Positions 1-64,000 of a stretch of DNA of 64,000 nucleotides are shown here, in pieces. Below the pieces are notes generated by a model. The model saw nothing but the letters and a program-made list of their open reading frames with translations, made no database searches and was not told the DNA's origin. The DNA is taken from NCBI GenBank assembly GCA_964291625.2, contig OZ220089.1, positions 352,001 through 416,000 on the forward strand, given 5' to 3'. The DNA comes from Candidatus Latescibacterota bacterium. Its GTDB lineage: Bacteria > Latescibacterota > UBA2968 > UBA8231. The first letter of the stretch is position 1; the number at the start of each line of letters is the position of its first letter. The translations under genes and the position numbers were made by a program.

Positions 1-2
1 CA

Positions 3-1673
3 CCGCGCTGCCGCCCACATGTCTCCCACCGCCGTGAAGGGGGCCTGGCGCCGGCTGGCGGCGTAGTAGGCCTGGGCCCGGGACATGTCCCCGGCGGCGA
101 AGAGCCGGTCCGCCACCTTCAGGACCAGCGGAACCTCCACCGGATGGCGCGTGCGCTCCAGGACCCCCTGGCGCTCCGCCCGGGTCAGCTGCCGCCACCG
201 CTCTCCGGCCCGGCGCCGGAGGCGGATGGCGTTGTGGGCGTTGTAGCGGTCCAGGGGAGGGCTGGCCAGCAGCTCGGCCATGTTGTGGTCCACCTGCCAC
301 CGCAGCACCGGAAGATCGCCCAGTTGCCGCCCGTAGTCGTCGTCCTCCCGGAGGCGTCCGTCGTCCACGGCGGGCGCGGCGGCAGCCGGGACCTCGGCCA
401 TGGCGGCCAGGATGGTGCGCGCCATCAGGATCTGCCCGGCGATGGAAGGGTGTACGTGGTCGACCATCAGTTCCCGGCCCACTCCCTCCGGGGGCGCAGC
501 CTCCGCGAAGGCCCTGGCCACGTCGGCCAGCACGGCGCCGCTCTCCGAGGCCGAGGCGCGAATGGCGCGGTTGTGGCTCTCGGGGGCGCGCCAGGGCATG
601 GTGTCCAGCTCGCGCGCCCCGGCGAAGGCCGCGCGCGCTTCCCCGGGGCGATCGAGGCGCACCAGGGCCCGCCCCTTGAGGTACTGGAGCCAGGCGCTGC
701 CGCCGGCCAGGGCTTCGGCGTCCTCGAGCCGGGCCATCGCCCCGGCAGCGGCCTCGGGGTCGACCCCATCCTGCAGCAGCGCCTCGGCGGCCATCGCCAG
801 GTGCCGCTCCCAGGTGGAGAGCTGCTCGGCCGGAAGCCCCGGCCTCTCGGTGCCGGCCGGCGCGAAGCCGGCGTCGTTGGCGGCCAGGGTGCACAGGATC
901 ACGGGAACCCCCGCGCGCCGGCAGGTCCCGGCCATGCGGGAGAGATTGGCCCGGAGGCCGGCGGGGGCCGACTGCCGGCGGGGATCTTCCAGCGACAGCG
1001 AGCCGCCCTCTTCGCCGAGGACCTGGATCAGGTCGGCGCCGGTGACCTCGGCGCCCAGGACGCGGCCGAGGAGAGAGTGCAGCATCCAGGGAATGTGCCC
1101 GTCCGCGAGGGCGTGGCGGAGGCGGTTGCCCAGGGAACTCCACCGGCTGCCCGCTCCGTAGATGCCGTAGTACTCGTTGTGCCCGGCGTAGGCCACGACC
1201 AGGTCGGGCTCCAGCCCCATGGCGTCCTCCAGCACCTCGGCCACCGCACCGCTGGCCAGGGCGGTGATGCCCAGGTTGAAGACCTGCACCTCCCGTCCGG
1301 GCCAGGCATCCTTCAGCATGGCCTCGAGGAAGGCGGCGGCCGAGAGGGAGGGAGGATGGGGGAACCCCTTCACCGTGGAGGCGCCCACGAAGGCGACTCG
1401 GAAAGGGGCGGGGGACGCGGGTTCGAGGAAGGGGTGGGCATCCATGCTGCCCCTCGCGACGAGCCGGCCCTGGTGGCGGCCGAGGAAGTAGCGCTTCGGG
1501 TACGACGGGTTGACGCTGCGCAACCGCTGCCTCCCGTGCTCGGACATGGTCAGCAGGAACGGCGGCGGTCCACCGGCCTTCACCAGCCGCAGACCCGCCT
1601 CTGCCGCCGCCAGGACGCCGAAGCCCAGGGCGAGGGCCGCCAGCCGAGGCCTCCAGGCCCGCCGCTCCGCCAT
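3..1673 (-). CDS. SGNH/GDSL hydrolase family protein with TPR-like insert, N-terminal membrane anchor (3' end runs off the window)
   Basis: Not in the ORF track because no stop codon lies in the window. Hand translation from ATG at 1673: MAERRAWRPRLAALALGFGVLAAAEAGLRL, then FVGASTVKG (block I), NLG (II), GHNE (III) and DHVHP (block V, near 445-460). Starts 7 nt after the upstream stop. Confidence 0.8.
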   Translation of the reverse strand, partial: MAERRAWRPRLAALALGFGVLAAAEAGLRLVKAGGPPPFLLTMSEHGRQRLRSVNPSYPKRYFLGRHQGRLVARGSMDAHPFLEPASPAPFRVAFVGASTVKGFPHPPSLSAAAFLEAMLKDAWPGREVQVFNLGITALASGAVAEVLEDAMGLEPDLVVAYAGHNEYYGIYGAGSRWSSLGNRLRHALADGHIPWMLHSLLGRVLGAEVTGADLIQVLGEEGGSLSLEDPRRQSAPAGLRANLSRMAGTCRRAGVPVILCTLAANDAGFAPAGTERPGLPAEQLSTWERHLAMAAEALLQDGVDPEAAAGAMARLEDAEALAGGSAWLQYLKGRALVRLDRPGEARAAFAGARELDTMPWRAPESHNRAIRASASESGAVLADVARAFAEAAPPEGVGRELMVDHVHPSIAGQILMARTILAAMAEVPAAAAPAVDDGRLREDDDYGRQLGDLPVLRWQVDHNMAELLASPPLDRYNAHNAIRLRRRAGERWRQLTRAERQGVLERTRHPVEVPLVLKVADRLFAAGDMSRAQAYYAASRRQAPFTAVGDMWAAAR

Positions 1674-1680
1674 GGCAGGG

Positions 1681-2517
1681 TCAGGGACCGCTCCGGAGCA
1701 GGCGGGCCCCGATCGAGGCGGCACGGGCCCCGGGCGCCGCATGAAAGCGGTTGGCGGACCTCAGACGCTGGGCGCCGCTGTGGTGGAAGTACCCGCCCCG
1801 GTAGACCCGCTGCTCACCGGCGGACGGACCCGGCGGATCGGTTCCGGGTGCGCGGCCGTAGTAGTCGGCGGCGTACCAGTCCTGCACCCACTCGCACACA
1901 TTGCCGTGCATGTCGTGGAGCCCCCACCGATTGGGACGTCGGGTAGCCACGGCCTGGGCGTGGCGCCTTCCCGCGTCCCAGGTGTTGCCCGTGTGCCAGG
2001 CGTGGTCACCGAGGAGGGACGGGTCGTCGCCGAAGGACCAGCGGGTCGTGGTCCCGGCCCGGCAGGCGTACTCCCACTCCGCCTCGGTAGGGAGGCGGTA
2101 GAGATCCGCGGCGGCCAGGGTGTTCATCCGGTCCACGAACCCCTGCACCTGGTCCCAGGAGACGTTCACCGCCGGGTACTCCGGCCCCTCCTCCACGAAG
2201 TCCAGGCCCGCCCACGGCCGGCTGCCCATGACGGCCACCCACTGGGCCTGGGTGATCTCGGTGCGGCCCAGGTGGAAGGGCCGCGAGATCCTCACCTCCC
2301 GGAGGGGGCTTTCGTCCGCGTCCCTGCCCGGCTCGGTGACCGGCGAGCCCCTGAGAAAGGCACCGGAGTCAATCCGAACGAAGGCCATCTCCGCGCCGCC
2401 CGGCAGCTCCACCACCAGGGCAGGGTTGCCCCCGTCCGCCACATCCCCCTCCGGCGCACAGCCCAGGCCGAGGGCTCCCGAGGCCAGCATTGCCATCTGC
2501 CTTGCCACCGAGGGCAT
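1681..2517 (-). CDS. Formylglycine-generating enzyme (FGE-sulfatase) domain protein, probable lipoprotein
   Basis: Motifs RLPTEAEWEYACRAG, PNRWGLHDMHGNVCEWVQDWY, RVYRGG and IGARL. Possible lipobox LGLGC. Confidence 0.9.
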   Translation of the reverse strand: MPSVARQMAMLASGALGLGCAPEGDVADGGNPALVVELPGGAEMAFVRIDSGAFLRGSPVTEPGRDADESPLREVRISRPFHLGRTEITQAQWVAVMGSRPWAGLDFVEEGPEYPAVNVSWDQVQGFVDRMNTLAAADLYRLPTEAEWEYACRAGTTTRWSFGDDPSLLGDHAWHTGNTWDAGRRHAQAVATRRPNRWGLHDMHGNVCEWVQDWYAADYYGRAPGTDPPGPSAGEQRVYRGGYFHHSGAQRLRSANRFHAAPGARAASIGARLLRSGP

Positions 2518-2520
2518 GGC

Positions 2521-3771
2521 TCAGTACACGGATTCAGGGCGCGTGTCGATGAATCCGACGGTGCAGTCCACCGTCACCCGGGCGGACAGCCCCTGCATGA
2601 CCTGCGAGACCAGGTCCGGAGCCTGCCGGCCGCCCGGCTGCCCCGCCTCCGCCGTGTCGGCGGCCGCCCCGCCTGGCCTCATGGGGCCGCCGGAGGGCCG
2701 GAAGCGCCAGCCGCGGATCCGGGCGGCGAGGCAATCCCCCACCGCCTCGCTGACCACCGTGGAGGAGAGGGCTTCCGCCTCGGCGACCGTGCCGGGCGGC
2801 AGGATCACGAAGCGGACCGACACCTCTCCCTCCGAGGCCTTGCCGGCCATGGACTCCCTGGCAAAGCACTCGTTCAGCTCGTCCAGGCGGGACTTGATGT
2901 AGGCCTCCACGGCGGTGACGTCGCGCGTGATGTCCCCCGTCACGTTGCCGGTCACCCGGGTGCCGGGCAGCAACTCGGCGCGCGACACCTCCCTGGAGAC
3001 GGTCTGGCGCTGCTCCTCCCAGGCCGCCACCCCGATCTCCCGGTCGAAGTCGAACCCGATGTCGATCGTCTCCAGGGGCTTGCCGAAGGTGTTGAACTTG
3101 AGGACGAAGTCCCGCAGGTTGAGCCGGACCTGCTCGACCTCCGCGTCCAGTGGGTCGAAGACGATGAATCCCCCGTACTCCTCGCCCCGGAAGACCCGCT
3201 CCCCTACGCCGTAGTTGTTGGTCCGCACCAGACCCATGCGCATGTTGAAGCGGTAGTACTCGTTGCCGCTCGGTCCCCTCAGGCTCCGGTAGTAGGACTC
3301 GAAGTTCCTCGGCGACGAACCGGCCAGGACTCCGTAGGGCTCGAGGAGCTCTCCGGGACGGTCGGTGGTCAGGAACGAACGCAGCGGCTGCAGCTCGACC
3401 TTGGCGAAGGAGTAGTTGTGCACGGTGACCCGGAAGACGGTGAACCGGTTGCGCACGTACCCGACAGCCGGGTCGATGTAGTCACCGTAGGTGTACGGAT
3501 TCGTCGAGTACTCCCCCTGGCTGGACTCGGCCGGGAAGAGATCGTTCAGCCGCTGGTCGGTCATGTGCTCCACGTCGATCCTCAAACCCTCCAGGCCATA
3601 GGAGACGGTGCCCCCCTCGCCGACCGTGAAGCTCTCTCCCTGGTCCTCCAGGGCGGTGAGGGAGGAGGTGCGCTGGTAGATCGGCGGGTAGATGACGCTG
3701 CAACTGAGAAGGGCTGGCACGAGGAGGGCCAGAAGCGGCGCCGTCGGGAGGCTTCGGCAGTGGTTTCTCAT
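2521..3771 (-). CDS. Lipoprotein with C-terminal TonB-C-like (AgmX/PglI C-terminal) domain
   Basis: Signal peptide ending LLSC. C-terminal LNECF...GEVSVRFVILPPGTV...AVGDCLAARIRGWRF follows the AgmX/PglI-type TonB-C pattern with its paired Cys. Confidence 0.7.
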   Translation of the reverse strand: MRNHCRSLPTAPLLALLVPALLSCSVIYPPIYQRTSSLTALEDQGESFTVGEGGTVSYGLEGLRIDVEHMTDQRLNDLFPAESSQGEYSTNPYTYGDYIDPAVGYVRNRFTVFRVTVHNYSFAKVELQPLRSFLTTDRPGELLEPYGVLAGSSPRNFESYYRSLRGPSGNEYYRFNMRMGLVRTNNYGVGERVFRGEEYGGFIVFDPLDAEVEQVRLNLRDFVLKFNTFGKPLETIDIGFDFDREIGVAAWEEQRQTVSREVSRAELLPGTRVTGNVTGDITRDVTAVEAYIKSRLDELNECFARESMAGKASEGEVSVRFVILPPGTVAEAEALSSTVVSEAVGDCLAARIRGWRFRPSGGPMRPGGAAADTAEAGQPGGRQAPDLVSQVMQGLSARVTVDCTVGFIDTRPESVY

Positions 3772-3805
3772 GGTCGTTGAAGCACCCCTCTTCGAGGAGG
3801 CCGGG

Positions 3806-5035
3806 TCACTGGCGGCCGGCCTGGTTGTAGAAGTCGATCTGCTGCTGGGCGATGGAGCCCTTCTGGGTGAGGGCGAAGACCACGAGGTTGACGCCGAGCT
3901 TCAGCTGGGGCTCGTTCTCCGTCTCCCGCTCCCAGAGCGCTCCGTAGCCCTTGTCCGAGTAGACGGCCACCAGCCGGTCCCGGAGGTAGATGCCCTCCAG
4001 CCAGTAGGAGGGCCGTCGGGTAGCCGCGTACTGGTTGGACGCGTTGAGCACCTCCCCGCCCAGGGGGGGGCCGCCGTCGAAATCGAAGAAGACGTGGTAG
4101 ATGGGGTTGTCGTCCCGTAGCGGCACGAAGCGGGCATCCCGACCCAGGGCCTCCTTGAACATCGCCTTCATCGAGGCCTCGGCGGGGCCGTACTCCAGGC
4201 GCGGAGCGTCGTTGTCCGCGAGCACGAAACCGCCGTTGCGCAGGTACTTCCCGAGGTTGGCCGCCTCGTGCTTGGTCAGCTCGAAGGCCGACCGCGTGGT
4301 GATGTACACGAAGGGGGCCTTGAAGAGGGCCTGGGAGTCGAGGTACATCTGCTCGTCCACCTTGGCCTCGATCCGCGTCCAGTTGTTGATCCAGCGGGCC
4401 AGCTGAAGCAGCGCCCGGGGCCGCGAGGGCTCCAGGATGGTCCCCCAGGCGCGCGCCAGGTAGACGAAGCCGGTGACGTTGGTCTTGTCCGTGGGATCCT
4501 GGATCACCATTCCCTTGTACTTGCCGGTGTTGATGGCCGACAGGTCCAGGAACTCCGCCTGCATGTCGATCCGTCTCTCGGGCTCCTTCATGCTGGCGAT
4601 GCTGACCGCCTCGAACTGAGGCATCGCCACCACGGCGTCGCCGAGGCCGGTGCCCGCTGCCACGGTGAACTCCGCGCTTCCTCCGGTCCGGCTCCACATG
4701 CGCGTGCCCACCGGCATGCCCGCGCTCACCATGCGCCGTCCGCTGACCGTGGTGGTGGTGCGGTCCCCGCTCGAGCGGACAACGGGGGCGCCTTCGGGAA
4801 CGGCCTCCTTCCTGAAGGCGAACTCCCGGGTCAGCTGCGGCTCGGGCAGGAAGAAGGGGGTCTTCTCCTCGTCCCACTCGATGCGGGCCACCACCTCCTC
4901 CTCTTCCTCCGCCTGTGGCACCAGGTAGAGAAAGAGGGCCAGGGCGTGGAGTGCCGCCGAGGCCGCCAGACCGGCGTGAAAGAGGCGCCGGTTGCGCGAC
5001 AGGACCGTCAGGGAGCCGCTCTGCCGGGGGCTCAC
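3806..5035 (-). CDS. DUF4159 domain protein with N-terminal transmembrane helix
   Basis: GTG start at 5035 overlaps the upstream TGA (GTGA). C-terminal PFVYIT...EAANLGKYLRNGGFVLADN...NPIYHVFFDF...LEGIYLRDRLVAVYSDKGYG..W...KLGVNLVVFALT matches the DUF4159 pattern. Confidence 0.85.
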   Translation of the reverse strand: MSPRQSGSLTVLSRNRRLFHAGLAASAALHALALFLYLVPQAEEEEEVVARIEWDEEKTPFFLPEPQLTREFAFRKEAVPEGAPVVRSSGDRTTTTVSGRRMVSAGMPVGTRMWSRTGGSAEFTVAAGTGLGDAVVAMPQFEAVSIASMKEPERRIDMQAEFLDLSAINTGKYKGMVIQDPTDKTNVTGFVYLARAWGTILEPSRPRALLQLARWINNWTRIEAKVDEQMYLDSQALFKAPFVYITTRSAFELTKHEAANLGKYLRNGGFVLADNDAPRLEYGPAEASMKAMFKEALGRDARFVPLRDDNPIYHVFFDFDGGPPLGGEVLNASNQYAATRRPSYWLEGIYLRDRLVAVYSDKGYGALWERETENEPQLKLGVNLVVFALTQKGSIAQQQIDFYNQAGRQ

Positions 5036-8000
5036 AGGTGCTTCCTCTCGATGGTGAGGCGCCGCCGTTCGCAGAACTCCATCATCCGGGGCGTCACCTG
5101 GGCATTGCCCCGCTCTCCCTGGGTGATGACATCGCCGAAGGCATCCACGGCCTTCTGCCATTCGCCCAGCTGCTGATAGCACACCCCCACGTTCATCTTG
5201 GCCGCCAGGCCGCTGGAGGTCATCGAGTACTGCCGCCACACGGCTTCAAGGGGGCCGATGGCTTGGCGGATCAGGTCGTGGTCGTCTTCTGCGAGGGCCC
5301 GGTTGAAGGCCTCCATGGCGCCGCTGTAGTCCCGGAAGGCGACCGCCTCCCGCACGTCCCGCAGCACCCCTTCGGCCTGCCGGGCGGCCTCGGATTCCGG
5401 GAAGTCGGCCTGGAGCCCCTGGAACAACTCGTAGGCCCGGTCGTAGTCGCCGGCGTTGTAGCTCATCTCGGCCAGGGTGTACCTGGCCGTGGGCAGGTGA
5501 CGCCCCCCGGGGTAACGGGTCAGGTATTCCTCCATGGCCTGCCGCACCGCGGCCTGGTGCTCTGCCGAGGGCTCCGCCGGCGCCTCGTTGAGCAGACACC
5601 AGGCGATGTTGTAGAGGGCCTCCTCGGCCAGCCCGGTCTCCGGGAAGCGCCGGATCACCTGTCGGTAGGTCTGGCGGGCCTCCCCGTAGGCCCCCGAGTT
5701 GTAGCGGCTCTCGGCCAGGCGGAAGAGGGCATCGGCGGCCACGTCCAGGTCCGGGTACTGGTCGACCACCCCCGCGAAGAAGGGGATGGCCCTGCTGAAG
5801 CGGGCCTTGTTGAAGTGCGCATAGCCAAGGTAGTACCGGGCATACCCGGCATTCGGATGCCCGGGGTAGTCGGCCAGCATCCGGCCGAAGCTGGCTGCGG
5901 CCAGGGCGGCGGCGTCGGTCTGGAGCGCTGCCAGGCCGCGCAGGAACAGGAGGTCGGCGGCGAAGAAGCCCCTCGGAAAGGCGCGCAGACCCGCGTCGGC
6001 GCGGTCGAAGGCGCGCGCGAAGTCCTCGGTCCGCACCGCGGACTCCGCCTGCAGGAACCAGGCCTTCTCGCGCAAGTGGTACTGCCGCTCCTCCGGGAGG
6101 GGCCCCTCCTTCAGATCCAGCCCGAGGATCTCCTCGCAGGCGGCGAAGGCGTCGGCGTAGCGGCCCTGCCGGTTGGCGATCTCCGCCTCCGCCAGCAGGT
6201 GCTCGGCGCGCTCGAGGGGACCCGCCGCCGCGTCGGCCATCTGCCGGTAGATGGCCTGGGCCTGGCCGTAATCCCCCAGGTTGGCGTAGGCGGCCGCCAG
6301 GAGGCGCCGCGCCGCGGAGGACAGCTCCGGGTCGGTCCACTCCCGGTTCAGCTCTTCGAGGGCCTCGGAGTACCGCTTCATTCGGAACAACAGGGAGCCG
6401 CGGCTGTACGCCGCCCGCTGCCCCAGGTCGGGGTCGCCCTGGTCGATGACCGCGGCGAAATGCGTCAGGGCTCCCTCCTGCTCTCCCAGCTCCATGGAGG
6501 CGGAGGCGAGCAGGTAGTGGAGAGCCTGACCCTCGGGCCGGCCCTTCGCCTCCAGGCCTTCCTGCAGCACCGCCACCGCCTGCCGGTGCTCTCCCTGCCG
6601 CACCAGGAGCTGCCCGGCCTCCAGGCGCGAGCGGGCGAAGAGCTCGGCTTCCCGGCCCACGGCCAGCAGCTCCCTCAGGGCGCGCTCCTGGTTTCCGGCC
6701 TCCCTCTCCACGATGCCCAGCTCGAAGCGGGCCACGTCCTGTTCGGGCTTCTCCGCCAGCTCGTCGATCACCGTGCGATACGTCTTCGCCGCCATGGCGT
6801 GGTCGCCGAGGCCATGGTGGGTCCGGGCGATCTGGAAGAGGGCGCTCTGGCGGTACCCCTCGGCGTTGGGGGCCTCGGCCACGCTTCCCAGAAAGACCAG
6901 GGCCTCACCCATCTTGTCCGGCTGGTCCTGCAACTGGATGGCCAACCCCAGGTTGAACCGCAGCTCCACGTCGTAGGGGGACCCCGGGTAGGCCGCCAAG
7001 GTGGCGCGCAACTCGCTCTCGGCGCGGCGGTAGTAGTCCAGACGCTCCTCTTCCGGTTGCCTCTCCGCCACGCGGAACCAGGCCCGGGCGATCTGCAGGG
7101 CCACGCCCTCGACCGCGAGGCCGGCCCGTGCGGCCGCGGCCTCGTAGTTCGCCCGGTACACCTCGTACTCACGCACCGCCTCCTCGTAGTGCTCGGTCTC
7201 GAAGTAGCGGTTGGCCAGCAGGAGCTGCATGCGCGCCTTCTGCACCACATCGTCGGTCGCCTCGATGGCCTGGTGGTACACGGCGACGACGGCCGCGAAG
7301 TCCCCCCGCCGGTAGTGCATGTCCGCCTGGCGCAGGTACGCCTCTTCGGCCAGCCGCTGCTCCTCGGCGAAACGTGAGGCCACCAGTTGGAAGGCCTCCT
7401 CGGCCTCGGCGTACTGACCGGTCTTCTCGTGGCACTCCCCGACGCGGATGAGGGCCTTGGCCGCCAGGTCGAGAGCCGTCTCGTCCACCAGGCCGGCGAT
7501 CTTCTGCCGCTTCATCTGCAGGATCTCGCGCTCCGACATCTCCTCGATGCGCTGGGAGTCGACCAGCCGCTGGTAGAAGGGGACGGCCTCCCGGTAGTTC
7601 TCCAGCGCGAAGTGGGCCTCGCCGATCTGGAACAGGGCCCGGCTGCCGCGGTAGCCGCCGGGAAAGCGCTCCACGAGACGTTCGAAGGCGGTTATGCTGT
7701 TGCGGTAGTCTTCCCTGTCATAGTGGGCCCAGCCCACATCGTACATCGCCTGCTCCACATAGGCGCTGGACGGATAGCGCTCGATGAGCAGGGCGGCCCC
7801 CTCGATGGTGCGCTCGTAGTCCTGGATGGCGTACCAGCAGGCCACGGCGCGGCTGCGGGCCAGGGCCTTCAGCGCGTCCACGGTGGACAGCTCCTCGGTC
7901 CTGACGAAGGCGTCGGCCGCCTCCCCGAAGAGGGACCTGGCTCGGTCCTGGTACCGGGAGCGCCGCTCCGGGTCGCGGCTCCTGGCCGCGCTGGCGAGGG

Positions 8001-8283
8001 CTTCCTCGGCGGACTTGAAGTGCGCATTCCCGGTCTGGTACAAGGCCACTTCCTGCAGCGGCGCCGAGATTTCGCCGACGGTCACCGCCACGTCCTTCAT
8101 CTGCAGGAAACGGCTCTGGCTCCGGATGATGCGCTGGTAGGCCTCGATCGCCTGGTCGTAGGCTCCCGAGGCGTAGAACCTCTGGGCGTCGGCGAAGGTC
8201 GCCTGCATCTCCGGAGCCGTGGGCACCGACCGGGTGACGGCGATCATCACCGTCAGGCCTACCAGGGTGATCAACGCGACCAT
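5032..8283 (-). CDS. Large tetratricopeptide-repeat protein (BamD/CpoB-like TPRs), N-terminally anchored
   Basis: 1083 aa with many repeats of the type ALFQIGEAHF...Y..A...Y..L...FP.S. Hydrophobic N-terminus. SD-like GAGGT upstream of ATG 8283. Confidence 0.9.
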   Translation of the reverse strand: MVALITLVGLTVMIAVTRSVPTAPEMQATFADAQRFYASGAYDQAIEAYQRIIRSQSRFLQMKDVAVTVGEISAPLQEVALYQTGNAHFKSAEEALASAARSRDPERRSRYQDRARSLFGEAADAFVRTEELSTVDALKALARSRAVACWYAIQDYERTIEGAALLIERYPSSAYVEQAMYDVGWAHYDREDYRNSITAFERLVERFPGGYRGSRALFQIGEAHFALENYREAVPFYQRLVDSQRIEEMSEREILQMKRQKIAGLVDETALDLAAKALIRVGECHEKTGQYAEAEEAFQLVASRFAEEQRLAEEAYLRQADMHYRRGDFAAVVAVYHQAIEATDDVVQKARMQLLLANRYFETEHYEEAVREYEVYRANYEAAAARAGLAVEGVALQIARAWFRVAERQPEEERLDYYRRAESELRATLAAYPGSPYDVELRFNLGLAIQLQDQPDKMGEALVFLGSVAEAPNAEGYRQSALFQIARTHHGLGDHAMAAKTYRTVIDELAEKPEQDVARFELGIVEREAGNQERALRELLAVGREAELFARSRLEAGQLLVRQGEHRQAVAVLQEGLEAKGRPEGQALHYLLASASMELGEQEGALTHFAAVIDQGDPDLGQRAAYSRGSLLFRMKRYSEALEELNREWTDPELSSAARRLLAAAYANLGDYGQAQAIYRQMADAAAGPLERAEHLLAEAEIANRQGRYADAFAACEEILGLDLKEGPLPEERQYHLREKAWFLQAESAVRTEDFARAFDRADAGLRAFPRGFFAADLLFLRGLAALQTDAAALAAASFGRMLADYPGHPNAGYARYYLGYAHFNKARFSRAIPFFAGVVDQYPDLDVAADALFRLAESRYNSGAYGEARQTYRQVIRRFPETGLAEEALYNIAWCLLNEAPAEPSAEHQAAVRQAMEEYLTRYPGGRHLPTARYTLAEMSYNAGDYDRAYELFQGLQADFPESEAARQAEGVLRDVREAVAFRDYSGAMEAFNRALAEDDHDLIRQAIGPLEAVWRQYSMTSSGLAAKMNVGVCYQQLGEWQKAVDAFGDVITQGERGNAQVTPRMMEFCERRRLTIERKHL

Positions 8284-8362
8284 GGTCCGTTACCTCTGGC
8301 TGCGGGCGGTTGCGGGACGCCGCCCTGGCGCGGTCCGTCCTGCCGCCATGGGAAGGAAGCTC

Positions 8363-11173
8363 TCATTCATCGAAGCCCAGGATGACCCGCAGGAAGGCCG
8401 AGGCGATGTCGAGGTCCTCCCTCTGCCGGGCGGGATCGCCGTACTGGCGCCGGGTCCACTTCACCCCCAGGTTGGTGGCGATGTTGTACCCGAAGTAGGG
8501 GGACCGGTTCGTCAGCTGCACCACCCGCACCACCTCCTCGTAGCTGTCGCGGCCGTCGGCCAGGTCCTCCTTGCGCAGGGGCAGGCCCGGCAGCCCCTGG
8601 GTGCCGAGCCACAGGTAGGTGCGCGGCGTGATGTGACAGGAGGCCTTGAGGATCGGTATCAGGGTCCACTCGTCAGCGAGGTCCACGGCCAGACTCTCCC
8701 GGGTCCTTCGCAGGACCAGTCCCTTGCCCTGGGCGATCAGCTGCCAGCGGTCCGACAGCTCCCTCACGTACTCGGCCCGGGCCACCATCGTCAGGCGGGT
8801 GATGGTGTCGGCAACCTGGTCGCTGCCGTCGGACAGGGTCGCCTCCTGCTGCTCGTTGACCGCATAGCGCAGGTTGCCGCCGAGTCGCAGGCCGGGGGCG
8901 GCGGTCAGGTCGGCCTCGACGTAGTGCTGCCGGTCCAGGCTGTCGCGATACTCCAGCTGGTCCGTCAGCCGGGTGGGGGCGTACGTGGGCCAGTGCTCGT
9001 GCCCGCCCAGGACCTCGCCATAGGTGATGTAGTTGTCGACGATGTCGTCATGGACCCGCTGCAGGCGGGTCTCGGCCCAGACCGAACCCCACCGGGGGTT
9101 GTGGCGGCGGAAGGTGACCACGCCGTAGGTGCTCTCGTTGCGGGCGCCGCTGACGATCCCCTCCGCCCGCAGACGGCCCGCGGTGAGGCGGACGCCGCCG
9201 GGCAGGTGCAGCACCCCGAAGGCGTGGTGCCCGCTCTGATCCAGCTCGTACGGGTAGTCCGAGTCCAGGTCGTCCTCGCGGTGGTCGGCGATCCCGTTGT
9301 TGTTGGCGTCCCGGCCATAGGCATACTCTTCCGGCTCCACGTCGTACAGCAGGAACGCCTCCAGGTAGTCGGGCACCTGGTTGCCGTTGCGGTTGGTGTC
9401 CGGAATCCGGTCGTTGTCCCGGTCGTTGCCCGGAAAGACCCCGTCCGGGTCGTAGGGGATCGTCGTGTAGTGGGGACTCGGCCGATGCCCGTGGCCGATG
9501 TCGGGATAGCGATCGTCGTCGTCGTTGTCCTGCACGAAGCCGCTGTCGTACTCCTCGGCGATCGAGAACAGCTCCCCCCCTGCCTCCACCCGGCCCCGGC
9601 GCCAGCGCCCGTTCACGTAGTACGCGCCCGCGTCCGTGCTGCTGCGCGCCCCGTTCCAGCGGCGGATGCCCCTCACCTCCCGATCCTCGCGGTACCCCGG
9701 CCGGCCGTCGGGAAACTCCCGGAACTCCACGTTGCGGGCGTACTCCCAGCGCACCTCGGCGTCGCCCCACTCCCAGGACCCGTTGAGCCCCCACAGGGCG
9801 CGGCCCGTCCACTCCCCCAGGTCCAGGCGCACCCACTCCAGGTTCGACATGTCCTGCACGTTGCCCCGGGACCGGAGGACGGCGGTCACCCCCGGCGTCT
9901 CCTTCCTCTCGAGGTAGCCGCTCGTGGAGACGAGGGTGTTGCCGCCCACGCGGTAGTGGAACTCGTACTCCTCCACCGCCGGCGCCGAGACGAACAGCGG
10001 CAGCACCTCGACCCGGTAGTCGTTGCCCACCAGCGCCTCCACCTGCACCTGCCGGACGAAGGGCTCCTGGCTCACGTCGAAGATGGCGATGATCTGCTCA
10101 TGGCCGTCGGCGCGATGGCCCGGAACGTCGGGCAGGGCCTCCACCCAGCGCAGCAGCTCCTCCAGGTTGACCTTGTCCGACACGTCCTCGCCCTGCAGGT
10201 GATCGCGCAGGTAGAGCAGGTCCGCGAAGCGCGTGCCCTGATCCAGGTAGACCGCCCGCCGGAACTGTCCGGAGAGCCGGTTCGTCGTGCCCACCGCCGT
10301 TGGATTCTGGCCGTTGATGCGGGCCAGGAAGGGCCGCAGGTCCGGCCGGTCCTCGCCGTTGATCTTCAGACGCACCTCCGATACCAGGGCGCCGGCCTGC
10401 AGGTCCTCCGGCGAATCGTCGGAGAACCGAACCAGGTAGCCCACGGGCAGCACCTGCTCGGCCTGCAGCCCGCCGCGCAGATCGAAGCTCTCCTGCTCGG
10501 CGTCGAAGATGTGGAAGTTCACCCCCGTGGCCCCCAGGGTCAGCGCTCCCAGCTCGACGTCGCCGTGGGCCCCCAGGAGCATCGCCGAGCTGCGGATCTC
10601 GGCGGCCGAGTCCCAGTGGTGCCAGGTGGGACCGCCGCCGTAGCGGCTGTCGGCGAAGGGCCCGGTGTAGCGCTGTCCGATGACGGCCACCCGGGTGTTG
10701 CCCACCTGGGTGTCCAGGCGGATGCCGTCGTATCCCGGCAGGGCCAGCGTCAACGGCGTGAAGAGGGTGCGGATCTCCTCCCCGTAGATCAGGCTCGCCG
10801 CCCACCGGGAGTGCGACTCCCGGGCCACCAGGTTGCGCTCGAAGCGACCGAAACGGGGGAGGGTGCGGAAGGACTTGGGCAGGGCCGACGTCGTCGTCGA
10901 CCGGGTCTCCCGCCACTCGTACACGTCGTAACCCTGAATCAGGAAGTTGCCCAGAGGACCGTAGTAGTTTCGCCGCGAGAACCGGGTGAACTCCGGCAGG
11001 GTGTAGTCCTCGAAGCCGTAGTTGAGGTAGGAGGGATCCGACCGGTAGAGGAAGGAGCGGCCCGAGACGTCCTGGGCGAAGCCGAGATGCGGGTCCTCGG
11101 CCCCCGCCCGACCCGGGTCCCCCCAGGCCGGCACGAAGACCAGCGTCCAGACCGCGAGCCTCGCCCGTCTCAT
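8363..11173 (-). CDS. Uncharacterised exported protein, paralogue A (putative outer-membrane protein with TSP3-like Asp-rich motifs)
   Basis: 936 aa, signal-like N-terminus, DNDDDDRYPD, GVFPGNDRDNDRIPD and DANNNGIADHREDD motifs, amphipathic beta-strand-like C-terminal region. ATGA overlap with the upstream gene. Confidence 0.8.
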   Translation of the reverse strand: MRRARLAVWTLVFVPAWGDPGRAGAEDPHLGFAQDVSGRSFLYRSDPSYLNYGFEDYTLPEFTRFSRRNYYGPLGNFLIQGYDVYEWRETRSTTTSALPKSFRTLPRFGRFERNLVARESHSRWAASLIYGEEIRTLFTPLTLALPGYDGIRLDTQVGNTRVAVIGQRYTGPFADSRYGGGPTWHHWDSAAEIRSSAMLLGAHGDVELGALTLGATGVNFHIFDAEQESFDLRGGLQAEQVLPVGYLVRFSDDSPEDLQAGALVSEVRLKINGEDRPDLRPFLARINGQNPTAVGTTNRLSGQFRRAVYLDQGTRFADLLYLRDHLQGEDVSDKVNLEELLRWVEALPDVPGHRADGHEQIIAIFDVSQEPFVRQVQVEALVGNDYRVEVLPLFVSAPAVEEYEFHYRVGGNTLVSTSGYLERKETPGVTAVLRSRGNVQDMSNLEWVRLDLGEWTGRALWGLNGSWEWGDAEVRWEYARNVEFREFPDGRPGYREDREVRGIRRWNGARSSTDAGAYYVNGRWRRGRVEAGGELFSIAEEYDSGFVQDNDDDDRYPDIGHGHRPSPHYTTIPYDPDGVFPGNDRDNDRIPDTNRNGNQVPDYLEAFLLYDVEPEEYAYGRDANNNGIADHREDDLDSDYPYELDQSGHHAFGVLHLPGGVRLTAGRLRAEGIVSGARNESTYGVVTFRRHNPRWGSVWAETRLQRVHDDIVDNYITYGEVLGGHEHWPTYAPTRLTDQLEYRDSLDRQHYVEADLTAAPGLRLGGNLRYAVNEQQEATLSDGSDQVADTITRLTMVARAEYVRELSDRWQLIAQGKGLVLRRTRESLAVDLADEWTLIPILKASCHITPRTYLWLGTQGLPGLPLRKEDLADGRDSYEEVVRVVQLTNRSPYFGYNIATNLGVKWTRRQYGDPARQREDLDIASAFLRVILGFDE

Positions 11174-13884
11174 CCCTGGAAGGGCTCCAGTCCCAGCAGC
11201 AGGCGGACGAAGAGCAGAGAGCGCTCGACATCGAGCTGCTTCCGGCTCCTGGTCTCGAATCGAAGGGTCTTGGCGAGGTATCCCGCGTTCAGGGTCAGGT
11301 AGTAGCCTTCGTACGTGGTGCGGTTGGTGATGGAGATGATGTAGTCCCTGCTGCCGTAGTCGACCTGGTGGTTGATCAGGTTCCTGTAGGTGCTGGACAG
11401 AAAGGGGAAACCCTGGGCGCCCGCGCTCAGGCTCGTCTGGGGTGACAGGGCGACGGTGGCCACCACCATGGGATAGAAGTAGCGCTCGGAGACGGGATGG
11501 ACATGGAAGTCACCGCCCTGCCGCCGGTAGGCCATGTACTTGGCCCTGGGGGTGACCGTCCACCGGTCCCTCTTCCAGGTGTAGCCGCTGCGCAGGACCC
11601 ACGCCCACTCCTGGATCGTGTCGGCGGGCTGGAAGGCGGAGGCCCGCTGGAGATTGACCGTGTGCTTGAGACGGCTGTTGATCTCCAGGCCCTTCACCCG
11701 GATGAAGGTGGCGTCGAGGTGAGCCGTGTTGACGAAGCTGTTCCTCATCAGCAGCGGGTCTTCGACCTGCGTCAGACCCTGGACGCTCGCCGTCGAGGTG
11801 GGATCGATCGGCAGCCCGTGGGGCGTGAAGAAACCGAACTGGGGCGAATCGTCGGCGATGTCGTCATGGACCCGCTTGAGGAAGTTGGAGAAGTCGATCG
11901 AGGCATGGGGAAAGAGGGTGCGCCGGTAGTTCAGGCGCACATAGTTGACGCGGTTCTCGCCCGGCCCCCAGATCTCGCGGACATGGTAGCGCCCCACGCT
12001 CAGGTCCAGGGCCTGCACCGGCTCGATGGCGCCGAACAGGTGATACCCCTTCCTGTCCGTCGGATAGGGGTAGTCGGGCCGGAAGTCGTCCTCGCGGTGA
12101 TCGATGACCCCGTTGTTGTTCATGTCGTCGCCGTAGTCGTACTCCAGGGGATCGACATTGTAGAGCAGGAAGGGCTCGTTGTAGTCGGGCTCGGCGTTGC
12201 CGTTCTCGTTCACGTCGGTGCGGCCGTCCTGGTCGCGGTCGAGGCCCGGGAAGACGCCGTCCCCATCGCCGAAGCTCTTGTTGAGGAAGTGGAAGTCGGG
12301 CCACAGGTCCTTGTCGTCGTTGTCGTCCACCGTGTCGAGAATGACGGTGTCGTTGTACCTGTCCTGCCAGTTGGGAGCGACCTCCCCGAGGAAGGGACTG
12401 CCGAGGTCATCGGAGTAGGTCCAGTATTCCCGGCTCTGGACGGAGAGGGATGTGCCGTACAGGGGATCCATCCGGAAGAGCTCTCCCGCCAGGTGGAACC
12501 AACCGAGCTGCTTCCTGGCGTGGACGAAGAAGGCATCCGCCGTCTCCCGGTGCCAGCGGCTCCGTCCGATCGTGCTCGGATACTGGAGGTAGTTGAAGCT
12601 GCGGGCGTACTCGCCGCGCACCTCGAGTCCCTCCCGCTCCAGCTCCAGGCGCAGGCTGCCCGTGGTACGGCCGCTCTGTCGGCCGTACTCGAAGGAGACG
12701 CGGCGCAGATTGCCCAGGTCCCCCACGTTCCCCACCTGGGACGCCACGTCGCGGAAGAAGGTGGCCCGCACGACCCGGAGATCCGGGTTGCTGGTGGTGG
12801 CCGCCGCGGCGGGCAGGAAGACCTCGGACAGACTGATGCGGTAGTCGTTGGCCACCATGGCGTTGAATCGAAGGGACTCGACCTCGTCGCGCATCTCCTG
12901 GGGGATCTTGAACCAGTAGATGAGGTACTCGGTGCCGTTGGCCTCCAGGAAGCCCTGGGCGCCGGGGTCCTCAAGGGGCAGGTCCCCCTTGAGGAACTCG
13001 ATGTAGGGGGGAATCGTGAAGCCCGGCCGGAAGGCCCTGTCCCCGTTCGGAAAGTGTGGATTCACCACGTCGGCGTCGTGGCGCGTCACGCTGACTTCCA
13101 CGAGCTCGTTGAGAGGGCCCTCGACGCGAACATCGTAAACCCGCGCGCCACGTCCATCGTCCTCCGAGCCATCGCTGATCTTGACGGCCAGATAGGCGGG
13201 CGGGTTCTTCCGCCGCGAGGGCAGCACCCCCTTGAGGCTGTTGTCGCCAAAGCCGACGAAGCTGTCGGTGCGCAGGAGGTTGGCGTAGGAGAGGCTCACC
13301 CTCAGGGCTCCCGCCCTGTGCGCGAGGTGACCGCCCAGCAGGTAGGTGGGCTCGTTCGTCAACTGGTGGAAGTCGTTGTCGTCGTCGTTGTAGATCGGCC
13401 AGTCGAAGCGCGACGACACGGCGGTGGCCTGCGTGCCTCCGAGATCCACGTCCCAGCGGATCCCGTTCAGCTGGGCCAAGTCCAGGGTCAGGGGAGTGAA
13501 CTTGGTCCGTATCCGGTTCCCCACCATCAGCCGGCTGGCCCAGCTCTTGTGGGTATCGTGGGCGACGACGAGGTTGCCCACGAGGGCCCGGAACTGGGGG
13601 TCCTTGTTCAACAGGCTCCCGGGATCCCGCTCCATGGGCCGCGTCTCCTGGCTGCGCCAGACTTCGGTGCCGTCGAGGAGGAAGTTGCCCAGCTCGTCGA
13701 AGACGGGAGCCCGGATCTGCGACCACAGAGAGGCCGTGTACTCCCTGTACCCGGAGCGCGCGTAGTATTGCTCGTAGTCGCGGACCGGCTCGTAGAGGAG
13801 CTGGCTCTCCCCGGGTGCCGAGGAGAGTACCAGCCAGGCCCCCAGGAGAGCAGCAGCGAGACCAGGACGTTTGTGCACCGTCAT
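11170..13884 (-). CDS. Uncharacterised exported protein, paralogue B (same family)
   Basis: Start reassigned to ATG 13884 (MTVHKRPGLAAALLGAWLVLSSAPGESQ, a signal peptide), 2 nt after the upstream stop. Shares FTPLTL, GIRWD, LLGGH, DDNDDKDLWPD, GVFPGLDRDQDG and NNNGVIDHREDD motifs. Confidence 0.8.
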   Translation of the reverse strand: MTVHKRPGLAAALLGAWLVLSSAPGESQLLYEPVRDYEQYYARSGYREYTASLWSQIRAPVFDELGNFLLDGTEVWRSQETRPMERDPGSLLNKDPQFRALVGNLVVAHDTHKSWASRLMVGNRIRTKFTPLTLDLAQLNGIRWDVDLGGTQATAVSSRFDWPIYNDDDNDFHQLTNEPTYLLGGHLAHRAGALRVSLSYANLLRTDSFVGFGDNSLKGVLPSRRKNPPAYLAVKISDGSEDDGRGARVYDVRVEGPLNELVEVSVTRHDADVVNPHFPNGDRAFRPGFTIPPYIEFLKGDLPLEDPGAQGFLEANGTEYLIYWFKIPQEMRDEVESLRFNAMVANDYRISLSEVFLPAAAATTSNPDLRVVRATFFRDVASQVGNVGDLGNLRRVSFEYGRQSGRTTGSLRLELEREGLEVRGEYARSFNYLQYPSTIGRSRWHRETADAFFVHARKQLGWFHLAGELFRMDPLYGTSLSVQSREYWTYSDDLGSPFLGEVAPNWQDRYNDTVILDTVDDNDDKDLWPDFHFLNKSFGDGDGVFPGLDRDQDGRTDVNENGNAEPDYNEPFLLYNVDPLEYDYGDDMNNNGVIDHREDDFRPDYPYPTDRKGYHLFGAIEPVQALDLSVGRYHVREIWGPGENRVNYVRLNYRRTLFPHASIDFSNFLKRVHDDIADDSPQFGFFTPHGLPIDPTSTASVQGLTQVEDPLLMRNSFVNTAHLDATFIRVKGLEINSRLKHTVNLQRASAFQPADTIQEWAWVLRSGYTWKRDRWTVTPRAKYMAYRRQGGDFHVHPVSERYFYPMVVATVALSPQTSLSAGAQGFPFLSSTYRNLINHQVDYGSRDYIISITNRTTYEGYYLTLNAGYLAKTLRFETRSRKQLDVERSLLFVRLLLGLEPFQG

Positions 13885-13886
13885 GG

Positions 13887-16739
13887 CTACAGGATCCGAG
13901 CCTGGATGAAGAACTCGCTGAGCCGCTGGACCCGCCGGCTCGGCAGGTTGACGAACTCGGAGCGGCTGGAACGGAATCCGAGGTTCGTGCTCACGTCGTA
14001 GCCGGTGTAGTTGCTCAGGTTCTGGATGAGGACGATCCAGTGCCGGGCGTCGAAATCCCTTGACGGCGCCTTGGCCTCGCGGAACCGGTGGAGCCACGGC
14101 AGTCCCTGCACGCCCGCGCGAAGAGTCGTGTCCTCACTCAGCGCGTAGTCGGCCCGCAGAATGGGGATGATCTCGTGGCTCTCCAGGGGCATGAGGAGAT
14201 CACCCGGCGCCGTCCTCCGCCGCAGGGTGAACTTCACCATCGGACTCAGAGTCAGCCTGCCTCTGACATGGGCGTAATCGGCCTTGCTCACCAGGCTCCA
14301 GTCGAGGATGTCGTCCCCCAGTCCCGGCCGGCTGTCCCTGCGGTTGTTCCACTCGACCTTGGCTGCCTGGATGAGGTTCAGTCCCTCGACGCCGGTGTAG
14401 TGGCCCTTGGCGAAGAGGGTGCTCACGAGGCTGTTTTCCATCAGCATGAGATCGGGCCGCGGACGGATGGCGACATTGACCTGGGTCTGGGGCTCGATCA
14501 CCGCCTCGAAGAGTGGGTTGGGTATGTCGTCGCGTACCCGCTTGAGACGCCAGCGGGCGATGAATCGCCCCGCTTCGCTCCCTTCCGCCGTGTAACCGAG
14601 CTCTCCATAGGTCACCTCGTTTCGGCCTGCCGCCGCTCGCTGCCGGACCCGGTACCGCCCGAGGCGCAGCCCTGCTCTCTCGAAGGGTTGCACCGAGGCA
14701 AAGCCGTGGTAGCCCCGACTGTCCAGGTCATAGGGGAGGTCCGCCTTGTTGTCGTTCTCGCGCACGTCGACCACGCCGTTGTTGTTGAAGTCCTCCCCGT
14801 ACACGAAGTCGTCGGGTTCGACGTAGTACATGAGGAAGGGCTCGAGATAGTCCGGGTACTGGTTGCGGTTGACGTTGGTGTCCACCACCCCGTCCTCGTC
14901 CTGATCCAGGCCCGGGAAGACCCCGTGCCCGCCGCCCAGGCCGTACTCCCCGGCCGCATCGGGCCGGATGGCGTCCACGTCGATCCCCGAGGCGTTGGCA
15001 TAGGCTATGTAGACGGGGTCCAGAGGGTCCCAGTGTTCCACCTTGTCCGGCCACTCGTCGCCGTCGTCGTTGTCCTCCACCAGGTCCCACCCCAGGACGG
15101 CCTGCTGGCCCTCGGACCACACGGGCAACGAGACCTGGTAGGTCGGAGGGACGTGGAAGATCTCCAACCCCACGTCCCCCAGGGACCACTCCTGCAGGAG
15201 ACGCACGTACCACGCGTTCGTGGCGCGGTTCTCCCGTCGCCCCAGGAAGGGGAACCGGGCGTGCTGGACGTTGCTGATGTACTCCGCCTCCAGGTTGGCC
15301 CCGCCGATCTTCGCCTCCACCGTGCTGCCGAACTGGACCAGACCCGTGGGGAAGCCGTAGTCGACGGTGACCCAGCCCATGTTGGACCCGTCCTGCACGT
15401 TCCCCGGCGCCCGCTTGACGTTGTGCCAGTCGCTCCAGAGCGACGTGCCGCCGCCGAAGAAGCCATAGGCGGCGCCCACGTCCAGGCTGTAGTCCCCCGA
15501 CACCTGCACCCGGAACCGCAGGCTCTGCGGATCACCGGGCACCTCGTAGCGCAGTACCAGCAGGTCCGTGCCGCCCACCTGGAGGGGGAAGGGCTCCTCC
15601 ATGGGGATGCCCTCCCTGGCGAAGAGTCCCGAACGCTCGACGAAGATCCGGTCGGCGTTGAAGATCCGCGGGGCCCACGCTCCGTCCCGGCGGATGTGGG
15701 GAACCTCGCTCACCTCCACGACCTGGGGGATCAGCTTCACCTCGGGATCCACGTCCAGCCGCTGCTGACCGGCGTACAGCTCCACGGCGTACACATCGAC
15801 ACCGTGCTCATCCTCCGGCGAGTCGTCGCTGATGACCAGGTAGAAGGAGGAGGTGCCGGTCAGACGGGAAGGGACATCCCCGCGGAGGCTCGTGTTCCGC
15901 TGGGCCGCATCCTGCAGGTGTAGGTTCACGTAGGATGCGCCGAAGGTCAGGATGTCGCCGAACTGGCTGCTCCAGTGGCCGCCGAAGAGGTAGTGGGTGA
16001 AGTGACGGTCACCCGTCAGCGGCCGGGGCACGCGGGACGAGATCAGGGAGAAGCTGTTGCGGTGGGAGGACGCGTCCCAGCGGAGCCCCTCCAGACGGGA
16101 GAGGTTCAGGGTCAGCGGAGTGAACCGGCCGTCGAGGAGGTTGCCGATCATGAACCGGGTGGACCAGCCCCCGAAGGCGTCACGGAGGATCACCATGTTG
16201 CGGAACCGGCCCAGGCCCCAACCCGGCACCCTGCTGCTGCGCGCGGGGTCCAGGGTGCCGTACTCCTCGATCCGCAGGATCTCCACGCCGTCGACCAGGT
16301 AGGAACCGAAGGGATCGTAGGTGGGACGCTCGGGGCGGAATCCGTAGTCCCGGTAGCTGAGGAAGCTGTAGTTCTCGTAGCGCTCGTCCCAGAGCGGACG
16401 CAGCTCACGGTTGAGGAAGTCCTGCTGGCCCGACCAGTAGTCCTCGGGGGAACGCTGCGCCAGGCAGGGCTCGGCCAGACTGCCCGCCAGCACCGACAGG
16501 GCAAGACCTGCCACGGCCGCGCGCACTCTGCGGCCAGCGCATCCGGCGGCGGGCCACCGGCCGGCGCGGGGGCCGCCGGCGATCAGGTGGCCCGCATGGA
16601 GCTGGAGCCGATGGAAAGGACCGTCCCGGAGCCGGGACGCGGCCCGGTGCCCAACCTGGGTGCCAATCTCAAGGACAGGCGCAACCCCTCCGGGCCCATC
16701 ACCCGTGCCGTTCGTCGTCTCGGAGGCCTCGGTTGGCAA
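13887..16739 (-). CDS. Uncharacterised exported protein, paralogue C (same family); true start may be GTG 16526
   Basis: Same motif set (FTPLTL, GLRWD, LFGGH, SDDSPED, GNVQDGSN, DNDDGDEWPD, GVFPGLDQDEDG, NNNGVVDVREND). The signal peptide VRAAVAGLALSVLAGSLAEPCLAQ begins at 16526. Confidence 0.75.
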   Translation of the reverse strand: MPTEASETTNGTGDGPGGVAPVLEIGTQVGHRAASRLRDGPFHRLQLHAGHLIAGGPRAGRWPAAGCAGRRVRAAVAGLALSVLAGSLAEPCLAQRSPEDYWSGQQDFLNRELRPLWDERYENYSFLSYRDYGFRPERPTYDPFGSYLVDGVEILRIEEYGTLDPARSSRVPGWGLGRFRNMVILRDAFGGWSTRFMIGNLLDGRFTPLTLNLSRLEGLRWDASSHRNSFSLISSRVPRPLTGDRHFTHYLFGGHWSSQFGDILTFGASYVNLHLQDAAQRNTSLRGDVPSRLTGTSSFYLVISDDSPEDEHGVDVYAVELYAGQQRLDVDPEVKLIPQVVEVSEVPHIRRDGAWAPRIFNADRIFVERSGLFAREGIPMEEPFPLQVGGTDLLVLRYEVPGDPQSLRFRVQVSGDYSLDVGAAYGFFGGGTSLWSDWHNVKRAPGNVQDGSNMGWVTVDYGFPTGLVQFGSTVEAKIGGANLEAEYISNVQHARFPFLGRRENRATNAWYVRLLQEWSLGDVGLEIFHVPPTYQVSLPVWSEGQQAVLGWDLVEDNDDGDEWPDKVEHWDPLDPVYIAYANASGIDVDAIRPDAAGEYGLGGGHGVFPGLDQDEDGVVDTNVNRNQYPDYLEPFLMYYVEPDDFVYGEDFNNNGVVDVRENDNKADLPYDLDSRGYHGFASVQPFERAGLRLGRYRVRQRAAAGRNEVTYGELGYTAEGSEAGRFIARWRLKRVRDDIPNPLFEAVIEPQTQVNVAIRPRPDLMLMENSLVSTLFAKGHYTGVEGLNLIQAAKVEWNNRRDSRPGLGDDILDWSLVSKADYAHVRGRLTLSPMVKFTLRRRTAPGDLLMPLESHEIIPILRADYALSEDTTLRAGVQGLPWLHRFREAKAPSRDFDARHWIVLIQNLSNYTGYDVSTNLGFRSSRSEFVNLPSRRVQRLSEFFIQARIL

Positions 16740-16746
16740 GTTGCTC

Positions 16747-18813
16747 TCAGTAAACCACCCCTACGACGCCAGTGGCGGTTTCGGTCCCGGCATCGAGCTC
16801 CACCTGGACGCGGTAGATGTAGTTGCCCGGCGGCACGAGCCGGCCCTCGTCGTCCCTGCCGTCCCAGTATCCGGGGACGATGCCTCGGGCCCCGCTGACG
16901 AGGCGCAGGTAGACGCCGGCCGCCAGGGGGGCCGGCTTCAGATCGCGCACCAGAGTGCCCCGGAGGTCGAAGATGCGCACTCCCAGGTCGCGGGGCGTGT
17001 CGACCTTGCTGAGAATCAACTCGATGACGGTGTCGTCGTTGATGTCGTCGCCGTTGGGTGTGAAGACGGAGGGATTCGCGCGGACCCTCGACAGGGCATT
17101 CTCGGTGGAGGTCGTGGGGACCACCGCCCAGGAGAAGAGCTCGCCCGTGCTCTCGTCCATACCGACGCTCTCGGCCACGTTGACGGGGTTGTCCGAACCC
17201 GGGCTGAAGAGGAACATGCGGAACTCGTGGCTGTTCGCATGGGAGCGGGCCCGAAAGGGTATCTGCAGCTGGTCGATGTCGCGAAGCGGCTCGGTAAAGG
17301 CGAGTTCCAGCGCATCCTGGGTGGAGGTCCAGTCCGCCAGAATCCCCTGGAGCCGACCGTCGTCGACCAGCCGGGCCTCGCTGGGGACGGCGATGAGCAG
17401 CCGCTCGATCCCCGCGTCTTCGGGGGCAAAGACCAGGTGCAGGGTGCACACGAAGAGGGTGTCCGCGCCCATTGAGACCCGGTTGGGCGCAACCCTGGAA
17501 TGGGCGCCCGAAACGGCGAGTTCCTCGATGGTGTAGTCCAGCTCCAGGCTGTGCAGCGCCGGCGTGCGCCGCTGATCCCTGGACTCCAGGGAAACCCGGT
17601 ACTGGAGCCAGGCCCCCGGCTCCGAAGCGGGGAACCAGACGTCTCCACTCGACAAGGGACTGCTCCAACCGCGCCCGGGATCCTCGAAGTCCTCCGTCGA
17701 GTTCCCCGTCCGGAACTGGACGAAGAGATCGGTGCGCACGGGGACCTCCGCATCCCAGCGGACCCGGCCGAAGTTCTTGGCCTGGCCGGGCGCGCCAAGG
17801 GAGAGGGGCTCGGAGAGATAGGTGCCCTCATCGGTGTACCCGTCTCCGTAGACCTCCACCTCGGCGACCTTGGGCGGGCTCACCGAGTTGATGTCGACGA
17901 TCACGATACGCACATACCGGGTCCAGACCGGTGTGAAACGCACCTCCGTCCAGTCGAACTTCTCGATATCGTGTCTGACGCCCACTTCGGTCCAGCGGAC
18001 CTGGTCGTCGCTGACCTGTACCGAGTAGCCCCTGAGCGAATTCTCCTCCAACTGGCCAGGATTGCTCCCTCTTGTGACGACGCGGACGCTGCTGACGTTG
18101 CGCCTCACCTGCAGGTCGACGCTGGCCGAGTAGTTGAGGGCCGAGGTCGGGGGGTCCCAGGAGGTGTTCAGCTTCCCGTCCACGACCTCCTTGCGGTTGC
18201 TCGGTTTGTCCAGGGCCAGATTCCGGCCGCGAATCTGACTCAGAACCAGGCTTCCCTGCCGGGTGCCCACATCGATCCCCGCCTCGAACCCGGAGACGAC
18301 CTCGATCTCCGGGTCGAGCAGGTCCTGGATCCGGGCGCGCTCGACCGATCCCTGCTGTACGGTCTGCCACGCGGCATCATCCTCGGGATCTGCCGTCGTC
18401 CACTCCAGGCCCTGCTGCTCCGCGGCGGTCCAGTACCATCCCTGCACCACCTGGTTCGTGGTCGTCTCGATGCGGTACTCGTCGGTGACCACCGCGGCGA
18501 TCAGGCCGTTGCCGCCGCCGCCGCCGCGGTTGACGACCTTCACGGCGATGTCATTCCCCGACTTGCCGTCCTGGACCTCGATGGCATAGGCCTGCATCCG
18601 GGTACCGAGGGAATCCCCGCCGAGGAGCACGCCGTTGAAGTAGACCTCGTAGCTGTCCACGGCGGCTACGTGGAGCTGGCCCTCGAGAGGGGCCTCGGAA
18701 ACGAAGTTGGTACGGAAGTAGGAGGTGCTGCGCCACGAACTCTGCTCCCACGTCTGCGCGGTCGCCGCAGCCGTGCAGCAGAGCACGATCAGGGAGGTGA
18801 AGCGGATAGACAT
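16747..18813 (-). CDS. Secreted protein with F5/8 type C (discoidin/CBM32-like) domain and C-terminal FlgD-Ig / gliding-motility-associated CTD
   Basis: Signal peptide MSIRFTSLIVLCCTAAATAQ from ATG 18813. NLALDKP...VVDGKLNTSW...YSVQVSDDQVRW...TRYVRIVI...VAEVEVYG is discoidin-like. FTPNGDDINDD...IFDLRGTLVR...WDGRDDEGRLVPPGNYIY is FlgD-Ig/CHU_C-like. Confidence 0.85.
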   Translation of the reverse strand: MSIRFTSLIVLCCTAAATAQTWEQSSWRSTSYFRTNFVSEAPLEGQLHVAAVDSYEVYFNGVLLGGDSLGTRMQAYAIEVQDGKSGNDIAVKVVNRGGGGGNGLIAAVVTDEYRIETTTNQVVQGWYWTAAEQQGLEWTTADPEDDAAWQTVQQGSVERARIQDLLDPEIEVVSGFEAGIDVGTRQGSLVLSQIRGRNLALDKPSNRKEVVDGKLNTSWDPPTSALNYSASVDLQVRRNVSSVRVVTRGSNPGQLEENSLRGYSVQVSDDQVRWTEVGVRHDIEKFDWTEVRFTPVWTRYVRIVIVDINSVSPPKVAEVEVYGDGYTDEGTYLSEPLSLGAPGQAKNFGRVRWDAEVPVRTDLFVQFRTGNSTEDFEDPGRGWSSPLSSGDVWFPASEPGAWLQYRVSLESRDQRRTPALHSLELDYTIEELAVSGAHSRVAPNRVSMGADTLFVCTLHLVFAPEDAGIERLLIAVPSEARLVDDGRLQGILADWTSTQDALELAFTEPLRDIDQLQIPFRARSHANSHEFRMFLFSPGSDNPVNVAESVGMDESTGELFSWAVVPTTSTENALSRVRANPSVFTPNGDDINDDTVIELILSKVDTPRDLGVRIFDLRGTLVRDLKPAPLAAGVYLRLVSGARGIVPGYWDGRDDEGRLVPPGNYIYRVQVELDAGTETATGVVGVVY

Positions 18814-18840
18814 CAGGAGGTTTCCCCTGCCGATAGAAAC

Positions 18841-18874
18841 AAATGGGTGGCCGGTTTGCACCGGCCACCCATTT
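18841..18874 (-). terminator. 15-bp perfect hairpin with GCAA tetraloop between the first and second genes of the operon (attenuator or stabiliser)
   Basis: Minus strand AAATGGGTGGCCGGT-GCAA-ACCGGCCACCCATTT followed by GTTTCT. Confidence 0.7.
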
Positions 18875-18916
18875 CCCGAGTCAGGCTGCTCTCAACAAGA
18901 GACGCCCGCAGGCCGC

Positions 18917-20758
18917 TTACTTGAGCAGAGTTACGCGCTTGCTCTCGGCAAAGCTCCCGGCGACCATCCGGAATACATAGACCCCGCTGCCGACCTTGGC
19001 GCCGCGAGAGTCCGTGCCGTCCCAGGTGACGTGGTAGGAACCGGGATCCAGCATCTGGTCGACCAGTCTGGCCACCTCCTGGCCGGCCACGTTGTGCACG
19101 GTCAGGGTCACCGACTCGTGCAGTTCGGGAACGGCGATGCGGACCGTGGTCTCGGGGTTGAAGGGGTTCGGGAAGGCGTCACCCAGTGCGAAGGCTCCGG
19201 GCTTTGCCCCCTCGACTTCGGAGATCCCGCTTTCCAACTCACCAACCCGTGCCCGGGCGATGTCCATTGGGAAGTGCGCCAGATAAGGCCCGGCCCCCAC
19301 GCCGATGTACAGCCCGTCGGCCTCGTTGTCGTTGTCCATCAACATGGCGATGCCGCCGAGTGCGCCCGGGGGCATGTGGATTCCCACGTTGAGCTTGAAC
19401 AGACCGAACCCGTCGGGTCCCAGGACCGTGGCCCATTCAGGCGCTTCCCAGCCGCCGACGAGGCTGATTCCCCAGCGGGTGGCCAATATGCTGATCGGAA
19501 TGTTCGAAGGGATCCCCAGGGCCTCCCTCTCCTCACTGGTGTAGTAGTCGAGGTAGAAGTCGCCGTTCTGGTTCTTCCAGACCAGATTGAGGTCGTGATC
19601 GGTCTTCGTCGGGCCCGCTCCGGGGCGCCCGAGATAACTGGTCCCGTAGTAGCCCGTGTCGTCGACATCGAACCCGGCCACGGACTTGAAGTTTCTGGGG
19701 GCGCCTTCGTCGTTGTAGACCTGCGGGAAGTAGTCCAGGAAGGACAGGACGTCCACCAGCTCTCCGGTGGCGCGGTCGAACCTCTGCACCGCGGGACCTG
19801 GCGAACCGTAGGGCTCCACGTGGTCGGCGACGGTGGCGTAGAGCAGGCCGTCGTCGGCAACCCAGGGATGGTGTCGGGCGTTGGTCACCATGGTGGTGAT
19901 GCCGCGAACCTCCATTGCGATGTACCCGCCGTCGGCGTTCTCCCAGCTCTCGTCCAGCAACGCGGTGCCCGCCTCGCGATCGATGATCGCTCGGTACAGG
20001 CCGCCCGGCGGGTTCTGGAAGCGGATGACGTACGCCACTCCGTCCTCGGCCGGATCCATCTGCAGGTAGCCGACGTCCTTCCAGTCGTTCCCGCTCTCGG
20101 CCGGAACCGCGTTGACCCACGGGATGGCGAAGGTCTCGAAGGCTTCGGGATTGGCGAGCAGGTCGGTGCCCATTTCGCTCACCCTGATGTTCCACACGCC
20201 ATCGATCTGCTGGGGGAACCAGATCTCCGGGGGGCTCTTCGTGTCGTCGACCACCGAGTTCTGCCAGGGGGCCATGGTCCCGCCCGCGTAGGTGGGCTTG
20301 GAGTCGACGTCGATGGCGAACAGGTAGGTCCTGTAGGCGCCGGAAGCCACCGCCGCTCCCGTGTAATCCGTGCCGTCCCAGGTGATGGTGTTCGAGCCCG
20401 CGTCGAACCGGTCTCCGGCACTGATGTAGACCAGGGTATCCAAGCCGGCGGCGCGGATCAGGCTCTGCTCGATGCCTCCCACCCCGAAAGGCTCTCCGCC
20501 GTACTGGGGATCGGCATCCAGGGTGTACACGGCGAGCCAGACCATGGCCGAGGGAACGCCTTCGATGGTGAAAGGGATCTCGAGCGGGGAACCGTCAAAA
20601 CTGTGGTCCACGTCCTCGGTCGAGAGTTTCAGCACCGTCGGCGCACCACCCTTCCAGTGGGCGTCGAAGCTCTGCCAGTCCGGGTTCGACTGGCCGAAAT
20701 CGTTTGCCGCGACCGTCCCGACCAGCCCGGAACACAGCAGAAGGATCGCCTTTTTCAT
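18917..20758 (-). CDS. Secreted protein with N- and C-terminal FlgD-Ig domains and T9SS type A-like C-terminal sorting domain
   Basis: ATG 20758 preceded by AAGGAG. Signal MKKAILLLCSGLVGTVAA. ITWDGTDYTGAAVASGAY near the N-terminus. AFPNPFNPETT...VHNVAGQEVARLV...WDGTDSRGAKVGSGVYVFRM...KRVTLLK at the C-terminus. Confidence 0.85.
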   Translation of the reverse strand: MKKAILLLCSGLVGTVAANDFGQSNPDWQSFDAHWKGGAPTVLKLSTEDVDHSFDGSPLEIPFTIEGVPSAMVWLAVYTLDADPQYGGEPFGVGGIEQSLIRAAGLDTLVYISAGDRFDAGSNTITWDGTDYTGAAVASGAYRTYLFAIDVDSKPTYAGGTMAPWQNSVVDDTKSPPEIWFPQQIDGVWNIRVSEMGTDLLANPEAFETFAIPWVNAVPAESGNDWKDVGYLQMDPAEDGVAYVIRFQNPPGGLYRAIIDREAGTALLDESWENADGGYIAMEVRGITTMVTNARHHPWVADDGLLYATVADHVEPYGSPGPAVQRFDRATGELVDVLSFLDYFPQVYNDEGAPRNFKSVAGFDVDDTGYYGTSYLGRPGAGPTKTDHDLNLVWKNQNGDFYLDYYTSEEREALGIPSNIPISILATRWGISLVGGWEAPEWATVLGPDGFGLFKLNVGIHMPPGALGGIAMLMDNDNEADGLYIGVGAGPYLAHFPMDIARARVGELESGISEVEGAKPGAFALGDAFPNPFNPETTVRIAVPELHESVTLTVHNVAGQEVARLVDQMLDPGSYHVTWDGTDSRGAKVGSGVYVFRMVAGSFAESKRVTLLK

Positions 20759-20929
20759 GAGTTGCTCCTTTTCTCCGCCCTCCATGACGAGCCCGGTTCA
20801 ATCCGGCTTTGAGGGGTGAGATTTGGTTCGTGACCTGCTATCTCCATGCCGGGTTTCGGCAGGGCCACTAAAGAGGCCACTATTGATTCTGCCTGCGGCT
20901 CAATCCTTTGGCTCCTTCTCGTTCAATAA

Positions 20930-20960
20930 CACCATTACCACCCTTTTTCGTGTATGTCAA
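20930..20960 (-). promoter_or_regulatory. Putative sigma70 promoter for the envelope operon
   Basis: Perfect TTGACA (20960-20955) followed by TGGTAATGGT, an imperfect -10, in a locally AT-rich intergenic region. Confidence 0.45.
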
Positions 20961-20961
20961 G

Positions 20962-20999
20962 AGAAAAAACAGGCCCGCGTCCCACCTGGGGCGCGGGCC
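20962..20999 (-). terminator. Rho-independent terminator after the small lipoprotein gene
   Basis: Minus strand GGCCCGCGCCCC-AGGT-GGGACGCGGGCC (one mismatch) followed by TGTTTTTTCT. Confidence 0.7.
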
Positions 21000-21021
21000 A
21001 CGGTTGACGCTTATGTTTCGC

Positions 21022-21525
21022 TTATGATCCGCTTTCCGGATCAGAATACCCCTCGGGCCCTGATCCCTCTGCCTCGCCCGCCTTGATCCTCACGGGGTCA
21101 GACCCGACCGAGATGAACCTGGTCCGCGGGTTGAGGGTGAGTTTGTCGTAGTTCCCGAAGGGCCGCCAGCGCTTGGCCCCCGGGGTGGTCATGGTCTGGG
21201 GCTCGGCGTCCGGCGCCTCGACACCGATCATCCGCAGAGCCTCCTCCTCATCGAAAGGATCCATCCCTTCGAATCTGTAGCTGACATAGCTCGCCTCCCC
21301 CGCCTTAATTACCACGAAGACCCGTACACCCGTACCGAGCACATCCTGCCACAGCAGGTGCCCGAACCTCTTTCCCGAGTCCTGGACGTTCTGCATGGGT
21401 TCTCCCCAGCGCTCGATCAGTTGTGCCTCGCTCGTCCCGAGCACCTCGTGCACATCCAGCGGCGGCCGCTCCCGGGAGCAGGACACGCCGAGAACCAGGA
21501 CTGTGACGGCCAGTGCGATTCGCAT
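21022..21525 (-). CDS. Hypothetical lipoprotein
   Basis: 167 aa with a clear lipoprotein signal MRIALAVTVLVLGVSC, followed by a terminator. Confidence 0.75.
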   Translation of the reverse strand: MRIALAVTVLVLGVSCSRERPPLDVHEVLGTSEAQLIERWGEPMQNVQDSGKRFGHLLWQDVLGTGVRVFVVIKAGEASYVSYRFEGMDPFDEEEALRMIGVEAPDAEPQTMTTPGAKRWRPFGNYDKLTLNPRTRFISVGSDPVRIKAGEAEGSGPEGYSDPESGS

Positions 21526-21631
21526 CCGGATCCGATCCCTGTCTTCAACTCGCTCTGAAGCCCGGCACCTCCCGGCATCGGGCCGAGAGCCGCAAAATAA
21601 GCCGGACTCGACGGATTGTCGATCGAGTCAG

Positions 21632-24436
21632 ATGCGGTCCCGGATCTGGATGCTGGTCCTGGCGCTGACGAGCGGCGCCGGTGCGACGGCAGAGGCGGGC
21701 GAGCCCCGTCTGGGGCTCGCCCAGGACGTCTCGGGCCGGTCCTTCCTCTACCAATCGGATCCTGCCTACCAGAACTACGGGTTCGAGGACTACACACTTC
21801 CGGAGTTCACGAGCTTCGCACGGCGCAACTACTACGGCCCCCTGGGCAACTTCCTGATCGAGGGCTACGACGTGTACGAGTGGCGGGAGACGCGGGCGTC
21901 CTCGACCACGGCCTGGCACAAGTCGTTGCGCACCATCCCCCGCTGGGGGCGCTTCGAGCGCAACCTGGTAGCCCGGGAGTCTCACTCCCGGTGGGCGGCG
22001 AGCCTGATCTACGGGGAGGAGATCCGCACCCTCTTCACGCCGTTGACGCTGGCCCTGCCGGGATACGACGGCATCCGCCTGGACACCCAGGTGGGCAACA
22101 CCCGGGTGGCCGTCATCGGACAGCGCTACACCGGCCACTTCGCCGCCGGCCGCTACGGCGATGGTCCGGTCTGGACCGACTGGGACTTCACCGAGCACAG
22201 GCGGAGTTCGCTCATGCTCCTGGGGGCTCACGGCGACGTCGAGCTGGGAGCGCTGACCCTGGGAGCCACGGGGGTGAACTTCCACATCTTCGACGCCGAG
22301 CAGGAGAGCTTCGATCTGCGCGGCGGGCTGCAGGCCGAGCAGGTGCTGCCGGTGGCCTACCTGGTGCGGTTCTCCGATGATTCGCCGGAGGACCTGCAGG
22401 CCGGCGCCCTGGTATCGGAGGTCCGTCTGAAGATCAACGGCGAGGACCGGCCGGACCTGCGGCCCTTCCTGGCCCGGATCGACGGCCGGAATCCAACGGC
22501 GGTGGGCACCACCAACCGGCTCACGGGTCAGTTCCGGCGGGCGGTCTACCTCGACCGGGACACGCGCTTCGCGGACCTGCTCTACCTGCGCGATCACCTG
22601 CGGGGCGAAGACGTGTCGGACAAGGTCAACCTGGAGGAGCTGCTGCGCTGGGTGCAGGTCCTGCCCGACGTTCCGGGCCATCGCGCCGACGGCCACGACC
22701 AGATCATCGCGATGTTCGACGTGAGCCAGGAGCCCTTCGTCCGCCAGGTGCAGGTGGAGGCGCTGGTGGGCAACGACTACCGGGTCGAGGTGCTGCCGCT
22801 GTTCGTCTCGGCGCCGGCGGTGGAGGAGTACGAGTTCCACTACCGTGTCGGCGGCAACACCCTGGTTCCCGGGCAGGGCTACTTCGTGGAAAGGGAGACG
22901 CCGGGGGTGACCGCCGCCCGCCGGTCCCGGGGCAACGTGCAGGACATGTCGAACCTGGAGTGGGTGCGCCTGGACCTGGGGGAGTGGACCGGCCGCGCCC
23001 TGTGGGGGCTCAACGGGTCCTGGGAGTGGGGCGACGCCGAGGTGCGCTGGGAGTACGCCCGCAGCGTGGAGTTTCGGGAGTTCCCCGACGGCCGGCCGGG
23101 GTATCGCGAGGACCGGGAGGTGAGGGGCATTCGCCGCTGGAACGGGGCGCGCAGCAGCACGGACGCGGGCGCGTACTACGTGAACGGGCGCTGGCGCCGG
23201 GGCCGGGTGGAGGCAGGGGGGGAGCTGTTCTCGATCGCCGAGGAGTACGACAGCGGCTTCGTGCAGGACAACGACGACGACGACCGCTATCCCGACATCG
23301 GCCCCGGACATCGCCCCATGAGCGCTGACACGGGCACGCCCTTCGACCCGGACGGGGTGTTCCCGGGCAACGACCGGGACAACGACCGGATTCCGGACAC
23401 CAACCGCAACGGCAACCGGGTACCCGACTACCTGGAGGCGTTCCTGCTGTACGACGTGGAGCCGGAAGAGTATGCCTATGGCCGGGACGCCAACAACAAC
23501 GGGATCGCCGACCACCGCGAGGACGACCTGGATTCGGACTACCCCTACGAGGTGGACCAGCGCGGCCACCACGTCTTCGGGACGCTGCATCTGCCGGGCG
23601 GCTTCGGTCTCACGTCGGGCCGTCTGCAGGCGGAGGGGATCGTCAGCGGCGGCCGCAACGAGAGCACCTACGGCGTGGTCACCTTCCGCCGCCACAACCC
23701 CCGGTGGGGCTCGGTCTGGGCCGAGACCCGCCTCCGGCGGCTCCATGACGACATCGTCGACAACTACGTCGTCTTCGACGAGACATGGGGCCGCTATCCC
23801 AACCGGGAGCGGACTTACGCCCCCACCAGGCTCCTGGATCTGCTCGAGTACCGGGACAGCCTGGACCGGCAGCACTACGTCGAGGCCGATCTGACCGCCT
23901 CCCCCGGTCTCCGTCTCAGCGGCAACCTGCGCCATGCGGTCAACGAGCAGCAGGAGGCGACCCTGGCCGACGGCAGCGACCAGGCCGCCGACACCATCAC
24001 CCGCCTGACGATGGTGGCCCGGGCCGAGTACGTGCTGGAGCTGTCGGACCGCTGGCGGGTGATCGCCCAGGCCAAAGGGTTGCGGCTGCGCCGGACCCGG
24101 CAGAGCCTGGCCGTGGACCTGGCAGACGAGTGGACCTTCGTACCGATCCTCAAGGCCTCCTGTCACATCACACCGCGCACCCACCTGTGGCTCGGCACCC
24201 AGGGACTGCCGGGACTGCCCTTGCGAAAGGAGGACCTGGCCGACGGCCGCGACAGCTACGAGGAGGTGGTGCGGGTGGTGCAGCTGACGAACTGGGCGCC
24301 CTACTTCGGGTACAACATCGCCACCAACCTGGGCGTCAAGTGGAGCCGGCGCCAGTACGGAGATCCCGCGCGGGACAGGGACAACGTCGACATCACCTCC
24401 GCCTTCATGCGCGTCATCCTGGGCTTCGACGAGTAG
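21632..24436 (+). CDS. Uncharacterised exported protein, paralogue A' (near-identical inverted copy of 8363-11173)
   Basis: Start reassigned to ATG 21632 (MRSRIWMLVLALTSGAGATAEA signal). The protein aligns end to end with paralogue A, with long nucleotide-identical stretches. Confidence 0.85.
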   Translation: MRSRIWMLVLALTSGAGATAEAGEPRLGLAQDVSGRSFLYQSDPAYQNYGFEDYTLPEFTSFARRNYYGPLGNFLIEGYDVYEWRETRASSTTAWHKSLRTIPRWGRFERNLVARESHSRWAASLIYGEEIRTLFTPLTLALPGYDGIRLDTQVGNTRVAVIGQRYTGHFAAGRYGDGPVWTDWDFTEHRRSSLMLLGAHGDVELGALTLGATGVNFHIFDAEQESFDLRGGLQAEQVLPVAYLVRFSDDSPEDLQAGALVSEVRLKINGEDRPDLRPFLARIDGRNPTAVGTTNRLTGQFRRAVYLDRDTRFADLLYLRDHLRGEDVSDKVNLEELLRWVQVLPDVPGHRADGHDQIIAMFDVSQEPFVRQVQVEALVGNDYRVEVLPLFVSAPAVEEYEFHYRVGGNTLVPGQGYFVERETPGVTAARRSRGNVQDMSNLEWVRLDLGEWTGRALWGLNGSWEWGDAEVRWEYARSVEFREFPDGRPGYREDREVRGIRRWNGARSSTDAGAYYVNGRWRRGRVEAGGELFSIAEEYDSGFVQDNDDDDRYPDIGPGHRPMSADTGTPFDPDGVFPGNDRDNDRIPDTNRNGNRVPDYLEAFLLYDVEPEEYAYGRDANNNGIADHREDDLDSDYPYEVDQRGHHVFGTLHLPGGFGLTSGRLQAEGIVSGGRNESTYGVVTFRRHNPRWGSVWAETRLRRLHDDIVDNYVVFDETWGRYPNRERTYAPTRLLDLLEYRDSLDRQHYVEADLTASPGLRLSGNLRHAVNEQQEATLADGSDQAADTITRLTMVARAEYVLELSDRWRVIAQAKGLRLRRTRQSLAVDLADEWTFVPILKASCHITPRTHLWLGTQGLPGLPLRKEDLADGRDSYEEVVRVVQLTNWAPYFGYNIATNLGVKWSRRQYGDPARDRDNVDITSAFMRVILGFDE
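21713..24433. repeat. ~2.7-kb inverted repeat, partner copy at ~8366-11090
   Basis: For example, ~21996-22055 is the exact reverse complement of 10741-10800. Similarity extends across the whole mature-protein coding region, interrupted by divergent patches. Confidence 0.9.
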
Positions 24437-24438
24437 GC

Positions 24439-26448
24439 CTACAACCCGGAGAAATAGCTCAGATCCAGGTGCGGGTCCTCCATGTACCCCGCCACGTGGG
24501 CGAGATCCGAGAAGAACAAGTGCTGGTGGTCCTTTCGGAACTGCACCAGCTCTCGCAGGGCCTCCCTCGCTTCGTGCACCCGCTCCTCGGGCACCTCCCT
24601 GCTCCCGTCGTGGAGGGCGGTGAAGGCGGTCGTCAGGAGGGCGTGCTCCAGACCCACCTGGAGGAACCTGACTCGATCGGCGAACTCCGGACGGGGGCTC
24701 GCGGCCGCCTCTCCAAGCGCCTGCCCCAGGATGGGGACGGCCGGCTCGAGTATCTCCGGGGGGAAGGCATCGTGGGCCTGGAGGGGGTACTTGGCGTACC
24801 GGCGCACCTCCAGATCCTGGATGAAGTTCAGGGTGTTCTCCACCGCATAGCCCTCCCAGTAGTCGAAGTAGCGCCCGACGCTCTCCGCCGCGGGGCCGAA
24901 GGCCGAGAGGTACTCCTGGCGAATCGCCTCGATCTCCAGTTCCGGATCGCTGTTCAACCGCAGGTGCATGTAGAGCCGGGGCCCGTGCACCGCCCACTGG
25001 CCGGTGTTCATGTCGAAGTCGGTGCCTTCCATTCCGTTCTCGTAGGCGAACTTGAAGAAGGCCCCGGACTGGCGGGTCTCGAAGTGGGGCAACACGTAGC
25101 CGTCGAGGAGGTAGTTGGGCCTGTACCCCATCCTCATGCCCGTCTTCTTCCAGCCGAGCCACTGCTCCTTCATCCACTCGAAGGCCGCCGTGGGCATTGG
25201 GAAGTAGCGCAGGTGAGGGTCCCGCCACTGGACGAACTCACCGTAGTAGCTCGGGCCGAGATGGACATCGTTGACCGGTGCGGTGAACTCGTTCTCGTAG
25301 AGGGACATGACGAAGATCCGCACGTCCGGATTCCGCCTCGCCGCCTTCTCCCGGATCACCTGCCAGAATCGGACGTAGCGGTCGGAGGTCTGGCCGTAGA
25401 AGACCTGCCGGTCGTGGTCGTCCTCGTACATGAGCCTGGCAAACCATGGCGGCCGATCCGGCTGGGGGCTGTCCCAGGCCCGGCAGGGGGCGCACGTGCA
25501 CCGGCCCGGCCGGTCCACCGGCCTCACGACGAGGCCCCTCTCCCCGTCCCATTGCTCGACGATGTGGTCCTGCAACTCCTCGTTGGTCACACACAGGGAT
25601 ACAAACGGATGGGGCCTGCCCGGTTTCGGATTCCCCCGCCTCCCGTCCCGCGTGAGGACGAACCACTCCGGGTGTTTCTCGCCGTACTCATTCCAGCTGA
25701 TCGCCTTGTGATCCCCCCGGGGGTGCGCGTCCCTGCCGCCCAGCCGGTGTCTCCGGTAGAGCACCCTGAGCGCCTTGTCGTAGTCGAGGGCGACCCCTGG
25801 CGAGAACCCCAATCGCGCCCTGGCGCTGCCCTCCCAGAAGTCGTGGGGAGGAATCCTCATGTGACGGAAGAGGAGGGCCGGCCGCTCCATCCGCCTGACG
25901 GCCGGAATCAGTATCGTCGCCGTCCCGGGCACGTAGGTTCCCAGATCGCCGGGCCACAACCATCTCACGCCCACGAACTCCTCCAGGAACTCGTAGACGC
26001 CGAAGAGGGTGCCCACGTCCGGATTGTCCAGCACCAGGGGGTCGGCGTCACTCTCCCTTCCCAGGATGTAGAGATCGTTGCCCACGGAGCGCATGACGAA
26101 GGTCTCCCTGGGCAGGCGTTCCACGTCGATCCCCTGGCGCAGGGCGGATTCCGTCTCCCCCACGTAGATGCGGGTGTTGACGTCCTCGGGCGTCTCTGAT
26201 TCGGGTACGACATCCAGGGTGACGCCGGTGGCGAGCCGCACGTGCTCCACCAGCTCCTCCACGGCATAGGCCGCCGTCCTCGTGGGCCTCTCGGCCGTGG
26301 CCACCACGGACCGCGGTTCCCCGTCCACCACCACCGTGACCTGCGCCCCGGCCGCCGCGGGCAGGATGGCCGCGCCGGCCAGCACCAGAGCCGTTGTGAG
26401 GCGACTGGCGGTATGGATCCCGCCGATATTGAAGATCGATCGGATCAT
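24439..26448 (-). CDS. DUF4838 domain-containing secreted protein (putative glycoside hydrolase)
   Basis: ATG 26448 with AAGGAG. Signal peptide, AVEELVEHVRLATG (GH20/GH67-like N-domain), GTLFGVYEFLEEFVGVRWLWPG, HPEWF, LCVTN, CTCAPC, SDRY and FGPAA. Confidence 0.85.
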   Translation of the reverse strand: MIRSIFNIGGIHTASRLTTALVLAGAAILPAAAGAQVTVVVDGEPRSVVATAERPTRTAAYAVEELVEHVRLATGVTLDVVPESETPEDVNTRIYVGETESALRQGIDVERLPRETFVMRSVGNDLYILGRESDADPLVLDNPDVGTLFGVYEFLEEFVGVRWLWPGDLGTYVPGTATILIPAVRRMERPALLFRHMRIPPHDFWEGSARARLGFSPGVALDYDKALRVLYRRHRLGGRDAHPRGDHKAISWNEYGEKHPEWFVLTRDGRRGNPKPGRPHPFVSLCVTNEELQDHIVEQWDGERGLVVRPVDRPGRCTCAPCRAWDSPQPDRPPWFARLMYEDDHDRQVFYGQTSDRYVRFWQVIREKAARRNPDVRIFVMSLYENEFTAPVNDVHLGPSYYGEFVQWRDPHLRYFPMPTAAFEWMKEQWLGWKKTGMRMGYRPNYLLDGYVLPHFETRQSGAFFKFAYENGMEGTDFDMNTGQWAVHGPRLYMHLRLNSDPELEIEAIRQEYLSAFGPAAESVGRYFDYWEGYAVENTLNFIQDLEVRRYAKYPLQAHDAFPPEILEPAVPILGQALGEAAASPRPEFADRVRFLQVGLEHALLTTAFTALHDGSREVPEERVHEAREALRELVQFRKDHQHLFFSDLAHVAGYMEDPHLDLSYFSGL

Positions 26449-26506
26449 GGGATGGCTCTCCTTGTGCGACGGCGACGGGGATGCGGCCCCGGCCAGGCTG
26501 GCACCC

Positions 26507-28501
26507 TCAACGGACGCCGATGTATACGACATTCCCGGTCTCCCCCAGGACGGCGTCCACCACCATCCACACGGCGCCGCCCATGAGCTGTCCGGCCACG
26601 AAGCCGAGGAAGACCGGCTTCATGAACTGATAGCCAACGCTTCCCCAGAACCTGAAGATGACGGCCTTCATCAGCCAGCCGAGGAAGACGGAGAACCAGG
26701 CCCATCCCATCACCCAGCTGTCGCCTATGGGCAGGCCGATGTAGTGCAGGGGCCACCAGGGGAGCCGGTGGTTCAGGTAGATGAGCAGCCCCATGACCCC
26801 GCCGCCGACCGCCGTGAAGAGAAGGCGCGGATGTACGGTCTCCCACCCGATCGGGTTGAGCAGCTTGTCCGTCAGGAACCGGTAGGCGATGGAGGGCACG
26901 CCGAACTGCCGGAGGTTGATACCGCCGTAGGTGTAGTTGAGGTGCAGGGTGATCCACGTGGCTCCGGCCATGCTGACGACGATGGCGATGAGAATCGCCC
27001 AGAACAGGCGCCGCGGATGCCGGCACGCCGACAGGCGGCCCGTGTGGGCGAGCTTGAGCCCGTTGGCAGCGGAGGCCATCACCGTCGTTCGCATCTCCCC
27101 CGCCCACGAATAGCTCAGGCTCAGGCTGGCCAGGCCCTTCCAGCCGATGAGCTCCGTCCCCAGGGTGTAGACCGCGAAGGGCTGGGGCACCATGGTGGAG
27201 GCCGTGAAGCCTACCCCTCCCTGGGCGATGACCCGGGTGACGCCCACGAAGATCGTGAGGACAGCCAGGAGGAAGACGATGGCGGCCAGGGGAGGCATCC
27301 CGCTCAGCAGCAGCCAGGCGAAGTAGAAGACGGCGCAGGCGATCCAGAGCCAGACCGCGGCCCGATAGGACAGGATCTCGTCAGCGTCGGCCGCGTCCCT
27401 GCGCCACCGGAAGGCCGCCCCCAGGACGCGCGCGAGGTGCCCGCGGGCCGTCCACAGGATCGCCACCACCAGCACGATGATCGCCCCCATGCCCTGATGG
27501 GACAGGGCGGGAGAGGAACCGGTCAGCGACTCGTGCCGGCCGGGGAGCTCGTAGCCCACGACGTGGAAGATGCCGGTCTGGCAACGGCCCAGGAGGTGGA
27601 AGAACCACACCGAGAACGCGACCTGCAGGTTGAGGAAGTAGCTGAGGCCGATGATCGCGAAATTGACGAAGATCCGCAGCCGCACGCTGTTGCGGAACAG
27701 TGGGATCGGGTCGAGATAGGTCTCGACCTCCGGGATGAAGAAGTGGTAGTGGTGCAGACCGCGGAGCATCTGCAATGCGAAGGGAAAGGCGAAGCCGGCC
27801 CACAGGAGCCGGCTCCTGAAGAGGGGCGGCAGCACATGGTCGTCGACGCCGCGGAGCATCTCGAGGGGAAGCTGGGTCAGGGGGAAGACCAGCCGCTCCT
27901 GTTCCACCCATGGGCGGCGCAGGATGACCATGGTGCAGACCATGAGGAGGAAGACGGCGAGCATGGAGCTCCCCCACGCCAGCATGGGGACGGCCCACTC
28001 GCTCCACGGAACCCCCTGGCCCGCCGGGAGCCCCTCGTAGAAGTAGCGGGACACTTCGGGGTTTCGAGGTGCCAGCCAGCCCGGTATGAGGGGATGGACC
28101 AGGTCGACCCAGCCGTTCTCGGCGGTGGCGTAGTAGAAGGGGCGGGTGAGTATGTGGAACAGGTTGGTCACCAGCCCCCAGGTCGGAACGGCGCAGGCCA
28201 CGACCATCATGACGAAGACCACGATGAGCTCGATGCTGCTCAGTCCCCAGCCGCTGCGGATGATCTTCAGGAGAGGGTTGATGAGCCCCACGAGCACCAG
28301 GAAGAGCATCATGGCGCCGGCGGCGATGTAGTCCGAAGTCAAGCCCGCGTTCTGCAGAATGAGGACGCTGTACGGACAGGCGAGGTTGATCGCCAGGGCC
28401 AGCAACGCCCCGATGGCGATGGCCCGGAGTGTCACATCGTGATGCGGGCCCGGGGGCATGGGCTCGGCCTTCCGGGGGCTTGCCCGGGCGGGGGTGGGCA
28501 T
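26507..28501 (-). CDS. DUF6785/DUF6784-type polytopic membrane protein (putative transporter)
   Basis: Many TM segments. VTLRAIAIG, W..W..P...W, LRRPWVEQERLVFPLTQLP, LLWAGFA, WWPLHYIG and PVFLGFVAG. Alternative start 28459. Confidence 0.8.
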   Translation of the reverse strand: MPTPARASPRKAEPMPPGPHHDVTLRAIAIGALLALAINLACPYSVLILQNAGLTSDYIAAGAMMLFLVLVGLINPLLKIIRSGWGLSSIELIVVFVMMVVACAVPTWGLVTNLFHILTRPFYYATAENGWVDLVHPLIPGWLAPRNPEVSRYFYEGLPAGQGVPWSEWAVPMLAWGSSMLAVFLLMVCTMVILRRPWVEQERLVFPLTQLPLEMLRGVDDHVLPPLFRSRLLWAGFAFPFALQMLRGLHHYHFFIPEVETYLDPIPLFRNSVRLRIFVNFAIIGLSYFLNLQVAFSVWFFHLLGRCQTGIFHVVGYELPGRHESLTGSSPALSHQGMGAIIVLVVAILWTARGHLARVLGAAFRWRRDAADADEILSYRAAVWLWIACAVFYFAWLLLSGMPPLAAIVFLLAVLTIFVGVTRVIAQGGVGFTASTMVPQPFAVYTLGTELIGWKGLASLSLSYSWAGEMRTTVMASAANGLKLAHTGRLSACRHPRRLFWAILIAIVVSMAGATWITLHLNYTYGGINLRQFGVPSIAYRFLTDKLLNPIGWETVHPRLLFTAVGGGVMGLLIYLNHRLPWWPLHYIGLPIGDSWVMGWAWFSVFLGWLMKAVIFRFWGSVGYQFMKPVFLGFVAGQLMGGAVWMVVDAVLGETGNVVYIGVR

Positions 28502-28757
28502 CGGGTGCGGCCTGGGTTGTGCCGGGGAGGGCTGAACCTACGGGAGGCGCCCAGGCGCGACAACCGACCTGACCGTGTCCCCATGGTGACAGGCGTCCTG
28601 CCGGCAAGCGGGGCGGCCTCTGCCGAAGCTGCGACCTCCCGCCTCGAGGCTCCACCCCTTCAAGCCGCGCCTTGCCCCCTGCTCGCGGTCCCCGCTAACT
28701 TGCCAACATCCACGCAGATGCGGCCCTCGGGCTGCCAGCCACGCGGTGGGAGGCACG

Positions 28758-30191
28758 ATGACGACGATCCGGCTCCTCGCGGCCACCGGGCTCATACTGG
28801 CGGCCTTGACGCGCACCATGGCACAAACCGACGACCAGCTCATCCAGGAGATCATTCGCACCACCGCCCCGCTGGAGCAGCCTCGGGGCGAGCGCCTGCC
28901 CCTGTACCTGTGGCCGGCTCACGACCTGGGCACCGACGACGACGCGGAAGTGGAGACCCTGCTGCGGCAGCTGGAGGCGCGGGGCATCGCCGCCATCGCC
29001 AACTGGCGTCCCGACAACGCCGAGGCCCTTGACAAGGCCCTGCGCCTGGGCTCGATCCAGAAACGCCTGGGACTGCCGATCACCGTCAACGCCACCTCGT
29101 GCACCTACTCCTTCTTCAACGGCGACGAGGCGACCGCGCACGTGGACGTCGACGGCCAGCCCTTCTTCGATCCCTCCTTCGGCCCCCAACACATGGGGTG
29201 TCCCTTCGCCGTGGACTCGCGCACCACCGAGATGCGCCGCCGCATCGCCGAGCCCGTGGCGGCGTACGACGAGGCCGGTCTCGACATCCACATGGTCTTC
29301 GCCGACTGGGAGATCGACGGCCCCATCGAGTGGAACGAGGGCTGGGACCACTCGCGCCGCTGCATGCGCTGCCGGGCCCGCATCCCCGAGATCGACGACT
29401 TCAGCGCCTTCCAGGGCGCCCTCCGGCGGCAGCGCAGCTACCTGCAGCGGCACATGCTCGCCGAGCCCGTGCTGGCGCGCTTCCCCCGCGCCCTGGTGGG
29501 CAACTACGCCGTCTATCCCCACAACGGCTACCGCTACTGGTTCGACTACTTCGAGAAGCACACCCCGGGCACACCCCATCAGAGGGAAGGCGGCGCCCGC
29601 TACCGCCAGTGGTACCAGGAGTTCGACGGCACGGGCTACACCTTCGCCATGCCGGTGGTCTACACCTGGCAGGACATCTACGGCTGGTACGACTTCGACG
29701 TGCCCGACTACCGCTGGTTCTACAACATGCTGCTGGTGGGCAGCAACGCCGGGAAGGCGACGCCGGCCCACATCCCGCTGATCACCTTCGTCCACTGGCA
29801 CACGGTGATCCTCTCCGATCCCCCGCCGGACCACCCCCAGTTCGGCGAGGAGAAGTACCGCGAGCTGCTCTGGCACCTGCTGCTGCGCGGCCACGACGCG
29901 CTGTTCATGTGGAGTCCGCAAGACCAGGCCCTCAAGGAATCCCAGCTCGCCCACCGGGTGTACGCGGAATCCCACGAGTACCGGGACTTCCTGGCCCATG
30001 GCACGCCGGTCTCCTTCACGGTACCGAAGCAGCCGGGGCCCGTGGTCTCGGCCCTGCGGTGGGACGACCGCGTGCTGGTGCGGCGCACCGACTTCACCGA
30101 CACGGACGCCGTGGTGGAGCTCGAAGTCGACGGCCGGACCCTCGGCGTGCCGCGGCTCGAAGGAAGCTGCCGGATCATGGCGCTGGACTGA
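28758..30191 (+). CDS. Hypothetical secreted protein (possible TIM-barrel glycoside hydrolase-like)
   Basis: GGGAGG then ATG 28758. Signal peptide, aromatic-rich, FADWEIDGP and CMRC motifs. Fold assignment is weak. Confidence 0.65.
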   Translation: MTTIRLLAATGLILAALTRTMAQTDDQLIQEIIRTTAPLEQPRGERLPLYLWPAHDLGTDDDAEVETLLRQLEARGIAAIANWRPDNAEALDKALRLGSIQKRLGLPITVNATSCTYSFFNGDEATAHVDVDGQPFFDPSFGPQHMGCPFAVDSRTTEMRRRIAEPVAAYDEAGLDIHMVFADWEIDGPIEWNEGWDHSRRCMRCRARIPEIDDFSAFQGALRRQRSYLQRHMLAEPVLARFPRALVGNYAVYPHNGYRYWFDYFEKHTPGTPHQREGGARYRQWYQEFDGTGYTFAMPVVYTWQDIYGWYDFDVPDYRWFYNMLLVGSNAGKATPAHIPLITFVHWHTVILSDPPPDHPQFGEEKYRELLWHLLLRGHDALFMWSPQDQALKESQLAHRVYAESHEYRDFLAHGTPVSFTVPKQPGPVVSALRWDDRVLVRRTDFTDTDAVVELEVDGRTLGVPRLEGSCRIMALD

Positions 30192-30253
30192 GCGGTCCCT
30201 TGGCGCTCGGCAGGTCCTCCCGGCGCCTGATCGCCGTGGAGGACGAGGTCCCG

Positions 30254-32143
30254 TCAGAGTTCCCTGTACATCAGCCAGGGCACGTGGATCGACCAGGACG
30301 GGCCGAGCTGATGGAACCAGGTGGTGCGCCGGACCGACTGCTCGCGATAGGCCCGCCAGTCCCACTTGTTCCCCCCTTCCAACTCCTCCCTGGCCAGCAT
30401 GTAGTCCCTGCAGATGGGAGCGTAGTCGAGTCCCTGCCGTAGAAGACCGATCCTCGCCCGAATGGTCGCCTCACCCGCGGCGGCGAGATCCGCAGCGTCG
30501 AGCATCGCCGAGAGGCCGGCCACCGCTTCGTCGCTGTAGTGGCGCGCCATCGTCTCAGCACCGGGCCGCCGCCGTTCCCCGGCCACGGCCGCGGTGATGC
30601 GCTCGATCTCCTCGAAGTACCCGCGCACCTGCCCCGCGGCCGGTCCGAAACCGGCGGCGCAGTACTCCTCCACGAGAGCGTCCACGTCCTGCCCGGGGTC
30701 CCAGAGCAGGCGCGCGAGGACGTAGTAGTTCAGCCCGTTCGTCCCCCAGTGGCCCGTCACGCAGTCGTACTGGGCGAAGACGATGTCATTCTCGGCGTAG
30801 AACCTCAGGTCCTCTCCCAGGCGGCGGACGTACACACTCGGGAAGGCATTCAGGGCATAGGTGGAGTTGGAGTAAAGGAACAACTGGTCGGCCTTCGCGG
30901 CCCACTTTCTCCACTCGACGCGCATCTTCTCCCGCAGGTGATCGTTGACGTACATCCTCATGCCTGTCACGAAGCCGATCACCACGTTCGGATGGAGCTC
31001 GGCGTGGATCGGCGGCGTCGTGTAGTGGTGATACGCGTAGGCCCCGATGTTGCGGTCCGGCAGCTCTCGCGCCACGATGCGGGCGATGTCGCTGTAGAAG
31101 CGGACGAAGCGGTCGCTCAGGGTGACGTGGGGAATGGGGCCGTCGGGGCCGCGCATCTGGATCATCTCGCCTCCAGGGGCGTCCCAGGCCTCGCAGCGCT
31201 CGCACAGACAGAAGGTCTGGAGGCCGCCGTCGTTGGGGGAGACCGAGGCAGCATCGAGGAACGGATTCCGCTTCAACTGCTCGATCTTGTCCCTCGCGAC
31301 CCGCTCGATCAGGCCGGGGTTGGACACGCAGAGCCGGTGGCTGGGGTAGCCCTCGTTGGCCGGGCCCTCGTTGTCGCGAGTCCCGTCGGGCTGGAGGGCG
31401 AACCAGTCGGGGTGTTCCTCGTGGTGGAGGTCCCAGTAGTGGCCGAAGGCGTGGCCGAAGCTGCCGTCATAGCTGCCTCCCCCGCCGTGGAAGGCCTGCC
31501 ACTCGTCCGTCTTCCTCTGCATCTCGAGGAAGGGCTCGTGGTCCCACCCCAGGGCGTCGATCTTCGAGTGGCATACGCCGTTGTAGGCCTGGTTGAACAT
31601 GTCCCGCCGGCGGAAGCGGGGCGTCTGCCGTATCCGCACCTCCGGCACCGATATCTCCCGGCTCCGCGGCACGACCTCCCCCAGCGTACCAGGCCAGAGC
31701 CAGCGGATCCCGAGCACCTCCCGCGCGAAGAGACCGGCCGCGAAGAGCGTCCCCCGGAGCGGAAGCCCGTCCGGGCGGAGGTCGTCGCCCACGACCGCCA
31801 CCGCGCCGGGGAAGGTCCGGATACGCACCTCCTCGAGACCCAGGCCCTCCGGATCGATGTCCAGGGCGCGGGTGCGCTCCGTGTCCCCCACGAGGATGAG
31901 GACGGACTCCGGGTCCGGGGCGACATCGCTCTCATGCAGGACGGGCAGGCGGGCGCCGCTCATCTTCTCGATCCACGTCCGCAGGGCTCCCGCGGCCTCC
32001 CGGGCCGCCTCTGCGGGCGTGTCGGCCAGCACCAGGATCGCAGCCGGCTCTCCCTCTGCCACGAGCGGCAGTGGACCGGCGAAACCCGGTGCTGTCTTCA
32101 GCATGATTGCGGACAGCGCAAGGAGGGATCCTCGGCTCAGCAT
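30254..32143 (-). CDS. DUF4838 domain-containing secreted protein
   Basis: AGGAGG then ATG 32143. LGIRWLWPG, GHAF, HPDWFAL, LCVSNP, SPNDG, CLCERC, SDRF, AYAY, YVLARLLWDP and FGPAA. Confidence 0.9.
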   Translation of the reverse strand: MLSRGSLLALSAIMLKTAPGFAGPLPLVAEGEPAAILVLADTPAEAAREAAGALRTWIEKMSGARLPVLHESDVAPDPESVLILVGDTERTRALDIDPEGLGLEEVRIRTFPGAVAVVGDDLRPDGLPLRGTLFAAGLFAREVLGIRWLWPGTLGEVVPRSREISVPEVRIRQTPRFRRRDMFNQAYNGVCHSKIDALGWDHEPFLEMQRKTDEWQAFHGGGGSYDGSFGHAFGHYWDLHHEEHPDWFALQPDGTRDNEGPANEGYPSHRLCVSNPGLIERVARDKIEQLKRNPFLDAASVSPNDGGLQTFCLCERCEAWDAPGGEMIQMRGPDGPIPHVTLSDRFVRFYSDIARIVARELPDRNIGAYAYHHYTTPPIHAELHPNVVIGFVTGMRMYVNDHLREKMRVEWRKWAAKADQLFLYSNSTYALNAFPSVYVRRLGEDLRFYAENDIVFAQYDCVTGHWGTNGLNYYVLARLLWDPGQDVDALVEEYCAAGFGPAAGQVRGYFEEIERITAAVAGERRRPGAETMARHYSDEAVAGLSAMLDAADLAAAGEATIRARIGLLRQGLDYAPICRDYMLAREELEGGNKWDWRAYREQSVRRTTWFHQLGPSWSIHVPWLMYREL

Positions 32144-32197
32144 GGACGACCTCCTGACGGCCCCGGCCGGGCCGGACGAGGTGGGGATTGCCATGGT

Positions 32198-32689
32198 TCA
32201 GAGGAGGTCCGGCCAGAGGTACCGGACCAGCTGGCCCAGCCCGTAGCTCGCGCCGTTGGCGAGGAAGGAGGCCAGCATCGCCCTGGCCAGCGGGATCCTC
32301 CTTGCCACGAGCCAGAAGGTGAAGCCCTCGATGCAGGCGATGAGCAATTCGGCGACGGCGACACCGGACCAGAAGACGTGGGGCTGCTCCAGGACGAAGA
32401 AGATCGCCCGACGCCCGTACTCCTCCCTGAGGCTCTCCGGAGCGAGCAGGAGGCTGAGGGTGGCCACGTAGAACCGCGGCCAGAGGAACCACAGCACCGG
32501 GTGGGTCATGCACGTGCCCCACGCCCCGGCCACGGCCGCCCGGCGGAGGGCTATCCGGGGGCTGGCCCTGTACCTCCTGGCCATCCACACGAAAACCGGC
32601 ACCTCGACGGTCAGCGTGAAGGCAAACGACCTGAGCCAGTCCAGCTGCCGGGCCGACAGGTCGAGTGGCAGGAGATCGAGGGGCCCCAT
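32198..32689 (-). CDS. Hypothetical small membrane protein
   Basis: Four hydrophobic segments. AFTLTVEVP...THPVLW...AELL...EGF...SFLANGASY pattern. Co-oriented with its neighbours. Confidence 0.65.
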   Translation of the reverse strand: MGPLDLLPLDLSARQLDWLRSFAFTLTVEVPVFVWMARRYRASPRIALRRAAVAGAWGTCMTHPVLWFLWPRFYVATLSLLLAPESLREEYGRRAIFFVLEQPHVFWSGVAVAELLIACIEGFTFWLVARRIPLARAMLASFLANGASYGLGQLVRYLWPDLL

Positions 32690-32735
32690 CAGGACGCGGC
32701 TCCGCCGGTCGGGCCGGGCGGCGCGGCCGGCTGGA

Positions 32736-33965
32736 TCACCCGCTCACGTAGATCCGTACTTCGAAGCCCTCCATCATGGTGATGATCCCGTCCTCGATCG
32801 TCGTCAGGTCGGAGGAGACCGGCGTCAGCGGCCGCAGGTCCTCCGCATCCAGCCAGTCGAGTCCCTGGATGATGAGGTCCGCGGGAGTCCCGTCCTCGTT
32901 GATGAGAACGAGCATGGTGCGCTCGCCATGGCGGCGGGCCACGGCGGTCCCGCCGAGCAGCCACGGATACCGGTTCGGTTCGTTGACGGCCCGCACGCTG
33001 TGGATGGTGGCCGACGTCAGGAACGGGTGGAGCTGCGACAGCTCGGAGACCACGGGCAGGAGGTTGTTCATGAGGGACTCGCGGTCCTCCTCGTAGGCCG
33101 AGCCCCACCAGAAGATGCCGGTGGCGCCGTAGGCGATCGACTGCCACGCCATGTAACGCATCTGCTCCAGGGTCGGCAGGACGTGCGGCCCCTCGCGATC
33201 TGGCAGGGAGCTCCAGGAGAAGGCCTGCTGCACGATCCACAGATCGCAGCGCGGCGCCGTCTTGTGGAAGCGGTCCGTGTAGAGCCCCATGTACTGCATG
33301 GGACGGCGGTCGCTGGCGGGGATCGGGTAGTAGTCGAACCCGACGATGTCCAGGGACGGCGCGCAGCGGGCCAGCGACGCCTGGCTGCTCTGGCAGGCCT
33401 CGTTGATCCACAGGCGGCGCCCGGGATCGTGCTCGCGGATCAGGGCGGCGCCCCAAGTCAGTCCGCGGACCAGCGAGTCCATCCGCGCGATCCGGGCCTC
33501 GGCGACCTCCTTGTGGGGACCCCAGAAGCGCGGCGGCTGGGCCCGCTCCAGGCGCCAGGCCCACCAGATCGCCTCGTCGGGGGCTTCCCACACCACCAGC
33601 GCCGGGTGGTCCTTGAGGCTGTTGACGAACTCGACGAGCCTGGAGCCGCCGTCATCGTCGTGCACGATCATGGGGGCGTGAACCGTGGCGTGCATCCCCC
33701 ACTTCCAGTTCTCGTCGAGCTGCTCGCGGTTCCCGGCCTTGACGAGGTTGATCCCCGCCTCCTGCCAGCGGCGCCACTCGTCGTCGTTCCGGGGGCGCTC
33801 GTACATCCCCAGGGCGAAGAGGGGCTGCCCGTCCCGGGAGACGACCGAGCGAGCCGGGCCGCGGGCGTCGTGGTCGTCCCCGAGGGCGGCGCCCGGGAGC
33901 AGCAGGAGCCCCGCGATACACGCCGCGGCGATCCCGTCGAGGGGGGTGCTGTTCCGTGTCAGCAT
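32736..33965 (-). CDS. Secreted glycoside-hydrolase-like TIM-barrel protein
   Basis: Signal peptide. HPALVVWEAPDE, DIVGFDYYP, QQAFSW and PTLEQMRYMAWQSIAYGATGIFWW resemble clan GH-A barrels. SD GGAGG upstream. Confidence 0.75.
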   Translation of the reverse strand: MLTRNSTPLDGIAAACIAGLLLLPGAALGDDHDARGPARSVVSRDGQPLFALGMYERPRNDDEWRRWQEAGINLVKAGNREQLDENWKWGMHATVHAPMIVHDDDGGSRLVEFVNSLKDHPALVVWEAPDEAIWWAWRLERAQPPRFWGPHKEVAEARIARMDSLVRGLTWGAALIREHDPGRRLWINEACQSSQASLARCAPSLDIVGFDYYPIPASDRRPMQYMGLYTDRFHKTAPRCDLWIVQQAFSWSSLPDREGPHVLPTLEQMRYMAWQSIAYGATGIFWWGSAYEEDRESLMNNLLPVVSELSQLHPFLTSATIHSVRAVNEPNRYPWLLGGTAVARRHGERTMLVLINEDGTPADLIIQGLDWLDAEDLRPLTPVSSDLTTIEDGIITMMEGFEVRIYVSG

Positions 33966-33993
33966 GTCTCACCTCCATGAGTGAAGCCATGGG

Positions 33994-36900
33994 CTATGGC
34001 TGCAGCCGGACCAGGGTTCTCTCCACGGCCCGGCAGATCTCCTGTACGCGTTCCCAGTCCGGCGACTCCCGGTAGAGCAGGAAGGTCGAGGAGGGGCGCA
34101 ACTCCTCGAGGAGGGCCCCGGCTTCGGGGTCTCCGGTCTCGGCCGCCCGCTTCGCGAGCATGGTGAAGGCGGTGAAGTCCTCGGTGCCGTCGCGCACCGC
34201 CTGCCAGCGCCGGTTGCTGGTGAAGTGCACGCCGTCGTCGCCGATGGTCACGTAGTCGGGTTCCTCCTCGGGGCGGGTCCTCCACAGGGGCGGCCCGTGC
34301 CGCAGGCTCCAGAAGCCCCAGCCCTCCAGTCCGAGGCGGAAGGTCTCCCAGCCCGAGCCCCGGTAGAACCCCAGCGGATTGAGAACCAGGCCGTTCCCCT
34401 CGGCGACGAACCACCAGACCGGGTTCCCCTCCCGCCCCCGCATGACGGGCATGGCCTGGTCGAACAGACGTTTGAGGACCTTCATGGCCGGCTGCCAGAC
34501 GTGGGTCACCTCGGCCATCCTCTCGACCTGCTCCGCCGTGGTCGTGCCGGCGTAGTTGTTGTAGATCCGCCAACGGGGATCGCTGTCGACCAGCCGGCGC
34601 GCCCGGTCGATGAAGGTCTGCACCGAACCCTCGCCGGTGAGCCCCGGCTCGTCCTGCGGGTACACGGACCACCGGTCGGCGCCGATCCCGAGGGAGTCCA
34701 GCCGCGGGAAGACGGCGTCGGCATAGGTCCGGAAGCCCGCGAGCCACTGCTCCTCGTCCGGCTTCACCCCCTCGGGCCAGTAGATGTGGTAGTTCTGGAA
34801 GAGCAGGTGCTTCAGGGGGCCCACCGTCTCCCACATGCGGTCGAAGGCCGACCAGTCCAGGGGCTTGATCAGCCGGGTCCCGCTGGTGTCGACGTAGGCA
34901 TAAGGCAGGTTCAGAACGGCCGCGTTGACCCCCGAGCGCTTCAGGTGGACGGCCAGCCGCCGCATCCGTTCGGGGCCCTGGTGCAGGGGGTAGACCCAGG
35001 GGTGGAAGACGTAGGGCCGCTCCCAGCGGTGCTCCGGCAGGGCCACCTCCGAAACCCGCAGGCGCACTGTCAGGGTATCCCGGTACGGCGCCGGCTCCAG
35101 GGTCGTGAGGGGCCACCGGAGGGTGTACTCCCCGGCGGCCAGCCCGTAGGTGCTCACCTCCAGCCACAGGTCCTCCACCTCCCCGGGGGCCACCTCCAGG
35201 AGCTTCTCCGGACCCAGCTCCGGCAGCAGCTCCGGAACCCGCTCGTCGGTCTCCGTCCCCAGCACCCGGTAGGCGTGCTTCGACTGGAGGGAGACCACCT
35301 GGGAGAACCGGACGACCTCGTCCGCCTCGAGCTCCAGGTCGACGCTGGTGTCGGCCGCGGCGATGGCGCCGGGCTCCAGCCGCACCACCAGACCCGCCGG
35401 CGAGGTGTTGAGGACGTGGACGGCGCGGCTCTCCACCTCGTTGCCGTACCCCCAGACCTCGACCACGGGAGAGCCGAGGTCGGCCGGCAGCTCGTCCAGC
35501 GGGTTGACCAAGTCCCAGGGGTTGGGGTCCTCCCAGACGGCCAGGTCCGTGTTCGCCCTCTCCGCCGCCTGCCGCCCCGTCAGCGCCGTCAGGCCCGCTG
35601 CCCGCCGCGTCGCCTTCAACAGCAGCCGGACCCGGTCGGCCAGGGCCTCGTGCTCCCGCCAGGTGAACGACTCCAGCCCTCTCGCCCGGGCCTTCAGCAC
35701 GGCCAGGTCCCCCTGGATCTCGGCGGCCTGGTGCAGGGCGAAGCGCGCCGCCCGGGAGTGACCGTCGGCCAACGCCCCGGCCACCTTCCGGGCCTGGCCC
35801 GCCGCCGATTCGACCTGCCGGATCACCGGTCCCAGCAGATCCTCCACCTTCACCGTCCGGCGCTGCCAGCTCTTCACGCGGCCGGCCCCATCCAGGAGCC
35901 GCACCTCCACCCGGTGGTCTCCGGGCTGCCGTACGGGATACCGCAGCGCCGGCGGATCTCCGGCCCGGAGCGTGTGCAGGCGGCCCCAGCGCTCTCCGCC
36001 GGGACCGAGGACCGAGACCTCCGCGTAGTCGCCCGGCCGGGCGTCGGGCGAATCGAGATCCAGCACGTTGTATCCGTAGTGCGGCGGCGGAATGGAGCCG
36101 ACCAGCACCCCTTCCTCCCCGGGGGGGCGGGCCTCGGAGGGCTGGCGCGAGACCGGCAGCTCGTCCCCGCCCCACATGTGGCCGGCGGCGATGGCGCCGC
36201 CCTCGAAGGGGAACTCCCAGGCCGTCAGGTGCCTCTCCCCCGCGACCACCTCCAGGCGGCCGTCCCTGTCCAGGTCCGCCACCAGGGGGGCGTGGATGCC
36301 CCCGTCCTCCTGGGCCACGGCAGACAGGATCTCTCCGCTCGAGGGGTCGACCACGTACAGCCCCGTGCGCCGCTCGTCCGGCGAGTGACCCCGCACGCCC
36401 ACCACCACCTCCTGCGCACCGTCGCCGTTGAGGTCGGCCACGGCCGGCGGGAAGAAGATCCCCCGCCCGCCGAGCTGGGTGCCCCATAGGGTTTCGCCGG
36501 AGAGGCTCATGCGCGCCACCAGGGTCGACTTGCCGGTGACGATCAGGTCGTGGACTCCGTCTCCCTCCAGGTCTGCCGCGATCAGCCCCAGGTACCCGAA
36601 GTAGCTCGGCTGCGGCTCGACCCACGCCACGGCGCCCGTCGGCCCGTCCAGCCGCACCACGAAGTTGCGCACGCAGTCCAGGAAGTAGACCTCGGTGCGG
36701 CCGTCCCCGTCCCCGTCCATGACCATCGGCCGGTTGCGGCTGAAGACGGCTCCGTGGTCCGACAGGTCCGCCTGCCAGAGGAGCTGGCCCGAGCCCGACA
36801 GGGCCAGGACCCGCGAGTCGCTGCCGTAGACGACCTCGTCCCGGCCGTCGCCGTCCAGGTCCGCCGCCACCGGCGCCGAGGCCAGCCCCCAGCGGGCGTT

Positions 36901-37443
36901 GAACTGCCAGAGCACCCGTCCCCGCCGGTCCAGGCATCCCACCCAGCCGGCCTTGGAGGTCACCACGATCTCGGGCCGGCCGTCGCCGTCGACGTCACCC
37001 GACGTGGGGAACATGCGGAAGTCGATCGGCCCGAACCCCGGCCAGCGCCAGAGCACCCGGCCGCCCCCGTCGAGGGCGAAGACCTCCCCGTAGCTGGCCT
37101 GGACCACGATCTCGGGATCTCCCTCGCCGTCCAGGTCGACCACCACCGGCGTCCGGACGCGCTCCCTGGCCCACTCCACCTGTCCGGCCACCTTGTCCAG
37201 GCCGATCAGCTGCGTCCTCCAGACCTCCCGCCCCTTCGTGTCCAGCCGCAGCAGGTCGATGCCTTCCCCCATCAGGAGGCCCTCGATCGCGGGCCCCGAC
37301 GGGTAGGGCACCGGGCTGCTCAGACCCTGCGACTCGTAGCGCCACTGCTGCTCCGGCGACGGCCAGGGATCCGCCCCTTGGGCCGCAGCGGCGGCCAGCC
37401 ACCAGACCAGCGTCAGGAATACGACCGCTGCGCGTGAAGACAT
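33994..37443 (-). CDS. Secreted FG-GAP/PQQ-like beta-propeller protein fused to a C-terminal DUF4091/GH123-like domain
   Basis: Seven DLDGDGxxEIVV-type repeats with G..LW motifs. C-terminal QDEP...GWETFRLGLEGWGFW...SNRRWQAVRDGTED. Confidence 0.8.
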   Translation of the reverse strand: MSSRAAVVFLTLVWWLAAAAAQGADPWPSPEQQWRYESQGLSSPVPYPSGPAIEGLLMGEGIDLLRLDTKGREVWRTQLIGLDKVAGQVEWARERVRTPVVVDLDGEGDPEIVVQASYGEVFALDGGGRVLWRWPGFGPIDFRMFPTSGDVDGDGRPEIVVTSKAGWVGCLDRRGRVLWQFNARWGLASAPVAADLDGDGRDEVVYGSDSRVLALSGSGQLLWQADLSDHGAVFSRNRPMVMDGDGDGRTEVYFLDCVRNFVVRLDGPTGAVAWVEPQPSYFGYLGLIAADLEGDGVHDLIVTGKSTLVARMSLSGETLWGTQLGGRGIFFPPAVADLNGDGAQEVVVGVRGHSPDERRTGLYVVDPSSGEILSAVAQEDGGIHAPLVADLDRDGRLEVVAGERHLTAWEFPFEGGAIAAGHMWGGDELPVSRQPSEARPPGEEGVLVGSIPPPHYGYNVLDLDSPDARPGDYAEVSVLGPGGERWGRLHTLRAGDPPALRYPVRQPGDHRVEVRLLDGAGRVKSWQRRTVKVEDLLGPVIRQVESAAGQARKVAGALADGHSRAARFALHQAAEIQGDLAVLKARARGLESFTWREHEALADRVRLLLKATRRAAGLTALTGRQAAERANTDLAVWEDPNPWDLVNPLDELPADLGSPVVEVWGYGNEVESRAVHVLNTSPAGLVVRLEPGAIAAADTSVDLELEADEVVRFSQVVSLQSKHAYRVLGTETDERVPELLPELGPEKLLEVAPGEVEDLWLEVSTYGLAAGEYTLRWPLTTLEPAPYRDTLTVRLRVSEVALPEHRWERPYVFHPWVYPLHQGPERMRRLAVHLKRSGVNAAVLNLPYAYVDTSGTRLIKPLDWSAFDRMWETVGPLKHLLFQNYHIYWPEGVKPDEEQWLAGFRTYADAVFPRLDSLGIGADRWSVYPQDEPGLTGEGSVQTFIDRARRLVDSDPRWRIYNNYAGTTTAEQVERMAEVTHVWQPAMKVLKRLFDQAMPVMRGREGNPVWWFVAEGNGLVLNPLGFYRGSGWETFRLGLEGWGFWSLRHGPPLWRTRPEEEPDYVTIGDDGVHFTSNRRWQAVRDGTEDFTAFTMLAKRAAETGDPEAGALLEELRPSSTFLLYRESPDWERVQEICRAVERTLVRLQP

Positions 37444-37503
37444 GGCTTCCTCTCCTTCCCCGACCTGCTGCGCCGTGAGGGTGCCTGGCCGGGACCCGGT
37501 CTC

Positions 37504-39528
37504 CTAGTCGAGGGTGGCCGCGAGATCGTCCAGAGCCAGCTTCGGCCGCTCCCAGAAGCTGGTGACCCACAGGAGATCGGAGAAGAACATGCGCTGGTTC
37601 TTCTTGCGGAAGGCGACCAGCTCCCGCAGCGCCGACTCGGCCTCCGCCCGGTTCGCCTCCGGGACCGTGTCCGGGACCTCGTCCTGTATCTCGAAGAGGG
37701 ATGTCAGCCGCAGGGTCAGCCGGGCGTGGTCGAAACCGACGCGGACGAAGCGCACTCGCTCGGCGAACTCCGTCGCGACGCCCGGCGCTCCGGCTTCGGC
37801 CTCCGCCTGCTCCAGCAGCCGCTCGGCCGGGCCGAAGGCCTCGGGCGGGAAGGCCAGGTGGGCCTTGCGGGCATAGGAGCGGTAGCGCCAGCCGAACTCC
37901 CAGAACAACTCGATGAAGCGCAATTGGTTGTCGAAGGAGTAGTCCTCCCAGTACTGGAAGTAGCGGTCCATGGTGCCGGCGGCGGGGCCGAAAGCCGAGA
38001 GGTACTCGGCGCGGATGGCGTCCAGCTCCAGGCTGGGATCGCTGAGGAGGCGCATGTGCATGTAGAGCCGCAGGCCGTGGACCCCCCACTGCCCGGTGAG
38101 GGAGTCGAAGCTGCCCCCCTCCATGCCGTTCTCCCAGGCGAACCTGAAGAACTCCCCGGACTGGCGCGTGTCGAAGTGGGGCAGCACGTAGCCGTCGTGC
38201 AGATAGTTGGGCCGGTAGCCCATGCGGATCCCCGTCCTCCGCCAGCCCAGCCACTGCTCCTTCACCCACTCGTACGCCTCGGGGGGCATGGGGAAGTAGC
38301 GGAGGTGCGGGTCCTGCCACTGCACGAACTCGCCGTAGAGGCTGTTGCCGAGGTGGATGTCGAAGAGGGGCGCCGGGAACTCGTTCTCGTAGATGAAGGA
38401 GACCGAGACCCTGGCATGGGGATTCCGCTTGCGGGCCTTCTCGTGGATCGTCTTCCAGAACCGCGCGTAGCGGTCCGATGTCACCCCCGAGAACTCCTCC
38501 TGGGCCCGGTGGTCCGTGGCGTAGACCCGCTCGGCGAACCACGGCGGCTCCTCCGGCTGGGGCGCGTCCCAGGACTGGCAGACGTCGCAGGTGCACCGCC
38601 CCGGGCGGTCCACGGGGCCGAGGAGGAGCCAGCTCTCGCCGTCCCAGCGGCTGACCACGAACTCCTGCAGCTCCTCGTTGGAGACGCACATGGCCACGTG
38701 GGCGTAACTCGTGTCCGGATCGCCGCGCACGCCGTCCCGACGCAGCTGAAACCAGTCCGGGTGCTCGCGTCCATATCGCTGCCACCAGCCGCTGAAGGCG
38801 TGGCCCGACGGCGGCTTGGCGTCCATGCCGCCGAACCGGTGCCGGCGCAGGAGCACCTGCACGGCCTTGCCGTACTCCACGGCCACCTCGTGGCTGAAGC
38901 CGAGCTTCTCGTCGCCGGGATCCAGCGGCGCCCCTCCGAGGGCGACGGAGCGGACCGCGCCCCAGGAGAAGTGCCGGAAGCGCAGGGCCGGCGCCGTGGT
39001 CTGGTTGATGGCGGAGATGCGGACGACATCGGTACGGGGGACGTAGGTGCCCAGCTCGCCGGGCCAGAGCCAGCGCACGCCGAGGACCTCCTCGAGGATC
39101 TCGTACACGCCGAAGAGGGGCCCCACGTCGGGATTGTGCTCGGCAAAGGGGTCGCCGCCGGACTCCCGGCCCCCGATGAAGAGATCGTTCCCCACGGAGC
39201 GCAGGACGAAGGTCTCCCGCGGCAGGCGTTCCGGGTCGAGCCCGAAGGTCCGGCCCGTCTCGGTGTCCCCCACGTACACGCGGCTGTGCACGTCCTCCGG
39301 CACCTCGGACTCGGGCACGATCGGCAGCGACACGCCAGTCGCCTTCTCGATGTGCCGGACCAGCTCCTCCGCCGCGTAGCGCGCCGTCGGCGTCGGCTCG
39401 TCGGCGGTGACCACCACGGCGTGGGCCGTTCCGTCCTCGACGATGCGGACCTGCGCTTGGCCGGGGAAAGGCAGCAGAATCCCGACGAACAGGGCCGCCA
39501 TGAGCTTGGAGTGGATTCCTCGCCTCAT
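37504..39528 (-). CDS. DUF4838 domain-containing secreted protein (close paralogue of 24439-26448)
   Basis: Signal peptide, LGVRWLWPG, GHAF, HPDWF and CTCDVC. Shares the DPHLRYFPMP...KEQWLGW..TG.RMGYRPNYL.DGYVLPHF.TRQSG block with 24439-26448. Confidence 0.88.
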   Translation of the reverse strand: MRRGIHSKLMAALFVGILLPFPGQAQVRIVEDGTAHAVVVTADEPTPTARYAAEELVRHIEKATGVSLPIVPESEVPEDVHSRVYVGDTETGRTFGLDPERLPRETFVLRSVGNDLFIGGRESGGDPFAEHNPDVGPLFGVYEILEEVLGVRWLWPGELGTYVPRTDVVRISAINQTTAPALRFRHFSWGAVRSVALGGAPLDPGDEKLGFSHEVAVEYGKAVQVLLRRHRFGGMDAKPPSGHAFSGWWQRYGREHPDWFQLRRDGVRGDPDTSYAHVAMCVSNEELQEFVVSRWDGESWLLLGPVDRPGRCTCDVCQSWDAPQPEEPPWFAERVYATDHRAQEEFSGVTSDRYARFWKTIHEKARKRNPHARVSVSFIYENEFPAPLFDIHLGNSLYGEFVQWQDPHLRYFPMPPEAYEWVKEQWLGWRRTGIRMGYRPNYLHDGYVLPHFDTRQSGEFFRFAWENGMEGGSFDSLTGQWGVHGLRLYMHMRLLSDPSLELDAIRAEYLSAFGPAAGTMDRYFQYWEDYSFDNQLRFIELFWEFGWRYRSYARKAHLAFPPEAFGPAERLLEQAEAEAGAPGVATEFAERVRFVRVGFDHARLTLRLTSLFEIQDEVPDTVPEANRAEAESALRELVAFRKKNQRMFFSDLLWVTSFWERPKLALDDLAATLD

Positions 39529-39638
39529 GATCTCGCCTCCCCGAGCCCGTCCGGTGCCGACCGGACCCGCAATGGGGTCGCGGCATCGTATGACAATCCC
39601 GGGGCTTTGGCAAACTCACTCCAGGACCCGCCCCCGGC

Positions 39639-41582
39639 TCAGAAGTTGAAGATCATGTTCCCTTCCACGCCGTGGGCCCCGTCGATGAAGACCCACATGC
39701 AGGCGGTGGAGAACTCGCCCAGGATCAGCCCGAGGAAGAAGGGCAGAAGGGAGCGGTAGGTCCGCACACCGCCGTGGCGCAGCGTGAGCGCCTTGAAGAC
39801 CCAGGCCAGGAAGAGGGCGAACCAGTCGTAGGAGACGATCGGATAGGTGGTGGCTATGGGGAAGCCGATGGGATGGAGAGGCCACCAGGGAAAGCGCTGG
39901 CGCAGGAACAGGAGCAGGCCCATGAAGCCGCCCCCAAGGCCGGTGAAGAGCATGCGCGGCGAGAAGGAGGACTCCGGATCGTTGTACACGGAGGCCATGT
40001 ACCTGAGGGGCCACCTGGGGGCCCCCTCGAAGAACCAACCGTGCAGGTTGACCCCGCCGTGGGCGTAGGAGATGCCCATGGTGACCCAGATCGAGCCGGC
40101 CATGCCGACGACGATGGCGGCCAGGAAGATCCAGGGCAGGCGCCGGTCCGGCCGCTCCCCCGCGGTGGCCTTGAGCTTGAAGGTGTGGAGCATGGCGCTC
40201 GTCATGGTGGTGAGCCCCCCGGCCCCCACCCACACCGTGCTCAACCCCAGGCCTGTCATGTTCCCCAGGCCCAGGACGCCCGGCCCGAAACCGCGGGTGA
40301 TGAAGGACTGGGGCACCATCGGCGTCTGCACCCCGGGGAGGCCGGCCTCGCAGATGACGCGGGCCACGCCGATGTAGACGATGAGGGCCCCGAGAACCAG
40401 CAGCACGGCCACGTACAGACTGAGGCCGGTCAGGACGAGCCAGGCCACCACCACGGCCACCCCGGCCGGCAGCCCGACGAGGGCGGTGCGCGGCGCCATC
40501 ACCTCGCCGCCGCCCTTGTTGTCCAAAGCGCACCTCACCAGGCCGGCCAGGTGCCGCCGCGCCGTCCACAGGACGAATCCCACCAGGACGACGAGGGCCC
40601 CGGCCTGCTGATGCATGATCGCCGCCGGCGCCCCCCCGGAGTTCCACACGTCGCCGCCGCCGATGTCCAGGCCGACGCGGGTGAAGACCCAGGTCTGCAC
40701 GAGGCCGAGGACGAAGAAGAACCAGACGCTGAAGGAGACCCCCAGCGACATGAGGTAGCCCACCCCGATGATCGGCAGGTTGAGGCGGAAGGGTACCGAC
40801 ACCTGCCCCTGGAGCAGGCTGAAGGAGCCGGTCAGGGCCAGGGGCTGGATGCCGTCGTGGTAGGCGGAGAGGGAGTTCCACGAGTGCAGCAGCAGGGGAA
40901 TGGCGAAGCCGAGCCACATGAGCCGGCTCCGCAGCAGCGGGCTGAAGAGGGAGGACTTCCCCGGCTCCTGGGTCATGGCCAGGGGCAGGCTGGTCAGCGG
41001 AAAGAGGAGCCGCTCGTTGTCGATCCACTGGCCGCGCAGGAGCACCGCCAGGCAGAGGACGACCCAGTAGAGGGCGGCCATGAAGGGCATCCACACGGCC
41101 AGGGTGAGGGCCCAGGCCGACCAGGGGACGGCCATGCCCTGGGGAAGGCCCTCGTAGAGATACTGCACGGCCCCGGGGTCCGTGGGCGTCACCCAGGGGT
41201 GCTGGTGCTCCACGAAGAGGGCCCTCCAGTCGTTCTCGGGACTGGCGTAGTACATGGCGCCGGTGATGACCGACAGGAAGTGGCCGGTGAAGCCGGTGAC
41301 GATCGTCGAACCGACGAGCATCATCCCGTAGACGGTGATCACCTCGGAGCGCGAGAACGCCAGCCGCCGGTGGAGTGCCCCGAGGACCGGCACGGCCACG
41401 GCGGTCATGGCGAAGAGGAAGAGGACGGCGATGATGGGGATGGCCGTGTTGGTGAGCTGCGATCCCTTGACCATCAGGATCGCCCAGGGGCCGAGGTGGC
41501 AGATGACGGCCATCAGCACAGCGCCGGTGAGCACCGCGCGCAGGGTCACGCCCGAGGCCGGGCGAGATCCCGGAACCGTCAA
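39639..41582 (-). CDS. DUF6785/DUF6784-type polytopic membrane protein (putative transporter)
   Basis: GGAGG then TTG 41582. VTLRAVLTG, QWIDNERLLFPL, WWPLHPIG and PFFLGLILGE. Paralogue of 26507-28501. Confidence 0.8.
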   Translation of the reverse strand: MTVPGSRPASGVTLRAVLTGAVLMAVICHLGPWAILMVKGSQLTNTAIPIIAVLFLFAMTAVAVPVLGALHRRLAFSRSEVITVYGMMLVGSTIVTGFTGHFLSVITGAMYYASPENDWRALFVEHQHPWVTPTDPGAVQYLYEGLPQGMAVPWSAWALTLAVWMPFMAALYWVVLCLAVLLRGQWIDNERLLFPLTSLPLAMTQEPGKSSLFSPLLRSRLMWLGFAIPLLLHSWNSLSAYHDGIQPLALTGSFSLLQGQVSVPFRLNLPIIGVGYLMSLGVSFSVWFFFVLGLVQTWVFTRVGLDIGGGDVWNSGGAPAAIMHQQAGALVVLVGFVLWTARRHLAGLVRCALDNKGGGEVMAPRTALVGLPAGVAVVVAWLVLTGLSLYVAVLLVLGALIVYIGVARVICEAGLPGVQTPMVPQSFITRGFGPGVLGLGNMTGLGLSTVWVGAGGLTTMTSAMLHTFKLKATAGERPDRRLPWIFLAAIVVGMAGSIWVTMGISYAHGGVNLHGWFFEGAPRWPLRYMASVYNDPESSFSPRMLFTGLGGGFMGLLLFLRQRFPWWPLHPIGFPIATTYPIVSYDWFALFLAWVFKALTLRHGGVRTYRSLLPFFLGLILGEFSTACMWVFIDGAHGVEGNMIFNF

Positions 41583-42044
41583 CCCCTGTCCTCCATGGGC
41601 ACCTACCTTCCGCCCGGGACCTTGGTACTTCCACCCGGACCAGGCAACCGTCTCCGGCCGACCAGGGCGACCCGGCCCGGCGCCTCCCGCGCCTGGGCCG
41701 TCGCCGTCGAGGGCCTCCCTCCACCAGCGCAACACAAGGCCCGGCAGAGCGGCGGCAGGCCGCGGACCCGTCCCCAGGCCCAGGGGATCGGGCCCCGCGC
41801 GGCACACTGCTGGCCCGCCGCCGTCGGTGGAGGCGAGCTCGCCGGCACATCTACTGGTATATGGACGAAGGCTGGTCCCGGGGCCGGCGACCAGAAGAAG
41901 GCCGCGCCGGCCCGCAACTGCGGCGCTCCGATGGCACGGTTCGACGCACCCCAAGGCGGGCGGGAGCCGGGATCAACTCGCGCCTGCGGGTCTTCCCCAC
42001 CGGCTGAAGGCCCCCGTGCGTGGCCGGGCGGCTCCGGCGGGCGG

Positions 42045-42734
42045 TCAGTCGCGAATGCCCTGGCGCAGGATCAGCAGACGCACGAGGTGCATGAGGGCGG
42101 TGGCCGTGGCCGCCACGTAGGTGAGGGCGGCGGCGTTGAGCACCCGCCGGGCGTCCCTGGCCTCGTCGGCGCGCAGGTAGCGCCCGTCGACGAGTTGGGT
42201 CATGGCGCGGGAGCTGGCGTTGAACTCGACGGGCAGGGTGATCAGCTGGAAGGCGACGACGCCGGCGTAGAGCAGGATGCCGATGTCGATCATCCCCTTC
42301 GACTGAAACAGGAAACCGATGATGAAGAGGGGGAAGGCGGCCCACGAGCCGATGTTGGCCACCGGCAGGAAGCTGTGGCGCAGGTTCAGGGCGAAGTAAC
42401 CCGTGGCGTGCTGGATGGCGTGCCCCACCTCGTGGGCGGCCACCGCCAGGCCGGCGAGATGGCGGCCGTGGTAGATGCCCGAGGAGAGGCGCACGACCTT
42501 GTCCCGGGGATCGTAGTGGTCGGAGAGGGTGCCGCCCGTCTCCTCGACGGCGACGTCGACGATGCCCTGCTCGCGCAGCAGGCGGCGGGCCGTCTCGGCG
42601 CCGGTGATGCCGGCGGCGGACCCGACCTGGCTGTACTTGGAGTAGGCGCTGCGCACCCTGGACTGGGCGTACAGGGCCAGGACGATACAGGGGATCAGCA
42701 GGATCATGGTGGGGTCGAAGAAGAGGAAGGGCAC
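42045..42734 (-). CDS. Membrane zinc metallopeptidase (YugP / Zn_peptidase_2 family)
   Basis: AGGAGG then GTG 42734. LSDHYDP, AAHEVGHAIQHA (HEXXH), TLPVEFNASSRA and LNAAALTYVAA. Confidence 0.92.
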   Translation of the reverse strand: MPFLFFDPTMILLIPCIVLALYAQSRVRSAYSKYSQVGSAAGITGAETARRLLREQGIVDVAVEETGGTLSDHYDPRDKVVRLSSGIYHGRHLAGLAVAAHEVGHAIQHATGYFALNLRHSFLPVANIGSWAAFPLFIIGFLFQSKGMIDIGILLYAGVVAFQLITLPVEFNASSRAMTQLVDGRYLRADEARDARRVLNAAALTYVAATATALMHLVRLLILRQGIRD

Positions 42735-42896
42735 CTCGAGACCTCCTGTGAAGTCGGTTGCTGCGGGGTTCGTCCGGACTCGCCGGACTCCCCTGCTCTG
42801 GAATATATGAACCCGGACCCTCCGCGCCGGTTCCATGCGACCCGGCGGAGGCTCAGCCGCGGGGGCCGCCCCGTTCCCGAGCCCCCACCGGGGGAG

Positions 42897-43646
42897 TCAG
42901 GTAGACGCCTCCGTCCACCGCGGCGACGGTTCCTCGGTGGCTATCCGCACCCGCCTCTCGATGGACCCGCCGCCGTTCGGCTCGCCCTCCTGGGCCACGT
43001 TCACCGGCAGCCGCAGGGTCGGGGGCACGGCGACGCCGGCGGACACGATCATCTGGAAGGCCGCCTCGACGCTGAGCCCGGTGGGCTCGATCTCGTTGCG
43101 CGGCACGATGAGCATGAAACCCGTGGTCGGATTCGGCGCGGTGGGCACGAAGATGCTGTGCGCCGGCGGCCGCCCGTCCTCGAAGGGCACGTCGCCAGCG
43201 AGGAACCCAAGGGTCCACAGCCCCTTGCGGGGGTACTCGAAGAGGACCACCTGCTTGAACCCCGCCTTGTCGGGCGAGGTCATCGTCTCCATCAGCTTGC
43301 GCACGGGGCTGTAGATGGTGCGCACCAGGGGCAGCCGCTCGATCGCCTCGCGCGCGTCGTGCAGCAGACGGCGGGTGAGCACGTGGGTGGTCACGGTGCC
43401 CACGACCCAGAGGATGAGGATGGTGAGCAGGAACCCGATGCCCCGGTAGTACCAGTCCGGATCGCCGGCGATGGCGGCGAAGGGCCGGATGAGGGGGCGG
43501 GAGAACCGGTCGGCCCAGTTGAACAGCGTCCACAGGACCCAGCCGGTGATCCACAGCGGGGCGATGACGGTGATCCCCGCCATCAGGGTGTTGCGCAGCC
43601 GGTGCCGGCGGTTGGGCCTGGAGAAACCTGGTCTCTTCATATCCAC
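42897..43646 (-). CDS. DUF502 domain membrane protein
   Basis: P++RTIYS, VVLFEYPRKG.W..GF, FVPTAPNPTTGF and SVEAAFQMIVSAG. Confidence 0.9.
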   Translation of the reverse strand: MDMKRPGFSRPNRRHRLRNTLMAGITVIAPLWITGWVLWTLFNWADRFSRPLIRPFAAIAGDPDWYYRGIGFLLTILILWVVGTVTTHVLTRRLLHDAREAIERLPLVRTIYSPVRKLMETMTSPDKAGFKQVVLFEYPRKGLWTLGFLAGDVPFEDGRPPAHSIFVPTAPNPTTGFMLIVPRNEIEPTGLSVEAAFQMIVSAGVAVPPTLRLPVNVAQEGEPNGGGSIERRVRIATEEPSPRWTEAST

Positions 43647-43721
43647 GACGATTACCGGAGGGGAGGCCTCACGGCCTGGGGGTCGGGCGGACCTGGGAGA
43701 GAAGAGAGGAGGGCATGGGCC

Positions 43722-43750
43722 AACCTACCCAGGCCCCGAAATGGTGTCAA
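43722..43750 (-). promoter_or_regulatory. Sigma70-type promoter for the DUF502 gene
   Basis: Minus strand TTGACA-N17-TAGGTT. Confidence 0.6.
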
Positions 43751-43779
43751 GACAGTCGAAGGCCGGACCCGGGTCCCCT

Positions 43780-43808
43780 TTGACACTCTGAATCCCCTCC
43801 TCTACCAT
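43780..43808 (+). promoter_or_regulatory. Sigma70-type promoter for queC
   Basis: TTGACA-N17-TACCAT, ending 11 nt before the queC ATG. Confidence 0.7.
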
Positions 43809-43819
43809 CGCCTTCCGTC

Positions 43820-44491
43820 ATGTCCCCCGCCTCCGAACCGGCCGTCCTCCTGCTGAGCGGCGGCATGGACTCCACGACCCTGCTGTGGCAGCTGCGCGCC
43901 GAGGGGCGGGACCCTTCCGTGCACACCCTCTCCATCGACTACGGGCAGCGGCACCGGGTCGAGCTCGAATCGGCGGCCGCCCTGTCGGCCCGCGCCGGCG
44001 CCGCCTCCCACCGGGTTCTGCCTCTCGACCCGGGCGCCCTCGGCGGCACCCCCCTCACCGACGCCGGCCTCGACGTGCCCGCCGCCTCGGAAGACCGCCA
44101 AATCGACACGGTGGTTCCCTTCCGCAACCTGCTGTTCGTCACCCTCGCCGCCGGCTGCGCCGAGGGCCTGGGAGCCACCGACCTCTACATCGCTCCCGTG
44201 CGCGACGACTACGAGGCCTACCGCGACTGCCGGCGGGAGTTCTACGACAGCCTGGAGCGGACCCTGCGGCTCGGCGCCGCTCGCGACGCGGCCTTCCGCA
44301 TCCACACCCCTTTCGTGGAGCGCGCCAAGACCGAGATCGTGGCCCTCGGCATCGGCCTGAAGGTGCCCTGGGAGCTGACCCACACCTGCTACACGGGGCG
44401 GCGTCCGGCCTGCGGCCGCTGCGACGCCTGCAGCGAACGCCTGGCCGCCTTCGCCGCCAACGGCGCCGTCGATCCCCTGGCCTACGAGTAG
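43820..44491 (+). CDS. queC: 7-cyano-7-deazaguanine synthase QueC
   Basis: LLSGGMDSTT PP-loop, DYGQRH, VPFRNL, YRDCRREF and Zn motif TCY..RRPACGRCDAC.ER. Confidence 0.95.
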   Translation: MSPASEPAVLLLSGGMDSTTLLWQLRAEGRDPSVHTLSIDYGQRHRVELESAAALSARAGAASHRVLPLDPGALGGTPLTDAGLDVPAASEDRQIDTVVPFRNLLFVTLAAGCAEGLGATDLYIAPVRDDYEAYRDCRREFYDSLERTLRLGAARDAAFRIHTPFVERAKTEIVALGIGLKVPWELTHTCYTGRRPACGRCDACSERLAAFAANGAVDPLAYE

Positions 44492-44532
44492 GAGCGGACT
44501 GCTTCGCGGCGCGGCCCCCGGGGAAGGCGGGG

Positions 44533-45108
44533 TCAGTCCACCGGCGCGAGGGTGCCGTCGCGGAGGCGGTATCGCTTCCCGGTGCGGGGGCAGCGGAAGC
44601 CATCGGAGCCGGCGCCCTGCAGCGGGTGGCCTTCCTCGCTCACCCACCCGGACTGGCGCCCGGGCACTCCGTAGACGACGGCGTACGCGGGCACATCGCG
44701 GGTGACCACCGATCCAGCGCCGACCAGTGCGTACTCCCCGACCGTCACGCCGCAGAGCACGGTGCTGTTGGCGCCGAGGGTGGCCCCCCTCTTCACCAGG
44801 ATGGGCTGGAACTCGTGCTTGCGCTCGATGAAGGCGCGGGGATTCACTACATTCGTGAAGACCATGGAGGGGCCGCAGAACACGTCGGACTCCAGGGTCA
44901 CCCCTTTGTACACGGACACGTTGTTCTGCACCTTGCAGCGGTCGCCGATGACGACATCCCGGTCGACATAGACGTTCTGGCCGAGGATGCAGGACCGCCC
45001 GATCCGGGCCCCCGGCATGACGTGGGTGAAATGCCAGATCCGGGTGTCCTCGCCGATCTCGACGGGCTCGTCGACGACGGCGGTACCGTGTATGTAGGGT
45101 TTGCCCAT
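44533..45108 (-). CDS. Hexapeptide-repeat N-acetyltransferase (WbpD/WlbB-like sugar-nucleotide acetyltransferase)
   Basis: IGEDTRIWHFTHV, LGQNVYV, KVQNNVSVYKGVTLE, FCGPSMVFTNV.NPR, GATLGAN and a C-terminal CP.TG..Y. Confidence 0.9.
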   Translation of the reverse strand: MGKPYIHGTAVVDEPVEIGEDTRIWHFTHVMPGARIGRSCILGQNVYVDRDVVIGDRCKVQNNVSVYKGVTLESDVFCGPSMVFTNVVNPRAFIERKHEFQPILVKRGATLGANSTVLCGVTVGEYALVGAGSVVTRDVPAYAVVYGVPGRQSGWVSEEGHPLQGAGSDGFRCPRTGKRYRLRDGTLAPVD

Positions 45109-45206
45109 GGATGACGCCGTTGTTCCGCGGCGGCTGCAATATACGGGCGCCCGCCGGCAGCGGCTACGCGCATCGACAGCACACCCCGGGAGGAGGTAGA
45201 CCCAGC

Positions 45207-46181
45207 ATGAAGCTCACCACTTTCGCCGTCGACAAGCAGGAGCGCCTCGGCGCCGTCGCCTGCGGCGACCGGATCGTCATCGATCTGGCCGCCGCCGAGC
45301 GCAGCGCCGCCCGCCGCGAGAAGCGCGCGGCCAACGCCTTCTACGGCGACATGATCACCTTCCTGCAGGCCGGCTCCAAGGGCATGGCCGCCGCCCGCAG
45401 GCTCGTGAAGGCGGTCTCCGAGAAGCTCGGCGACGAGCCCAAGGCCGATGGCCGCGGCACCCACCTTCTGAGCCGCGTCAAGCTGCGCGCCCCGGTGCCG
45501 AACCCCGCCAAGCTGTTCTGCCTGGCCGGCAACTACCAGGACCACATCGAGGAGGGCGGCGGCCGCATGGCGGCCCAGGACAAGGAGACGCCACGGGTCT
45601 TCATGAAGCCGCCCACCACGACCGTCGTCGGCCCCGGGGACCGGATCCTCGTTCCGCCGGTGGCCCGCGCCATCGACTGGGAGGGCGAGCTGGCCGTGGT
45701 CATGGGCCGCCGGGGCAAGGCCGTCAAGGCCGCCGACGCCCTCCGCTACGTGGCCGGCTACACCATCATGAACGACGTCTCCGAGCGACAGCTGGTGATC
45801 AAGGAGCGCTCCGCGAGCCGTCCCAAGGACGAGTGGTTCGACTGGCTCAACGGCAAGTGGCTGGACACGGCGGCGCCCCAGGGGCCGTGGCTGGTCACCA
45901 CCGACGAGATCCGCAATCCCCAGGACCTCGACATCAGCACCTTCGTCAACGGCGAGCGCAAGCAGCACAACAACACCGGCCAGATGCTCTACTACGTGGC
46001 CGACATCATCGAGTACATCTCGGCGATCATCACCCTCGAGCCGGGCGACATCATCAGCACGGGCACGATCTCCGGCGTCGGCGCCACCACCGGCACCTTC
46101 CTCCAGCCGGGGGACCGGGTCGAGATCGAGATCTCCAAGATCGGCGTGCTGAAGAACAACGTGGCCGCCAGCAGGAAGTGA
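45207..46181 (+). CDS. Fumarylacetoacetate hydrolase family protein
   Basis: AGGAGG then ATG 45207. NYQDH, FMKP, IDWEGELAVV, GYTIMNDVSER, GKWLDT..P.GP and TLEPGDIISTGT. Confidence 0.92.
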   Translation: MKLTTFAVDKQERLGAVACGDRIVIDLAAAERSAARREKRAANAFYGDMITFLQAGSKGMAAARRLVKAVSEKLGDEPKADGRGTHLLSRVKLRAPVPNPAKLFCLAGNYQDHIEEGGGRMAAQDKETPRVFMKPPTTTVVGPGDRILVPPVARAIDWEGELAVVMGRRGKAVKAADALRYVAGYTIMNDVSERQLVIKERSASRPKDEWFDWLNGKWLDTAAPQGPWLVTTDEIRNPQDLDISTFVNGERKQHNNTGQMLYYVADIIEYISAIITLEPGDIISTGTISGVGATTGTFLQPGDRVEIEISKIGVLKNNVAASRK

Positions 46182-47401
46182 GCGTCGACCCATCGGGCTC
46201 GACGGGCCCGGCTCCCGTGGGACTGTGGAGCCGGGCCTTCGTCGTTCTCTGCGGCCTCTCCTTCCTCGGCGGCTTCGCCACCGCCCCGTACCACTCCCTG
46301 CTGCCCGTCTACGTCGACGCCGACCTCGGGCGCCTGGCCGTGTTCACGGGATACCTCCGGGCCGTCGCCCTCGCCCTGGGCGGCATCTTCGCCATCGTCG
46401 CGGGACGCCTCTGCGATCTCCTGGGCCTCAAGGTCACCCTCCTCCTCGGGCTGGCCGGGAGCGCCGTGACGGGCCTCGTCTTCCACACCGGCGATGTCCT
46501 CCTCCTGACCCTGCTCACCCTCGTGGCGGGAGCCGCCGGCGGCCCCCTGAGCACCTCGGGCCAGAGCTACCTCATCGCCGCCGCCGGTCCGGTGCGCCTG
46601 GGTCTGGGCGGCGCCCTCTACTTCCTCAGCAGCACCCTCGGGCAGTCCGCCGGGAACCTCTGCACCGGGCTGGTGAAAGAGGACTGGAGCTTCGGCGAGA
46701 TCGGCACGGCCATGGCCCTGCTCTCGGCGGCCGTGGTCCTGGCGGGGATCCTGCTGCTGCCGTCCACCCCCGTCCGTGAAGCACCCCAGGTGGCGCCCCG
46801 GCTGGCCCTCTGGTCGTCGTACCGGCCCCTGCTGGGGCAGCGGAACGTGCACCTCCTCGTCGGGCTGCGGCTGACGATCACCGGCTTCTGGGGCATGGCC
46901 AGCCTGGCCCTGCCCCTGCTCGTCTACCGCGCCAGCGGCTCGGCGGCGACGGCCGCCTTCTACGGGTCGGTGAGCCTCGCCGTGGCCGCTGCCGGGCAGT
47001 TGCTCACCGGCCTGCTGCGGGACCGCTTCGGACGCACGGGGCCCCTGCTCCTGTCCGCCGCCGGCATCGTCGCCAGCGCCGTGGGCCTGGCCTTCGGCAC
47101 CGGGTCGGTCCTGGCCCTCTTCCTCCTCGGCACGGCCCTGTCGACCACGGCCTGGGCGGTCTCGGTCCTGGTGCCCGGTCTCATCGACGAGGTGGCCGCC
47201 GCCGGGGAGAGGAACCGGCTCGTCGGCCTCGGTCACATGGTCTGGAGCGGCGCCATGGTCACCGGCAGTGTCGCCGGGGGCTGGCTGGTCGAGGTCGCCC
47301 CTCATCTCCCCTTCGCCGTCGGCGCCGTCTCCGCGACAGTGGGGGCCCTGTGCCTGTGGCGGCTCTGCACGCGCCTCGACGGCAACCGGGCGGCAGGTTA
47401 G
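46178..47401 (+). CDS. MFS transporter
   Basis: GTGA coupling at 46178. About 12 TM segments, with GRLCDLLGLK and GLLRDRFGR motif-A-like loops. Confidence 0.85.
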   Translation: MSVDPSGSTGPAPVGLWSRAFVVLCGLSFLGGFATAPYHSLLPVYVDADLGRLAVFTGYLRAVALALGGIFAIVAGRLCDLLGLKVTLLLGLAGSAVTGLVFHTGDVLLLTLLTLVAGAAGGPLSTSGQSYLIAAAGPVRLGLGGALYFLSSTLGQSAGNLCTGLVKEDWSFGEIGTAMALLSAAVVLAGILLLPSTPVREAPQVAPRLALWSSYRPLLGQRNVHLLVGLRLTITGFWGMASLALPLLVYRASGSAATAAFYGSVSLAVAAAGQLLTGLLRDRFGRTGPLLLSAAGIVASAVGLAFGTGSVLALFLLGTALSTTAWAVSVLVPGLIDEVAAAGERNRLVGLGHMVWSGAMVTGSVAGGWLVEVAPHLPFAVGAVSATVGALCLWRLCTRLDGNRAAG

Positions 47402-47403
47402 CG

Positions 47404-48543
47404 ATGCAACGCCTCAAGCTGCTGCTGGCCTCGGTGGCCCACTTCTGCGTCGACTCGTACGCCACCATGCTCGCGCCCCTGCTGCCCCTGGTGATGACGC
47501 GCCTCGGTCTCGGCATCGCCGGCGCCGGGTTCCTCGGCACCCTGGTCACCCTGTGCAGCATCACCCAGCCCCTGCTCGGCCTGTGGGGCGACCGCATGCA
47601 CCGGCGCCGGCTGGTCCTCGGCGGGATGGCCATGACCGCGGTCTTCACCCCCCTCATGGGGATCGCCCCGAGCTACTGGGTCCTCGTGGGGATCCTCTGG
47701 CTCGGCGGTCTCGGGGTCGCCGCCTTCCACCCCCAGGCGTTCTCCCTGGCCGGCGAGCTGTGCGGGCCCCGCCGCGGCTTCGGCCTGGCCCTGTTCATCT
47801 TCGGCGGCACCCTCGGCCTCGGGGTGACGCCTCTCTGGGTGCGGCCCTTCGCCGAGGCCGCGGGGCTGGAGTGGCTGCCCCTGGTGGGCCTGCCCGGACT
47901 GCTCGTGCTGGTCCTGGTCTGGCGCTTCCTGCCCCTCGACAACCCCCAGGCCGCCGCCCGCGAGGCCGGCGAGAGGGCCCCCGCCGGCGACGGTGTCCGC
48001 CGGGGCCTGATGCTGATCACCGTCGTCGTCATCCTGCGCTCGGTCACCGGCCTCTGCTTCGGGATCTTCCTCGCCGTCCTGGCCCGGGAGCGGGGCCTGT
48101 CGCCCGAGGAGGGAGACCGCTGGCTGGCGATCTACAACATCTCCGGCGTCATCGGCGCCCTGGCCTTCGGCTACCTCTCCGACCGCATCAGCAAGCGCCC
48201 TCTGGTCTGCTTCTCCCTGCTGGCGGCCAGCCCGGCCCTCTACTTCTTCCTGCAGGCCGACGGTCTCACCGCCTACCTGCTGCTGGGCGTGGGCGGCGGC
48301 TTCCTCCTGGCCTCGAACTCGATCCTGGTCGCCCTCGCCCAGGAGCTGGCTCCCGGGCGCTCGGGGCTGGCCTCCAGCCTCCCCCTCGGCTTCAGCTGGG
48401 GCGTCGCCAGCCTCGCCCTCGGCCCCTCCGGCTACATCGCCGACCGCGTCGGACTCGCCCCGACCCTCGAGTGGCTCGCCCTGCTGCCGCTGGTGACCGC
48501 CGTGGCCGCCCTCTTTCTTCCGGACCCCTCCCGGCGGAGGTGA
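47404..48543 (+). CDS. MFS transporter (Fsr-like)
   Basis: HFCVDSY...PLLP, QPLLG.WGDR, GLGVAAFHP, GYLSDRISKR and AQELAP. Confidence 0.9.
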   Translation: MQRLKLLLASVAHFCVDSYATMLAPLLPLVMTRLGLGIAGAGFLGTLVTLCSITQPLLGLWGDRMHRRRLVLGGMAMTAVFTPLMGIAPSYWVLVGILWLGGLGVAAFHPQAFSLAGELCGPRRGFGLALFIFGGTLGLGVTPLWVRPFAEAAGLEWLPLVGLPGLLVLVLVWRFLPLDNPQAAAREAGERAPAGDGVRRGLMLITVVVILRSVTGLCFGIFLAVLARERGLSPEEGDRWLAIYNISGVIGALAFGYLSDRISKRPLVCFSLLAASPALYFFLQADGLTAYLLLGVGGGFLLASNSILVALAQELAPGRSGLASSLPLGFSWGVASLALGPSGYIADRVGLAPTLEWLALLPLVTAVAALFLPDPSRRR

Positions 48544-49214
48544 CCCCCGCGAACCCCAGCGAAGGAGACCGCCCCTTGTACGAACTCTGGAAACCGATCT
48601 ACACGGCCCTGGCCGCCGACGTCATGGACGCCCTCGGGTACCGGGAGCAGGCCCTCGACCACGGCGTCCGTCCCGCCCACCCCGCCAGCGCCTTCGCCGG
48701 CCCGGCGGTCACCCTCGACGCCCACCGCCACGAGGAGCCCCACGACGATCCCTACGGCCTGATCTTCGAGGCCTACGACCGGGTGCGCCCCGGGGACGTG
48801 ATCCTGGTGGCCACCAACGGCGAGGTGCGCTCCGGCCTGTGGGGGGAGCTGTTGTCCACGGCCGCCGCCGCCCGCGGGGTCAACGCCGTCGTCACCGACG
48901 GTCTGGTGCGCGACGTCCGCCAGATGAACGACATGGGCTTTCACTGCTTCTGCCGCGGCTTCTCCCCCCTGGACTCGGCGGGGCGGGTCCTGCCCACCGG
49001 GGTGCAGGTGCCGGTCACCTGCGGCGGCGTCCGGGTCGAGCCCGGGGACTTCGTCCTCGCCGACTACGAGGGGGTGGTCGTCATCCCCGCGGCGATCCGC
49101 GACGAGGTGCGGGCCCGGTGCCTGGAGAAGCTGGAGGGGGAGAACCGCGTGCGCGACGAGCTCGCCTCGGGGCGCTCGCCGCGGGAGGTCTTCGACGAGT
49201 ACGGGATCCTCTGA
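48540..49214 (+). CDS. RraA family / 4-hydroxy-4-methyl-2-oxoglutarate aldolase-like protein
   Basis: GTGA coupling. WGELLSTAA..RG....VTDGLVRD, VPVTCGGVRVEPGDFVLADYEGVVVIP. Confidence 0.9.
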   Translation: MTPANPSEGDRPLYELWKPIYTALAADVMDALGYREQALDHGVRPAHPASAFAGPAVTLDAHRHEEPHDDPYGLIFEAYDRVRPGDVILVATNGEVRSGLWGELLSTAAAARGVNAVVTDGLVRDVRQMNDMGFHCFCRGFSPLDSAGRVLPTGVQVPVTCGGVRVEPGDFVLADYEGVVVIPAAIRDEVRARCLEKLEGENRVRDELASGRSPREVFDEYGIL

Positions 49215-49225
49215 GCCCGCCGGGT

Positions 49226-50395
49226 TCAGCTACCGGCGGCCAGGGCCGCCTCGAAGTCGGCCCACAGGTCCTCGGCCGCCTCGATGCCGACGGCGACGCG
49301 CACCAGGCCGTCGCCGATCCCCAGGGCCCGCCGCCGCCCGGGGCTCTGGCCGGCGTGGGAGCTGACCGCGGGCCGGCTCACCAGGGTCTCCACCCCGCCG
49401 AGGCTGGGGGCGTCCACGGCCAGCTCGAGGCGGTCGATCAACCGTCGGGCGGCCTCGGCGTCGCCGAGGTCGAAGCTGAGCACGCCGCCGCAGCCGGCGA
49501 ACCAGCGCCGGGCGCGCTCGTGTCCGGGATGGCCGGCCAGCCCGGGGTAGTGGACGGCGGCCACGGCCCGGTGCGCCTCCAGCCGCCGCGCCAGGAAGAG
49601 GGCGTTGTGGTTCTGCTGCTCCACCCGCAGAGCCAGGGTCTTCAGCCCCCGCTGCAGCAGGAAGCAGGCGTGGGGATCGAGGACGCCGCCGAGGTGGTTC
49701 ATCTTGTGGGTGATCCGCCGGACCCGCTCCGCCGTGGAGACGACGGCGCCGGCGACGATGTCGGAGTGGCCGTTGAGGTACTTCGTGGCGCTGTGCAGCT
49801 CGACGTCGAAGCCGGCCTCCAGGGGCCGGTAGTTGACCGGCGAGGCGAAGGTGTTGTCGATGACGGAGACGATCCCCCGCTCCCGGCAGAAGGCGGTCAC
49901 CGCCTCCAGGTCGGCCACCTCCAGGAGGGGGTTCGTCAGGCTCTCCACCAGGAAGGCGCGGGTGTTCGGCCGCGCCAGGTTCGCCCACTGCTCGGGGTCG
50001 TCTCCTCCGACGAAGTCGATGTCGATCCCGAGGGCCGGCGCGTCCTCCGTGAGGAAGCTGAGGGTGCCGCCGTAGAGGCAGTCCTGCGCCAGCAGGTGGG
50101 GCCGCTCCCGCCCCGGCTCCGATTCCAGCAGGGTCAGCAGGGTGGTGGTGATCGCCGCCATGCCCGAGCCCGCCACCACCGCCGCCTCGCCGCCGCAGAT
50201 CCCGGCCAGCCGCGCCGCCAGGTCCCGGTGGTTCGGGGAGTTGCTCAGCCGCAGGTAGCGGATGTCGTCGTACGAGGCGGTCTCCTCCGCCTCCCAGGTG
50301 GCGCTCTGGAAGACGGGCTGCACCACCGACCCCTCGACCCGGTCCAGGCCCCCGTGGATCAGGCGGGTGCGCAGGTCGCGGCGGCGGCCGCTCAC
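49226..50395 (-). CDS. PLP-dependent Cys/Met metabolism enzyme (cystathionine gamma-synthase/lyase family)
   Basis: GTG 50395 overlaps the upstream stop. PVFQSAT, Y.R.SN.P, SGMAAI, ESLTNP, DNTFASP, HSATKYLNGHSD (PLP Lys) and SLGGVETL. Confidence 0.92.
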   Translation of the reverse strand: MSGRRRDLRTRLIHGGLDRVEGSVVQPVFQSATWEAEETASYDDIRYLRLSNSPNHRDLAARLAGICGGEAAVVAGSGMAAITTTLLTLLESEPGRERPHLLAQDCLYGGTLSFLTEDAPALGIDIDFVGGDDPEQWANLARPNTRAFLVESLTNPLLEVADLEAVTAFCRERGIVSVIDNTFASPVNYRPLEAGFDVELHSATKYLNGHSDIVAGAVVSTAERVRRITHKMNHLGGVLDPHACFLLQRGLKTLALRVEQQNHNALFLARRLEAHRAVAAVHYPGLAGHPGHERARRWFAGCGGVLSFDLGDAEAARRLIDRLELAVDAPSLGGVETLVSRPAVSSHAGQSPGRRRALGIGDGLVRVAVGIEAAEDLWADFEAALAAGS

Positions 50396-52524
50396 AGGAC
50401 GTGCTCGCGCAGCAGGCGCTCGTACACGGCGACGAAGTCGCCGCGGCCGTTGGAGCGGTTGTAGAAGTAGCAGAAGGGGTTCGGGTTGAGCTCCAGGATC
50501 CACCAGGCGCCGGCGTCGTCGCGGATCAGGTCGATGGCGTAGAAGCCGAGGTCGACGACACCGGCCACCTCCCCGGCCAGCCGGCGCAGCGGCGCCAGCA
50601 CCTCCTCGTCGTCGACCCGCTCGGCGCGGCCGCCGGGGTGGTGCAGCGGGTTGAGGTCCTCCCCGCCCGTCCCGTCGCTGGCCTTAGCATAGGCCAGCAG
50701 CACCTCGCCCCGGGCGGCCACGGCCCGGTACTCCTGGCCGCTGACGAAGGACTGCACGAGGACGAGGTTGTCGAGGGGCCCGGCGTTCTCGAAGAGCGAC
50801 TGGAGCCGCCGGGAGACGCCCCCGGCGTCCGTCTCCAGGTAGACCCCCTGGGAGCCCGAGCCCCGGGCCTTCTTGACGAGCACGGGCCAGCTCATCTCCG
50901 CCTCCACCTCGGCGACCATGTCCTCGACCGTCCGGTGCCTCTTGTAGCGGTTGAAGCGGTCGTCGGCGTAGGGGTTGAAGAACTGCATCGTGAAGGGCAC
51001 GGGCAGGCCGGCGCCGGCGAAGAGCTCGTGCTGGTAGCCCTTGTCCTCGGCCACGCGCGCCGCCGCGTAGTCGTTGAAGGGGTGCTTGTTGCGCAGGAAC
51101 AGGAACGGGCGGCGGCCCCCGTCGAGGCGCATGACGTTGCCGTCCGCCGAGACCGGCCGGATCCGCAGGCCCAGGCGCTCGCAGGCGAGGGCCAGGCACT
51201 CGAGGCTCTCGCGGGCCACCTCCTCGCCGATGCCCTCCGCCTCCAAGGGCAGGCCGAAGTGCTCCCGGGCCCGGGCCGCCATGTGCAGGGACCCGGTGAC
51301 GCAGACCCTTCCGGACTCGCCCGCCTCGCCCAGGGCCCTCTCGAAGGCCTTGCCGCAGGAGGGCTCGATCTCGGCGGCCACCTCCGGCGCGGCGGAAGAC
51401 GCCCGTGCGGCCAGGTCCCCCGCCGGCATCGCCTTGGCGTGTCCCGACTCGGTGAGCACGAACCGGCCCGCCACCGGCTTCAGTGCCCCGAGGACCGCGT
51501 CGGCGTCGTGGTCCTCGTTGACGCCGACGACGATGATCCAGTCCCGGCCGCCGCGGCCGAGGTCCCCGGCCAGGGCGGCGGCCGCGCCCGGGTTGTGGGC
51601 GCCGTCGAGGAGCACGCGCGGGTGCTCGCGGGCGCGCTCGAAGCGTCCCGGCCACTGGTGGGAGGCCAGCACCTGCCGGGCCCGTTCCGCTTGCAGGTCG
51701 GGGCAGACCCGGGCGGCGGCGGCCACGGCGAGGCGGGCGTTGTCCACCCAGGTCCCGGGCCTCGAGTCGGAGGCCTCGGGCGCCGCCAGGTAGGGGACCG
51801 CCTCACCCTCCCCGAAGCGCAGTCCCCGGTCGCCGCAGAGAACCAGGGGAATGCCCTTCTCCCGCGCCCGGCGGCGGACGAGGTCCAGGACCTCGGGATC
51901 CTGCGCGGCCGTGGTGAACAGGGGCCGGCCGGGGCGCGCCACGGGCAGCTTCTCGCCGGCGATGGAGACCGGGTCGTGTCCGAGGACGGCACAGTGGTCG
52001 AGGGCGACCGGCGTCAGGATAGCGAGGTCGTGGTCCCAGGCGTTGGTGGCGTCGTGGCGGCCCCCGAGACCGACCTCGAAGACGGCTGCTTCCACCCCCT
52101 CGGAGGCGAAGAGGTGGGCGGCGAGAACGGTGAGCGCCTCGAAGCGCGAGAACCCGCCCAGTCCCTCTCCCTCGAAGCCGCGGGTGGCGTCGTGCAGAAA
52201 GGTGATCCCCTCGGCCCAGCGGTCCTTGTCGAGGAGGCCGCCGTCGACCTGGATGCGCTCGCGCTGGCTGTGCAGATGGGGGGAGGTGTAGAGCCCGGTG
52301 CGGCGGCCGGAGGCCTGGAGCAGGGCCGCCAGCAGGCTGGCCACCGTGCCCTTGCCGTTGGTGCCGGCGACGATGACGCTGCCGAAGCGCTGCTGCGGGT
52401 CGCCGCACCGCCGCAGCAGGGCGCGCACCCGGGGCAGGTAGTGCTCGAGAGGCCCCTCCGGCGGCCGTCCCCGCTCCCAGTCGGGCAGGGTGTCCAGAAA
52501 CCTCTTCGACCTGGAGTAGTCCAC
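50392..52524 (-). CDS. folC: Folylpolyglutamate synthase/dihydrofolate synthase fused to a C-terminal ATP-grasp ligase domain
   Basis: VAGTNGKGT, YTSPHL, EVGLGGRHDATN, WPGRFE, LDGAHNP and VTGSLH, followed by EDK...LPVP, WPVLVKKARGSGSQGV, VQSFVSGQEYR, AIDLI and ILELNPNP. Confidence 0.88.
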   Translation of the reverse strand: MDYSRSKRFLDTLPDWERGRPPEGPLEHYLPRVRALLRRCGDPQQRFGSVIVAGTNGKGTVASLLAALLQASGRRTGLYTSPHLHSQRERIQVDGGLLDKDRWAEGITFLHDATRGFEGEGLGGFSRFEALTVLAAHLFASEGVEAAVFEVGLGGRHDATNAWDHDLAILTPVALDHCAVLGHDPVSIAGEKLPVARPGRPLFTTAAQDPEVLDLVRRRAREKGIPLVLCGDRGLRFGEGEAVPYLAAPEASDSRPGTWVDNARLAVAAAARVCPDLQAERARQVLASHQWPGRFERAREHPRVLLDGAHNPGAAAALAGDLGRGGRDWIIVVGVNEDHDADAVLGALKPVAGRFVLTESGHAKAMPAGDLAARASSAAPEVAAEIEPSCGKAFERALGEAGESGRVCVTGSLHMAARAREHFGLPLEAEGIGEEVARESLECLALACERLGLRIRPVSADGNVMRLDGGRRPFLFLRNKHPFNDYAAARVAEDKGYQHELFAGAGLPVPFTMQFFNPYADDRFNRYKRHRTVEDMVAEVEAEMSWPVLVKKARGSGSQGVYLETDAGGVSRRLQSLFENAGPLDNLVLVQSFVSGQEYRAVAARGEVLLAYAKASDGTGGEDLNPLHHPGGRAERVDDEEVLAPLRRLAGEVAGVVDLGFYAIDLIRDDAGAWWILELNPNPFCYFYNRSNGRGDFVAVYERLLREHVL

Positions 52525-52566
52525 GACTCCCGATCCCGTGCCCGGCCGGCGGCGCCGCGAGGGCGG

Positions 52567-53624
52567 TCAGCCGCCGCGGGTGTGCATCTCGCGGTGAGGG
52601 TCCTGGCGCAGCTCGTCGATCTGGTAGAGGGCCCCCCGCACCGGCGCGCGGACGCGCTTCTCGGCGCCGCGGTCCCGCCGCCGGGACCAGCCCTCGGCGA
52701 TCCGTTGCGACAGCTCTTCGGCCGGGATCCCGCGGCGCACGGGCTCGCGCAGGTCGATGCCGTCGCGGGCGTAGAGGCACAGGTACCAGAGCCCGTCCGC
52801 CGTCAGCCGGCTGCGGTCGCAGCTGCCGCAGAAGGGGCTCGTCGTCGAGGAGATGATGCCGAAGCGCTCCCCCGACGGCAGGCGGAACCTCTCCGCCGGG
52901 GCGTTGCCCCTCCCCCCTCCGCCTCGGCCGGTCCGTAGTGGCCCTGCAGCCGCGCGAGGATCTCCTCCCGGGAGTAGACCCGCTCCGGCTGCCACAGGGT
53001 GGCGCCGCCCACGTCCATGTACTCGATGAAGCGGACCTCGGCGCCGACGCGGCGGCCGAAGGCGACGAGGTCGACGATCTCGTCGTCGTTGAAGTCGCGC
53101 ATGACCACAGTGTTGATCTTGAGGGACTCGAAGCCGGCCTCGGCGGAGGCCTCGATGCCGGCGAGCACGTCGTCGAGAGCGGCCCTCCGGGTGAGGGTCT
53201 CGAAGCGGGCCGGCTTGAGGGAGTCGAGGCTGACCGTGACCCGTCGCAGCCCGGCCTCGCGCAGGGCCCGCGCGTGCCGGGCCAGCTGGGTGGCGTTGGT
53301 GGTGAGGGCGATATCGTCCAGACCGCGCTCGTCGAGGCCGGCGATCAGGTCGGGGAGGCGGGCCCGCAGCAGCGGCTCGCCGCCGGTGAGGCGGATCCGC
53401 CGCACGCCGTTGGCGGCGAAGGCGTCCACCAGGACCAGGATCTCGTCGAAGGTCAGGATGTCCGCCTTGGGCAGCCAGGCGTAGTCCTCTTCGGGCATGC
53501 AGTAGGCGCAGCGCAGGTCGCAGCGGTCGATGACCGAGATCCGCAACGACTGCAGGGGCCGGCCGTAGACGTCGGCCGCGGCCTCGCGCACGGTGCCCGG
53601 AAGGCTGGGAGAGGGGGCGGTCAC
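52567..53624 (-). pseudogene. moaA: GTP 3',8-cyclase MoaA with a single frameshift in a G6 run (possibly a sequencing error)
   Basis: N-part (CDLRCAYCMP, RLTGGEP, TTNA, RFIEYMDVG) lies in ORF 52803-53663. C-part (PFCGSCDRSRLTADG..LCL...MHTRGG) lies in the frame of ORF 52567-53667. The switch is at C6 52912-52917. Confidence 0.88.
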
Positions 53625-53764
53625 AAGGCTGCAGAACATACGGGCGGGGCCTGGGGCCCGCAATCACCCGAAGGTTGGAAGTCCAATCCCATCAGTCAGT
53701 TACGCTCACTCGGCAGGCGCCCGCCGCCTTGATCTTCCGTCGTCTCCGGGGTAACTTGGCCCCC

Positions 53765-54691
53765 ATGCCGAGCCCGGAGACCGAAGGCCTGCAGCGCCAG
53801 CTGTCTGACCGCGGATACATCGCCGGCGACGACATCTGCCTCTCCCTGCACCTGGCGCGGGAGCTGGGCAAGCCGCTGCTGGTGGAGGGACCCGCGGGGG
53901 TGGGCAAGACCGAGATCGCCAAGGTCCTGGCCGACCTCCTCGGCACCGACCTGATCCGCCTCCAGTGCTACGAGGGCCTCGACACGAGCACCGCCCTCTA
54001 CGAGTGGAACTACCAGCGCCAGCTGCTGCAGATCCGCATGGAGGAGCAGGGCGAGCGCTCCCTCGAGCAGCGCGAGGCCCACATCTTCTCCGAGCCCTTC
54101 CTCCTCAAGCGCCCCCTGCTGCAGGCGATCACCCACCACCGGCCCCCGGTGCTGCTCATCGACGAGCTGGACCGGGCCGACGAGGAGTTCGAGAGCTTCC
54201 TCCTCGAGCTGCTCTCCGACTGGCAGATCTCGATCCCGGAGCTGGGCACGATCCGGGCCACCCACGTGCCCCACGTGGTGGTCACCGGCAACCGCACCCG
54301 CGAGCTCTCCGACGCCCTGCGCCGGCGCTGCTTCTACCTGTGGATCGACTACCCCGACTTCGACAAGGAGCTGGCCATCGTGCGCGCCCGCGTCGACGGC
54401 ATCGACGCCGAGCTGGCCGGGCAGATCTGCCGCTTCATGGCCGGGGCCCGCCGCCAGCAGCTGGAGAAGCCCCCCGGCGTGGCCGAGACCCTCGACTGGG
54501 CCCGGGCCCTCGTGGCCCTGCACCGCCGCCACCTCGACGCCGCCACCATCGAGGAAACCCTCGGCCTCGTCTTCAAGGACTACCACGACGTGACCCACGT
54601 GAAGCAGTCCCTCGCCGAGTTCCTCGACAGCGTGGGGGTCCGCCCGGCCGCACCTCCCGGGGGCGCGGCCCCCGATGCCGCCGGCTCCTGA
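53765..54691 (+). CDS. coxD: MoxR-family AAA+ ATPase (CoxD-like)
   Basis: EGPAGVGKTE, RLQCYEGLD...ALYEWNY, LLIDELDRADEEFE, LSDALRRRC and KPPGVAETLDW. Confidence 0.9.
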   Translation: MPSPETEGLQRQLSDRGYIAGDDICLSLHLARELGKPLLVEGPAGVGKTEIAKVLADLLGTDLIRLQCYEGLDTSTALYEWNYQRQLLQIRMEEQGERSLEQREAHIFSEPFLLKRPLLQAITHHRPPVLLIDELDRADEEFESFLLELLSDWQISIPELGTIRATHVPHVVVTGNRTRELSDALRRRCFYLWIDYPDFDKELAIVRARVDGIDAELAGQICRFMAGARRQQLEKPPGVAETLDWARALVALHRRHLDAATIEETLGLVFKDYHDVTHVKQSLAEFLDSVGVRPAAPPGGAAPDAAGS

Positions 54692-56021
54692 GCCGCCGCC
54701 CCGGGGCTCCTTCCCCGACGACCTCGCCCTCCACGGCGCCCTGAGCGCCAACGTCGTCGGCTTCTGCCGGCACCTGAGGGACCGCGGCCTCGGGCTGGGT
54801 CCGGCCGAGGCCGCCGACGCCCTCGCCGCCCTGGGACTCGTCGACGTGGGCCGCGAGAGCCGGTTCCGCCTCGCCCTGCGCACCTGCCTGGCCAAGAGCG
54901 TCAAGGAGCAGCAGCTCTTCGACGACTGCTTCGACCGCTACTGGCGGGTCTGGGACCGGGCCGGGGAGCTGAATCGGCCGGCGCCCGACCCCGAGGCCGG
55001 GAGCCCGGACCGGGACCGCGCGCAGCCGGTGCAGATGAGCCTGAGGGAGTGGCTGAACGCCGGCGAGGGCGGGGAGGCGGAGGAGCAGGAGGAGACGGCG
55101 GGCTACAGCGCCGGCGAGGTGGTCACCCACCGCGACTTCGCCGGCCTGCGGCCCGACGAGCTGGAGGAGATGGGCCGCGTCGTGGAGGAGCTGGCCCGGG
55201 CCCTGGCGCGGCGGCTCAGCCGCCGCTACCGGCAGCTCGGCGGCCGGGGGCGCCTCGACCTGCGCCGCACCCTGCGGGCCAACCTGCGCCGCGGCGGCGA
55301 GCTGGTCGACCTGGCCTTCCGCTCGCGGCGGCCGCAGAAGCTCAAGCTGGTGGTCCTGTGCGACGTGAGCCGCTCCATGGACCTCTACAGCCGCTTCCTG
55401 CTGCAGTTCCTCTACGCCTTCGCCGCCGCCTACCGGCGCCTGGAGGTCTTCGGCTTCAGCACCAGCCTGCGGCGCCTGACGCCGGCCCTGCGCGAGGGCG
55501 AGTGGGACCGCGTCCTGCGGGGGTTGTCCCGGGAGATGCCGGAGTGGTCGGGCGGCACCCGCATCGGCGCCTGCTTCGCGCGCTTCGCCGAGGACTGGTC
55601 CGAGAGCCTGGTGGACCGGCGCACGGCCGTCATCGTCCTCAGCGACGGCTGGGACACGGGCGAGGCCGAGCTGCTGTCGTCGTCCCTGTCCCGCATCCGC
55701 CGCCGCGCCTTCGCCGTGCTGTGGCTGAATCCGCTGATGGGGAGCCCGGGCTTCCGCCCCGAGACGGCGGGTCTGCTGGCGGCCCTGCCCCACCTGGACC
55801 TCCTCGCCCCGGCCCACAACGCCGCGGCCCTGCGGGACCTCGCCCGCGGCTTGGGCCGGCTGGAGCGCGGGGGGGCCAGGCGCGGGCCCTGGGCGGGCCG
55901 ATCCCCGGAGGAGGAGGCGGATCCCGATCCCCCGCCCCCGGTGCCGGACCCGGACGCCCCGAGCTCGGCGAGGAACCTGCGGGCCCTCGCCGAGGAGCGC
56001 GCTTCCCGAAAGAGGCTTTGA
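54675..56021 (+). CDS. coxE: VWA domain protein (CoxE-like)
   Basis: LDLRRTLR, LCDVSRSM (MIDAS), FGFSTSL, WSGGTRIG, LSDGWDTG, WLNPL and AHN. Confidence 0.9.
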   Translation: MPPAPEPPPRGSFPDDLALHGALSANVVGFCRHLRDRGLGLGPAEAADALAALGLVDVGRESRFRLALRTCLAKSVKEQQLFDDCFDRYWRVWDRAGELNRPAPDPEAGSPDRDRAQPVQMSLREWLNAGEGGEAEEQEETAGYSAGEVVTHRDFAGLRPDELEEMGRVVEELARALARRLSRRYRQLGGRGRLDLRRTLRANLRRGGELVDLAFRSRRPQKLKLVVLCDVSRSMDLYSRFLLQFLYAFAAAYRRLEVFGFSTSLRRLTPALREGEWDRVLRGLSREMPEWSGGTRIGACFARFAEDWSESLVDRRTAVIVLSDGWDTGEAELLSSSLSRIRRRAFAVLWLNPLMGSPGFRPETAGLLAALPHLDLLAPAHNAAALRDLARGLGRLERGGARRGPWAGRSPEEEADPDPPPPVPDPDAPSSARNLRALAEERASRKRL

Positions 56022-56075
56022 GACCGGCGCCGGGGCCGGAGAAGACGTGCCGCCCGAAGGTACCGAGGCAGCCAG

Positions 56076-56402
56076 GGCCCCGAATCGGGAACCCTGCGCG
56101 CTCCCGAGGAACGGCGGGCCACCCGAGAGCGACTGACACGGAGACAGGTCAGGCCCCGGATCGGGGGCCTGCGCGCTCCCGAGGAAAGAGCGTGCCGCCC
56201 GACGTAGGTCCTGCACCTCCCCGGCGTCAGGCCGCGAGCCGGGAGGACCCGCGCGCTCCCTTCGAAGAAGCGTGGCCGCCGAAGACCTGTCCGCCCCCGA
56301 CGAGAGAGCTTGCCGCCCGACGAAGATCCCGCACCTCCCCGGGGTCAGGCCGCGAGCCGGGAGGGCCCGCGCGCTCCCTTCGAAGAAGCGTGGCCGCCGA
56401 AG
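56076..56402. repeat. Degenerate intergenic direct-repeat cluster
   Basis: A ~98-bp unit at 56187-56284 and 56305-56402 (period 118). A ~35-bp unit at 56076-56111 and 56152-56186. The core GCGCGCTCCC occurs four times. Confidence 0.8.
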
Positions 56403-56427
56403 GCCCGGGCCTCCCCGGCGGCGGGCG

Positions 56428-57030
56428 TCAGTCCGCGCCAGCCGCCGCGCGGTACTGGGCCTCGGTGTCCACGTCGGCGAGCACTCCGGGGTCGTCGACG
56501 GCTACCTCGACCACCCGGCCCGCGTAACGGGCGAACAGGCCGCGGGCTCCGACATCCCCGGACAGACCGAGCAGTTCCTCACGGTAGGCCCGCCCGAAGA
56601 GGACGGGATGGCCGCGGCGGCCGGCGTGGACCGGCAGTGCGATCGCGGGGGGCTCGGCAGCCTCGAAGGCGCGGCACAGGAGCGACACGGTGGCGGCCGT
56701 GACGGCGGGCATGTCCCCCAGGGCGATCAGGTAGCCGTCGGCCCCGGCCGGGGCGGCGCGGACTCCCACCGCCAGAGAGATGGACATGCCGGCGGCGTAG
56801 TCGGGGTTCAGGACGGTCTCGACGCCGCGGTCCCCGAGGGCGGCGCCGACGGCGCGGGCGCGGTGGCCGAGGACGGCGACGATCCGCCCCAGGCCCGCGG
56901 CCTTCAGGGCATCGGCCACGGCCGCCACCATGGGGACTCCCTTCGGCCCCCAGGGCAGCAGCAGCTTGGTGTCGCCGGCTCCGCCGTACCGGGAAGAACG
57001 GCCGGCGGCCAGCAGCACCGCGGCGATCAC
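56428..57030 (-). CDS. mocA: Molybdenum cofactor cytidylyltransferase (MocA-like NTP transferase)
   Basis: GTG 57030 overlaps the xdhC stop. LLAAGRSSRYG...KLLL, NPDYAAGMS.SL, LGDMP, GHPVLF, GDVGAR and DVDT. Confidence 0.88.
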   Translation of the reverse strand: MIAAVLLAAGRSSRYGGAGDTKLLLPWGPKGVPMVAAVADALKAAGLGRIVAVLGHRARAVGAALGDRGVETVLNPDYAAGMSISLAVGVRAAPAGADGYLIALGDMPAVTAATVSLLCRAFEAAEPPAIALPVHAGRRGHPVLFGRAYREELLGLSGDVGARGLFARYAGRVVEVAVDDPGVLADVDTEAQYRAAAGAD

Positions 57031-58067
57031 GGGGCGCCGCGGCGGACGGCCACCACCTCGGCGAGGATGCTCAGGGCGATCTCCTCGGGGCTCTCGGCGC
57101 CGATGTCGAGCCCGACGGGTCCGTGGATGCGGCCGATCTCCCCCTCGTCGAAGCCGGCCTCGCGCAGCCGCTCGACCCGCCTGGCGTGGGAGCGGCGGCT
57201 GCCGAGGGCGCCGATGTACGCCGCCGGAGACCGCAGCAGGTGGTGGAGGGCCTCGTCGTCGATCTTGGGGTCGTGGGTCAGCAGCACGGCGAAAGTGCTC
57301 TCGTCGACGGACCAGTCCTCGAAGAAGGGGGCCGGCCAGATGTGCTCCAGCCTCGCCGGCGCCTCGGGGAAGCGCTCGGGGCGGGCGAAGACCTCCCGCG
57401 GATCGATGACGACGGTCTCCAGGTCGAGGACCTTCGCCAGGCGCACCAGGGGGATGCAGATGTGGCTGGCGCCGACGACGAGCAGGCGGTCCTGCCGCGG
57501 GAAGACCTGCACGAAGACCGCCTCCGAACCGATCTCGACGACGGCGCTCTGCCGTTCCGAGAAGGCCGACGCCGACGCCTCGAGGGCCGCCGCCGAGGCC
57601 GCCCCCCAGTCGCCGGCGGCGACCTCCCCGGCCTCTGGATCGACCAGCAGGTGGGACTCCCCCGCGGCCAGCCGCGTCAGCAGCACCGCCGGCCGGTTGG
57701 CCTCCAGGCGGGCGCGCAGGGCCTCCCACACGCCGGCACCGCCGCCCCCCGCCTGCCCGGGGTGCGGCTCCACGAAGACCGAGACCTGCCCCCCGCAGGT
57801 GAGGCCCACGGACCAGGCGGTCTCGTCGCTGACCCCGTAGTGCAGGCGGCGGGGCCTGCCGTCCTCCAGGACCTGCCGGGCCTCGGTGATCACGTCGCCC
57901 TCGATGCAGCCGCCGCTCACCGAGCCGGCCACCTCCATCCGGCGGCCGACGATCATGGCGGCGCCCACCGGCCGCGGAGAGGATCCCCAGGTCTCGATGA
58001 CGCGGGCCAGGGCAAAGGGGCGGCCCCGCCCCTCCCAGGACCGGATGTCGTTCCAGATTTCTCTCAT
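57027..58067 (-). CDS. xdhC: XdhC/CoxI family Mo-enzyme maturation factor
   Basis: ATG 58067. TWGSSPRPVGA, GSVSGGCIE, GLTCGG, LTHDPKID, YIGALGSR, GPVGLDIGA and PEEIALSILAE. Confidence 0.92.
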   Translation of the reverse strand: MREIWNDIRSWEGRGRPFALARVIETWGSSPRPVGAAMIVGRRMEVAGSVSGGCIEGDVITEARQVLEDGRPRRLHYGVSDETAWSVGLTCGGQVSVFVEPHPGQAGGGGAGVWEALRARLEANRPAVLLTRLAAGESHLLVDPEAGEVAAGDWGAASAAALEASASAFSERQSAVVEIGSEAVFVQVFPRQDRLLVVGASHICIPLVRLAKVLDLETVVIDPREVFARPERFPEAPARLEHIWPAPFFEDWSVDESTFAVLLTHDPKIDDEALHHLLRSPAAYIGALGSRRSHARRVERLREAGFDEGEIGRIHGPVGLDIGAESPEEIALSILAEVVAVRRGAP

Positions 58068-58086
58068 GTCGTTCCCGCGAAGCTGA

Positions 58087-58115
58087 TTGACGGAGGTCCA
58101 AAGCCAATATATAGT
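58087..58115 (+). promoter_or_regulatory. Sigma70-type promoter for coxG-S-L-M
   Basis: TTGACG-N17-TATAGT in the divergent intergenic region. Confidence 0.7.
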
Positions 58116-58151
58116 GCGCCCTCCGATCACCGACACCGGGCCGAGCCGACC

Positions 58152-58583
58152 TTGCACCTCGAAGGAACCCACAAGTTCTCCGCCCCGCCGGAGCGGATCT
58201 GGACCCTCCTCAACGACCCCGACGTGCTCGCCCGCACGACTCCCGGGCTCAGCTCGCTGGAGCCCGACGGCGACGACGTGTACAAGGCGCGGTTCCGGAT
58301 CAAGCTCGGTCCCGTCAACGGCGGGTTCGACGGATCCCTCGCCGTCCTCGACAAGGATCCGCCCCGGGGCTACCGCCTCGAGATCGACGTCGGCGGGCGC
58401 CTGGGGACGACCCGGGCGGAAGGCACCTTCGAGATCCGCGGCGAGGACGAAGGCTCGGTCGTGGCCTTCGCCGGAGATGCCCGCCTCAAGGGCGTGCTGG
58501 CCCGCATGGGCGGCCGCGTGCTGACCGGCGTCGCCCGGCAGTTCACCCGACAGTTCTTCGAAGCGCTGGAAAAGGAAGTGTGA
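58152..58583 (+). CDS. coxG: CoxG / SRPBCC family protein
   Basis: TTG start. [16 protein letters not shown]...PG, KLGPV and G.LARMGGRV......QFF. Confidence 0.88.
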
Positions 58584-58635
58584 TGGCCCGTCGACGACGC
58601 GCCATCTCCTCTCCCCCTCCAAGGAGGTAGCGATC

Positions 58636-59100
58636 ATGACGGTTGCGATCCGGGTCACCGTGAACGGGGTGGCCCACGAGCACGAAGTCGAGCCGCGGCT
58701 CCTGCTCGTCGACTACCTGCGCGAGGTGCTGCGCCTGACCGGCACCCACGTGGGCTGCGACACGAGCAACTGCGGCGCCTGCACGGTGGTCCTCGGCGGG
58801 CGCGCCGTGAAGTCATGCACCCTGCTGGCGGTGCAGGCCGACGGCGGCGAGGTCACCACCGTCGAAGGCCTGGCCGCCAACGGCGAGCTGCACCCGATCC
58901 AGGCCGGATTCAACGAGATGCACGGCCTGCAGTGCGGGTTCTGCACGCCGGGCATGATCATGACCGCCTGGCAGATCCTCGAGCGCAACCCGGACCCGAC
59001 GGACGACGAGATCCGCCACGGCCTCGAGGGCAACTACTGCCGCTGCACCGGCTACGACAACATCGTCAAGTCGATCCGCCACGCCGCGGACAACCTGTGA
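58636..59100 (+). CDS. coxS: Mo-hydroxylase small [2Fe-2S] subunit
   Basis: [24 protein letters not shown] and [16 protein letters not shown] upstream. Confidence 0.95.
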
Positions 59101-59111
59101 CGGAGGAAACC

Positions 59112-61490
<2,379 letters not shown>

Positions 61491-61503
61491 GGAGGAGGGA
61501 GAG

Positions 61504-62364
61504 ATGATTCCTTCGAGCTTCGAGTACCATCGTCCCGCCTCCCTGGACGAGGCGGTGAGCCTGCTGCAGGAGCACGGGGAGGACGCCAGCCTGCTGGCCG
61601 GCGGCCACAGCCTGCTGCCGGCGATGAAGCTGCGCCTGTCGGCGCCGGAACACGTGGTCGACATCGGCCGCATCGACGAGCTGCGCGAGATCCGCTCCGA
61701 GGGGGGCGGCGTCGTCATCGGCGCCGGCGCCACCCACCACGACGTGGAGTCCTCCAGCGCCGTCGCCGCCGGCGCCCCGCTGCTGGCCCAGGCGGCCGCC
61801 GTCATCGGCGACGTGCAGGTGCGCAACGCCGGCACCATCGGCGGCAGCCTGGCCCACGCCGACCCCGCCGCCGACTACCCGGCGGCGGTGCTCGCCTCCG
61901 AGGGCTCGGTGGAGGTCGTCGGTCCCGACGGGGCCCGCTCCATCGCCGCCGCCGACTTCTTCGTCGAGCTCTTCGCCACCGCCCTGCAGCCGGGCGAGAT
62001 CGTCACCGCCGTGCGGGTGCCCGCCCCGGGCGCCGGCACGGGCGTCTCGTACCTGAAGTTCCCGCACCCGGCGTCGCGCTTCGCCGTCTGCGGCTGCGCC
62101 GCCGCGGTCACCGTCAGCGGCGGCGCCTGCGGCAGCGCCCGCGTCGCCTTCAACGGCATCGCCAGCGCCGCCTTCCGCGACGCCGGCGTCGAGGCCGCCC
62201 TCGCCGGAGCCTCCCTCGACGAGGAGTCGGTCAAGGCCGCCGTGGCCGGGGCCGCCGAGGGCCAGGAGCTGCTGGCCGACAGCTTCGCCGGCGAGGACTA
62301 CCGCCGGCAGCTGGCCCGGGTCTACGCCCGCCGGGCGGTGCTGGCGGCGGCCGCCGCGGCCTGA
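61504..62364 (+). CDS. coxM: Mo-hydroxylase FAD-binding medium subunit
   Basis: FEYHRP.SLDEA, LAGGHSL.P.MKLR and IGDVQVRN.GTIGGSLAHADPAAD. Confidence 0.95.
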   Translation: MIPSSFEYHRPASLDEAVSLLQEHGEDASLLAGGHSLLPAMKLRLSAPEHVVDIGRIDELREIRSEGGGVVIGAGATHHDVESSSAVAAGAPLLAQAAAVIGDVQVRNAGTIGGSLAHADPAADYPAAVLASEGSVEVVGPDGARSIAAADFFVELFATALQPGEIVTAVRVPAPGAGTGVSYLKFPHPASRFAVCGCAAAVTVSGGACGSARVAFNGIASAAFRDAGVEAALAGASLDEESVKAAVAGAAEGQELLADSFAGEDYRRQLARVYARRAVLAAAAAA

Positions 62365-62400
62365 GAAGTCACCGGCTCGGCGCACGCCGGGCCCTTCACG

Positions 62401-62433
62401 GAGGGGCGGGCCACGGTCCGCCCCTCTTTTCTT
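62401..62433 (+). terminator. Rho-independent terminator after coxM
   Basis: GAGGGGCGG...CCGCCCCTC stem followed by TTTTCTT. Confidence 0.8.
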
Positions 62434-62455
62434 GTCCGCCTCAGGGGGCCCTCCC

Positions 62456-63430
62456 ATGGAACCCGCCATCCGGATGACGGGCGTCACCAAGAGCTTCGGG
62501 CGGACCACCGCCGTGGAAGACCTGGATCTGGAGGTGCCCCGGGGCGGGCTGCACGGGTTCATCGGGCCCAACGGCGCCGGCAAGACGACCTCGATCCGGA
62601 TGATCCTGTCCATCCTCTTCCCGGACTCTGGGGCCGTCTCGGTGCTGGGACATCCCTCCGCCCTGGACGCCAAGGACCGCATCGGCTACCTGCCCGAGGA
62701 GCGGGGCCTGTACCGAAAGATGAGGGTCCGCTCCTTCCTCAAGTACATGGCCCGCCTCAAGGGCGACGAGGGCCCCGATCTCGACCGCCGCATCGCCGAG
62801 TGGCTGGAGCGCGTCGGTCTTCCCGGGGACGGGACCGGGCGCTGCGAGGAGCTGTCGAAGGGGATGTCTCAGAAGGTGCAGTTCGTGGCCGCCGTCATCC
62901 ACCGGCCCGACCTGCTGGTCCTGGACGAGCCCTTCAGCGGCCTCGACCCGGTGAGCACCCGCAGGCTCCGCGACGTCATCCTCGAGGAGCGCGGCCGGGG
63001 CGCCACGGTCCTGCTCTCCACGCACGTCATGCCCCGGGCCGAGGAGATCTGCGAGCACGTCGTCATGGTCCACAAGGGCCGCAAGGTGCTCGACGACTCC
63101 CTCGCCGCCATCCGCCGCCGCCACGACCCGCGGTCGATCCGCTTCGAGCCCCTCGATCCGGAGGCCGACACCACGCCCCTGGCTTCGCTGCCCGGCGTGG
63201 AGAGCCTGCGGGGCGAGGACCGGGGCCTGGAGATCCGCCTCCGCCAGGGCACCGATCCCTCCGCGGCGATGCCGCTCATCCTGCAGACGGTCCCGGCGGC
63301 GCGCATCGAGCTGGCCCGGCCCCGTCTCGAGGACGTCTTCCTCGAGCAGGCTTCGGAGGCCCGCTCCCCGGAGGAGGAACGGCAGCTGCGGGCGGAGCTC
63401 GGCGACGCCGCTCCGGAGGGTACCGAATGA
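62456..63430 (+). CDS. ABC-2 type transporter ATP-binding protein
   Basis: GPNGAGKTT, GYLPEERGLY, LSKGMSQK, LDEPFSGLDP and STH. Confidence 0.93.
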   Translation: MEPAIRMTGVTKSFGRTTAVEDLDLEVPRGGLHGFIGPNGAGKTTSIRMILSILFPDSGAVSVLGHPSALDAKDRIGYLPEERGLYRKMRVRSFLKYMARLKGDEGPDLDRRIAEWLERVGLPGDGTGRCEELSKGMSQKVQFVAAVIHRPDLLVLDEPFSGLDPVSTRRLRDVILEERGRGATVLLSTHVMPRAEEICEHVVMVHKGRKVLDDSLAAIRRRHDPRSIRFEPLDPEADTTPLASLPGVESLRGEDRGLEIRLRQGTDPSAAMPLILQTVPAARIELARPRLEDVFLEQASEARSPEEERQLRAELGDAAPEGTE

Positions 63431-64000
63431 GACGCGTCCTCAGGATCGCCCTCCGGGACTTCCTCGCCGTCGTGGCCAGGAAGGGCTTCATCTTCGGGGT
63501 GCTGCTCACCCCGGCCATGATCGCGGCCATGGTCGTCCTGGGACCCCGGTACATGCACATGATCGCCCACGCGGACTTCCGCATCGAGGGGGAGTACGCC
63601 GTCCTGGACCCGACGGGGCGGGTCCTAGCCGAGATGGAGCGGGTCCTGGATGCGGGGGGAATCGCCGAAGGCGAGCTGCGGGAGCTGCGCCGGAACCTTG
63701 AGCAGGCGCCGGAGGCGGCCCGGGCCCTCGCCGAGGCCGCCATCGAGCAGGCGCGGAGGGAGTCCCACTGGCCCGCCGGCGAGATCCGGCTGATCCCGCT
63801 GGCCGCGGGCACGGAGATGGAAGCGGCGAAAGTCTCTCTGAGCGCCGAGGACGGCGAGGCCGGGCCCCGGGCCCTGATCGTGGTCCACGAGGACGCCGTG
63901 GAGGCGGCCGGTCCCGAGGCCGGGTTCGGGACCTACGACCTCTACGTGCCCGCCGGCCTCGACCAGCGGGAGCTGGACTTCCTGCACCGCATCGCCCGGG
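63427..64000 (+). CDS. ABC-2 type transporter permease (NatB/YhaP-like, partial; runs off the window)
   Basis: ATGA overlap at 63427. Hand translation MRRVLRIALRDFLAVVARKGFIFGVLLTPAMIAAMVVLG... followed by a soluble loop; no stop seen before the window end. Confidence 0.8.
   Translation, partial: MRRVLRIALRDFLAVVARKGFIFGVLLTPAMIAAMVVLGPRYMHMIAHADFRIEGEYAVLDPTGRVLAEMERVLDAGGIAEGELRELRRNLEQAPEAARALAEAAIEQARRESHWPAGEIRLIPLAAGTEMEAAKVSLSAEDGEAGPRALIVVHEDAVEAAGPEAGFGTYDLYVPAGLDQRELDFLHRIAR

Follow-up and report, generated by a model that had tools for sequence, protein, structure and literature searches.

An inverted pair of predicted outer-membrane barrel genes with a framework probably homogenized by gene conversion and five loops kept in two forms

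The stretch of DNA analysed here, a 64,000-nucleotide window from a Candidatus Latescibacterota bacterium, carries two genes, paralogues A and A', that match over long stretches and differ sharply in five short patches (Table 1). The locus raises the question of how two copies come to be alike in most of their length and distinct in a few segments, and of whether the pair acts as a device for surface variation, as a preliminary description had proposed. A minus-strand operon contains three paralogous barrel genes in the order C, B, A. A' lies outside it as a single gene in the opposite orientation to A, reading away from the operon start. Between the two, 808/937 aligned protein columns (86%) and 2510/2799 aligned DNA bases (89.7%) are the same. 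The near-identical inverted pair with five divergent patches is real, and the patch positions first reported agree with the rederived ones to within a few bases. DNA homology fades just 5' of the start codon and ends exactly at the stop codon. The signal peptides of both proteins, judged by eye, have diverged; to call them unrelated, as was done initially, goes too far, since a DNA-level alignment is still possible.

Table 1. Coordinates of the genes and patches within the window
Feature	Coordinates	Strand	Size, or residues in A	Coordinates in A' (strand)	Remarks
Paralogue A	8363-11173	-	936 aa		Signal peptide; predicted large outer-membrane beta-barrel
Paralogue A'	21632-24436	+	934 aa		Full length; own signal peptide
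Paralogue B	11170-14097	-	975 aa		~35% identical to A
Paralogue C	13887-16739	-	950 aa		~35% identical to A
First two operon genes	16747-20785	-	622 aa and 704 aa
TPR protein gene	5032-8283	-			Downstream of A
DUF4159 protein gene	3806-5245	-			Downstream of A
TonB-like AgmX/PglI C-terminal domain protein gene	2521-3900	-			Downstream of A
Small open frame	21022-21525	-	167 aa		Between operon start and A'
Patch 1	10850-10900	-	92-108	21896-21946 (+)
Patch 2	10595-10660	-	172-193	22136-22201 (+)	25-residue loop between two long strands
Patch 3	9902-9928	-	416-424	22868-22894 (+)	Loop in domain inserted at residues 225-445
Patch 4	9452-9493	-	561-574	23303-23344 (+)	Loop opening conserved acidic D/N-rich insert
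Patch 5	8987-9028	-	716-729	23768-23812 (+), one residue longer	Tip of hairpin 715-736

The differences between A and A' are clumped beyond chance. Clumping was assessed from residue 40 onward, where 253 of 2694 sites differ. Two identical tracts share the maximum length of 152 nt, which none of 5000 random placements of the differences reached (mean longest tract, 61 nt; maximum, 144). The variance of differences per 90-nt window was 42.8, compared with 7.4 after permutation (permuted maximum, 16.3). The 96 synonymous codon differences also sit near the 106 replacement differences, at a mean of 4.5 codons versus 9.0 expected (0/2000 permutations). Within the five patches, dS and dN between the copies were 0.48 and 0.44, respectively, and outside them 0.17 and 0.033. 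Synonymous divergence is thus not uniform along the gene but differs from tract to tract as in a mosaic; in genome G000, dS between A and A' ranges from 0.06 to 0.88 along the pair.

None of A, A', B, and C matched a Pfam family, and A also lacked an NCBIfam match. A look-up of A in a protein atlas returned unnamed clusters only. The structure model of A (pLDDT 82, pTM 0.80) has about 23 long strands, with turns of 2 to 4 residues alternating with loops of 3 to 220 residues, and its structural matches were to outer-membrane barrels only. Foldseek ranked 6r2q_B (E 8e-8) and 8ae1_A (E 3e-7) best, while a VIA search gave Z scores of 10 to 12 to porins, TonB-dependent transporters, ushers, MtrB, and SlpA; TM-scores on the query were ≤0.25, with no single match outstanding. 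On this model, A and A' are predicted to be large outer-membrane beta-barrels. They share a common fold class with MtrB, Deinococcus SlpA, and other large outer-membrane barrels, but without sequence-family membership, function is not transferable from these proteins. Two distant relatives score against Pfam SlpA_C (P0054, 23.1 bits; P0060, 17.8 bits), below the gathering threshold of 35 bits. The C-terminal signature of outer-membrane barrels usually ends in an aromatic residue. A ends in ...ILGFDE, with F fourth from last and a nonaromatic final residue; because the aromatic rule has exceptions, this ending is no bar to a barrel.

The preliminary description had anticipated that the patches would map to loops, and on the model they lie in poorly modelled loops or loop tips of the predicted barrel. 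Model confidence falls below pLDDT 50 at residues 172-189 (patch 2), 414-424 (patch 3), and 560-573 (patch 4), and the patch 5 region contains a low-confidence block at 721-730 (block pLDDT 57), so that low-confidence segments coincide with patches 2 to 5. The patch loops may face outward, a placement that follows from the strand order and turn lengths of the model rather than from coordinates and that gives no side for patch 1.

Comparison across genomes bears directly on how the pair arose. All four genomes with a full-length A (G000, G002, G006, and G007, species-level genomes of the genus) carry the inverted pair with the copies 10.46 to 10.56 kb apart, the same neighbours, and paralogue B upstream of A. 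Because position and neighbours are the same, both loci are orthologous across species, which excludes independent duplications, and the recurrence of the pair at these positions in four species indicates an old duplication. Summed over six genome pairs, which are not independent of one another, scaffold informative sites were 381 concerted, 169 orthologous, and 25 of the third pattern, and patch informative sites were 27 concerted, 371 orthologous, and 4 of the third pattern; concerted sites unite the two copies of a genome, whereas orthologous sites unite copies by locus. Within-genome A-A' DNA identity was 0.906, 0.888, 0.913, and 0.938 in the four genomes and equalled or exceeded the between-genome A-A' values of 0.873 to 0.896 (one tie, at 0.888); in G007, it exceeded every A-A orthologue value. 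Identical A-A' tracts are lineage specific (386 nt in G002, 236 nt in G006, 207 nt in G007, and 152 nt in G000), and scaffold tracts are identical within genomes where orthologues differ by ~8 to 10%. These site patterns, found in four genomes with the same pair in the same synteny, bear out the earlier suggestion of gene conversion between the copies and mark the pair as a case of interlocus gene conversion from which the patches, as islands, are protected.

The patches had been called hypervariable, a term that does not hold. For patches 3 to 5, pN/pS within forms was 0.11 (A form) and 0.20 (A' form), compared with 0.87 between forms; the scaffold values for the same comparison were 0.20 (A) and 0.24 (A'). 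Within each form, the patches are as constrained as the scaffold, and each patch exists in two conserved forms, each under purifying selection. In the wider family, too, variability peaks in these segments (entropy, 2.58 versus 1.80; 0/5000 random segment sets reach this). Outgroups at 50 to 57% identity are about as close to one form as to the other (A/A' matches of 48/36, 60/39, 8/23, 39/32, and 62/49), and neither form can thus be called ancestral.

Patch-shuffled alleles, another element of the original proposal, do exist. At patch 1, the A' gene of G007 carries the A form, and the A gene of G002 is partly converted. At patch 2, the A gene of G002 carries the A' form inside its 386-nt identical tract, which spans the patch; this is the firmest case of a patch carried across. 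Patches 3, 4, and 5 each stay with their own locus in 4/4 genomes. Among 52 related proteins, every one of the five patches is swapped in some relative, and 11/52 carry a swapped patch 2, 3, 4, or 5, with 8 of those 11 on contigs of ≤11 kb. Because short-read assemblers can switch copies at identical tracts, the swaps of patches 3 to 5 are less secure than those of patches 1 and 2. The proteins P0073 and P0138, which share the same size of longest contig, have patch types abaaa and bbbbb, a combination that reads as a nonreciprocal transfer of patch 2. Close relatives carry the label "Gemmatimonadaceae bacterium." The region was detected in 24 listed public runs from 14 studies, mostly sponge metagenomes. 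JGI metagenome contigs, scanned for relatives together with their flanks, yielded none.

Taken together, these observations are in our judgement probably explained by an old duplicate barrel pair whose framework has been homogenized by gene conversion while five loops were kept as two forms. The duplication would have preceded the divergence of at least four species in the genus, with A third among the barrel genes of an envelope cassette of nine genes and A' as an extra full-length copy, independently transcribed. General homologous recombination between the inverted copies, with a noncrossover outcome, would result in gene conversion, and this process presumably depends on RecA-type recombination. 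Conversion would repeatedly overwrite one copy with the other over lengths reaching a few hundred bases, and by such overwriting the barrel framework would become concerted within each genome. Five short segments would resist conversion and persist as two discrete forms under purifying selection, so that the cell would carry two barrel versions differing in loops predicted to be exposed. An occasional tract would carry a loop across and yield mosaic alleles.

Three other histories could in principle produce such a pair. That the genes are a recent duplication with positive selection on five loops, and no gene conversion, finds some encouragement in the between-form patch dN/dS near 0.9 (and 4.2 for patch 3 alone, on very few sites). 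This reading is nevertheless highly improbable, given that the pair occupies the same two loci in four species, that scaffold tracts are identical within genomes while their orthologues have diverged, that concerted sites prevail in the scaffold, and that patch dS is 2.8 times that of the rest. Mosaics might instead reflect exchange of alleles between strains, by homologous recombination after DNA uptake, rather than exchange between loci of one genome; orthologue identity does vary along the gene, and several related strains share sponge samples. Such exchange cannot account for the 150 to 386 nt over which the two copies in a single genome are identical but orthologues differ, and the third site pattern is rare (29/977 informative sites), which leaves this explanation very improbable, if slightly less so than recent duplication. 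Least credible of all is an assembly artefact (a strain chimera or a collapsed repeat), a concern raised at the outset. Short-read contigs do break at identical tracts, and most swapped alleles of patches 3 to 5 lie on short contigs. For the pair itself, however, an artefact is contradicted by both loci having unique flanks in the four species representatives, including the one-contig G007 and the two-contig G000; moreover, at least 10 A/A' protein pairs have the same size of longest contig, and in run X19, which might be the very run from which the window derives, contigs connect the end of either copy with the unique flank belonging to that copy.

A further alternative, akin to the proposal of the preliminary description, is programmed variation. 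Here, A' would serve as a donor cassette for A, or a crossover would flip the 10.4-kb segment and thereby switch the promoter of the TPR and DUF4159 genes. Gene order is such that every gene would stay intact after inversion, all five patches occur swapped in some relative, and the region is detected in sponge metagenomes, where surface variation could pay. Inversion nonetheless finds no support in the genomes, since 4/4 share one orientation, in which paralogue B sits immediately upstream of A, and the single-switch chimera expected from a crossover was absent from the 52 related proteins. The role of silent donor was rejected for A', which is full length, has its own signal peptide, and shows dN/dS of 0.19 to 0.23 among orthologues; it appears to be a constrained gene, not a silent cassette. 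A search of the window's genome for multiple donor cassettes and further copies found two close copies only, the next paralogue being 56% identical. The initial statement that no recombinase is encoded here was upheld for the long open frames scanned in this window, 35 in all: 0/35 match a recombinase, integrase, or invertase family, and 0/35 match a reverse-transcriptase family. An adenine is present in one copy or the other at only 40/102 patch differences, which argues against the spectrum of a diversity-generating retroelement. Finally, exchange is seen between species and not inside one sample. Programmed variation is therefore quite improbable, though less so than the three histories above. 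Four public runs inspected over 7000-26000 gave short contigs only, which break inside repeats; neither copy is covered from end to end by a single contig, and contigs end at identical tracts (for example, at 8495 and 24304 in X19). One "opposite strands" joint in run X1 (12139 to 23427; shorter side, 32 letters) connects the conserved acidic motif of paralogue B with A' and was read as a repeat artefact.

Among the neighbours of A, the 622-aa protein of the operon contains a FlgD_ig/type IX secretion C-terminal domain, and the 704-aa protein contains F5/8 type C and CHU_C domains. For DUF4159, a full-text literature search retrieved nothing beyond the Pfam database article. The 167-aa frame is a putative lipoprotein, as read by eye from its lipobox-like start; it had no family match, and a conserved counterpart (39.6% identity, C1:26744-27238) heads a paralogous cassette. 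A terminator-like hairpin was seen by eye near 20971-21000, 3' of this frame, in a region where the promoter and terminator scan (20600-21800) found no terminators and, on the minus strand, a single weak promoter-like site. The genome holds four to five copies of the nine-gene cassette and about 25 open frames of A's barrel family.

Several well-studied systems resemble the A/A' pair in part. In Treponema pallidum tprK, Borrelia vlsE, and Neisseria pilE, segmental gene conversion alters discrete variable regions in a conserved surface scaffold. These systems draw on large numbers of silent donor cassettes that lack promoters, and their variation arises in the course of a single infection, whereas A has a single complete, constrained partner and two forms per patch. 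In tufA/tufB and other concerted prokaryotic duplicates, as here, a pair is kept similar by recurrent gene conversion in many species; the tuf copies are functionally uniform, however, while A and A' maintain two loop sets against the homogenizing flow. Closest in kind are the outer-membrane paralogues babA/babB, homA/homB, and sabA/sabB of Helicobacter pylori. As described in PMC3960876, these genes exchange segments by intragenomic gene conversion that is most likely RecA dependent, with one part concerted within a strain, another divergent, and chimeric alleles occurring. A and A' share these three features with babA/babB. They differ from that pair in that the whole framework is concerted around five short islands, where H. 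pylori has one 3' segment. Further differences are that A and A' are inverted neighbours 10.5 kb apart, that their protein family is unrelated and uncharacterized, and that their exchange is seen between species only, not in infection or culture. The A/A' pattern is thus familiar among bacterial surface proteins and reveals no new mechanism; the protein family in which it occurs is previously unstudied.

The pair offers a clean natural case in which conversion would homogenize a framework against a selection that holds two sets of loops distinct, with the boundary between the two readable almost codon by codon over four species. The two forms may represent two alternative specificities of the cassette, for a ligand, a partner, a phage, or a host. 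A bolder extension, that A and A' constitute a two-gene loop-shuffling system in which five exposed loops move between operon-borne and free-standing subunits of an envelope machine, is unlikely, if less so than programmed variation. If true, it would allow up to 32 loop combinations per locus in a sponge-associated bacterium, held by frequency-dependent phage or host pressure, and framework identity would be kept partly because shuffling depends on it. On the preferred reading of conversion with protected loops, the patches mark those parts of an expanded barrel family that probably meet the outside world. In a lineage that is uncultured and detected in sponge metagenomes, these loops would be the obvious places for ligand, phage, or host contacts.

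The window has a G+C content of ~70%, and its real genes were chosen among many overlapping open frames by codon-position G+C. A and A', an inverted pair encoding predicted large outer-membrane beta-barrels, are identical at 808/937 aligned protein columns and 2510/2799 aligned bases. Their homology stops exactly at the stop codon and fades at the 5' end inside the signal-peptide codons; the signal peptides, called unrelated in the preliminary description, are thus diverged. From residue 40 onward, the differences (253 in 2694 sites) are strongly clumped: the per-90-nt-window variance is 42.8 (7.4 expected), two 152-nt identical tracts are longer than the longest in any of 5000 random placements (maximum, 144; mean longest, 61), and synonymous differences adjoin replacement ones (4.5 versus 9.0 codons expected; 0/2000 permutations). 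Within five short divergent segments (patches 1 to 5), which the preliminary description had placed correctly, dS is 0.48 and dN is 0.44; outside them, dS is 0.17 and dN is 0.033. With both values high in the patches and low elsewhere, the patches are old, at synonymous and replacement sites alike, and the framework is young.

Features of the window and of related loci (window positions unless a genome, G, is named; G000 is the window's own genome)
Feature	Position	Strand	Remarks
Nine-gene cassette	2521-21525		
Operon gene 1		minus	622 aa; FlgD_ig/type IX secretion-type C-terminal domain
Operon gene 2		minus	704 aa; F5/8 type C and CHU_C domains
Operon gene 3		minus	paralogue C, 950 aa
Operon gene 4		minus	paralogue B, 975 aa
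Operon gene 5, A	8363-11173	minus	936 aa
Acidic D/N-rich insert of A	9200-9560		residues 539-645; also in B, C, and A'
Operon gene 6, after A		minus	1083-aa TPR protein; YbgF/CpoB-like modules
Operon gene 7		minus	DUF4159 protein
Operon gene 8		minus	TonB-like AgmX/PglI C-terminal domain
Small open frame	21022-21525	minus	between operon start and A'; putative lipoprotein, lipobox-like start
A'	21632-24436	plus	934 aa
Repeated modules	24439-28501, 30254-32197, 37504-41972		DUF4838 proteins (three copies), DUF6785/DUF6784 membrane proteins (two copies)
20-nt insertion in relatives	behind 16742		runs X2 and X3; junction of F5/8 type C gene and paralogue C
Whole cassette, recurrence	G000 C1:8187-27238		39-57% identity; includes small lipoprotein gene
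Further cassette copy	G000 C1:4438452-4457595		
Further cassette copy	G000 C2:42061-65518		
Partial cassette copy	G000 C2:2-4183		
C-type barrel of third cassette (L006)	G000 C1:4450715-4453297		one in-frame TGA within match
Fragment (L012)	G004:C353:1-2569		2.6-kb contig; in-frame TAG

Among 30 related genomes compared, 10 belong to the genus (G000 included); 4/10 have full-length A, and a fragment is present in a fifth (G004). In each of the four, A' lies in inverted orientation 10.46 to 10.56 kb from A and paralogue B is immediately upstream of A, so the duplication predates these species. Within-genome A-A' DNA identity (0.906, 0.888, 0.913, and 0.938) equals or exceeds every between-genome A-A' value (0.873 to 0.896; one tie at 0.888), and in G007 it is higher than every A-A orthologue value. 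Sliding windows revealed lineage-specific A/A' tracts at 97 to 100% identity, while patches 3 to 5 are at 73 to 89% in every genome. The longest identical tract spans 386 nt in G002 (codons 103 to 231, across patch 2), 236 nt in G006, 207 nt in G007, and 152 nt in G000. Summed over six genome pairs (not mutually independent), informative sites in the scaffold were concerted at 381, orthologous at 169, and of a third pattern at 25, whereas those in the patches numbered 27, 371, and 4, respectively. At the sequence level, such patterns are the hallmark of interlocus gene conversion that spares protected islands, and the conversion proposed in the preliminary description is thereby supported.

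The patches had also been termed hypervariable. Within a form, however, pN/pS at patches 3 to 5 (0.11 for A and 0.20 for A') is similar to that of the scaffold (0.20 and 0.24), and between forms it is 0.87. Judged by these ratios, the patches represent two stable forms. Outgroup comparison identified neither form as ancestral.

A, A', B, and C have no match in Pfam or NCBIfam. The AlphaFold model of A, built on a 66-sequence alignment (mean pLDDT, 82; pTM, 0.80), contains ~23 long strands in antiparallel arrangement, an alpha/beta domain inserted at residues 225 to 445, and the acidic D/N-rich insert. Outer-membrane barrels were the only matches by Foldseek and VIA-align, none outstanding (best E value, 8e-8 at TM 0.25; Z, 10 to 12), and include MtrB, SlpA, porins, TonB-dependent transporters, and ushers. 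The pLDDT falls below 50 at residues 172 to 189 (patch 2), 414 to 424 (patch 3), and 560 to 573 (patch 4); block 721 to 730 (patch 5) is at 57 and patch 1 at 62 to 75. Turns of 2 to 4 residues alternate with loops of 3 to 220 residues, and patches 2 to 5 all lie on the long-loop side when strand order is read backward from the C-terminal strand (by secondary structure, not coordinates). This side of such barrels usually faces outward, as patches 2 to 5 are predicted to do. The patch segments are the most variable in the wider family (entropy, 2.58 versus 1.80; 0/5000 random segment sets reach 2.58). The acidic insert is the family's most conserved part (entropy, ~1.0 to 1.1) and is reminiscent of calcium-binding repeats; in the contigs of a public run, one joint linking B to A' falls within it.

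Patch-shuffled alleles were found, as the preliminary description had anticipated. Patch 2 of the G002 A copy is of the A' form, and patch 1 of the G007 A' copy is of the A form. In the G004 fragment, patch 2 is A-form and patches 1, 3, 4, and 5 are A'-form, a combination that reflects either true mosaicism or a chimeric assembly. Two protein searches, with the clusters of their matches, supplied 52 distinct close relatives for patch typing; close relatives carry a depositor's label of "Gemmatimonadaceae bacterium." Thirteen were all A-form, 10 were all A'-form (not counting the window's own A'), and 11 had one or more of patches 2 to 5 swapped. Of the 11, three are on contigs of >80 kb, including the protein P0073, whose partner P0138 (longest contig equally long) is all A'-form, a pattern that indicates non-reciprocal transfer. 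The remainder (8/11) are on contigs of ≤11 kb. Because an assembler could switch copies at an identical tract on short contigs, swaps of patches 3 to 5 are likely but not secure.

Inversion of the ~10.4-kb segment between the copies had been suggested alongside conversion. It is not supported: the pair has the same orientation in 4/4 genomes, and a single switch point, the mark of a crossover and hence of inversion, occurs in 0/52 typed relatives. In agreement with the preliminary description, no match to recombinase, integrase, invertase, or reverse-transcriptase families was found in 35 long open frames scanned in the window. A/A' exchange would presumably need general recombination. A strain chimera or other assembly artefact is contradicted by the presence of the pair in a one-contig and a two-contig genome and by at least 10 A/A' protein pairs with equal longest contigs. 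We also rejected adenine-specific change at the patches, as only 40/102 patch differences involve adenine, and A' as a silent cassette, as A' is complete and constrained (dN/dS, 0.19 to 0.23 among orthologues). Public runs with the region (window 15000 to 24900; 24 runs listed, 14 studies) are mostly sponge metagenomes, and relatives at ~95 to 97% identity occur in several studies. Their contigs are short, breaking inside repeats, and are therefore uninformative on orientation or minority alleles.

In G000, the nine-gene cassette around A occurs in four to five copies. Its products are the small putative lipoprotein, a pair of secreted proteins that end in type IX-type domains, three ~950-aa barrels that are paralogues of one another, and the TPR, DUF4159, and TonB-like AgmX/PglI-tail proteins; the whole resembles a machine, as yet uncharacterised, that spans the envelope. 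A hairpin after the small open frame was read as a terminator from sequence; the terminator scan did not return it. The in-frame TGA in L006 could be a pseudogene mark, a sequencing error, or read-through. The search of G000 for more copies recovered ~25 barrel-family open frames (48 matched stretches), with an extra inverted copy only in the window's cassette. The DUF4838 and DUF6785/DUF6784 modules adjoining A' may form a glycan-use region; located beside them are an FG-GAP repeat protein and a glycoside-hydrolase-like match, which is weak.

The best-supported account combines old duplication, recurrent conversion, selection on loops, and occasional loop transfer. The cassette's third barrel gene would have undergone an old inverted duplication, after which recurrent non-crossover recombination would keep the framework uniform, presumably constrained to fit the same partners. 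Selection would hold apart the two loop sets, which may represent two alternative specificities, and occasional tracts would transfer a loop between copies. Inversion would keep every gene intact yet break up a cassette that has kept the same gene order in four paralogous copies, which may explain why all products observed are non-crossover.

The nearest known parallel is Helicobacter pylori babA/babB, with homA/homB and sabA/sabB. Their intragenomic conversion is described as most likely RecA dependent, with one segment concerted, another divergent, and chimeras occurring (PMC3960876). A/A' differ in having five short protected islands, in being inverted neighbours, and in belonging to an uncharacterised family and lineage. 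Overall, the original observation of the pair is confirmed and gene conversion is supported, while inversion and hypervariability are not. A/A' constitute a further case of an already known kind, gene conversion between outer-membrane paralogues.

Follow-up and report, generated by a model that had tools for sequence, protein, structure and literature searches.

The window, a 64,000-nucleotide stretch of DNA, carries three adjacent genes that encode giant outer-membrane barrels of a family without a name. C, B and A, as we call them in the order of transcription, are three old clades, and the new result is that the order C-B-A is conserved. Together with the sugar-binding-type surface proteins encoded beside it, the trio probably builds a cell-surface docking or capture device in uncultured sponge-associated bacteria. 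As to how, we tentatively propose that C, B and A could form a hetero-oligomeric docking platform for surface proteins secreted by a type 9 secretion system (T9SS).

To our knowledge, outer-membrane barrels with more than 22 strands are rare, and the known ones (LptD, MtrB, SlpA, SprA and the ushers) each define a distinct envelope process. The family described here comprises hundreds of clusters, makes up a sizeable share of its carrier genomes, and connects with T9SS-type cargo in bacteria other than Bacteroidota. In its oldest form it is a fixed set of three paralogues which, if confirmed, would be the first hetero-oligomeric giant-barrel assembly. It bears on the way in which uncultured sponge-associated bacteria get hold of polysaccharides without SusC/SusD. 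For structural biology it offers a target of three putatively co-expressed subunits, each with a conserved cassette of predicted calcium type.

Family, clades and gene order

The four barrel genes of the window are as follows.

13887-16526, minus strand: barrel C, 879 aa, GTG start, signal peptide; position 1 of the trio
11170-13884, minus strand: barrel B, 904 aa, ATG start, signal peptide; position 2 of the trio
8363-11173, minus strand: barrel A, 936 aa; position 3 of the trio
21632-24436, plus strand: A', an inverted lone duplicate of A

The full open reading frames of A, B and C are 936, 975 and 950 aa long (8363-11173, 11170-14097 and 13887-16739, all on the minus strand). The likely starts of B and C lie further inside, at ATG 13884 and GTG 16526, each right before the signal peptide, which gives the 904 and 879 aa listed. 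The genes are tightly packed: the B ATG lies 2 nt beyond the C stop, and the B stop overlaps the A ATG. A, B, C and the genes around them are partly covered by contigs from two RNA-type libraries; these contigs may be DNA-derived, and neither a ranking of expression nor an operon structure can be derived from them. A' shares 86.6% of its protein sequence with A, and 91.0% of its DNA over 2724 nt, a similarity that ends at the gene borders. The arrangement of A with an inverted A' recurs in L024/L029, L025/L026 and L027. An in-frame TGA in one C-type gene of the host genome was considered and dismissed, as the coordinates show an ordinary stop that the search had read through.

A, B, C and A' are paralogues, with similarity far above chance. 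Over ~900 residues, BLASTP gives 29.0% identity for A-B (E 4e-83), 27.7% for A-C (E 1e-67) and 30.3% for B-C (E 2e-96). The first-pass annotation had described a tandem triplicate with a fourth copy at 21632, and both BLASTP and a four-way alignment, which has ~150 invariant columns, bear this out. The motifs that it listed are all present in register across the four copies: GN/SF/YL..G, FTPLTL, LLGAH, SDDSPED, GNV.D..N, DNDD.D..PD and GVFPG.D.D.D, the block N.N.N..PDY.E.FL...YG.D.NNNG..D.RE.D...D.PY, and the C-terminal FLRVILGF/FVRLLLGL/FFIQARIL.

The family had been called unrecognised, and indeed no full-length match to a characterised family was found in Pfam, NCBIfam or PDB sequences. None of the four barrels matches a Pfam family at E<=0.01, and NCBIfam gave them only noise (E 0.02 and 0.099). 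PDB sequences gave no match to A at E<=1, and a single irrelevant match (E 0.094), nothing usable, to a 72-sequence profile of the family. The 30 nearest clusters in the ESM Atlas are all without a name; the nearest named one is DUF6029, with a score of 0.89, which serves as a lead only. Our search found no longer fused forms of the family, which is weak evidence that there are none, and our literature search, which did not extend to supplementary files, found no paper on it.

The family is widespread within the phylum of the host. Clustering at 50% identity divides it into 753 clusters, and 106 of the 168 genomes of that phylum carry it. The host genome holds 25 copies, and relatives have up to ~100 first-look candidates per genome. 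We built a family tree from 138 full-length sequences, after 23 exact duplicates or partials had been dropped from 161 matches. Genes at position 1 (C) form one clade (n=17, support 1.0), as do those at position 2 (B; n=18, support 1.0), while genes at position 3 (A) fall into two basal groups of 16 and 5.

The three clades co-occur in a fixed order. A B-clade gene comes next after C in 16 of 17 loci; in the seventeenth, the next gene is a partial family member cut at the locus edge. With an A-type gene third, the full order C-B-A is kept in 15 of the 17. Arrays that are complete within the fetched DNA comprise 49 singles, 11 pairs and 16 trios. We rejected a family-wide preference for arrays of three: since 12 of the 16 trios are of the C-B-A type, there is no preference for three outside them.

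Predicted fold, insertions and fold matches

The predicted fold is a large barrel with two big insertions. An AlphaFold2 model of A, made with a 72-sequence alignment, reaches a pLDDT of 85.3 and a pTM of 0.84, and has ~26 long strands, as counted from the DSSP string without coordinates. Tight turns follow the even strands and long loops the odd ones. Long helices are absent, and the first strand begins after only ~50 residues. A 228-residue domain lies between strands 7 and 8, and an acidic cassette between strands 11 and 12.

9818..10501, minus strand: loop-4 inserted domain of A, residues 225-452; beta-sandwich plus two helices
9239..9559, minus strand: loop-6 Asp/Asn cassette of A, residues 539-645 (107 residues); four acidic 1-3-5-9(-12) loops

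Folded by itself, the loop-4 domain has a pLDDT of 81. It has no Foldseek match at E<=0.001, and its best VIA scores (Z 6.0) are to generic Ig-like sandwiches. Fold searches with the whole A model, in Foldseek and VIA, return outer-membrane barrels only. The large beta-barrel with an inserted globular domain that had been foreseen from the letters is thus supported by both the model and the fold matches. Neither outcome that the first-pass annotation had named as refuting, a confident full-length match to a characterised family or a predicted structure lacking a barrel, was observed.

The acidic cassette is the best-conserved part of the family. Its 82-residue core has 25 columns that are at least 90% conserved, compared with 20 such columns in 378 strand residues. 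In the model of A it has a pLDDT of 75-95 and no regular secondary structure. Calcium-binding loops follow a rule of acidic or amide side chains at positions 1, 3, 5, 9 (and 12). The cassette of A contains four such loops: N550-D552-D554-D558, D584-D586-D588-D592, N594-N596-N598-D602-E605 and D622-N624-N626-D630-E633. None of these residues varies among A, B, C and A', and most are at least 90% conserved in the 72 sequences.

The cassette has the loop spacing of EF-hand, thrombospondin type-3 and DxDxDG repeats, without a match to their models. Searching the cassette of A against curated family models gave no family at E<=10. Among 52 cassettes searched against Pfam, none matched significantly (EF-hand_5 in 1/52, E 0.52; Excalibur in 1/52, E 0.99; FG-GAP in 1/52, E 0.01). 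A cassette profile likewise had no significant match in the PDB, where parvalbumin and ALG-2 appeared at E 0.6-0.8. The calcium-binding loop suggested earlier is a prediction from the motifs and their conservation. Judging by its residues, the cassette is probably a binding site for several Ca2+ ions, and probably makes the barrel mouth more rigid or occupies it.

The fold matches include FimD/PapC ushers, SprA, LptD and MtrB. The best in Foldseek is MtrB (6r2q_B, E 1.9e-9, TM 0.26/0.34, 7% identity), and MtrB sheathes a partner protein. The barrels might accordingly be usher- or translocon-like pores that export or assemble the neighbouring surface proteins independently of SprA, and SurA-like chaperone genes do lie beside single-barrel loci. 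We consider this very improbable. The TM values are low, and the VIA scores of MtrB and LptD (Z 10.8-11.5) are tied with those of plain porins and no better. Furthermore, the neighbours carry T9SS-type C-terminal domains (CTDs), and with SprA encoded in the genome a way out of the cell is already available to them.

Gene neighbourhood and the proposed docking platform

The trio is flanked on both sides by genes for putative partners.

18917..20785, minus strand: secreted protein with a type-A T9SS CTD (Pfam FlgD_ig, E 3e-18); tail ends KRVTLLK
16747..18861, minus strand: surface protein with an F5/8 type C (discoidin) domain and a type-B-like T9SS CTD, assigned from Pfam, tail and signal peptide
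5032..8283, minus strand: TPR protein, 1083 aa, with an N-terminal membrane anchor, many TPR families and YbgF-/BamD-type repeats
3806..5239, minus strand: DUF4159 protein (Pfam, E 1e-27) with an N-terminal transmembrane helix
2521..3771, minus strand: lipoprotein (LLSC lipobox) with an AgmX/PglI-type (TonB-C-like) C-terminal domain (NF033768)

The discoidin-type protein matches Pfam F5_F8_type_C (E 2e-14) and CHU_C (E 4e-6), and its tail contains FTPNGDDINDD and ends in VVY. The CTDs score under the curated cut-offs: the type-A CTD protein has 21.9 bits for TIGR04183 (cut-off 23), and TIGR04131 gives 18-28 bits (cut-off 35). The lipoprotein scores 53.4 bits for NCBIfam NF033768 (cut-off 40) and 20 bits, under the cut-off, for tonB_Cterm.

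The order of the neighbours is conserved along with that of the barrels. All four trios of the host genome read type-A-CTD gene, type-B-CTD gene, C, B, A, and all four have a TPR protein of the 5032..8283 type (cluster 7). The same order of two CTD genes and C-B-A is found in L031, L087 and L093, followed by DUF5683, DUF4159, ExbB, ExbD and TPR genes. Generally, C-B-A in trio loci is followed by TPR and DUF4159 genes and often by ExbB/ExbD; a DUF4159 gene is also present in the examined trio loci L012, L014, L087 and L093, and ExbB/ExbD in L012/L015 and L087.

The link to type-B cargo extends beyond the trios. In the host genome, a same-strand type-B-CTD gene precedes 21 of 25 barrels at a distance of at most 9.5 kb, and in 12 of 16 arrays (4/4 trios included) a type-B-like CTD gene ends no more than 270 nt before the first barrel. 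Within the family's large 'o' radiation, an upstream CTD gene was detected for just 14 of the 74 barrels; L040 and L065 have no same-strand CTD gene, and A' stands alone. The host genome has a SprA homologue (607 bits). Whole-genome searches for PorP_SprF and GldM gave no match, but their controls were silent too, so absence is not established.

We suggest that C, B and A are three subunits that diverged long ago within a single family of ~26-strand outer-membrane barrels, each of which would bear two extracellular elaborations, the loop-4 beta-sandwich and the loop-6 acidic cassette. Because the genes are translationally coupled and the order C-B-A is kept across genomes, we infer a 1:1:1 hetero-oligomer, which would most simply be an SlpA-like trimer. 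The hetero-oligomer that the first-pass annotation had thought possible gains some indirect backing from the fixed C-B-A co-occurrence and from the weak likeness to trimeric SlpA. This complex may be where the two CTD proteins encoded just upstream dock at the outer membrane, a type-A CTD protein and a discoidin-type, lectin-like type-B CTD protein, both of which would leave the cell through a SprA-type T9SS. The barrels would then do for their cargo what the small PorP/SprF barrels of Bacteroidota do for type-B cargo. In the periplasm, the platform might be tied to the anchored TPR protein, the DUF4159 protein and the TonB-C-like lipoprotein, and elsewhere to ExbB/ExbD. The whole assembly could act as a surface device that captures glycans or particles.

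Several observations speak against docking. CTD pairing is not universal, the CTDs score under their cut-offs, the likeness to SlpA is weak, and an anchor would need nothing near the size of a 26-strand barrel, which makes a channel role equally natural. The barrels might be nutrient uptake channels, analogues of SusC or specific porins, that import glycan fragments caught by the lectin-like neighbours, either passively or driven by ExbB/ExbD and the TonB-C-like protein. Besides the very wide barrel, this reading draws on a neighbourhood full of glycan-related genes: F5/8 type C, three DUF4838, an FG-GAP/carrageenase-like propeller, FGE-sulfatase, GDSL and DUF6785/6784 membrane proteins. Of the 27 DUF6785 genes, about 11 have a barrel gene no more than 25 kb away, ExbB/ExbD are encoded at the trio loci named above, and SusC and other TonB-dependent transporters are among the fold matches. 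However, the Plug domain (PF07715) is found in none of A, B, C and A', yet the same model finds 24 canonical Plug-bearing transporters elsewhere in the host genome. The TonB-C-like protein is a lipoprotein rather than a membrane-anchored TonB, the two big loops more likely occlude the lumen, and the three fixed subunits are left without a reason. We therefore regard uptake channels as unlikely, while preferring the docking platform as our tentative reading.

An extended version combines both functions. An obligate, calcium-stabilised C-B-A heterotrimer would be the outer-membrane core of a self-contained, envelope-spanning machine, with T9SS-delivered lectins outside and a bridge of TPR, DUF4159 and TonB-C-like proteins to an ExbB/ExbD proton motor. 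It would provide Latescibacterota-type bacteria with energised polysaccharide capture and import without SusC/SusD, and the single-barrel cassettes, dozens per genome, would be simplified homo-oligomeric offshoots. This scheme is speculative and, taken as a whole, improbable.

Comparison with known barrel systems

The PorP/SprF systems (SprB-SprF; PG1035-PorP-PorE) resemble the trio loci in gene arrangement. PorP/SprF barrels are small. Those here have ~900 aa, ~26 strands and two large loop domains, and no PF11751 match was found in A, B, C or A' (Pfam, E<=0.01). They also form a fixed paralogue trio, and are accompanied by a type-A CTD protein as well. What is shared is a barrel gene directly downstream of a type-B-like CTD surface-protein gene, a periplasmic TPR-containing partner encoded alongside, and SprA in the host genome. 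In Bacteroidota, cargo with a type-B CTD binds the cognate PorP/SprF barrel whose gene lies beside its own (PMC9143113, PMC12618676).

MtrB and LptD, both 26-strand barrels, have a similar strand number, and each encloses a partner protein. Unlike them, the barrels described here have no cytochrome or Lpt genes nearby.

SusC/SusD utilisomes and TonB-dependent transporters likewise combine a barrel with glycan-binding-type surface proteins, glycan-related enzymes and nearby ExbB/ExbD, and their paralogues are expanded across the genome. SusC and its relatives have 22 strands as opposed to ~26 here. No SusD-like gene lies near the barrels, and their surface partners have T9SS CTDs and are not lipoproteins.

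SlpA, with its SlpA_C domain (PF21620) from Deinococcus-Thermus, is the nearest known barrel, although the likeness is weak: every measure of it either falls short of its threshold or is matched by unrelated porins. No Pfam family other than SlpA_C is touched by any homologue: 16 of 50 match the same profile region at 15-30.2 bits, all under the 35-bit cut-off, and none of the four window barrels matches it. In VIA, SlpA ranks first (8ae1_A, Z 14.9, rmsd 8.0, 416 aligned residues), within 1 Z of AlgE and OccK porins; in Foldseek it holds ranks 2-4 (E 2.7e-8, TM 0.19). Both are giant single-chain barrels with large insertions that carry acidic metal-type sites. SlpA is described in PMC9388160 as a homotrimer with metal-stabilised insertions in its lumen, and perhaps a scaffold rather than a pore.

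These repeated links, together with the strongly conserved cassette, would fit abundant trimers whose task is to order the outer membrane, make it more rigid or hold a surface layer, and which have no particular connection with the adjacent CTD proteins. We think such a scaffold decidedly improbable. The family has neither the N-terminal SLH domain nor the coiled-coil stalk of the SlpA/OmpM proteins, which connect the outer membrane to peptidoglycan. The 25 diverged copies (and up to ~100 candidates in relatives) at variable loci are unexpected for a housekeeping role, and barrel and CTD genes keep a tightly conserved order. Further differences set the family apart from SlpA: 28-30 strands there and ~26 here, and a homotrimer there where the family described here would form a heteromer of three paralogues.

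Genes and distribution of the barrel family

The window carries four members of an unrecognized protein family. Because its G+C is ~70%, it contains many long spurious frames; the coding frame was chosen by third-position G+C, which singled out one frame at each place.

Family genes in the window
13887-16526, minus strand: C, with a GTG start preceding a signal peptide
11170-13884, minus strand: B, an ORF with an ATG start
8363-11173, minus strand: A, an ORF
21632-24436, plus strand: A', the inverted fourth family copy

C, B and A are consecutive genes, with 2 nt between the stop of C and the ATG of B, while the ATG of A overlaps the stop of B. In BLASTP comparisons, protein identity is 29.0% between A and B (E 4e-83), 27.7% between A and C (E 1e-67), 30.3% between B and C (E 2e-96), and 86.6% between A and A'. 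The tandem triplicate and fourth copy proposed in the first-pass annotation are thus confirmed as paralogues, and all the motifs listed there fall in register in a four-way alignment. A and A' share 91.0% nucleotide identity across 2724 nt, a likeness that stops at the gene borders. Their proteins differ most in predicted extracellular loops 1 (5/7 positions) and 3 (12/24), against ~10% in strands and elsewhere, which suggests surface-directed diversification. The lone inverted A' arrangement also occurs in three related MAG records. Separately, G+C is 0.64-0.68 over the barrel and CTD genes (window 10001-22000) versus 0.70-0.75 in much of the remaining window.

The family was described at first pass as unrecognized, and database searches agree. 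No Pfam family matches A, B, C or A' at E≤0.01, and NCBIfam returns two noise matches only. Against PDB sequences, A has no match at E≤1 and a 72-sequence family profile has a single irrelevant one (E 0.094). The 30 nearest ESM Atlas clusters are all unnamed hypothetical proteins from Latescibacterota or Gemmatimonadota, and a full-text literature search found no paper on the family.

The family is large and unevenly distributed. A word-indexed search recovered 71 relatives, all named ones being hypothetical, and an exhaustive profile search gave 753 clusters at 50% identity (E≤0.001), 242 of them at E≤1e-30. Paralogues, which the earlier reading proposed to count, number 25 ORFs in the genome containing the window (5.9 Mb, 95% complete), arranged as four tandem trios, one pair, A' and additional singles. 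Among 40 relatives (E≤1e-20), all 24 genomes of the same taxonomic family carry it, against 0/16 genomes from three other families of the class. Phylum-wide (E≤1e-30), it is present in 106 of 168 genomes and 10 of 14 taxonomic families, and was not found in the 61 genomes of the remaining four; first-look candidates in this survey reach 100 per genome. Public records with relatives are MAGs labeled Candidatus Latescibacterota or Gemmatimonadaceae. Runs containing the window stretch (20 holders, 12 studies) are mostly labeled sponge metagenome.

Predicted structure and the acidic cassette

Protein A is predicted to be a large outer-membrane beta-barrel. Its AlphaFold2 model (72-sequence alignment; mean pLDDT 85.3, pTM 0.84) has ~26 long strands in residues 77-224, 453-538 and 646-934, with strand count and topology read by us from the DSSP string rather than from coordinates. 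Turns after even-numbered strands span 2-4 residues (one has 8), and longer loops follow odd-numbered strands. We read this predicted alternation as the usual outer-membrane barrel pattern, which would leave both termini periplasmic. Foldseek matches outer-membrane barrels only: MtrB is best (E 1.9e-9, TM 0.26/0.34), followed by SlpA (E 2.7e-8), then OmpG, SusC, TonB-dependent transporters, FimD, LptD and SprA. The model and these matches support the large barrel anticipated from sequence. An independent aligner run on 48,161 chains gave Z 10-13 to many barrels with no clear leader. Re-alignment of Foldseek's top 1000 placed trimeric SlpA first (8ae1_A, Z 14.9, rmsd 8.0, 416 aligned), with AlgE and OccK porins within 1 Z.

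Two large loops interrupt the barrel. Loop 4 (residues 225-452) forms a separate domain in the model, as expected from the inserted globular domain first proposed. Folded alone (55-sequence alignment, pLDDT 81.1), it is a beta-sandwich with two helices that has no Foldseek match at E≤0.001 and a best Z of 6.0, to Ig-like domains. Loop 6 (residues 539-645) is without regular secondary structure, yet has a pLDDT of 75-95.

Loop 6 is the most conserved of the regions compared across the 72 sequences. In its 82-residue core the top residue has an average frequency of 0.67, and 25 columns are at least 90% conserved; the 378 strand residues score 0.43 with 20 such columns, loop 4 0.35 and loop 3 0.14. 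Within this acidic cassette, four loops follow a 1-3-5-9 pattern of Asp/Asn residues, and two also have Glu at position 12.

Cassette loops of A
Cassette loop 1: N550/D552/D554/D558
Cassette loop 2: D584/D586/D588/D592
Cassette loop 3: N594/N596/N598/D602/E605
Cassette loop 4: D622/N624/N626/D630/E633

EF-hand and DxDxDG-type Ca2+ loops have this 1-3-5-9(-12) acidic spacing. The cassette of A matches no Pfam family at E≤10, 52 cassettes give isolated non-significant Pfam matches only, and a cassette profile finds parvalbumin and ALG-2 in the PDB at E 0.6-0.8 only. No curated model confirms these loops, and we infer Ca2+ binding, on good grounds, from residue spacing.

The C-B-A trio and its neighborhood

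The C-B-A trio is an old, fixed unit. We gathered 161 family ORFs from the window's own genome and 70 related loci (L-numbers), dropped exact duplicates from overlapping loci to leave 154, and built a maximum-likelihood tree from the 138 spanning the profile. Genes in first position of a trio cluster in a single clade (n=17, support 1.0), sister (support 0.97) to a clade of second-position genes (n=18, support 1.0). Those in third position fall into two groups (n=16, support 0.83; n=5, support 0.60) at the base of a larger clade (n=92), which also includes a radiation of 71 barrels that are single or were recently duplicated; the midpoint outgroup is a further clade of 11 singles. A B-clade gene follows C in 16/17 cases; after the 17th C stands a partial family gene, truncated by the locus edge. 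The next gene is A-type in 15/17; in one further case the DNA ends, and L063 has no A in its remaining 1.9 kb. L091 reads C-B-B-A, and L071 has a B without an adjacent A. The three clades co-occur in a set order at most of these loci. Tandem trios of another kind, independent of and separate from the ancient one, occur in other genomes and consist of single-type barrels that diverged recently (L038, L062, L067, L072; L042 overlaps the kind of L038).

Trios are preceded by genes for secreted surface proteins with T9SS-type C-terminal domains (CTDs). All four trios of the own genome read type-A CTD, type-B CTD, C, B, A, then a ~1100-aa TPR protein.

Neighbors of the trio in the window
Type-B protein: F5/8 type C domain (E 2e-14); CHU_C tail with FTPNGDDINDD, terminus VVY
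Type-A protein: FlgD_ig/Por_Secre_tail-type tail, terminus KRVTLLK
Downstream: membrane-anchored TPR protein
Downstream: DUF4159 protein with an N-terminal helix
Downstream: lipoprotein with an AgmX/PglI (TonB-C-like) domain

Elsewhere in this genome, two trios additionally have DUF5683, DUF4340, ExbB and either one or two ExbD genes. The order in L031, L093 and L087, the last of them divergent, is CTD-A, CTD-B, C, B, A, DUF5683-like, DUF4159, ExbB, ExbD, TPR. Single barrels of the own genome have 1-3 type-B-CTD genes upstream and a SurA-like PPIase downstream. For 21/25 barrels, the same strand carries a type-B-CTD gene at most 9.5 kb upstream, and in 12/16 arrays such a gene ends at most 270 nt before the first barrel; of the four barrels without one, two are at the edge of the DNA examined. 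In the large 'o' radiation of other genomes, a detector covering ORFs of at least 350 aa (three jackhmmer rounds) found an upstream CTD gene for only 14/74 barrels, and L040 and L065 lack a same-strand CTD gene. This low detection counts against the generality of the barrel-CTD pairing.

Other genes recur nearby. Three DUF4838 and two DUF6785/DUF6784 membrane-protein genes form adjacent pairs (window 24439-28501, 30254-32197, 37504-41972); ~11 of the genome's 27 DUF6785 genes are no more than 25 kb from a barrel locus, and the pairs may be an inner-membrane partner of barrel loci. The module is flanked by genes for a 1169-aa FG-GAP/lambda-carrageenase-like propeller protein (33994-37503) and a 279-aa FGE-sulfatase-domain protein (1681-2520), which fit the use of sulfated polysaccharides.

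Two libraries recorded as metatranscriptomic, with possible DNA carry-over, contain contigs over parts of A, B, C, both CTD genes, TPR and DUF4159. In a library so recorded, a relative ~91% identical contributes a 3.1-kb contig (window 17804-20771) that covers the type-A CTD gene and, in the lectin-like type-B CTD gene, the N-terminal half, again with possible carry-over; its depth is 49 versus 1-15 for barrel contigs, although contigs cannot rank expression.

Secretion components and comparison with known barrels

By Bacteroidota models, the T9SS of this phylum looks incomplete. The own genome encodes a homologue of the SprA translocon (G000:C1:99638-104335; 607 bits summed over three pieces that share a 2117-aa frame). 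PorV-like genes are sub-cut-off (114 bits versus 250), the type-B CTD model has 15 sub-threshold matches, and GldM and PorP_SprF have no match in searches whose controls were silent too. Ordinary Plug-domain transporters number 24; a passage of a Latescibacteria paper mentions unspecified porins and Plug-domain receptors (PMC4454575).

SlpA is the nearest known barrel, weakly, on SlpA_C matches and on Foldseek and VIA rankings. Among Pfam families, homologues match SlpA_C (PF21620) alone (16/50 at E≤0.01); the best score is 30.2 bits (cut-off 35), and the matches always fall at profile positions ~232-304. Passages of PMC9388160 describe SlpA as a homotrimer of 28-30-strand barrels whose lumen holds insertions stabilized by Asp-coordinated metal sites, and which may serve as a scaffold, not a pore. 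Unlike SlpA, the family here has neither an SLH domain nor a coiled coil.

These analyses show the protein family, its fold class and loop architecture, how conservation is distributed, the clades and the gene order; we further infer that C, B and A subunits assemble together. The main rival explanation is that the barrels are an uptake channel. In the assembly we favor, the barrels would be a platform docking two T9SS-type CTD proteins, by analogy with the PorP/SprF barrels that dock type-B cargo in Bacteroidota (PMC9143113, PMC12618676).

Follow-up and report, generated by a model that had tools for sequence, protein, structure and literature searches.

The locus examined here raises two connected questions: whether a gene that runs from a folylpolyglutamate synthase (FolC) straight into an ATP-grasp ligase encodes one real protein, and what such a protein would make. 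The gene lies in a 64,000-nucleotide stretch of contig OZ220089.1 from a Candidatus Latescibacterota bacterium (assembly GCA_964291625.2), hereafter the window, and its features are listed in Table 1. Our analysis showed that a complete FolC and an ATP-grasp ligase with intact catalytic motifs are genuinely joined in one chain, and that this fusion is conserved. To our knowledge, no characterised FolC bears an ATP-grasp ligase at its C-terminus. The original prediction had described a complete FolC continuing in frame into an ATP-grasp domain and had placed the gene between moaA and a translationally coupled PLP-dependent Cys/Met gene. Both descriptions were borne out by the profile matches, with the qualification that moaA is frameshifted in the assembly.

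Table 1. Features of the fused folC–ATP-grasp gene and its neighbours, in positions of the window
Feature	Position	Strand	Basis and details
Cys/Met-metabolism PLP enzyme, downstream	49226..50395	-	PF01053, 372.6 bits; under every NCBIfam equivalog cut-off
Fused folC–ATP-grasp gene	50392..52524	-	GTG start 52524-52522; 710 codons + TGA stop; ORF list and translation
RimK/LysX-like ATP-grasp ligase module, residues 436-710	50395..51219	-	rimK_fam match, predicted fold, motifs
Flexible inter-module linker, residues 428-435 (8 residues)	51220..51243	-	pLDDT below 50
FolC module (dihydrofolate synthase / folylpolyglutamate synthase), residues 1-427	51244..52524	-	TIGR01499 profile match
moaA (GTP 3',8-cyclase), upstream	52567..53663	-	stop 52569-52567; Radical_SAM and Mob_synth_C in different frames

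The N-terminal half was assigned through the TIGR01499 folC model, which scored 280.7 bits against a cut-off of 162.65 and aligned residues 30–421 with profile positions 1–398 of 400. Pfam Mur_ligase_C matched residues 293–412 (50.6 bits), and relatives of the fusion carry Pfam FOL3_C. The motifs observed in this half include the GTNGKG P-loop (54–59), SPHL (81–84), EVGLGGRxDATN (150–161), DH (176–177), K192, PGRFE, DGAHNP (307–312) and GSL (411–413), and the motif columns are invariant among 19 aligned sequences. An end-to-end alignment was obtained with E. coli FolC 1w78 (34–412) and L. casei FPGS 1fgs, which display the same motifs. Compared with these two enzymes and with M. tuberculosis FolC 2vor, the N-terminal 427 residues represent a full-length FolC with all Mur-ligase/FolC motifs, whereas the window protein adds a C-terminal ATP-grasp ligase of ~280 aa. 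For the roles of individual residues we rely on published FolC structures; K192 is presumably the carbamylated-Lys site, as in the E. coli and L. casei structures, and both this site and the motifs for ATP are intact.

In the genome, which is 95% complete, a stand-alone folC was sought, and the fusion proved to be the sole folC match over the cut-off. The same genome contains folP (298 bits), folK (134 bits) and folA (152 bits), and no CofE-type FolC2 was found in it by profile search. In this folP/folK/folA background, the FolC half is predicted to fill the housekeeping dihydrofolate synthase/folylpolyglutamate synthase role. Fused FolC halves scored 250–300 bits with the folC model, versus 320–411 for the unfused folC genes of the phylum, and a comparison of the fused half with the unfused FolC of the sister family gave ~33% identity. 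The fused FolC half is strongly divergent, and its specificity may be altered.

The C-terminal half matched rimK_fam (TIGR00768) over residues 483–683 with 54.4 bits, below the cut-off of 143.4, and Pfam Dala_Dala_lig_C over residues 524–599; it did not reach the curated cut-off for any named family. Folded alone, it yielded a complete and confident ATP-grasp model (pLDDT 90.5, pTM 0.88). Invariant positions comprise DK (494–495), K551, Q591, E598-x-R600, NPLH (625–628), D665 and E678-x-N680. Among these, K551, E598/R600, D665 and E678-x-N680 align with the PxxxK, QEYxxGxExR, D and ExN motifs of RimK, Ddl and LysX, and the RimK loop sNLHRGG was aligned to the invariant NPLH...G. With all ATP/Mg motifs kept, this half is predicted to be an active RimK-family carboxylate–amine ligase; an inactive domain, for which the original prediction had allowed, would be hard to reconcile with their invariance. 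The ATP-grasp half is also the more conserved of the two in 67 of the 76 loci compared below (mean 58.4% vs 55.0%).

Structural comparison (VIA Z) placed this half nearest to ArgX (21.7), LysX/ArgX (21.1) and RimK (19.6), each with 240–245 aligned residues, and with CphA2 at 15.2 and the cyanophycin synthetase and GshF modules at about 15, while the best Foldseek match was RimK 5zct (E 2e-13). The resemblance to the modules of cyanophycin synthetase and GshF that had been read from the sequence was therefore replaced by a closer relationship to the RimK/LysX/ArgX group, with which the window module shares the ATP/Mg motifs and an NxxH..G loop. Those enzymes, which act on a C-terminal glutamate, are free-standing, whereas the window module is fused to FolC and falls under the rimK_fam cut-off. 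An identity as GshF was rejected: the N-terminal half is FolC and not a glutamate–cysteine ligase, and neither gshA nor gshB was found in the genome in a search that covered the PF04262 and TIGR01380 models. A related stand-alone ATP-grasp family of ~270–320 aa with the same signature motifs was identified, whose ancestral role may be unrelated to folate; none of its members was found in metagenome scans or by tblastn against plasmids and phages. The window protein gave no match to the MptN (NF040720) and CofF (TIGR04443) models at E<=0.01, and stand-alone relatives of the module matched these models, both of which bear the name of cofactor alpha-L-glutamate ligases, partially, with 25–38 bits against cut-offs of 350 and 300.

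The distribution of the fusion was assessed in two samples. A relative is encoded in 180 genome stretches, from which 76 loci were retained for comparison, and in all 76 both halves lie in a single frame free of stops. A sample of the phylum comprised 121 genomes of families f1–f3, family f4 and others, and was searched with an ATP-grasp profile. This profile matched 79 of the 82 f1–f3 genomes (80 of 83 including the window's genome), every time in the folC frame; outside these families it matched neither of the two f4 genomes and gave one weak match in 36 others. In 78 of the 83 f1–f3 genomes, folC occupies an open frame of at least 692 aa without a second folC over the cut-off, except in G107. 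The 490-aa frame of G100 is truncated by the end of its 16739-base contig. At least 120 full-length homologues were present among the matches listed, with identities of 53–91% and coverage of 92–100%, and their public labels are inconsistent ("DHFS/FPGS", "hypothetical protein" or "cyanophycin synthetase"). A further 22 short close homologues are located mostly on contigs of ~1–5 kb or at contig ends, and several still carry Mur_ligase_C, which identifies them as fragments. The FolC and ATP-grasp halves were never found apart in the ~80 sampled genomes of the three families, and the fusion is a clean lineage-defining feature even if the substrate of the ATP-grasp half is unrelated to folate. 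In public records, the three families carry Latescibacterota or Gemmatimonadota labels.

These data also bear on whether two adjacent genes were joined artificially by a lost stop, a frameshift or a misassembly. Indel errors do occur near the fusion, since the neighbouring moaA of the same assembly lacks 1 nt in a G-run at ~52910/52911 and is thereby split into two frames, as seen in a DNA alignment to three relatives. However, the same continuous frame recurs in the 76 independent loci, the ~80 sampled genomes and the at least 120 listed protein clusters, the junction sequence between the halves is conserved among the homologues, and no locus showed the two separate genes that the original prediction had named as a test. 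An artefact is ruled out on this evidence, with a residual probability that we regard as negligible. The aligned relatives begin with MDY... at the position of the fusion's GTG. The linker is the sole segment with pLDDT below 50 in the full-length model, whose pTM is 0.63; the model does not hold the FolC and ATP-grasp halves in a fixed arrangement and therefore provides no structural hint of channelling.

Around the fusion, the candidate GTG start of the PLP enzyme gene (50395-50393) overlaps the TGA of the fusion (50394-50392) as GTGA, and this gene is directly 3' of the fusion in 43 of the 76 related loci. Both moaA pieces are found upstream in 46–47 of the 76 loci, in a single frame in L004. 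A second synteny group of fusion loci has unrelated neighbours and lacks the moaA linkage. Neither of the conserved neighbours, moaA and the gene for the Cys/Met PLP enzyme, is a folate gene.

Folate tails are known from textbooks as gamma-polyglutamates built by FolC alone. The reading that we favour, with roughly even confidence, is that the fusion encodes a bifunctional folate-tail enzyme, in which FolC makes the gamma-glutamyl tail and the ATP-grasp half attaches a further residue, either alpha-linked Glu or some other cap. The FolC module would start by attaching one Glu to dihydropteroate and continue with gamma-linked Glu residues. The ATP-grasp module would receive the glutamate-terminated tail from the adjoining FolC module, phosphorylate its terminal carboxylate, most likely the alpha-carboxyl left free by FolC, and ligate one or more amino acids onto it, with L-Glu the most likely. 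Such an enzyme would yield a folate whose tail either mixes gamma and alpha linkages or carries a cap. For the ATP-grasp half, the fusion indicates a functional association and not a substrate; we infer the folate tail as its substrate, the type of linkage and the added amino acid from domain identity and analogy.

The analogy is with the RimK-type ligases MptN, CofF and MyfB, which add Glu to the tails of tetrahydrosarcinapterin, F420 and methylofuran. According to PMC8141765, H4MPT receives an alpha-linked Glu from MptN, and MyfB lengthens the Glu chain of methylofuran. Because RimK-type ligases modify these three other cofactor tails, folate would be the simplest substrate for the window module. 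The proposed likeness consists in the ATP-grasp decoration of a glutamate-bearing cofactor tail that was built by another enzyme. The window module differs in not being a member of these families, in the cofactor proposed and in its covalent fusion to the tail-building enzyme, an arrangement not described for those systems in the portions of the literature covered. The chemistry proposed here also resembles an alpha-carboxyl folylpolyglutamate activity of E. coli, whose folates were reported to contain alpha linkages in the distal tail (Ferone et al. 1986, as cited in PMC1971073).

Three other explanations, each of which accepts the fusion as real, were weighed against this folate-tail reading. 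The most substantial of them, which we consider unlikely although worth serious attention, holds that the halves are joined for co-expression only and that the ATP-grasp half acts on a non-folate substrate (a protein C-terminus, a carrier protein, or a small peptide or metabolite) and not in sequence with FolC. It draws on the nearest structures, which belong to protein-modifying ligases (ArgX/LysX on LysW, RimK on S6), on the related stand-alone family described above, on the lack of a predicted inter-domain packing, and on the genome having no true RimK, its best rimK_fam match being the fused gene. RimK requires a C-terminal Glu on S6, however, and the S6 of the window's genome ends in ...GEGAA, so that it does not fit as the substrate of the ATP-grasp half. 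Fixation across the three families with the parts never separate would moreover be unusual for unrelated activities, and the three cofactor precedents described above (PMC8141765) make folate the simplest substrate.

A polymerase akin to cyanophycin synthetase but with its domains in the opposite order, in which both modules jointly build a non-folate polymer or oligopeptide, such as a Glu backbone with side-chain-linked residues, appears improbable. CphA1 (N domain, ATP-grasp G, Mur-ligase M) likewise combines an ATP-grasp and a Mur-ligase-family ligase in one chain, and the order in the window protein is indeed the opposite, as had been predicted: its ATP-grasp half matches CphA profile positions 208–309, and the FolC half of a relative matches positions 628–771. 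Further points in favour of this reading are weak, partial matches to CphA models (42–43 bits), the "cyanophycin synthetase" label that a source gave to one homologue, the Foldseek listing of CphA1 7wae (E 5.6e-12), and Atlas neighbours at 0.86–0.87 that are cyanophycin-synthetase-family clusters and count as leads only. The CphA1 models (TIGR02068 / NF010623), however, have cut-offs of 850–877, far above those scores, nothing matched the CphA N-terminal region, and the N-G-M order is absent. No true cyanophycin synthetase was found elsewhere in the genome, where the best match, among Mur-ligase genes, scored 132 bits against the cut-off of 850. The novel peptide or polymer that the original prediction had offered as an alternative is thereby weakened, because the Mur-ligase half belongs specifically to FolC and is the only FolC of a folate-synthesising genome, and because the kin of the ATP-grasp half are RimK, LysX and ArgX and not CphA or GshF. 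We assign a similarly low probability to an ATP-grasp half that serves the folate/pterin pathway at another point than the finished gamma-Glu tail, be it p-aminobenzoyl-glutamate, a share of gamma-elongation or another pterin cofactor. The fusion to FolC, the adjoining moaA as a pterin-cofactor gene and the unusual divergence of FolC, which would fit tasks redistributed between the halves, are consistent with such a role. Against it stand the intact FolC motifs for ATP and carbamylated Lys, the second synteny group without moaA, and the lack of a precedent among ATP-grasp enzymes for these activities in what we found.

Taken on the folate-tail reading, a sole FolC fused to a RimK-type ligase suggests folates with an unusual tail in these bacteria. 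In the literature searched, which included few subscription journals, there was no paper on a FolC–ATP-grasp fusion, which is no proof of absence, and no gene assigned to the alpha-linked folylpolyglutamate activity of E. coli. The fusion could, somewhat tentatively, give access for the first time to the gene of a ligase that modifies folate tails, with a so far uncultured lineage of three families making a chemically distinct folate in which the ATP-grasp domain extends or caps the gamma-glutamyl tail by way of an alpha linkage or with a non-Glu residue. If so, one could look to the module and its stand-alone relatives as candidates for the E. coli alpha-glutamyl folate activity reported in 1986, and the fusion would supply a concrete sequence for testing that old report. 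The ATP-grasp tail decoration known for methanopterin, F420 and methylofuran would likewise extend to folate. If a RimK-type ligase has become fixed on the sole FolC of this lineage, the one-carbon cofactor of these bacteria is probably chemically unlike the textbook one. This could change how well the cofactor is retained, how folate-dependent enzymes recognise it and how sensitive it is to gamma-glutamyl hydrolases.

The fusion protein matched the NCBIfam folC model TIGR01499 over residues 30–421 (280.7 bits; curated cut-off 162.65; profile positions 1–398 of 400), and Pfam placed Mur_ligase_C at residues 293–412 and Dala_Dala_lig_C at residues 524–599. The NCBIfam RimK family model covered residues 483–683 with 54.4 bits, below its cut-off of 143.4; the cyanophycin synthetase, LysX and D-Ala-D-Ala ligase models gave weaker, partial matches. 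The protein is a FolC family member with an added ATP-grasp half. The open reading frame, the domain models and the gene junctions (table below) bore out the original prediction in its coordinates, domain sizes and neighbours. The stop of the upstream moaA lies at 52567, 42 nt before the fusion start. Compared with the related loci L004, L005 and L007, the moaA reading frame is broken by a one-base deletion within a G-run; relatives carry both pieces in a single frame, and the break is either an assembly homopolymer error or a true pseudogene. On the downstream side, the candidate GTG of the PLP enzyme gene overlaps the fusion TGA (50394–50392) as GTGA, a junction compatible with translational coupling of the two genes.

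Features of the window and of related loci considered in the analysis
Feature	Coordinates	Strand	Remarks
FolC/ATP-grasp fusion ORF	50392..52524	-	GTG start; 710 aa
moaA	52567-53663	-	two frames, broken at about 52910/52911
Cys/Met PLP enzyme	candidate GTG start 50395-50393		downstream of fusion; PF01053, 372.6 bits
MoxR-type AAA ATPase (338 aa) and overlapping VWA/CoxE-like protein (448 aa)	53675-56021	+	divergent from moaA
MFS-like transporter gene and RraA-like gene	47350-49214	+	convergent to PLP gene; labels by eye from translations
rpsF (S6), window's genome	L104 1495-2019 (G000:C1)	+	174 aa, ends ...GEGAA
Unfused FolC of sister family f4	L095 (G108:C196) 939-2273		compared with window 51234-52524

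The fusion was observed far beyond this assembly. A search of 5.8 billion proteins listed at least 120 full-length homologues (53–91% identity, 92–100% coverage, 667–768 aa). Scanning species-representative genomes turned up 180 stretches that encode a relative, from which 76 loci were kept. In all 76, the two halves share one frame, stop-free from the FolC start to the ATP-grasp end, and the fusion is full-length in 74; the junction sequence (GSLH..ARARE...LP.E.EGI.E.V..ESL.C) is also conserved. Split or shorter forms were dismissed as fragments, since the frame in genome G100 ends where its contig ends and the 22 short close homologues lie mostly on contigs of about 1–5 kb. The one-base deletion in the adjacent moaA of the same assembly could raise the suspicion that the fusion is itself an assembly artefact, but the uninterrupted frame at every kept locus and the many independent sightings make this explanation negligible. 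The alternative of two separate genes joined by a lost stop, which had been raised alongside the original prediction, fails on the same in-frame evidence.

Within the phylum, the distribution of the fusion was assessed in a GTDB-based sample of 121 genomes. A folC match of about 250–300 bits within an open frame of at least 692 aa was found in 78 of the 83 genomes of families f1–f3, the window's included. Among the five exceptions, the gene meets a contig end (G100) or edge (G062) or is split on two contigs (G113), and two genomes (G056 and G116) gave only weak folC matches. Genomes of the other families, including G108 from family f4 of the same class, encode an ordinary folC (frames of 425–510 aa, about 320–411 bits). 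A profile of the ATP-grasp half was matched in 37 of 40 f1, 29 of 29 f2 and 13 of 13 f3 genomes, with a single match per genome that invariably lay in the folC frame; the three f1 genomes without a match are those without a complete folC match. The same profile was matched in neither of the two f4 genomes and in 1 of 36 from the remaining families, where the single hit (42 bits) spans about two-thirds of the profile (positions 63–253 of 280). From these counts, the fusion is a fixed character of the three families. Public records label the fusion-bearing MAGs as Latescibacterota, Gemmatimonadota/Gemmatimonadaceae or Handelsmanbacteria, and Latescibacterota is the commonest label in the 113-member Atlas cluster of the fusion protein. 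An additional canonical-scoring folC (365 bits, 647-aa open frame) was observed on a short contig of G107, a genome of the window's genus (G107:C361:45-1232), and is possibly contamination (estimated at 5%) or a second folC.

The alignment of the FolC half to E. coli FolC (1w78, residues 34–412) runs from end to end, as do those to M. tuberculosis FolC (2vor) and L. casei FPGS (1fgs). Its motifs, namely GTNGKG (P-loop), SPHL, EVGLGGRxDATN, DH, K192, PGRFE, DGAHNP and GSL, are invariant across 19 diverse homologues, and relatives carry annotations of Pfam FOL3_C, a family newer than the Pfam copy used here. In the window's genome (95% complete), the fusion is the sole folC match over the cut-off, which answers the question of a stand-alone folC raised earlier. 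Since folP (298 bits), folK (134 bits) and folA (152 bits) are present and no CofE-type FolC2 was found in this genome, the cell is predicted to need a DHFS/FPGS, for which the FolC half is the only candidate. The fused FolC half shares only 33% identity with the unfused FolC of G108 and is no closer to it than to E. coli FolC, a divergence that reflects either fast change after the fusion or replacement of the ancestral gene by a foreign paralogue.

The ATP-grasp half, folded alone from a 17-sequence alignment, yielded a high-confidence model with all three ATP-grasp subdomains (pLDDT 90.5, pTM 0.88). In a Foldseek-independent scan of 48,161 PDB representatives, the closest structures were ArgX (3vpb, Z 21.7, 245 aligned residues), LysX/ArgX (5k2m, Z 21.1) and RimK (4iwx, Z 19.6), followed by D-Ala-D-Ala ligases (Z about 18). 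GshF (3ln7, Z 15.7) and CphA2 (7ta5, Z 15.2) ranked clearly below these, so the likeness to cyanophycin synthetase and GshF first proposed gives way to RimK/LysX/ArgX; Foldseek also ranked RimK first (5zct, E 2e-13). Profile alignments to RimK, DdlB and LysX identified the PxxxK lysine (K551), the QxYxxGxExR hinge (Q591, E598, R600) and the Mg ligands (D665, E678-x-N680), and the RimK loop sNLHRGG aligned with NPLH...G. All of these are invariant across the fusion family, and in 67 of the 76 loci the ATP-grasp half shows higher conservation than its FolC partner (mean identity to the window protein 58.4% versus 55.0%). Based on this invariance and higher conservation, the half appears to be an active and strongly constrained ligase, which speaks against the inactive domain considered as a way for the original prediction to fail. 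Although it misses the membership cut-offs of RimK, MptN, CofF and CphA, it would be expected to work like a RimK-type ligase.

Among 1.84 billion cluster representatives searched by profile, 1845 matched at E<=1e-3; the stricter thresholds of E<=1e-10 and E<=1e-30 left 410 and 123, respectively. Ranked below the fusion cluster and its fragments were stand-alone proteins of about 266–322 aa, the best of which (P0126–P0137; 190–248 bits, 30–34% identity) share with the module the motifs ESLxC, NKxPFN, DKxxQ, FNP, LLAYEK, DLNPLH and NxNPxCxFYN..NGRxDF. These sequences are rich in Lys, Asn and Ile, and some carry His/Gln-rich C-terminal tails. None of P0126–P0137 reached the cut-off of an NCBIfam model, and the best partial matches of the stand-alone relatives were to rimK_fam, LysX, MptN, CofF and Ddl. 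Mur-ligase and ATP-grasp domains also occur together in a 742-aa 'YheC/YheD + Mur_ligase_M' Atlas cluster of Bacillota (53 members) and a 712-aa 'cyanophycin synthetase family' Atlas cluster of Pseudomonadota; with scores of only 0.87, these are leads and not relatives of the fusion.

The order moaA–fusion–PLP enzyme was observed in 43–47 of the 76 loci, including relatives with as little as about 55% identity; MoxR/VWA genes lie nearby at 28 loci, RraA at 25 and an MFS gene at 19. Another group of loci is devoid of all these neighbours. In one of these, L032, the surrounding genes encode a MiaB-like radical SAM enzyme, a PhyH dioxygenase, a metallophosphoesterase/TIM-barrel protein and an AAT-family protein. 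The recurrent Cys/Met PLP neighbour is compatible with a link to one-carbon/methionine metabolism; gene context adds little, because no folate gene was found among the recurrent neighbours or those at L032.

One chain thus carries two ligase modules, both intact and differing in chemistry, with a flexible linker between them. Linker residues 428–435 have a pLDDT below 50 in the full-length model, which, at a whole-chain pTM of 0.63, predicts no fixed packing of the halves. FolC activates the gamma-carboxyl of a terminal Glu, while ATP-grasp ligases convert a carboxylate to an acyl-phosphate and then couple an amine, and RimK adds alpha-linked Glu onto a C-terminal Glu. The CofF model is named for a coenzyme gamma-F420-2:alpha-L-glutamate ligase. 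H4MPT is described as receiving an alpha-linked Glu from MptN, and the methylofuran Glu chain as being elongated by MyfB (PMC8141765); reports of alpha linkages also exist for the distal tail of E. coli folates (PMC1971073, citing Ferone 1986). By analogy, the FolC half would yield a Glu-terminated folate, and the ATP-grasp half would take it and attach either alpha-linked Glu or a different capping residue. We give roughly even weight to this extension or capping of the folate tail. The original prediction of a bifunctional enzyme making mixed-linkage or capped folate or pterin tails, or a polymer, is supported in its architecture and in the probable activity of both halves; its product we infer.

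Other roles for the ATP-grasp half appear less probable. It may act on an unrelated substrate, the fusion serving co-expression only, yet the two halves are invariably linked in about 80 genomes and S6 of the window's genome ends in ...GEGAA, which makes this rather unlikely. This S6 also bears a long C-terminal extension rich in Arg, Asp, Glu and Pro. A cyanophycin-like polymerase is a distinctly improbable reading, given that the Mur-ligase half is FolC-specific with a housekeeping role, the domain order is reversed relative to CphA, and structural similarity to CphA2 is lower than to RimK/LysX/ArgX; no true CphA was found in the window's genome. We attach a comparably small probability to a role in another step of pterin or folate metabolism. 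A missing glutathione synthetase was considered and judged unlikely, with gshA (PF04262) and gshB both not found in this genome.

Database names of the homologues are inconsistent and include 'dihydrofolate synthase/folylpolyglutamate synthase', 'hypothetical protein' and 'cyanophycin synthetase'. A full-text literature search, with most subscription journals outside its scope, returned no description of the FolC/ATP-grasp fusion and no gene for alpha-linked folate glutamylation. The fusion is clear-cut, spans the lineage and is amenable to experiment, and offers a lead to what we infer to be non-canonical folate tails.
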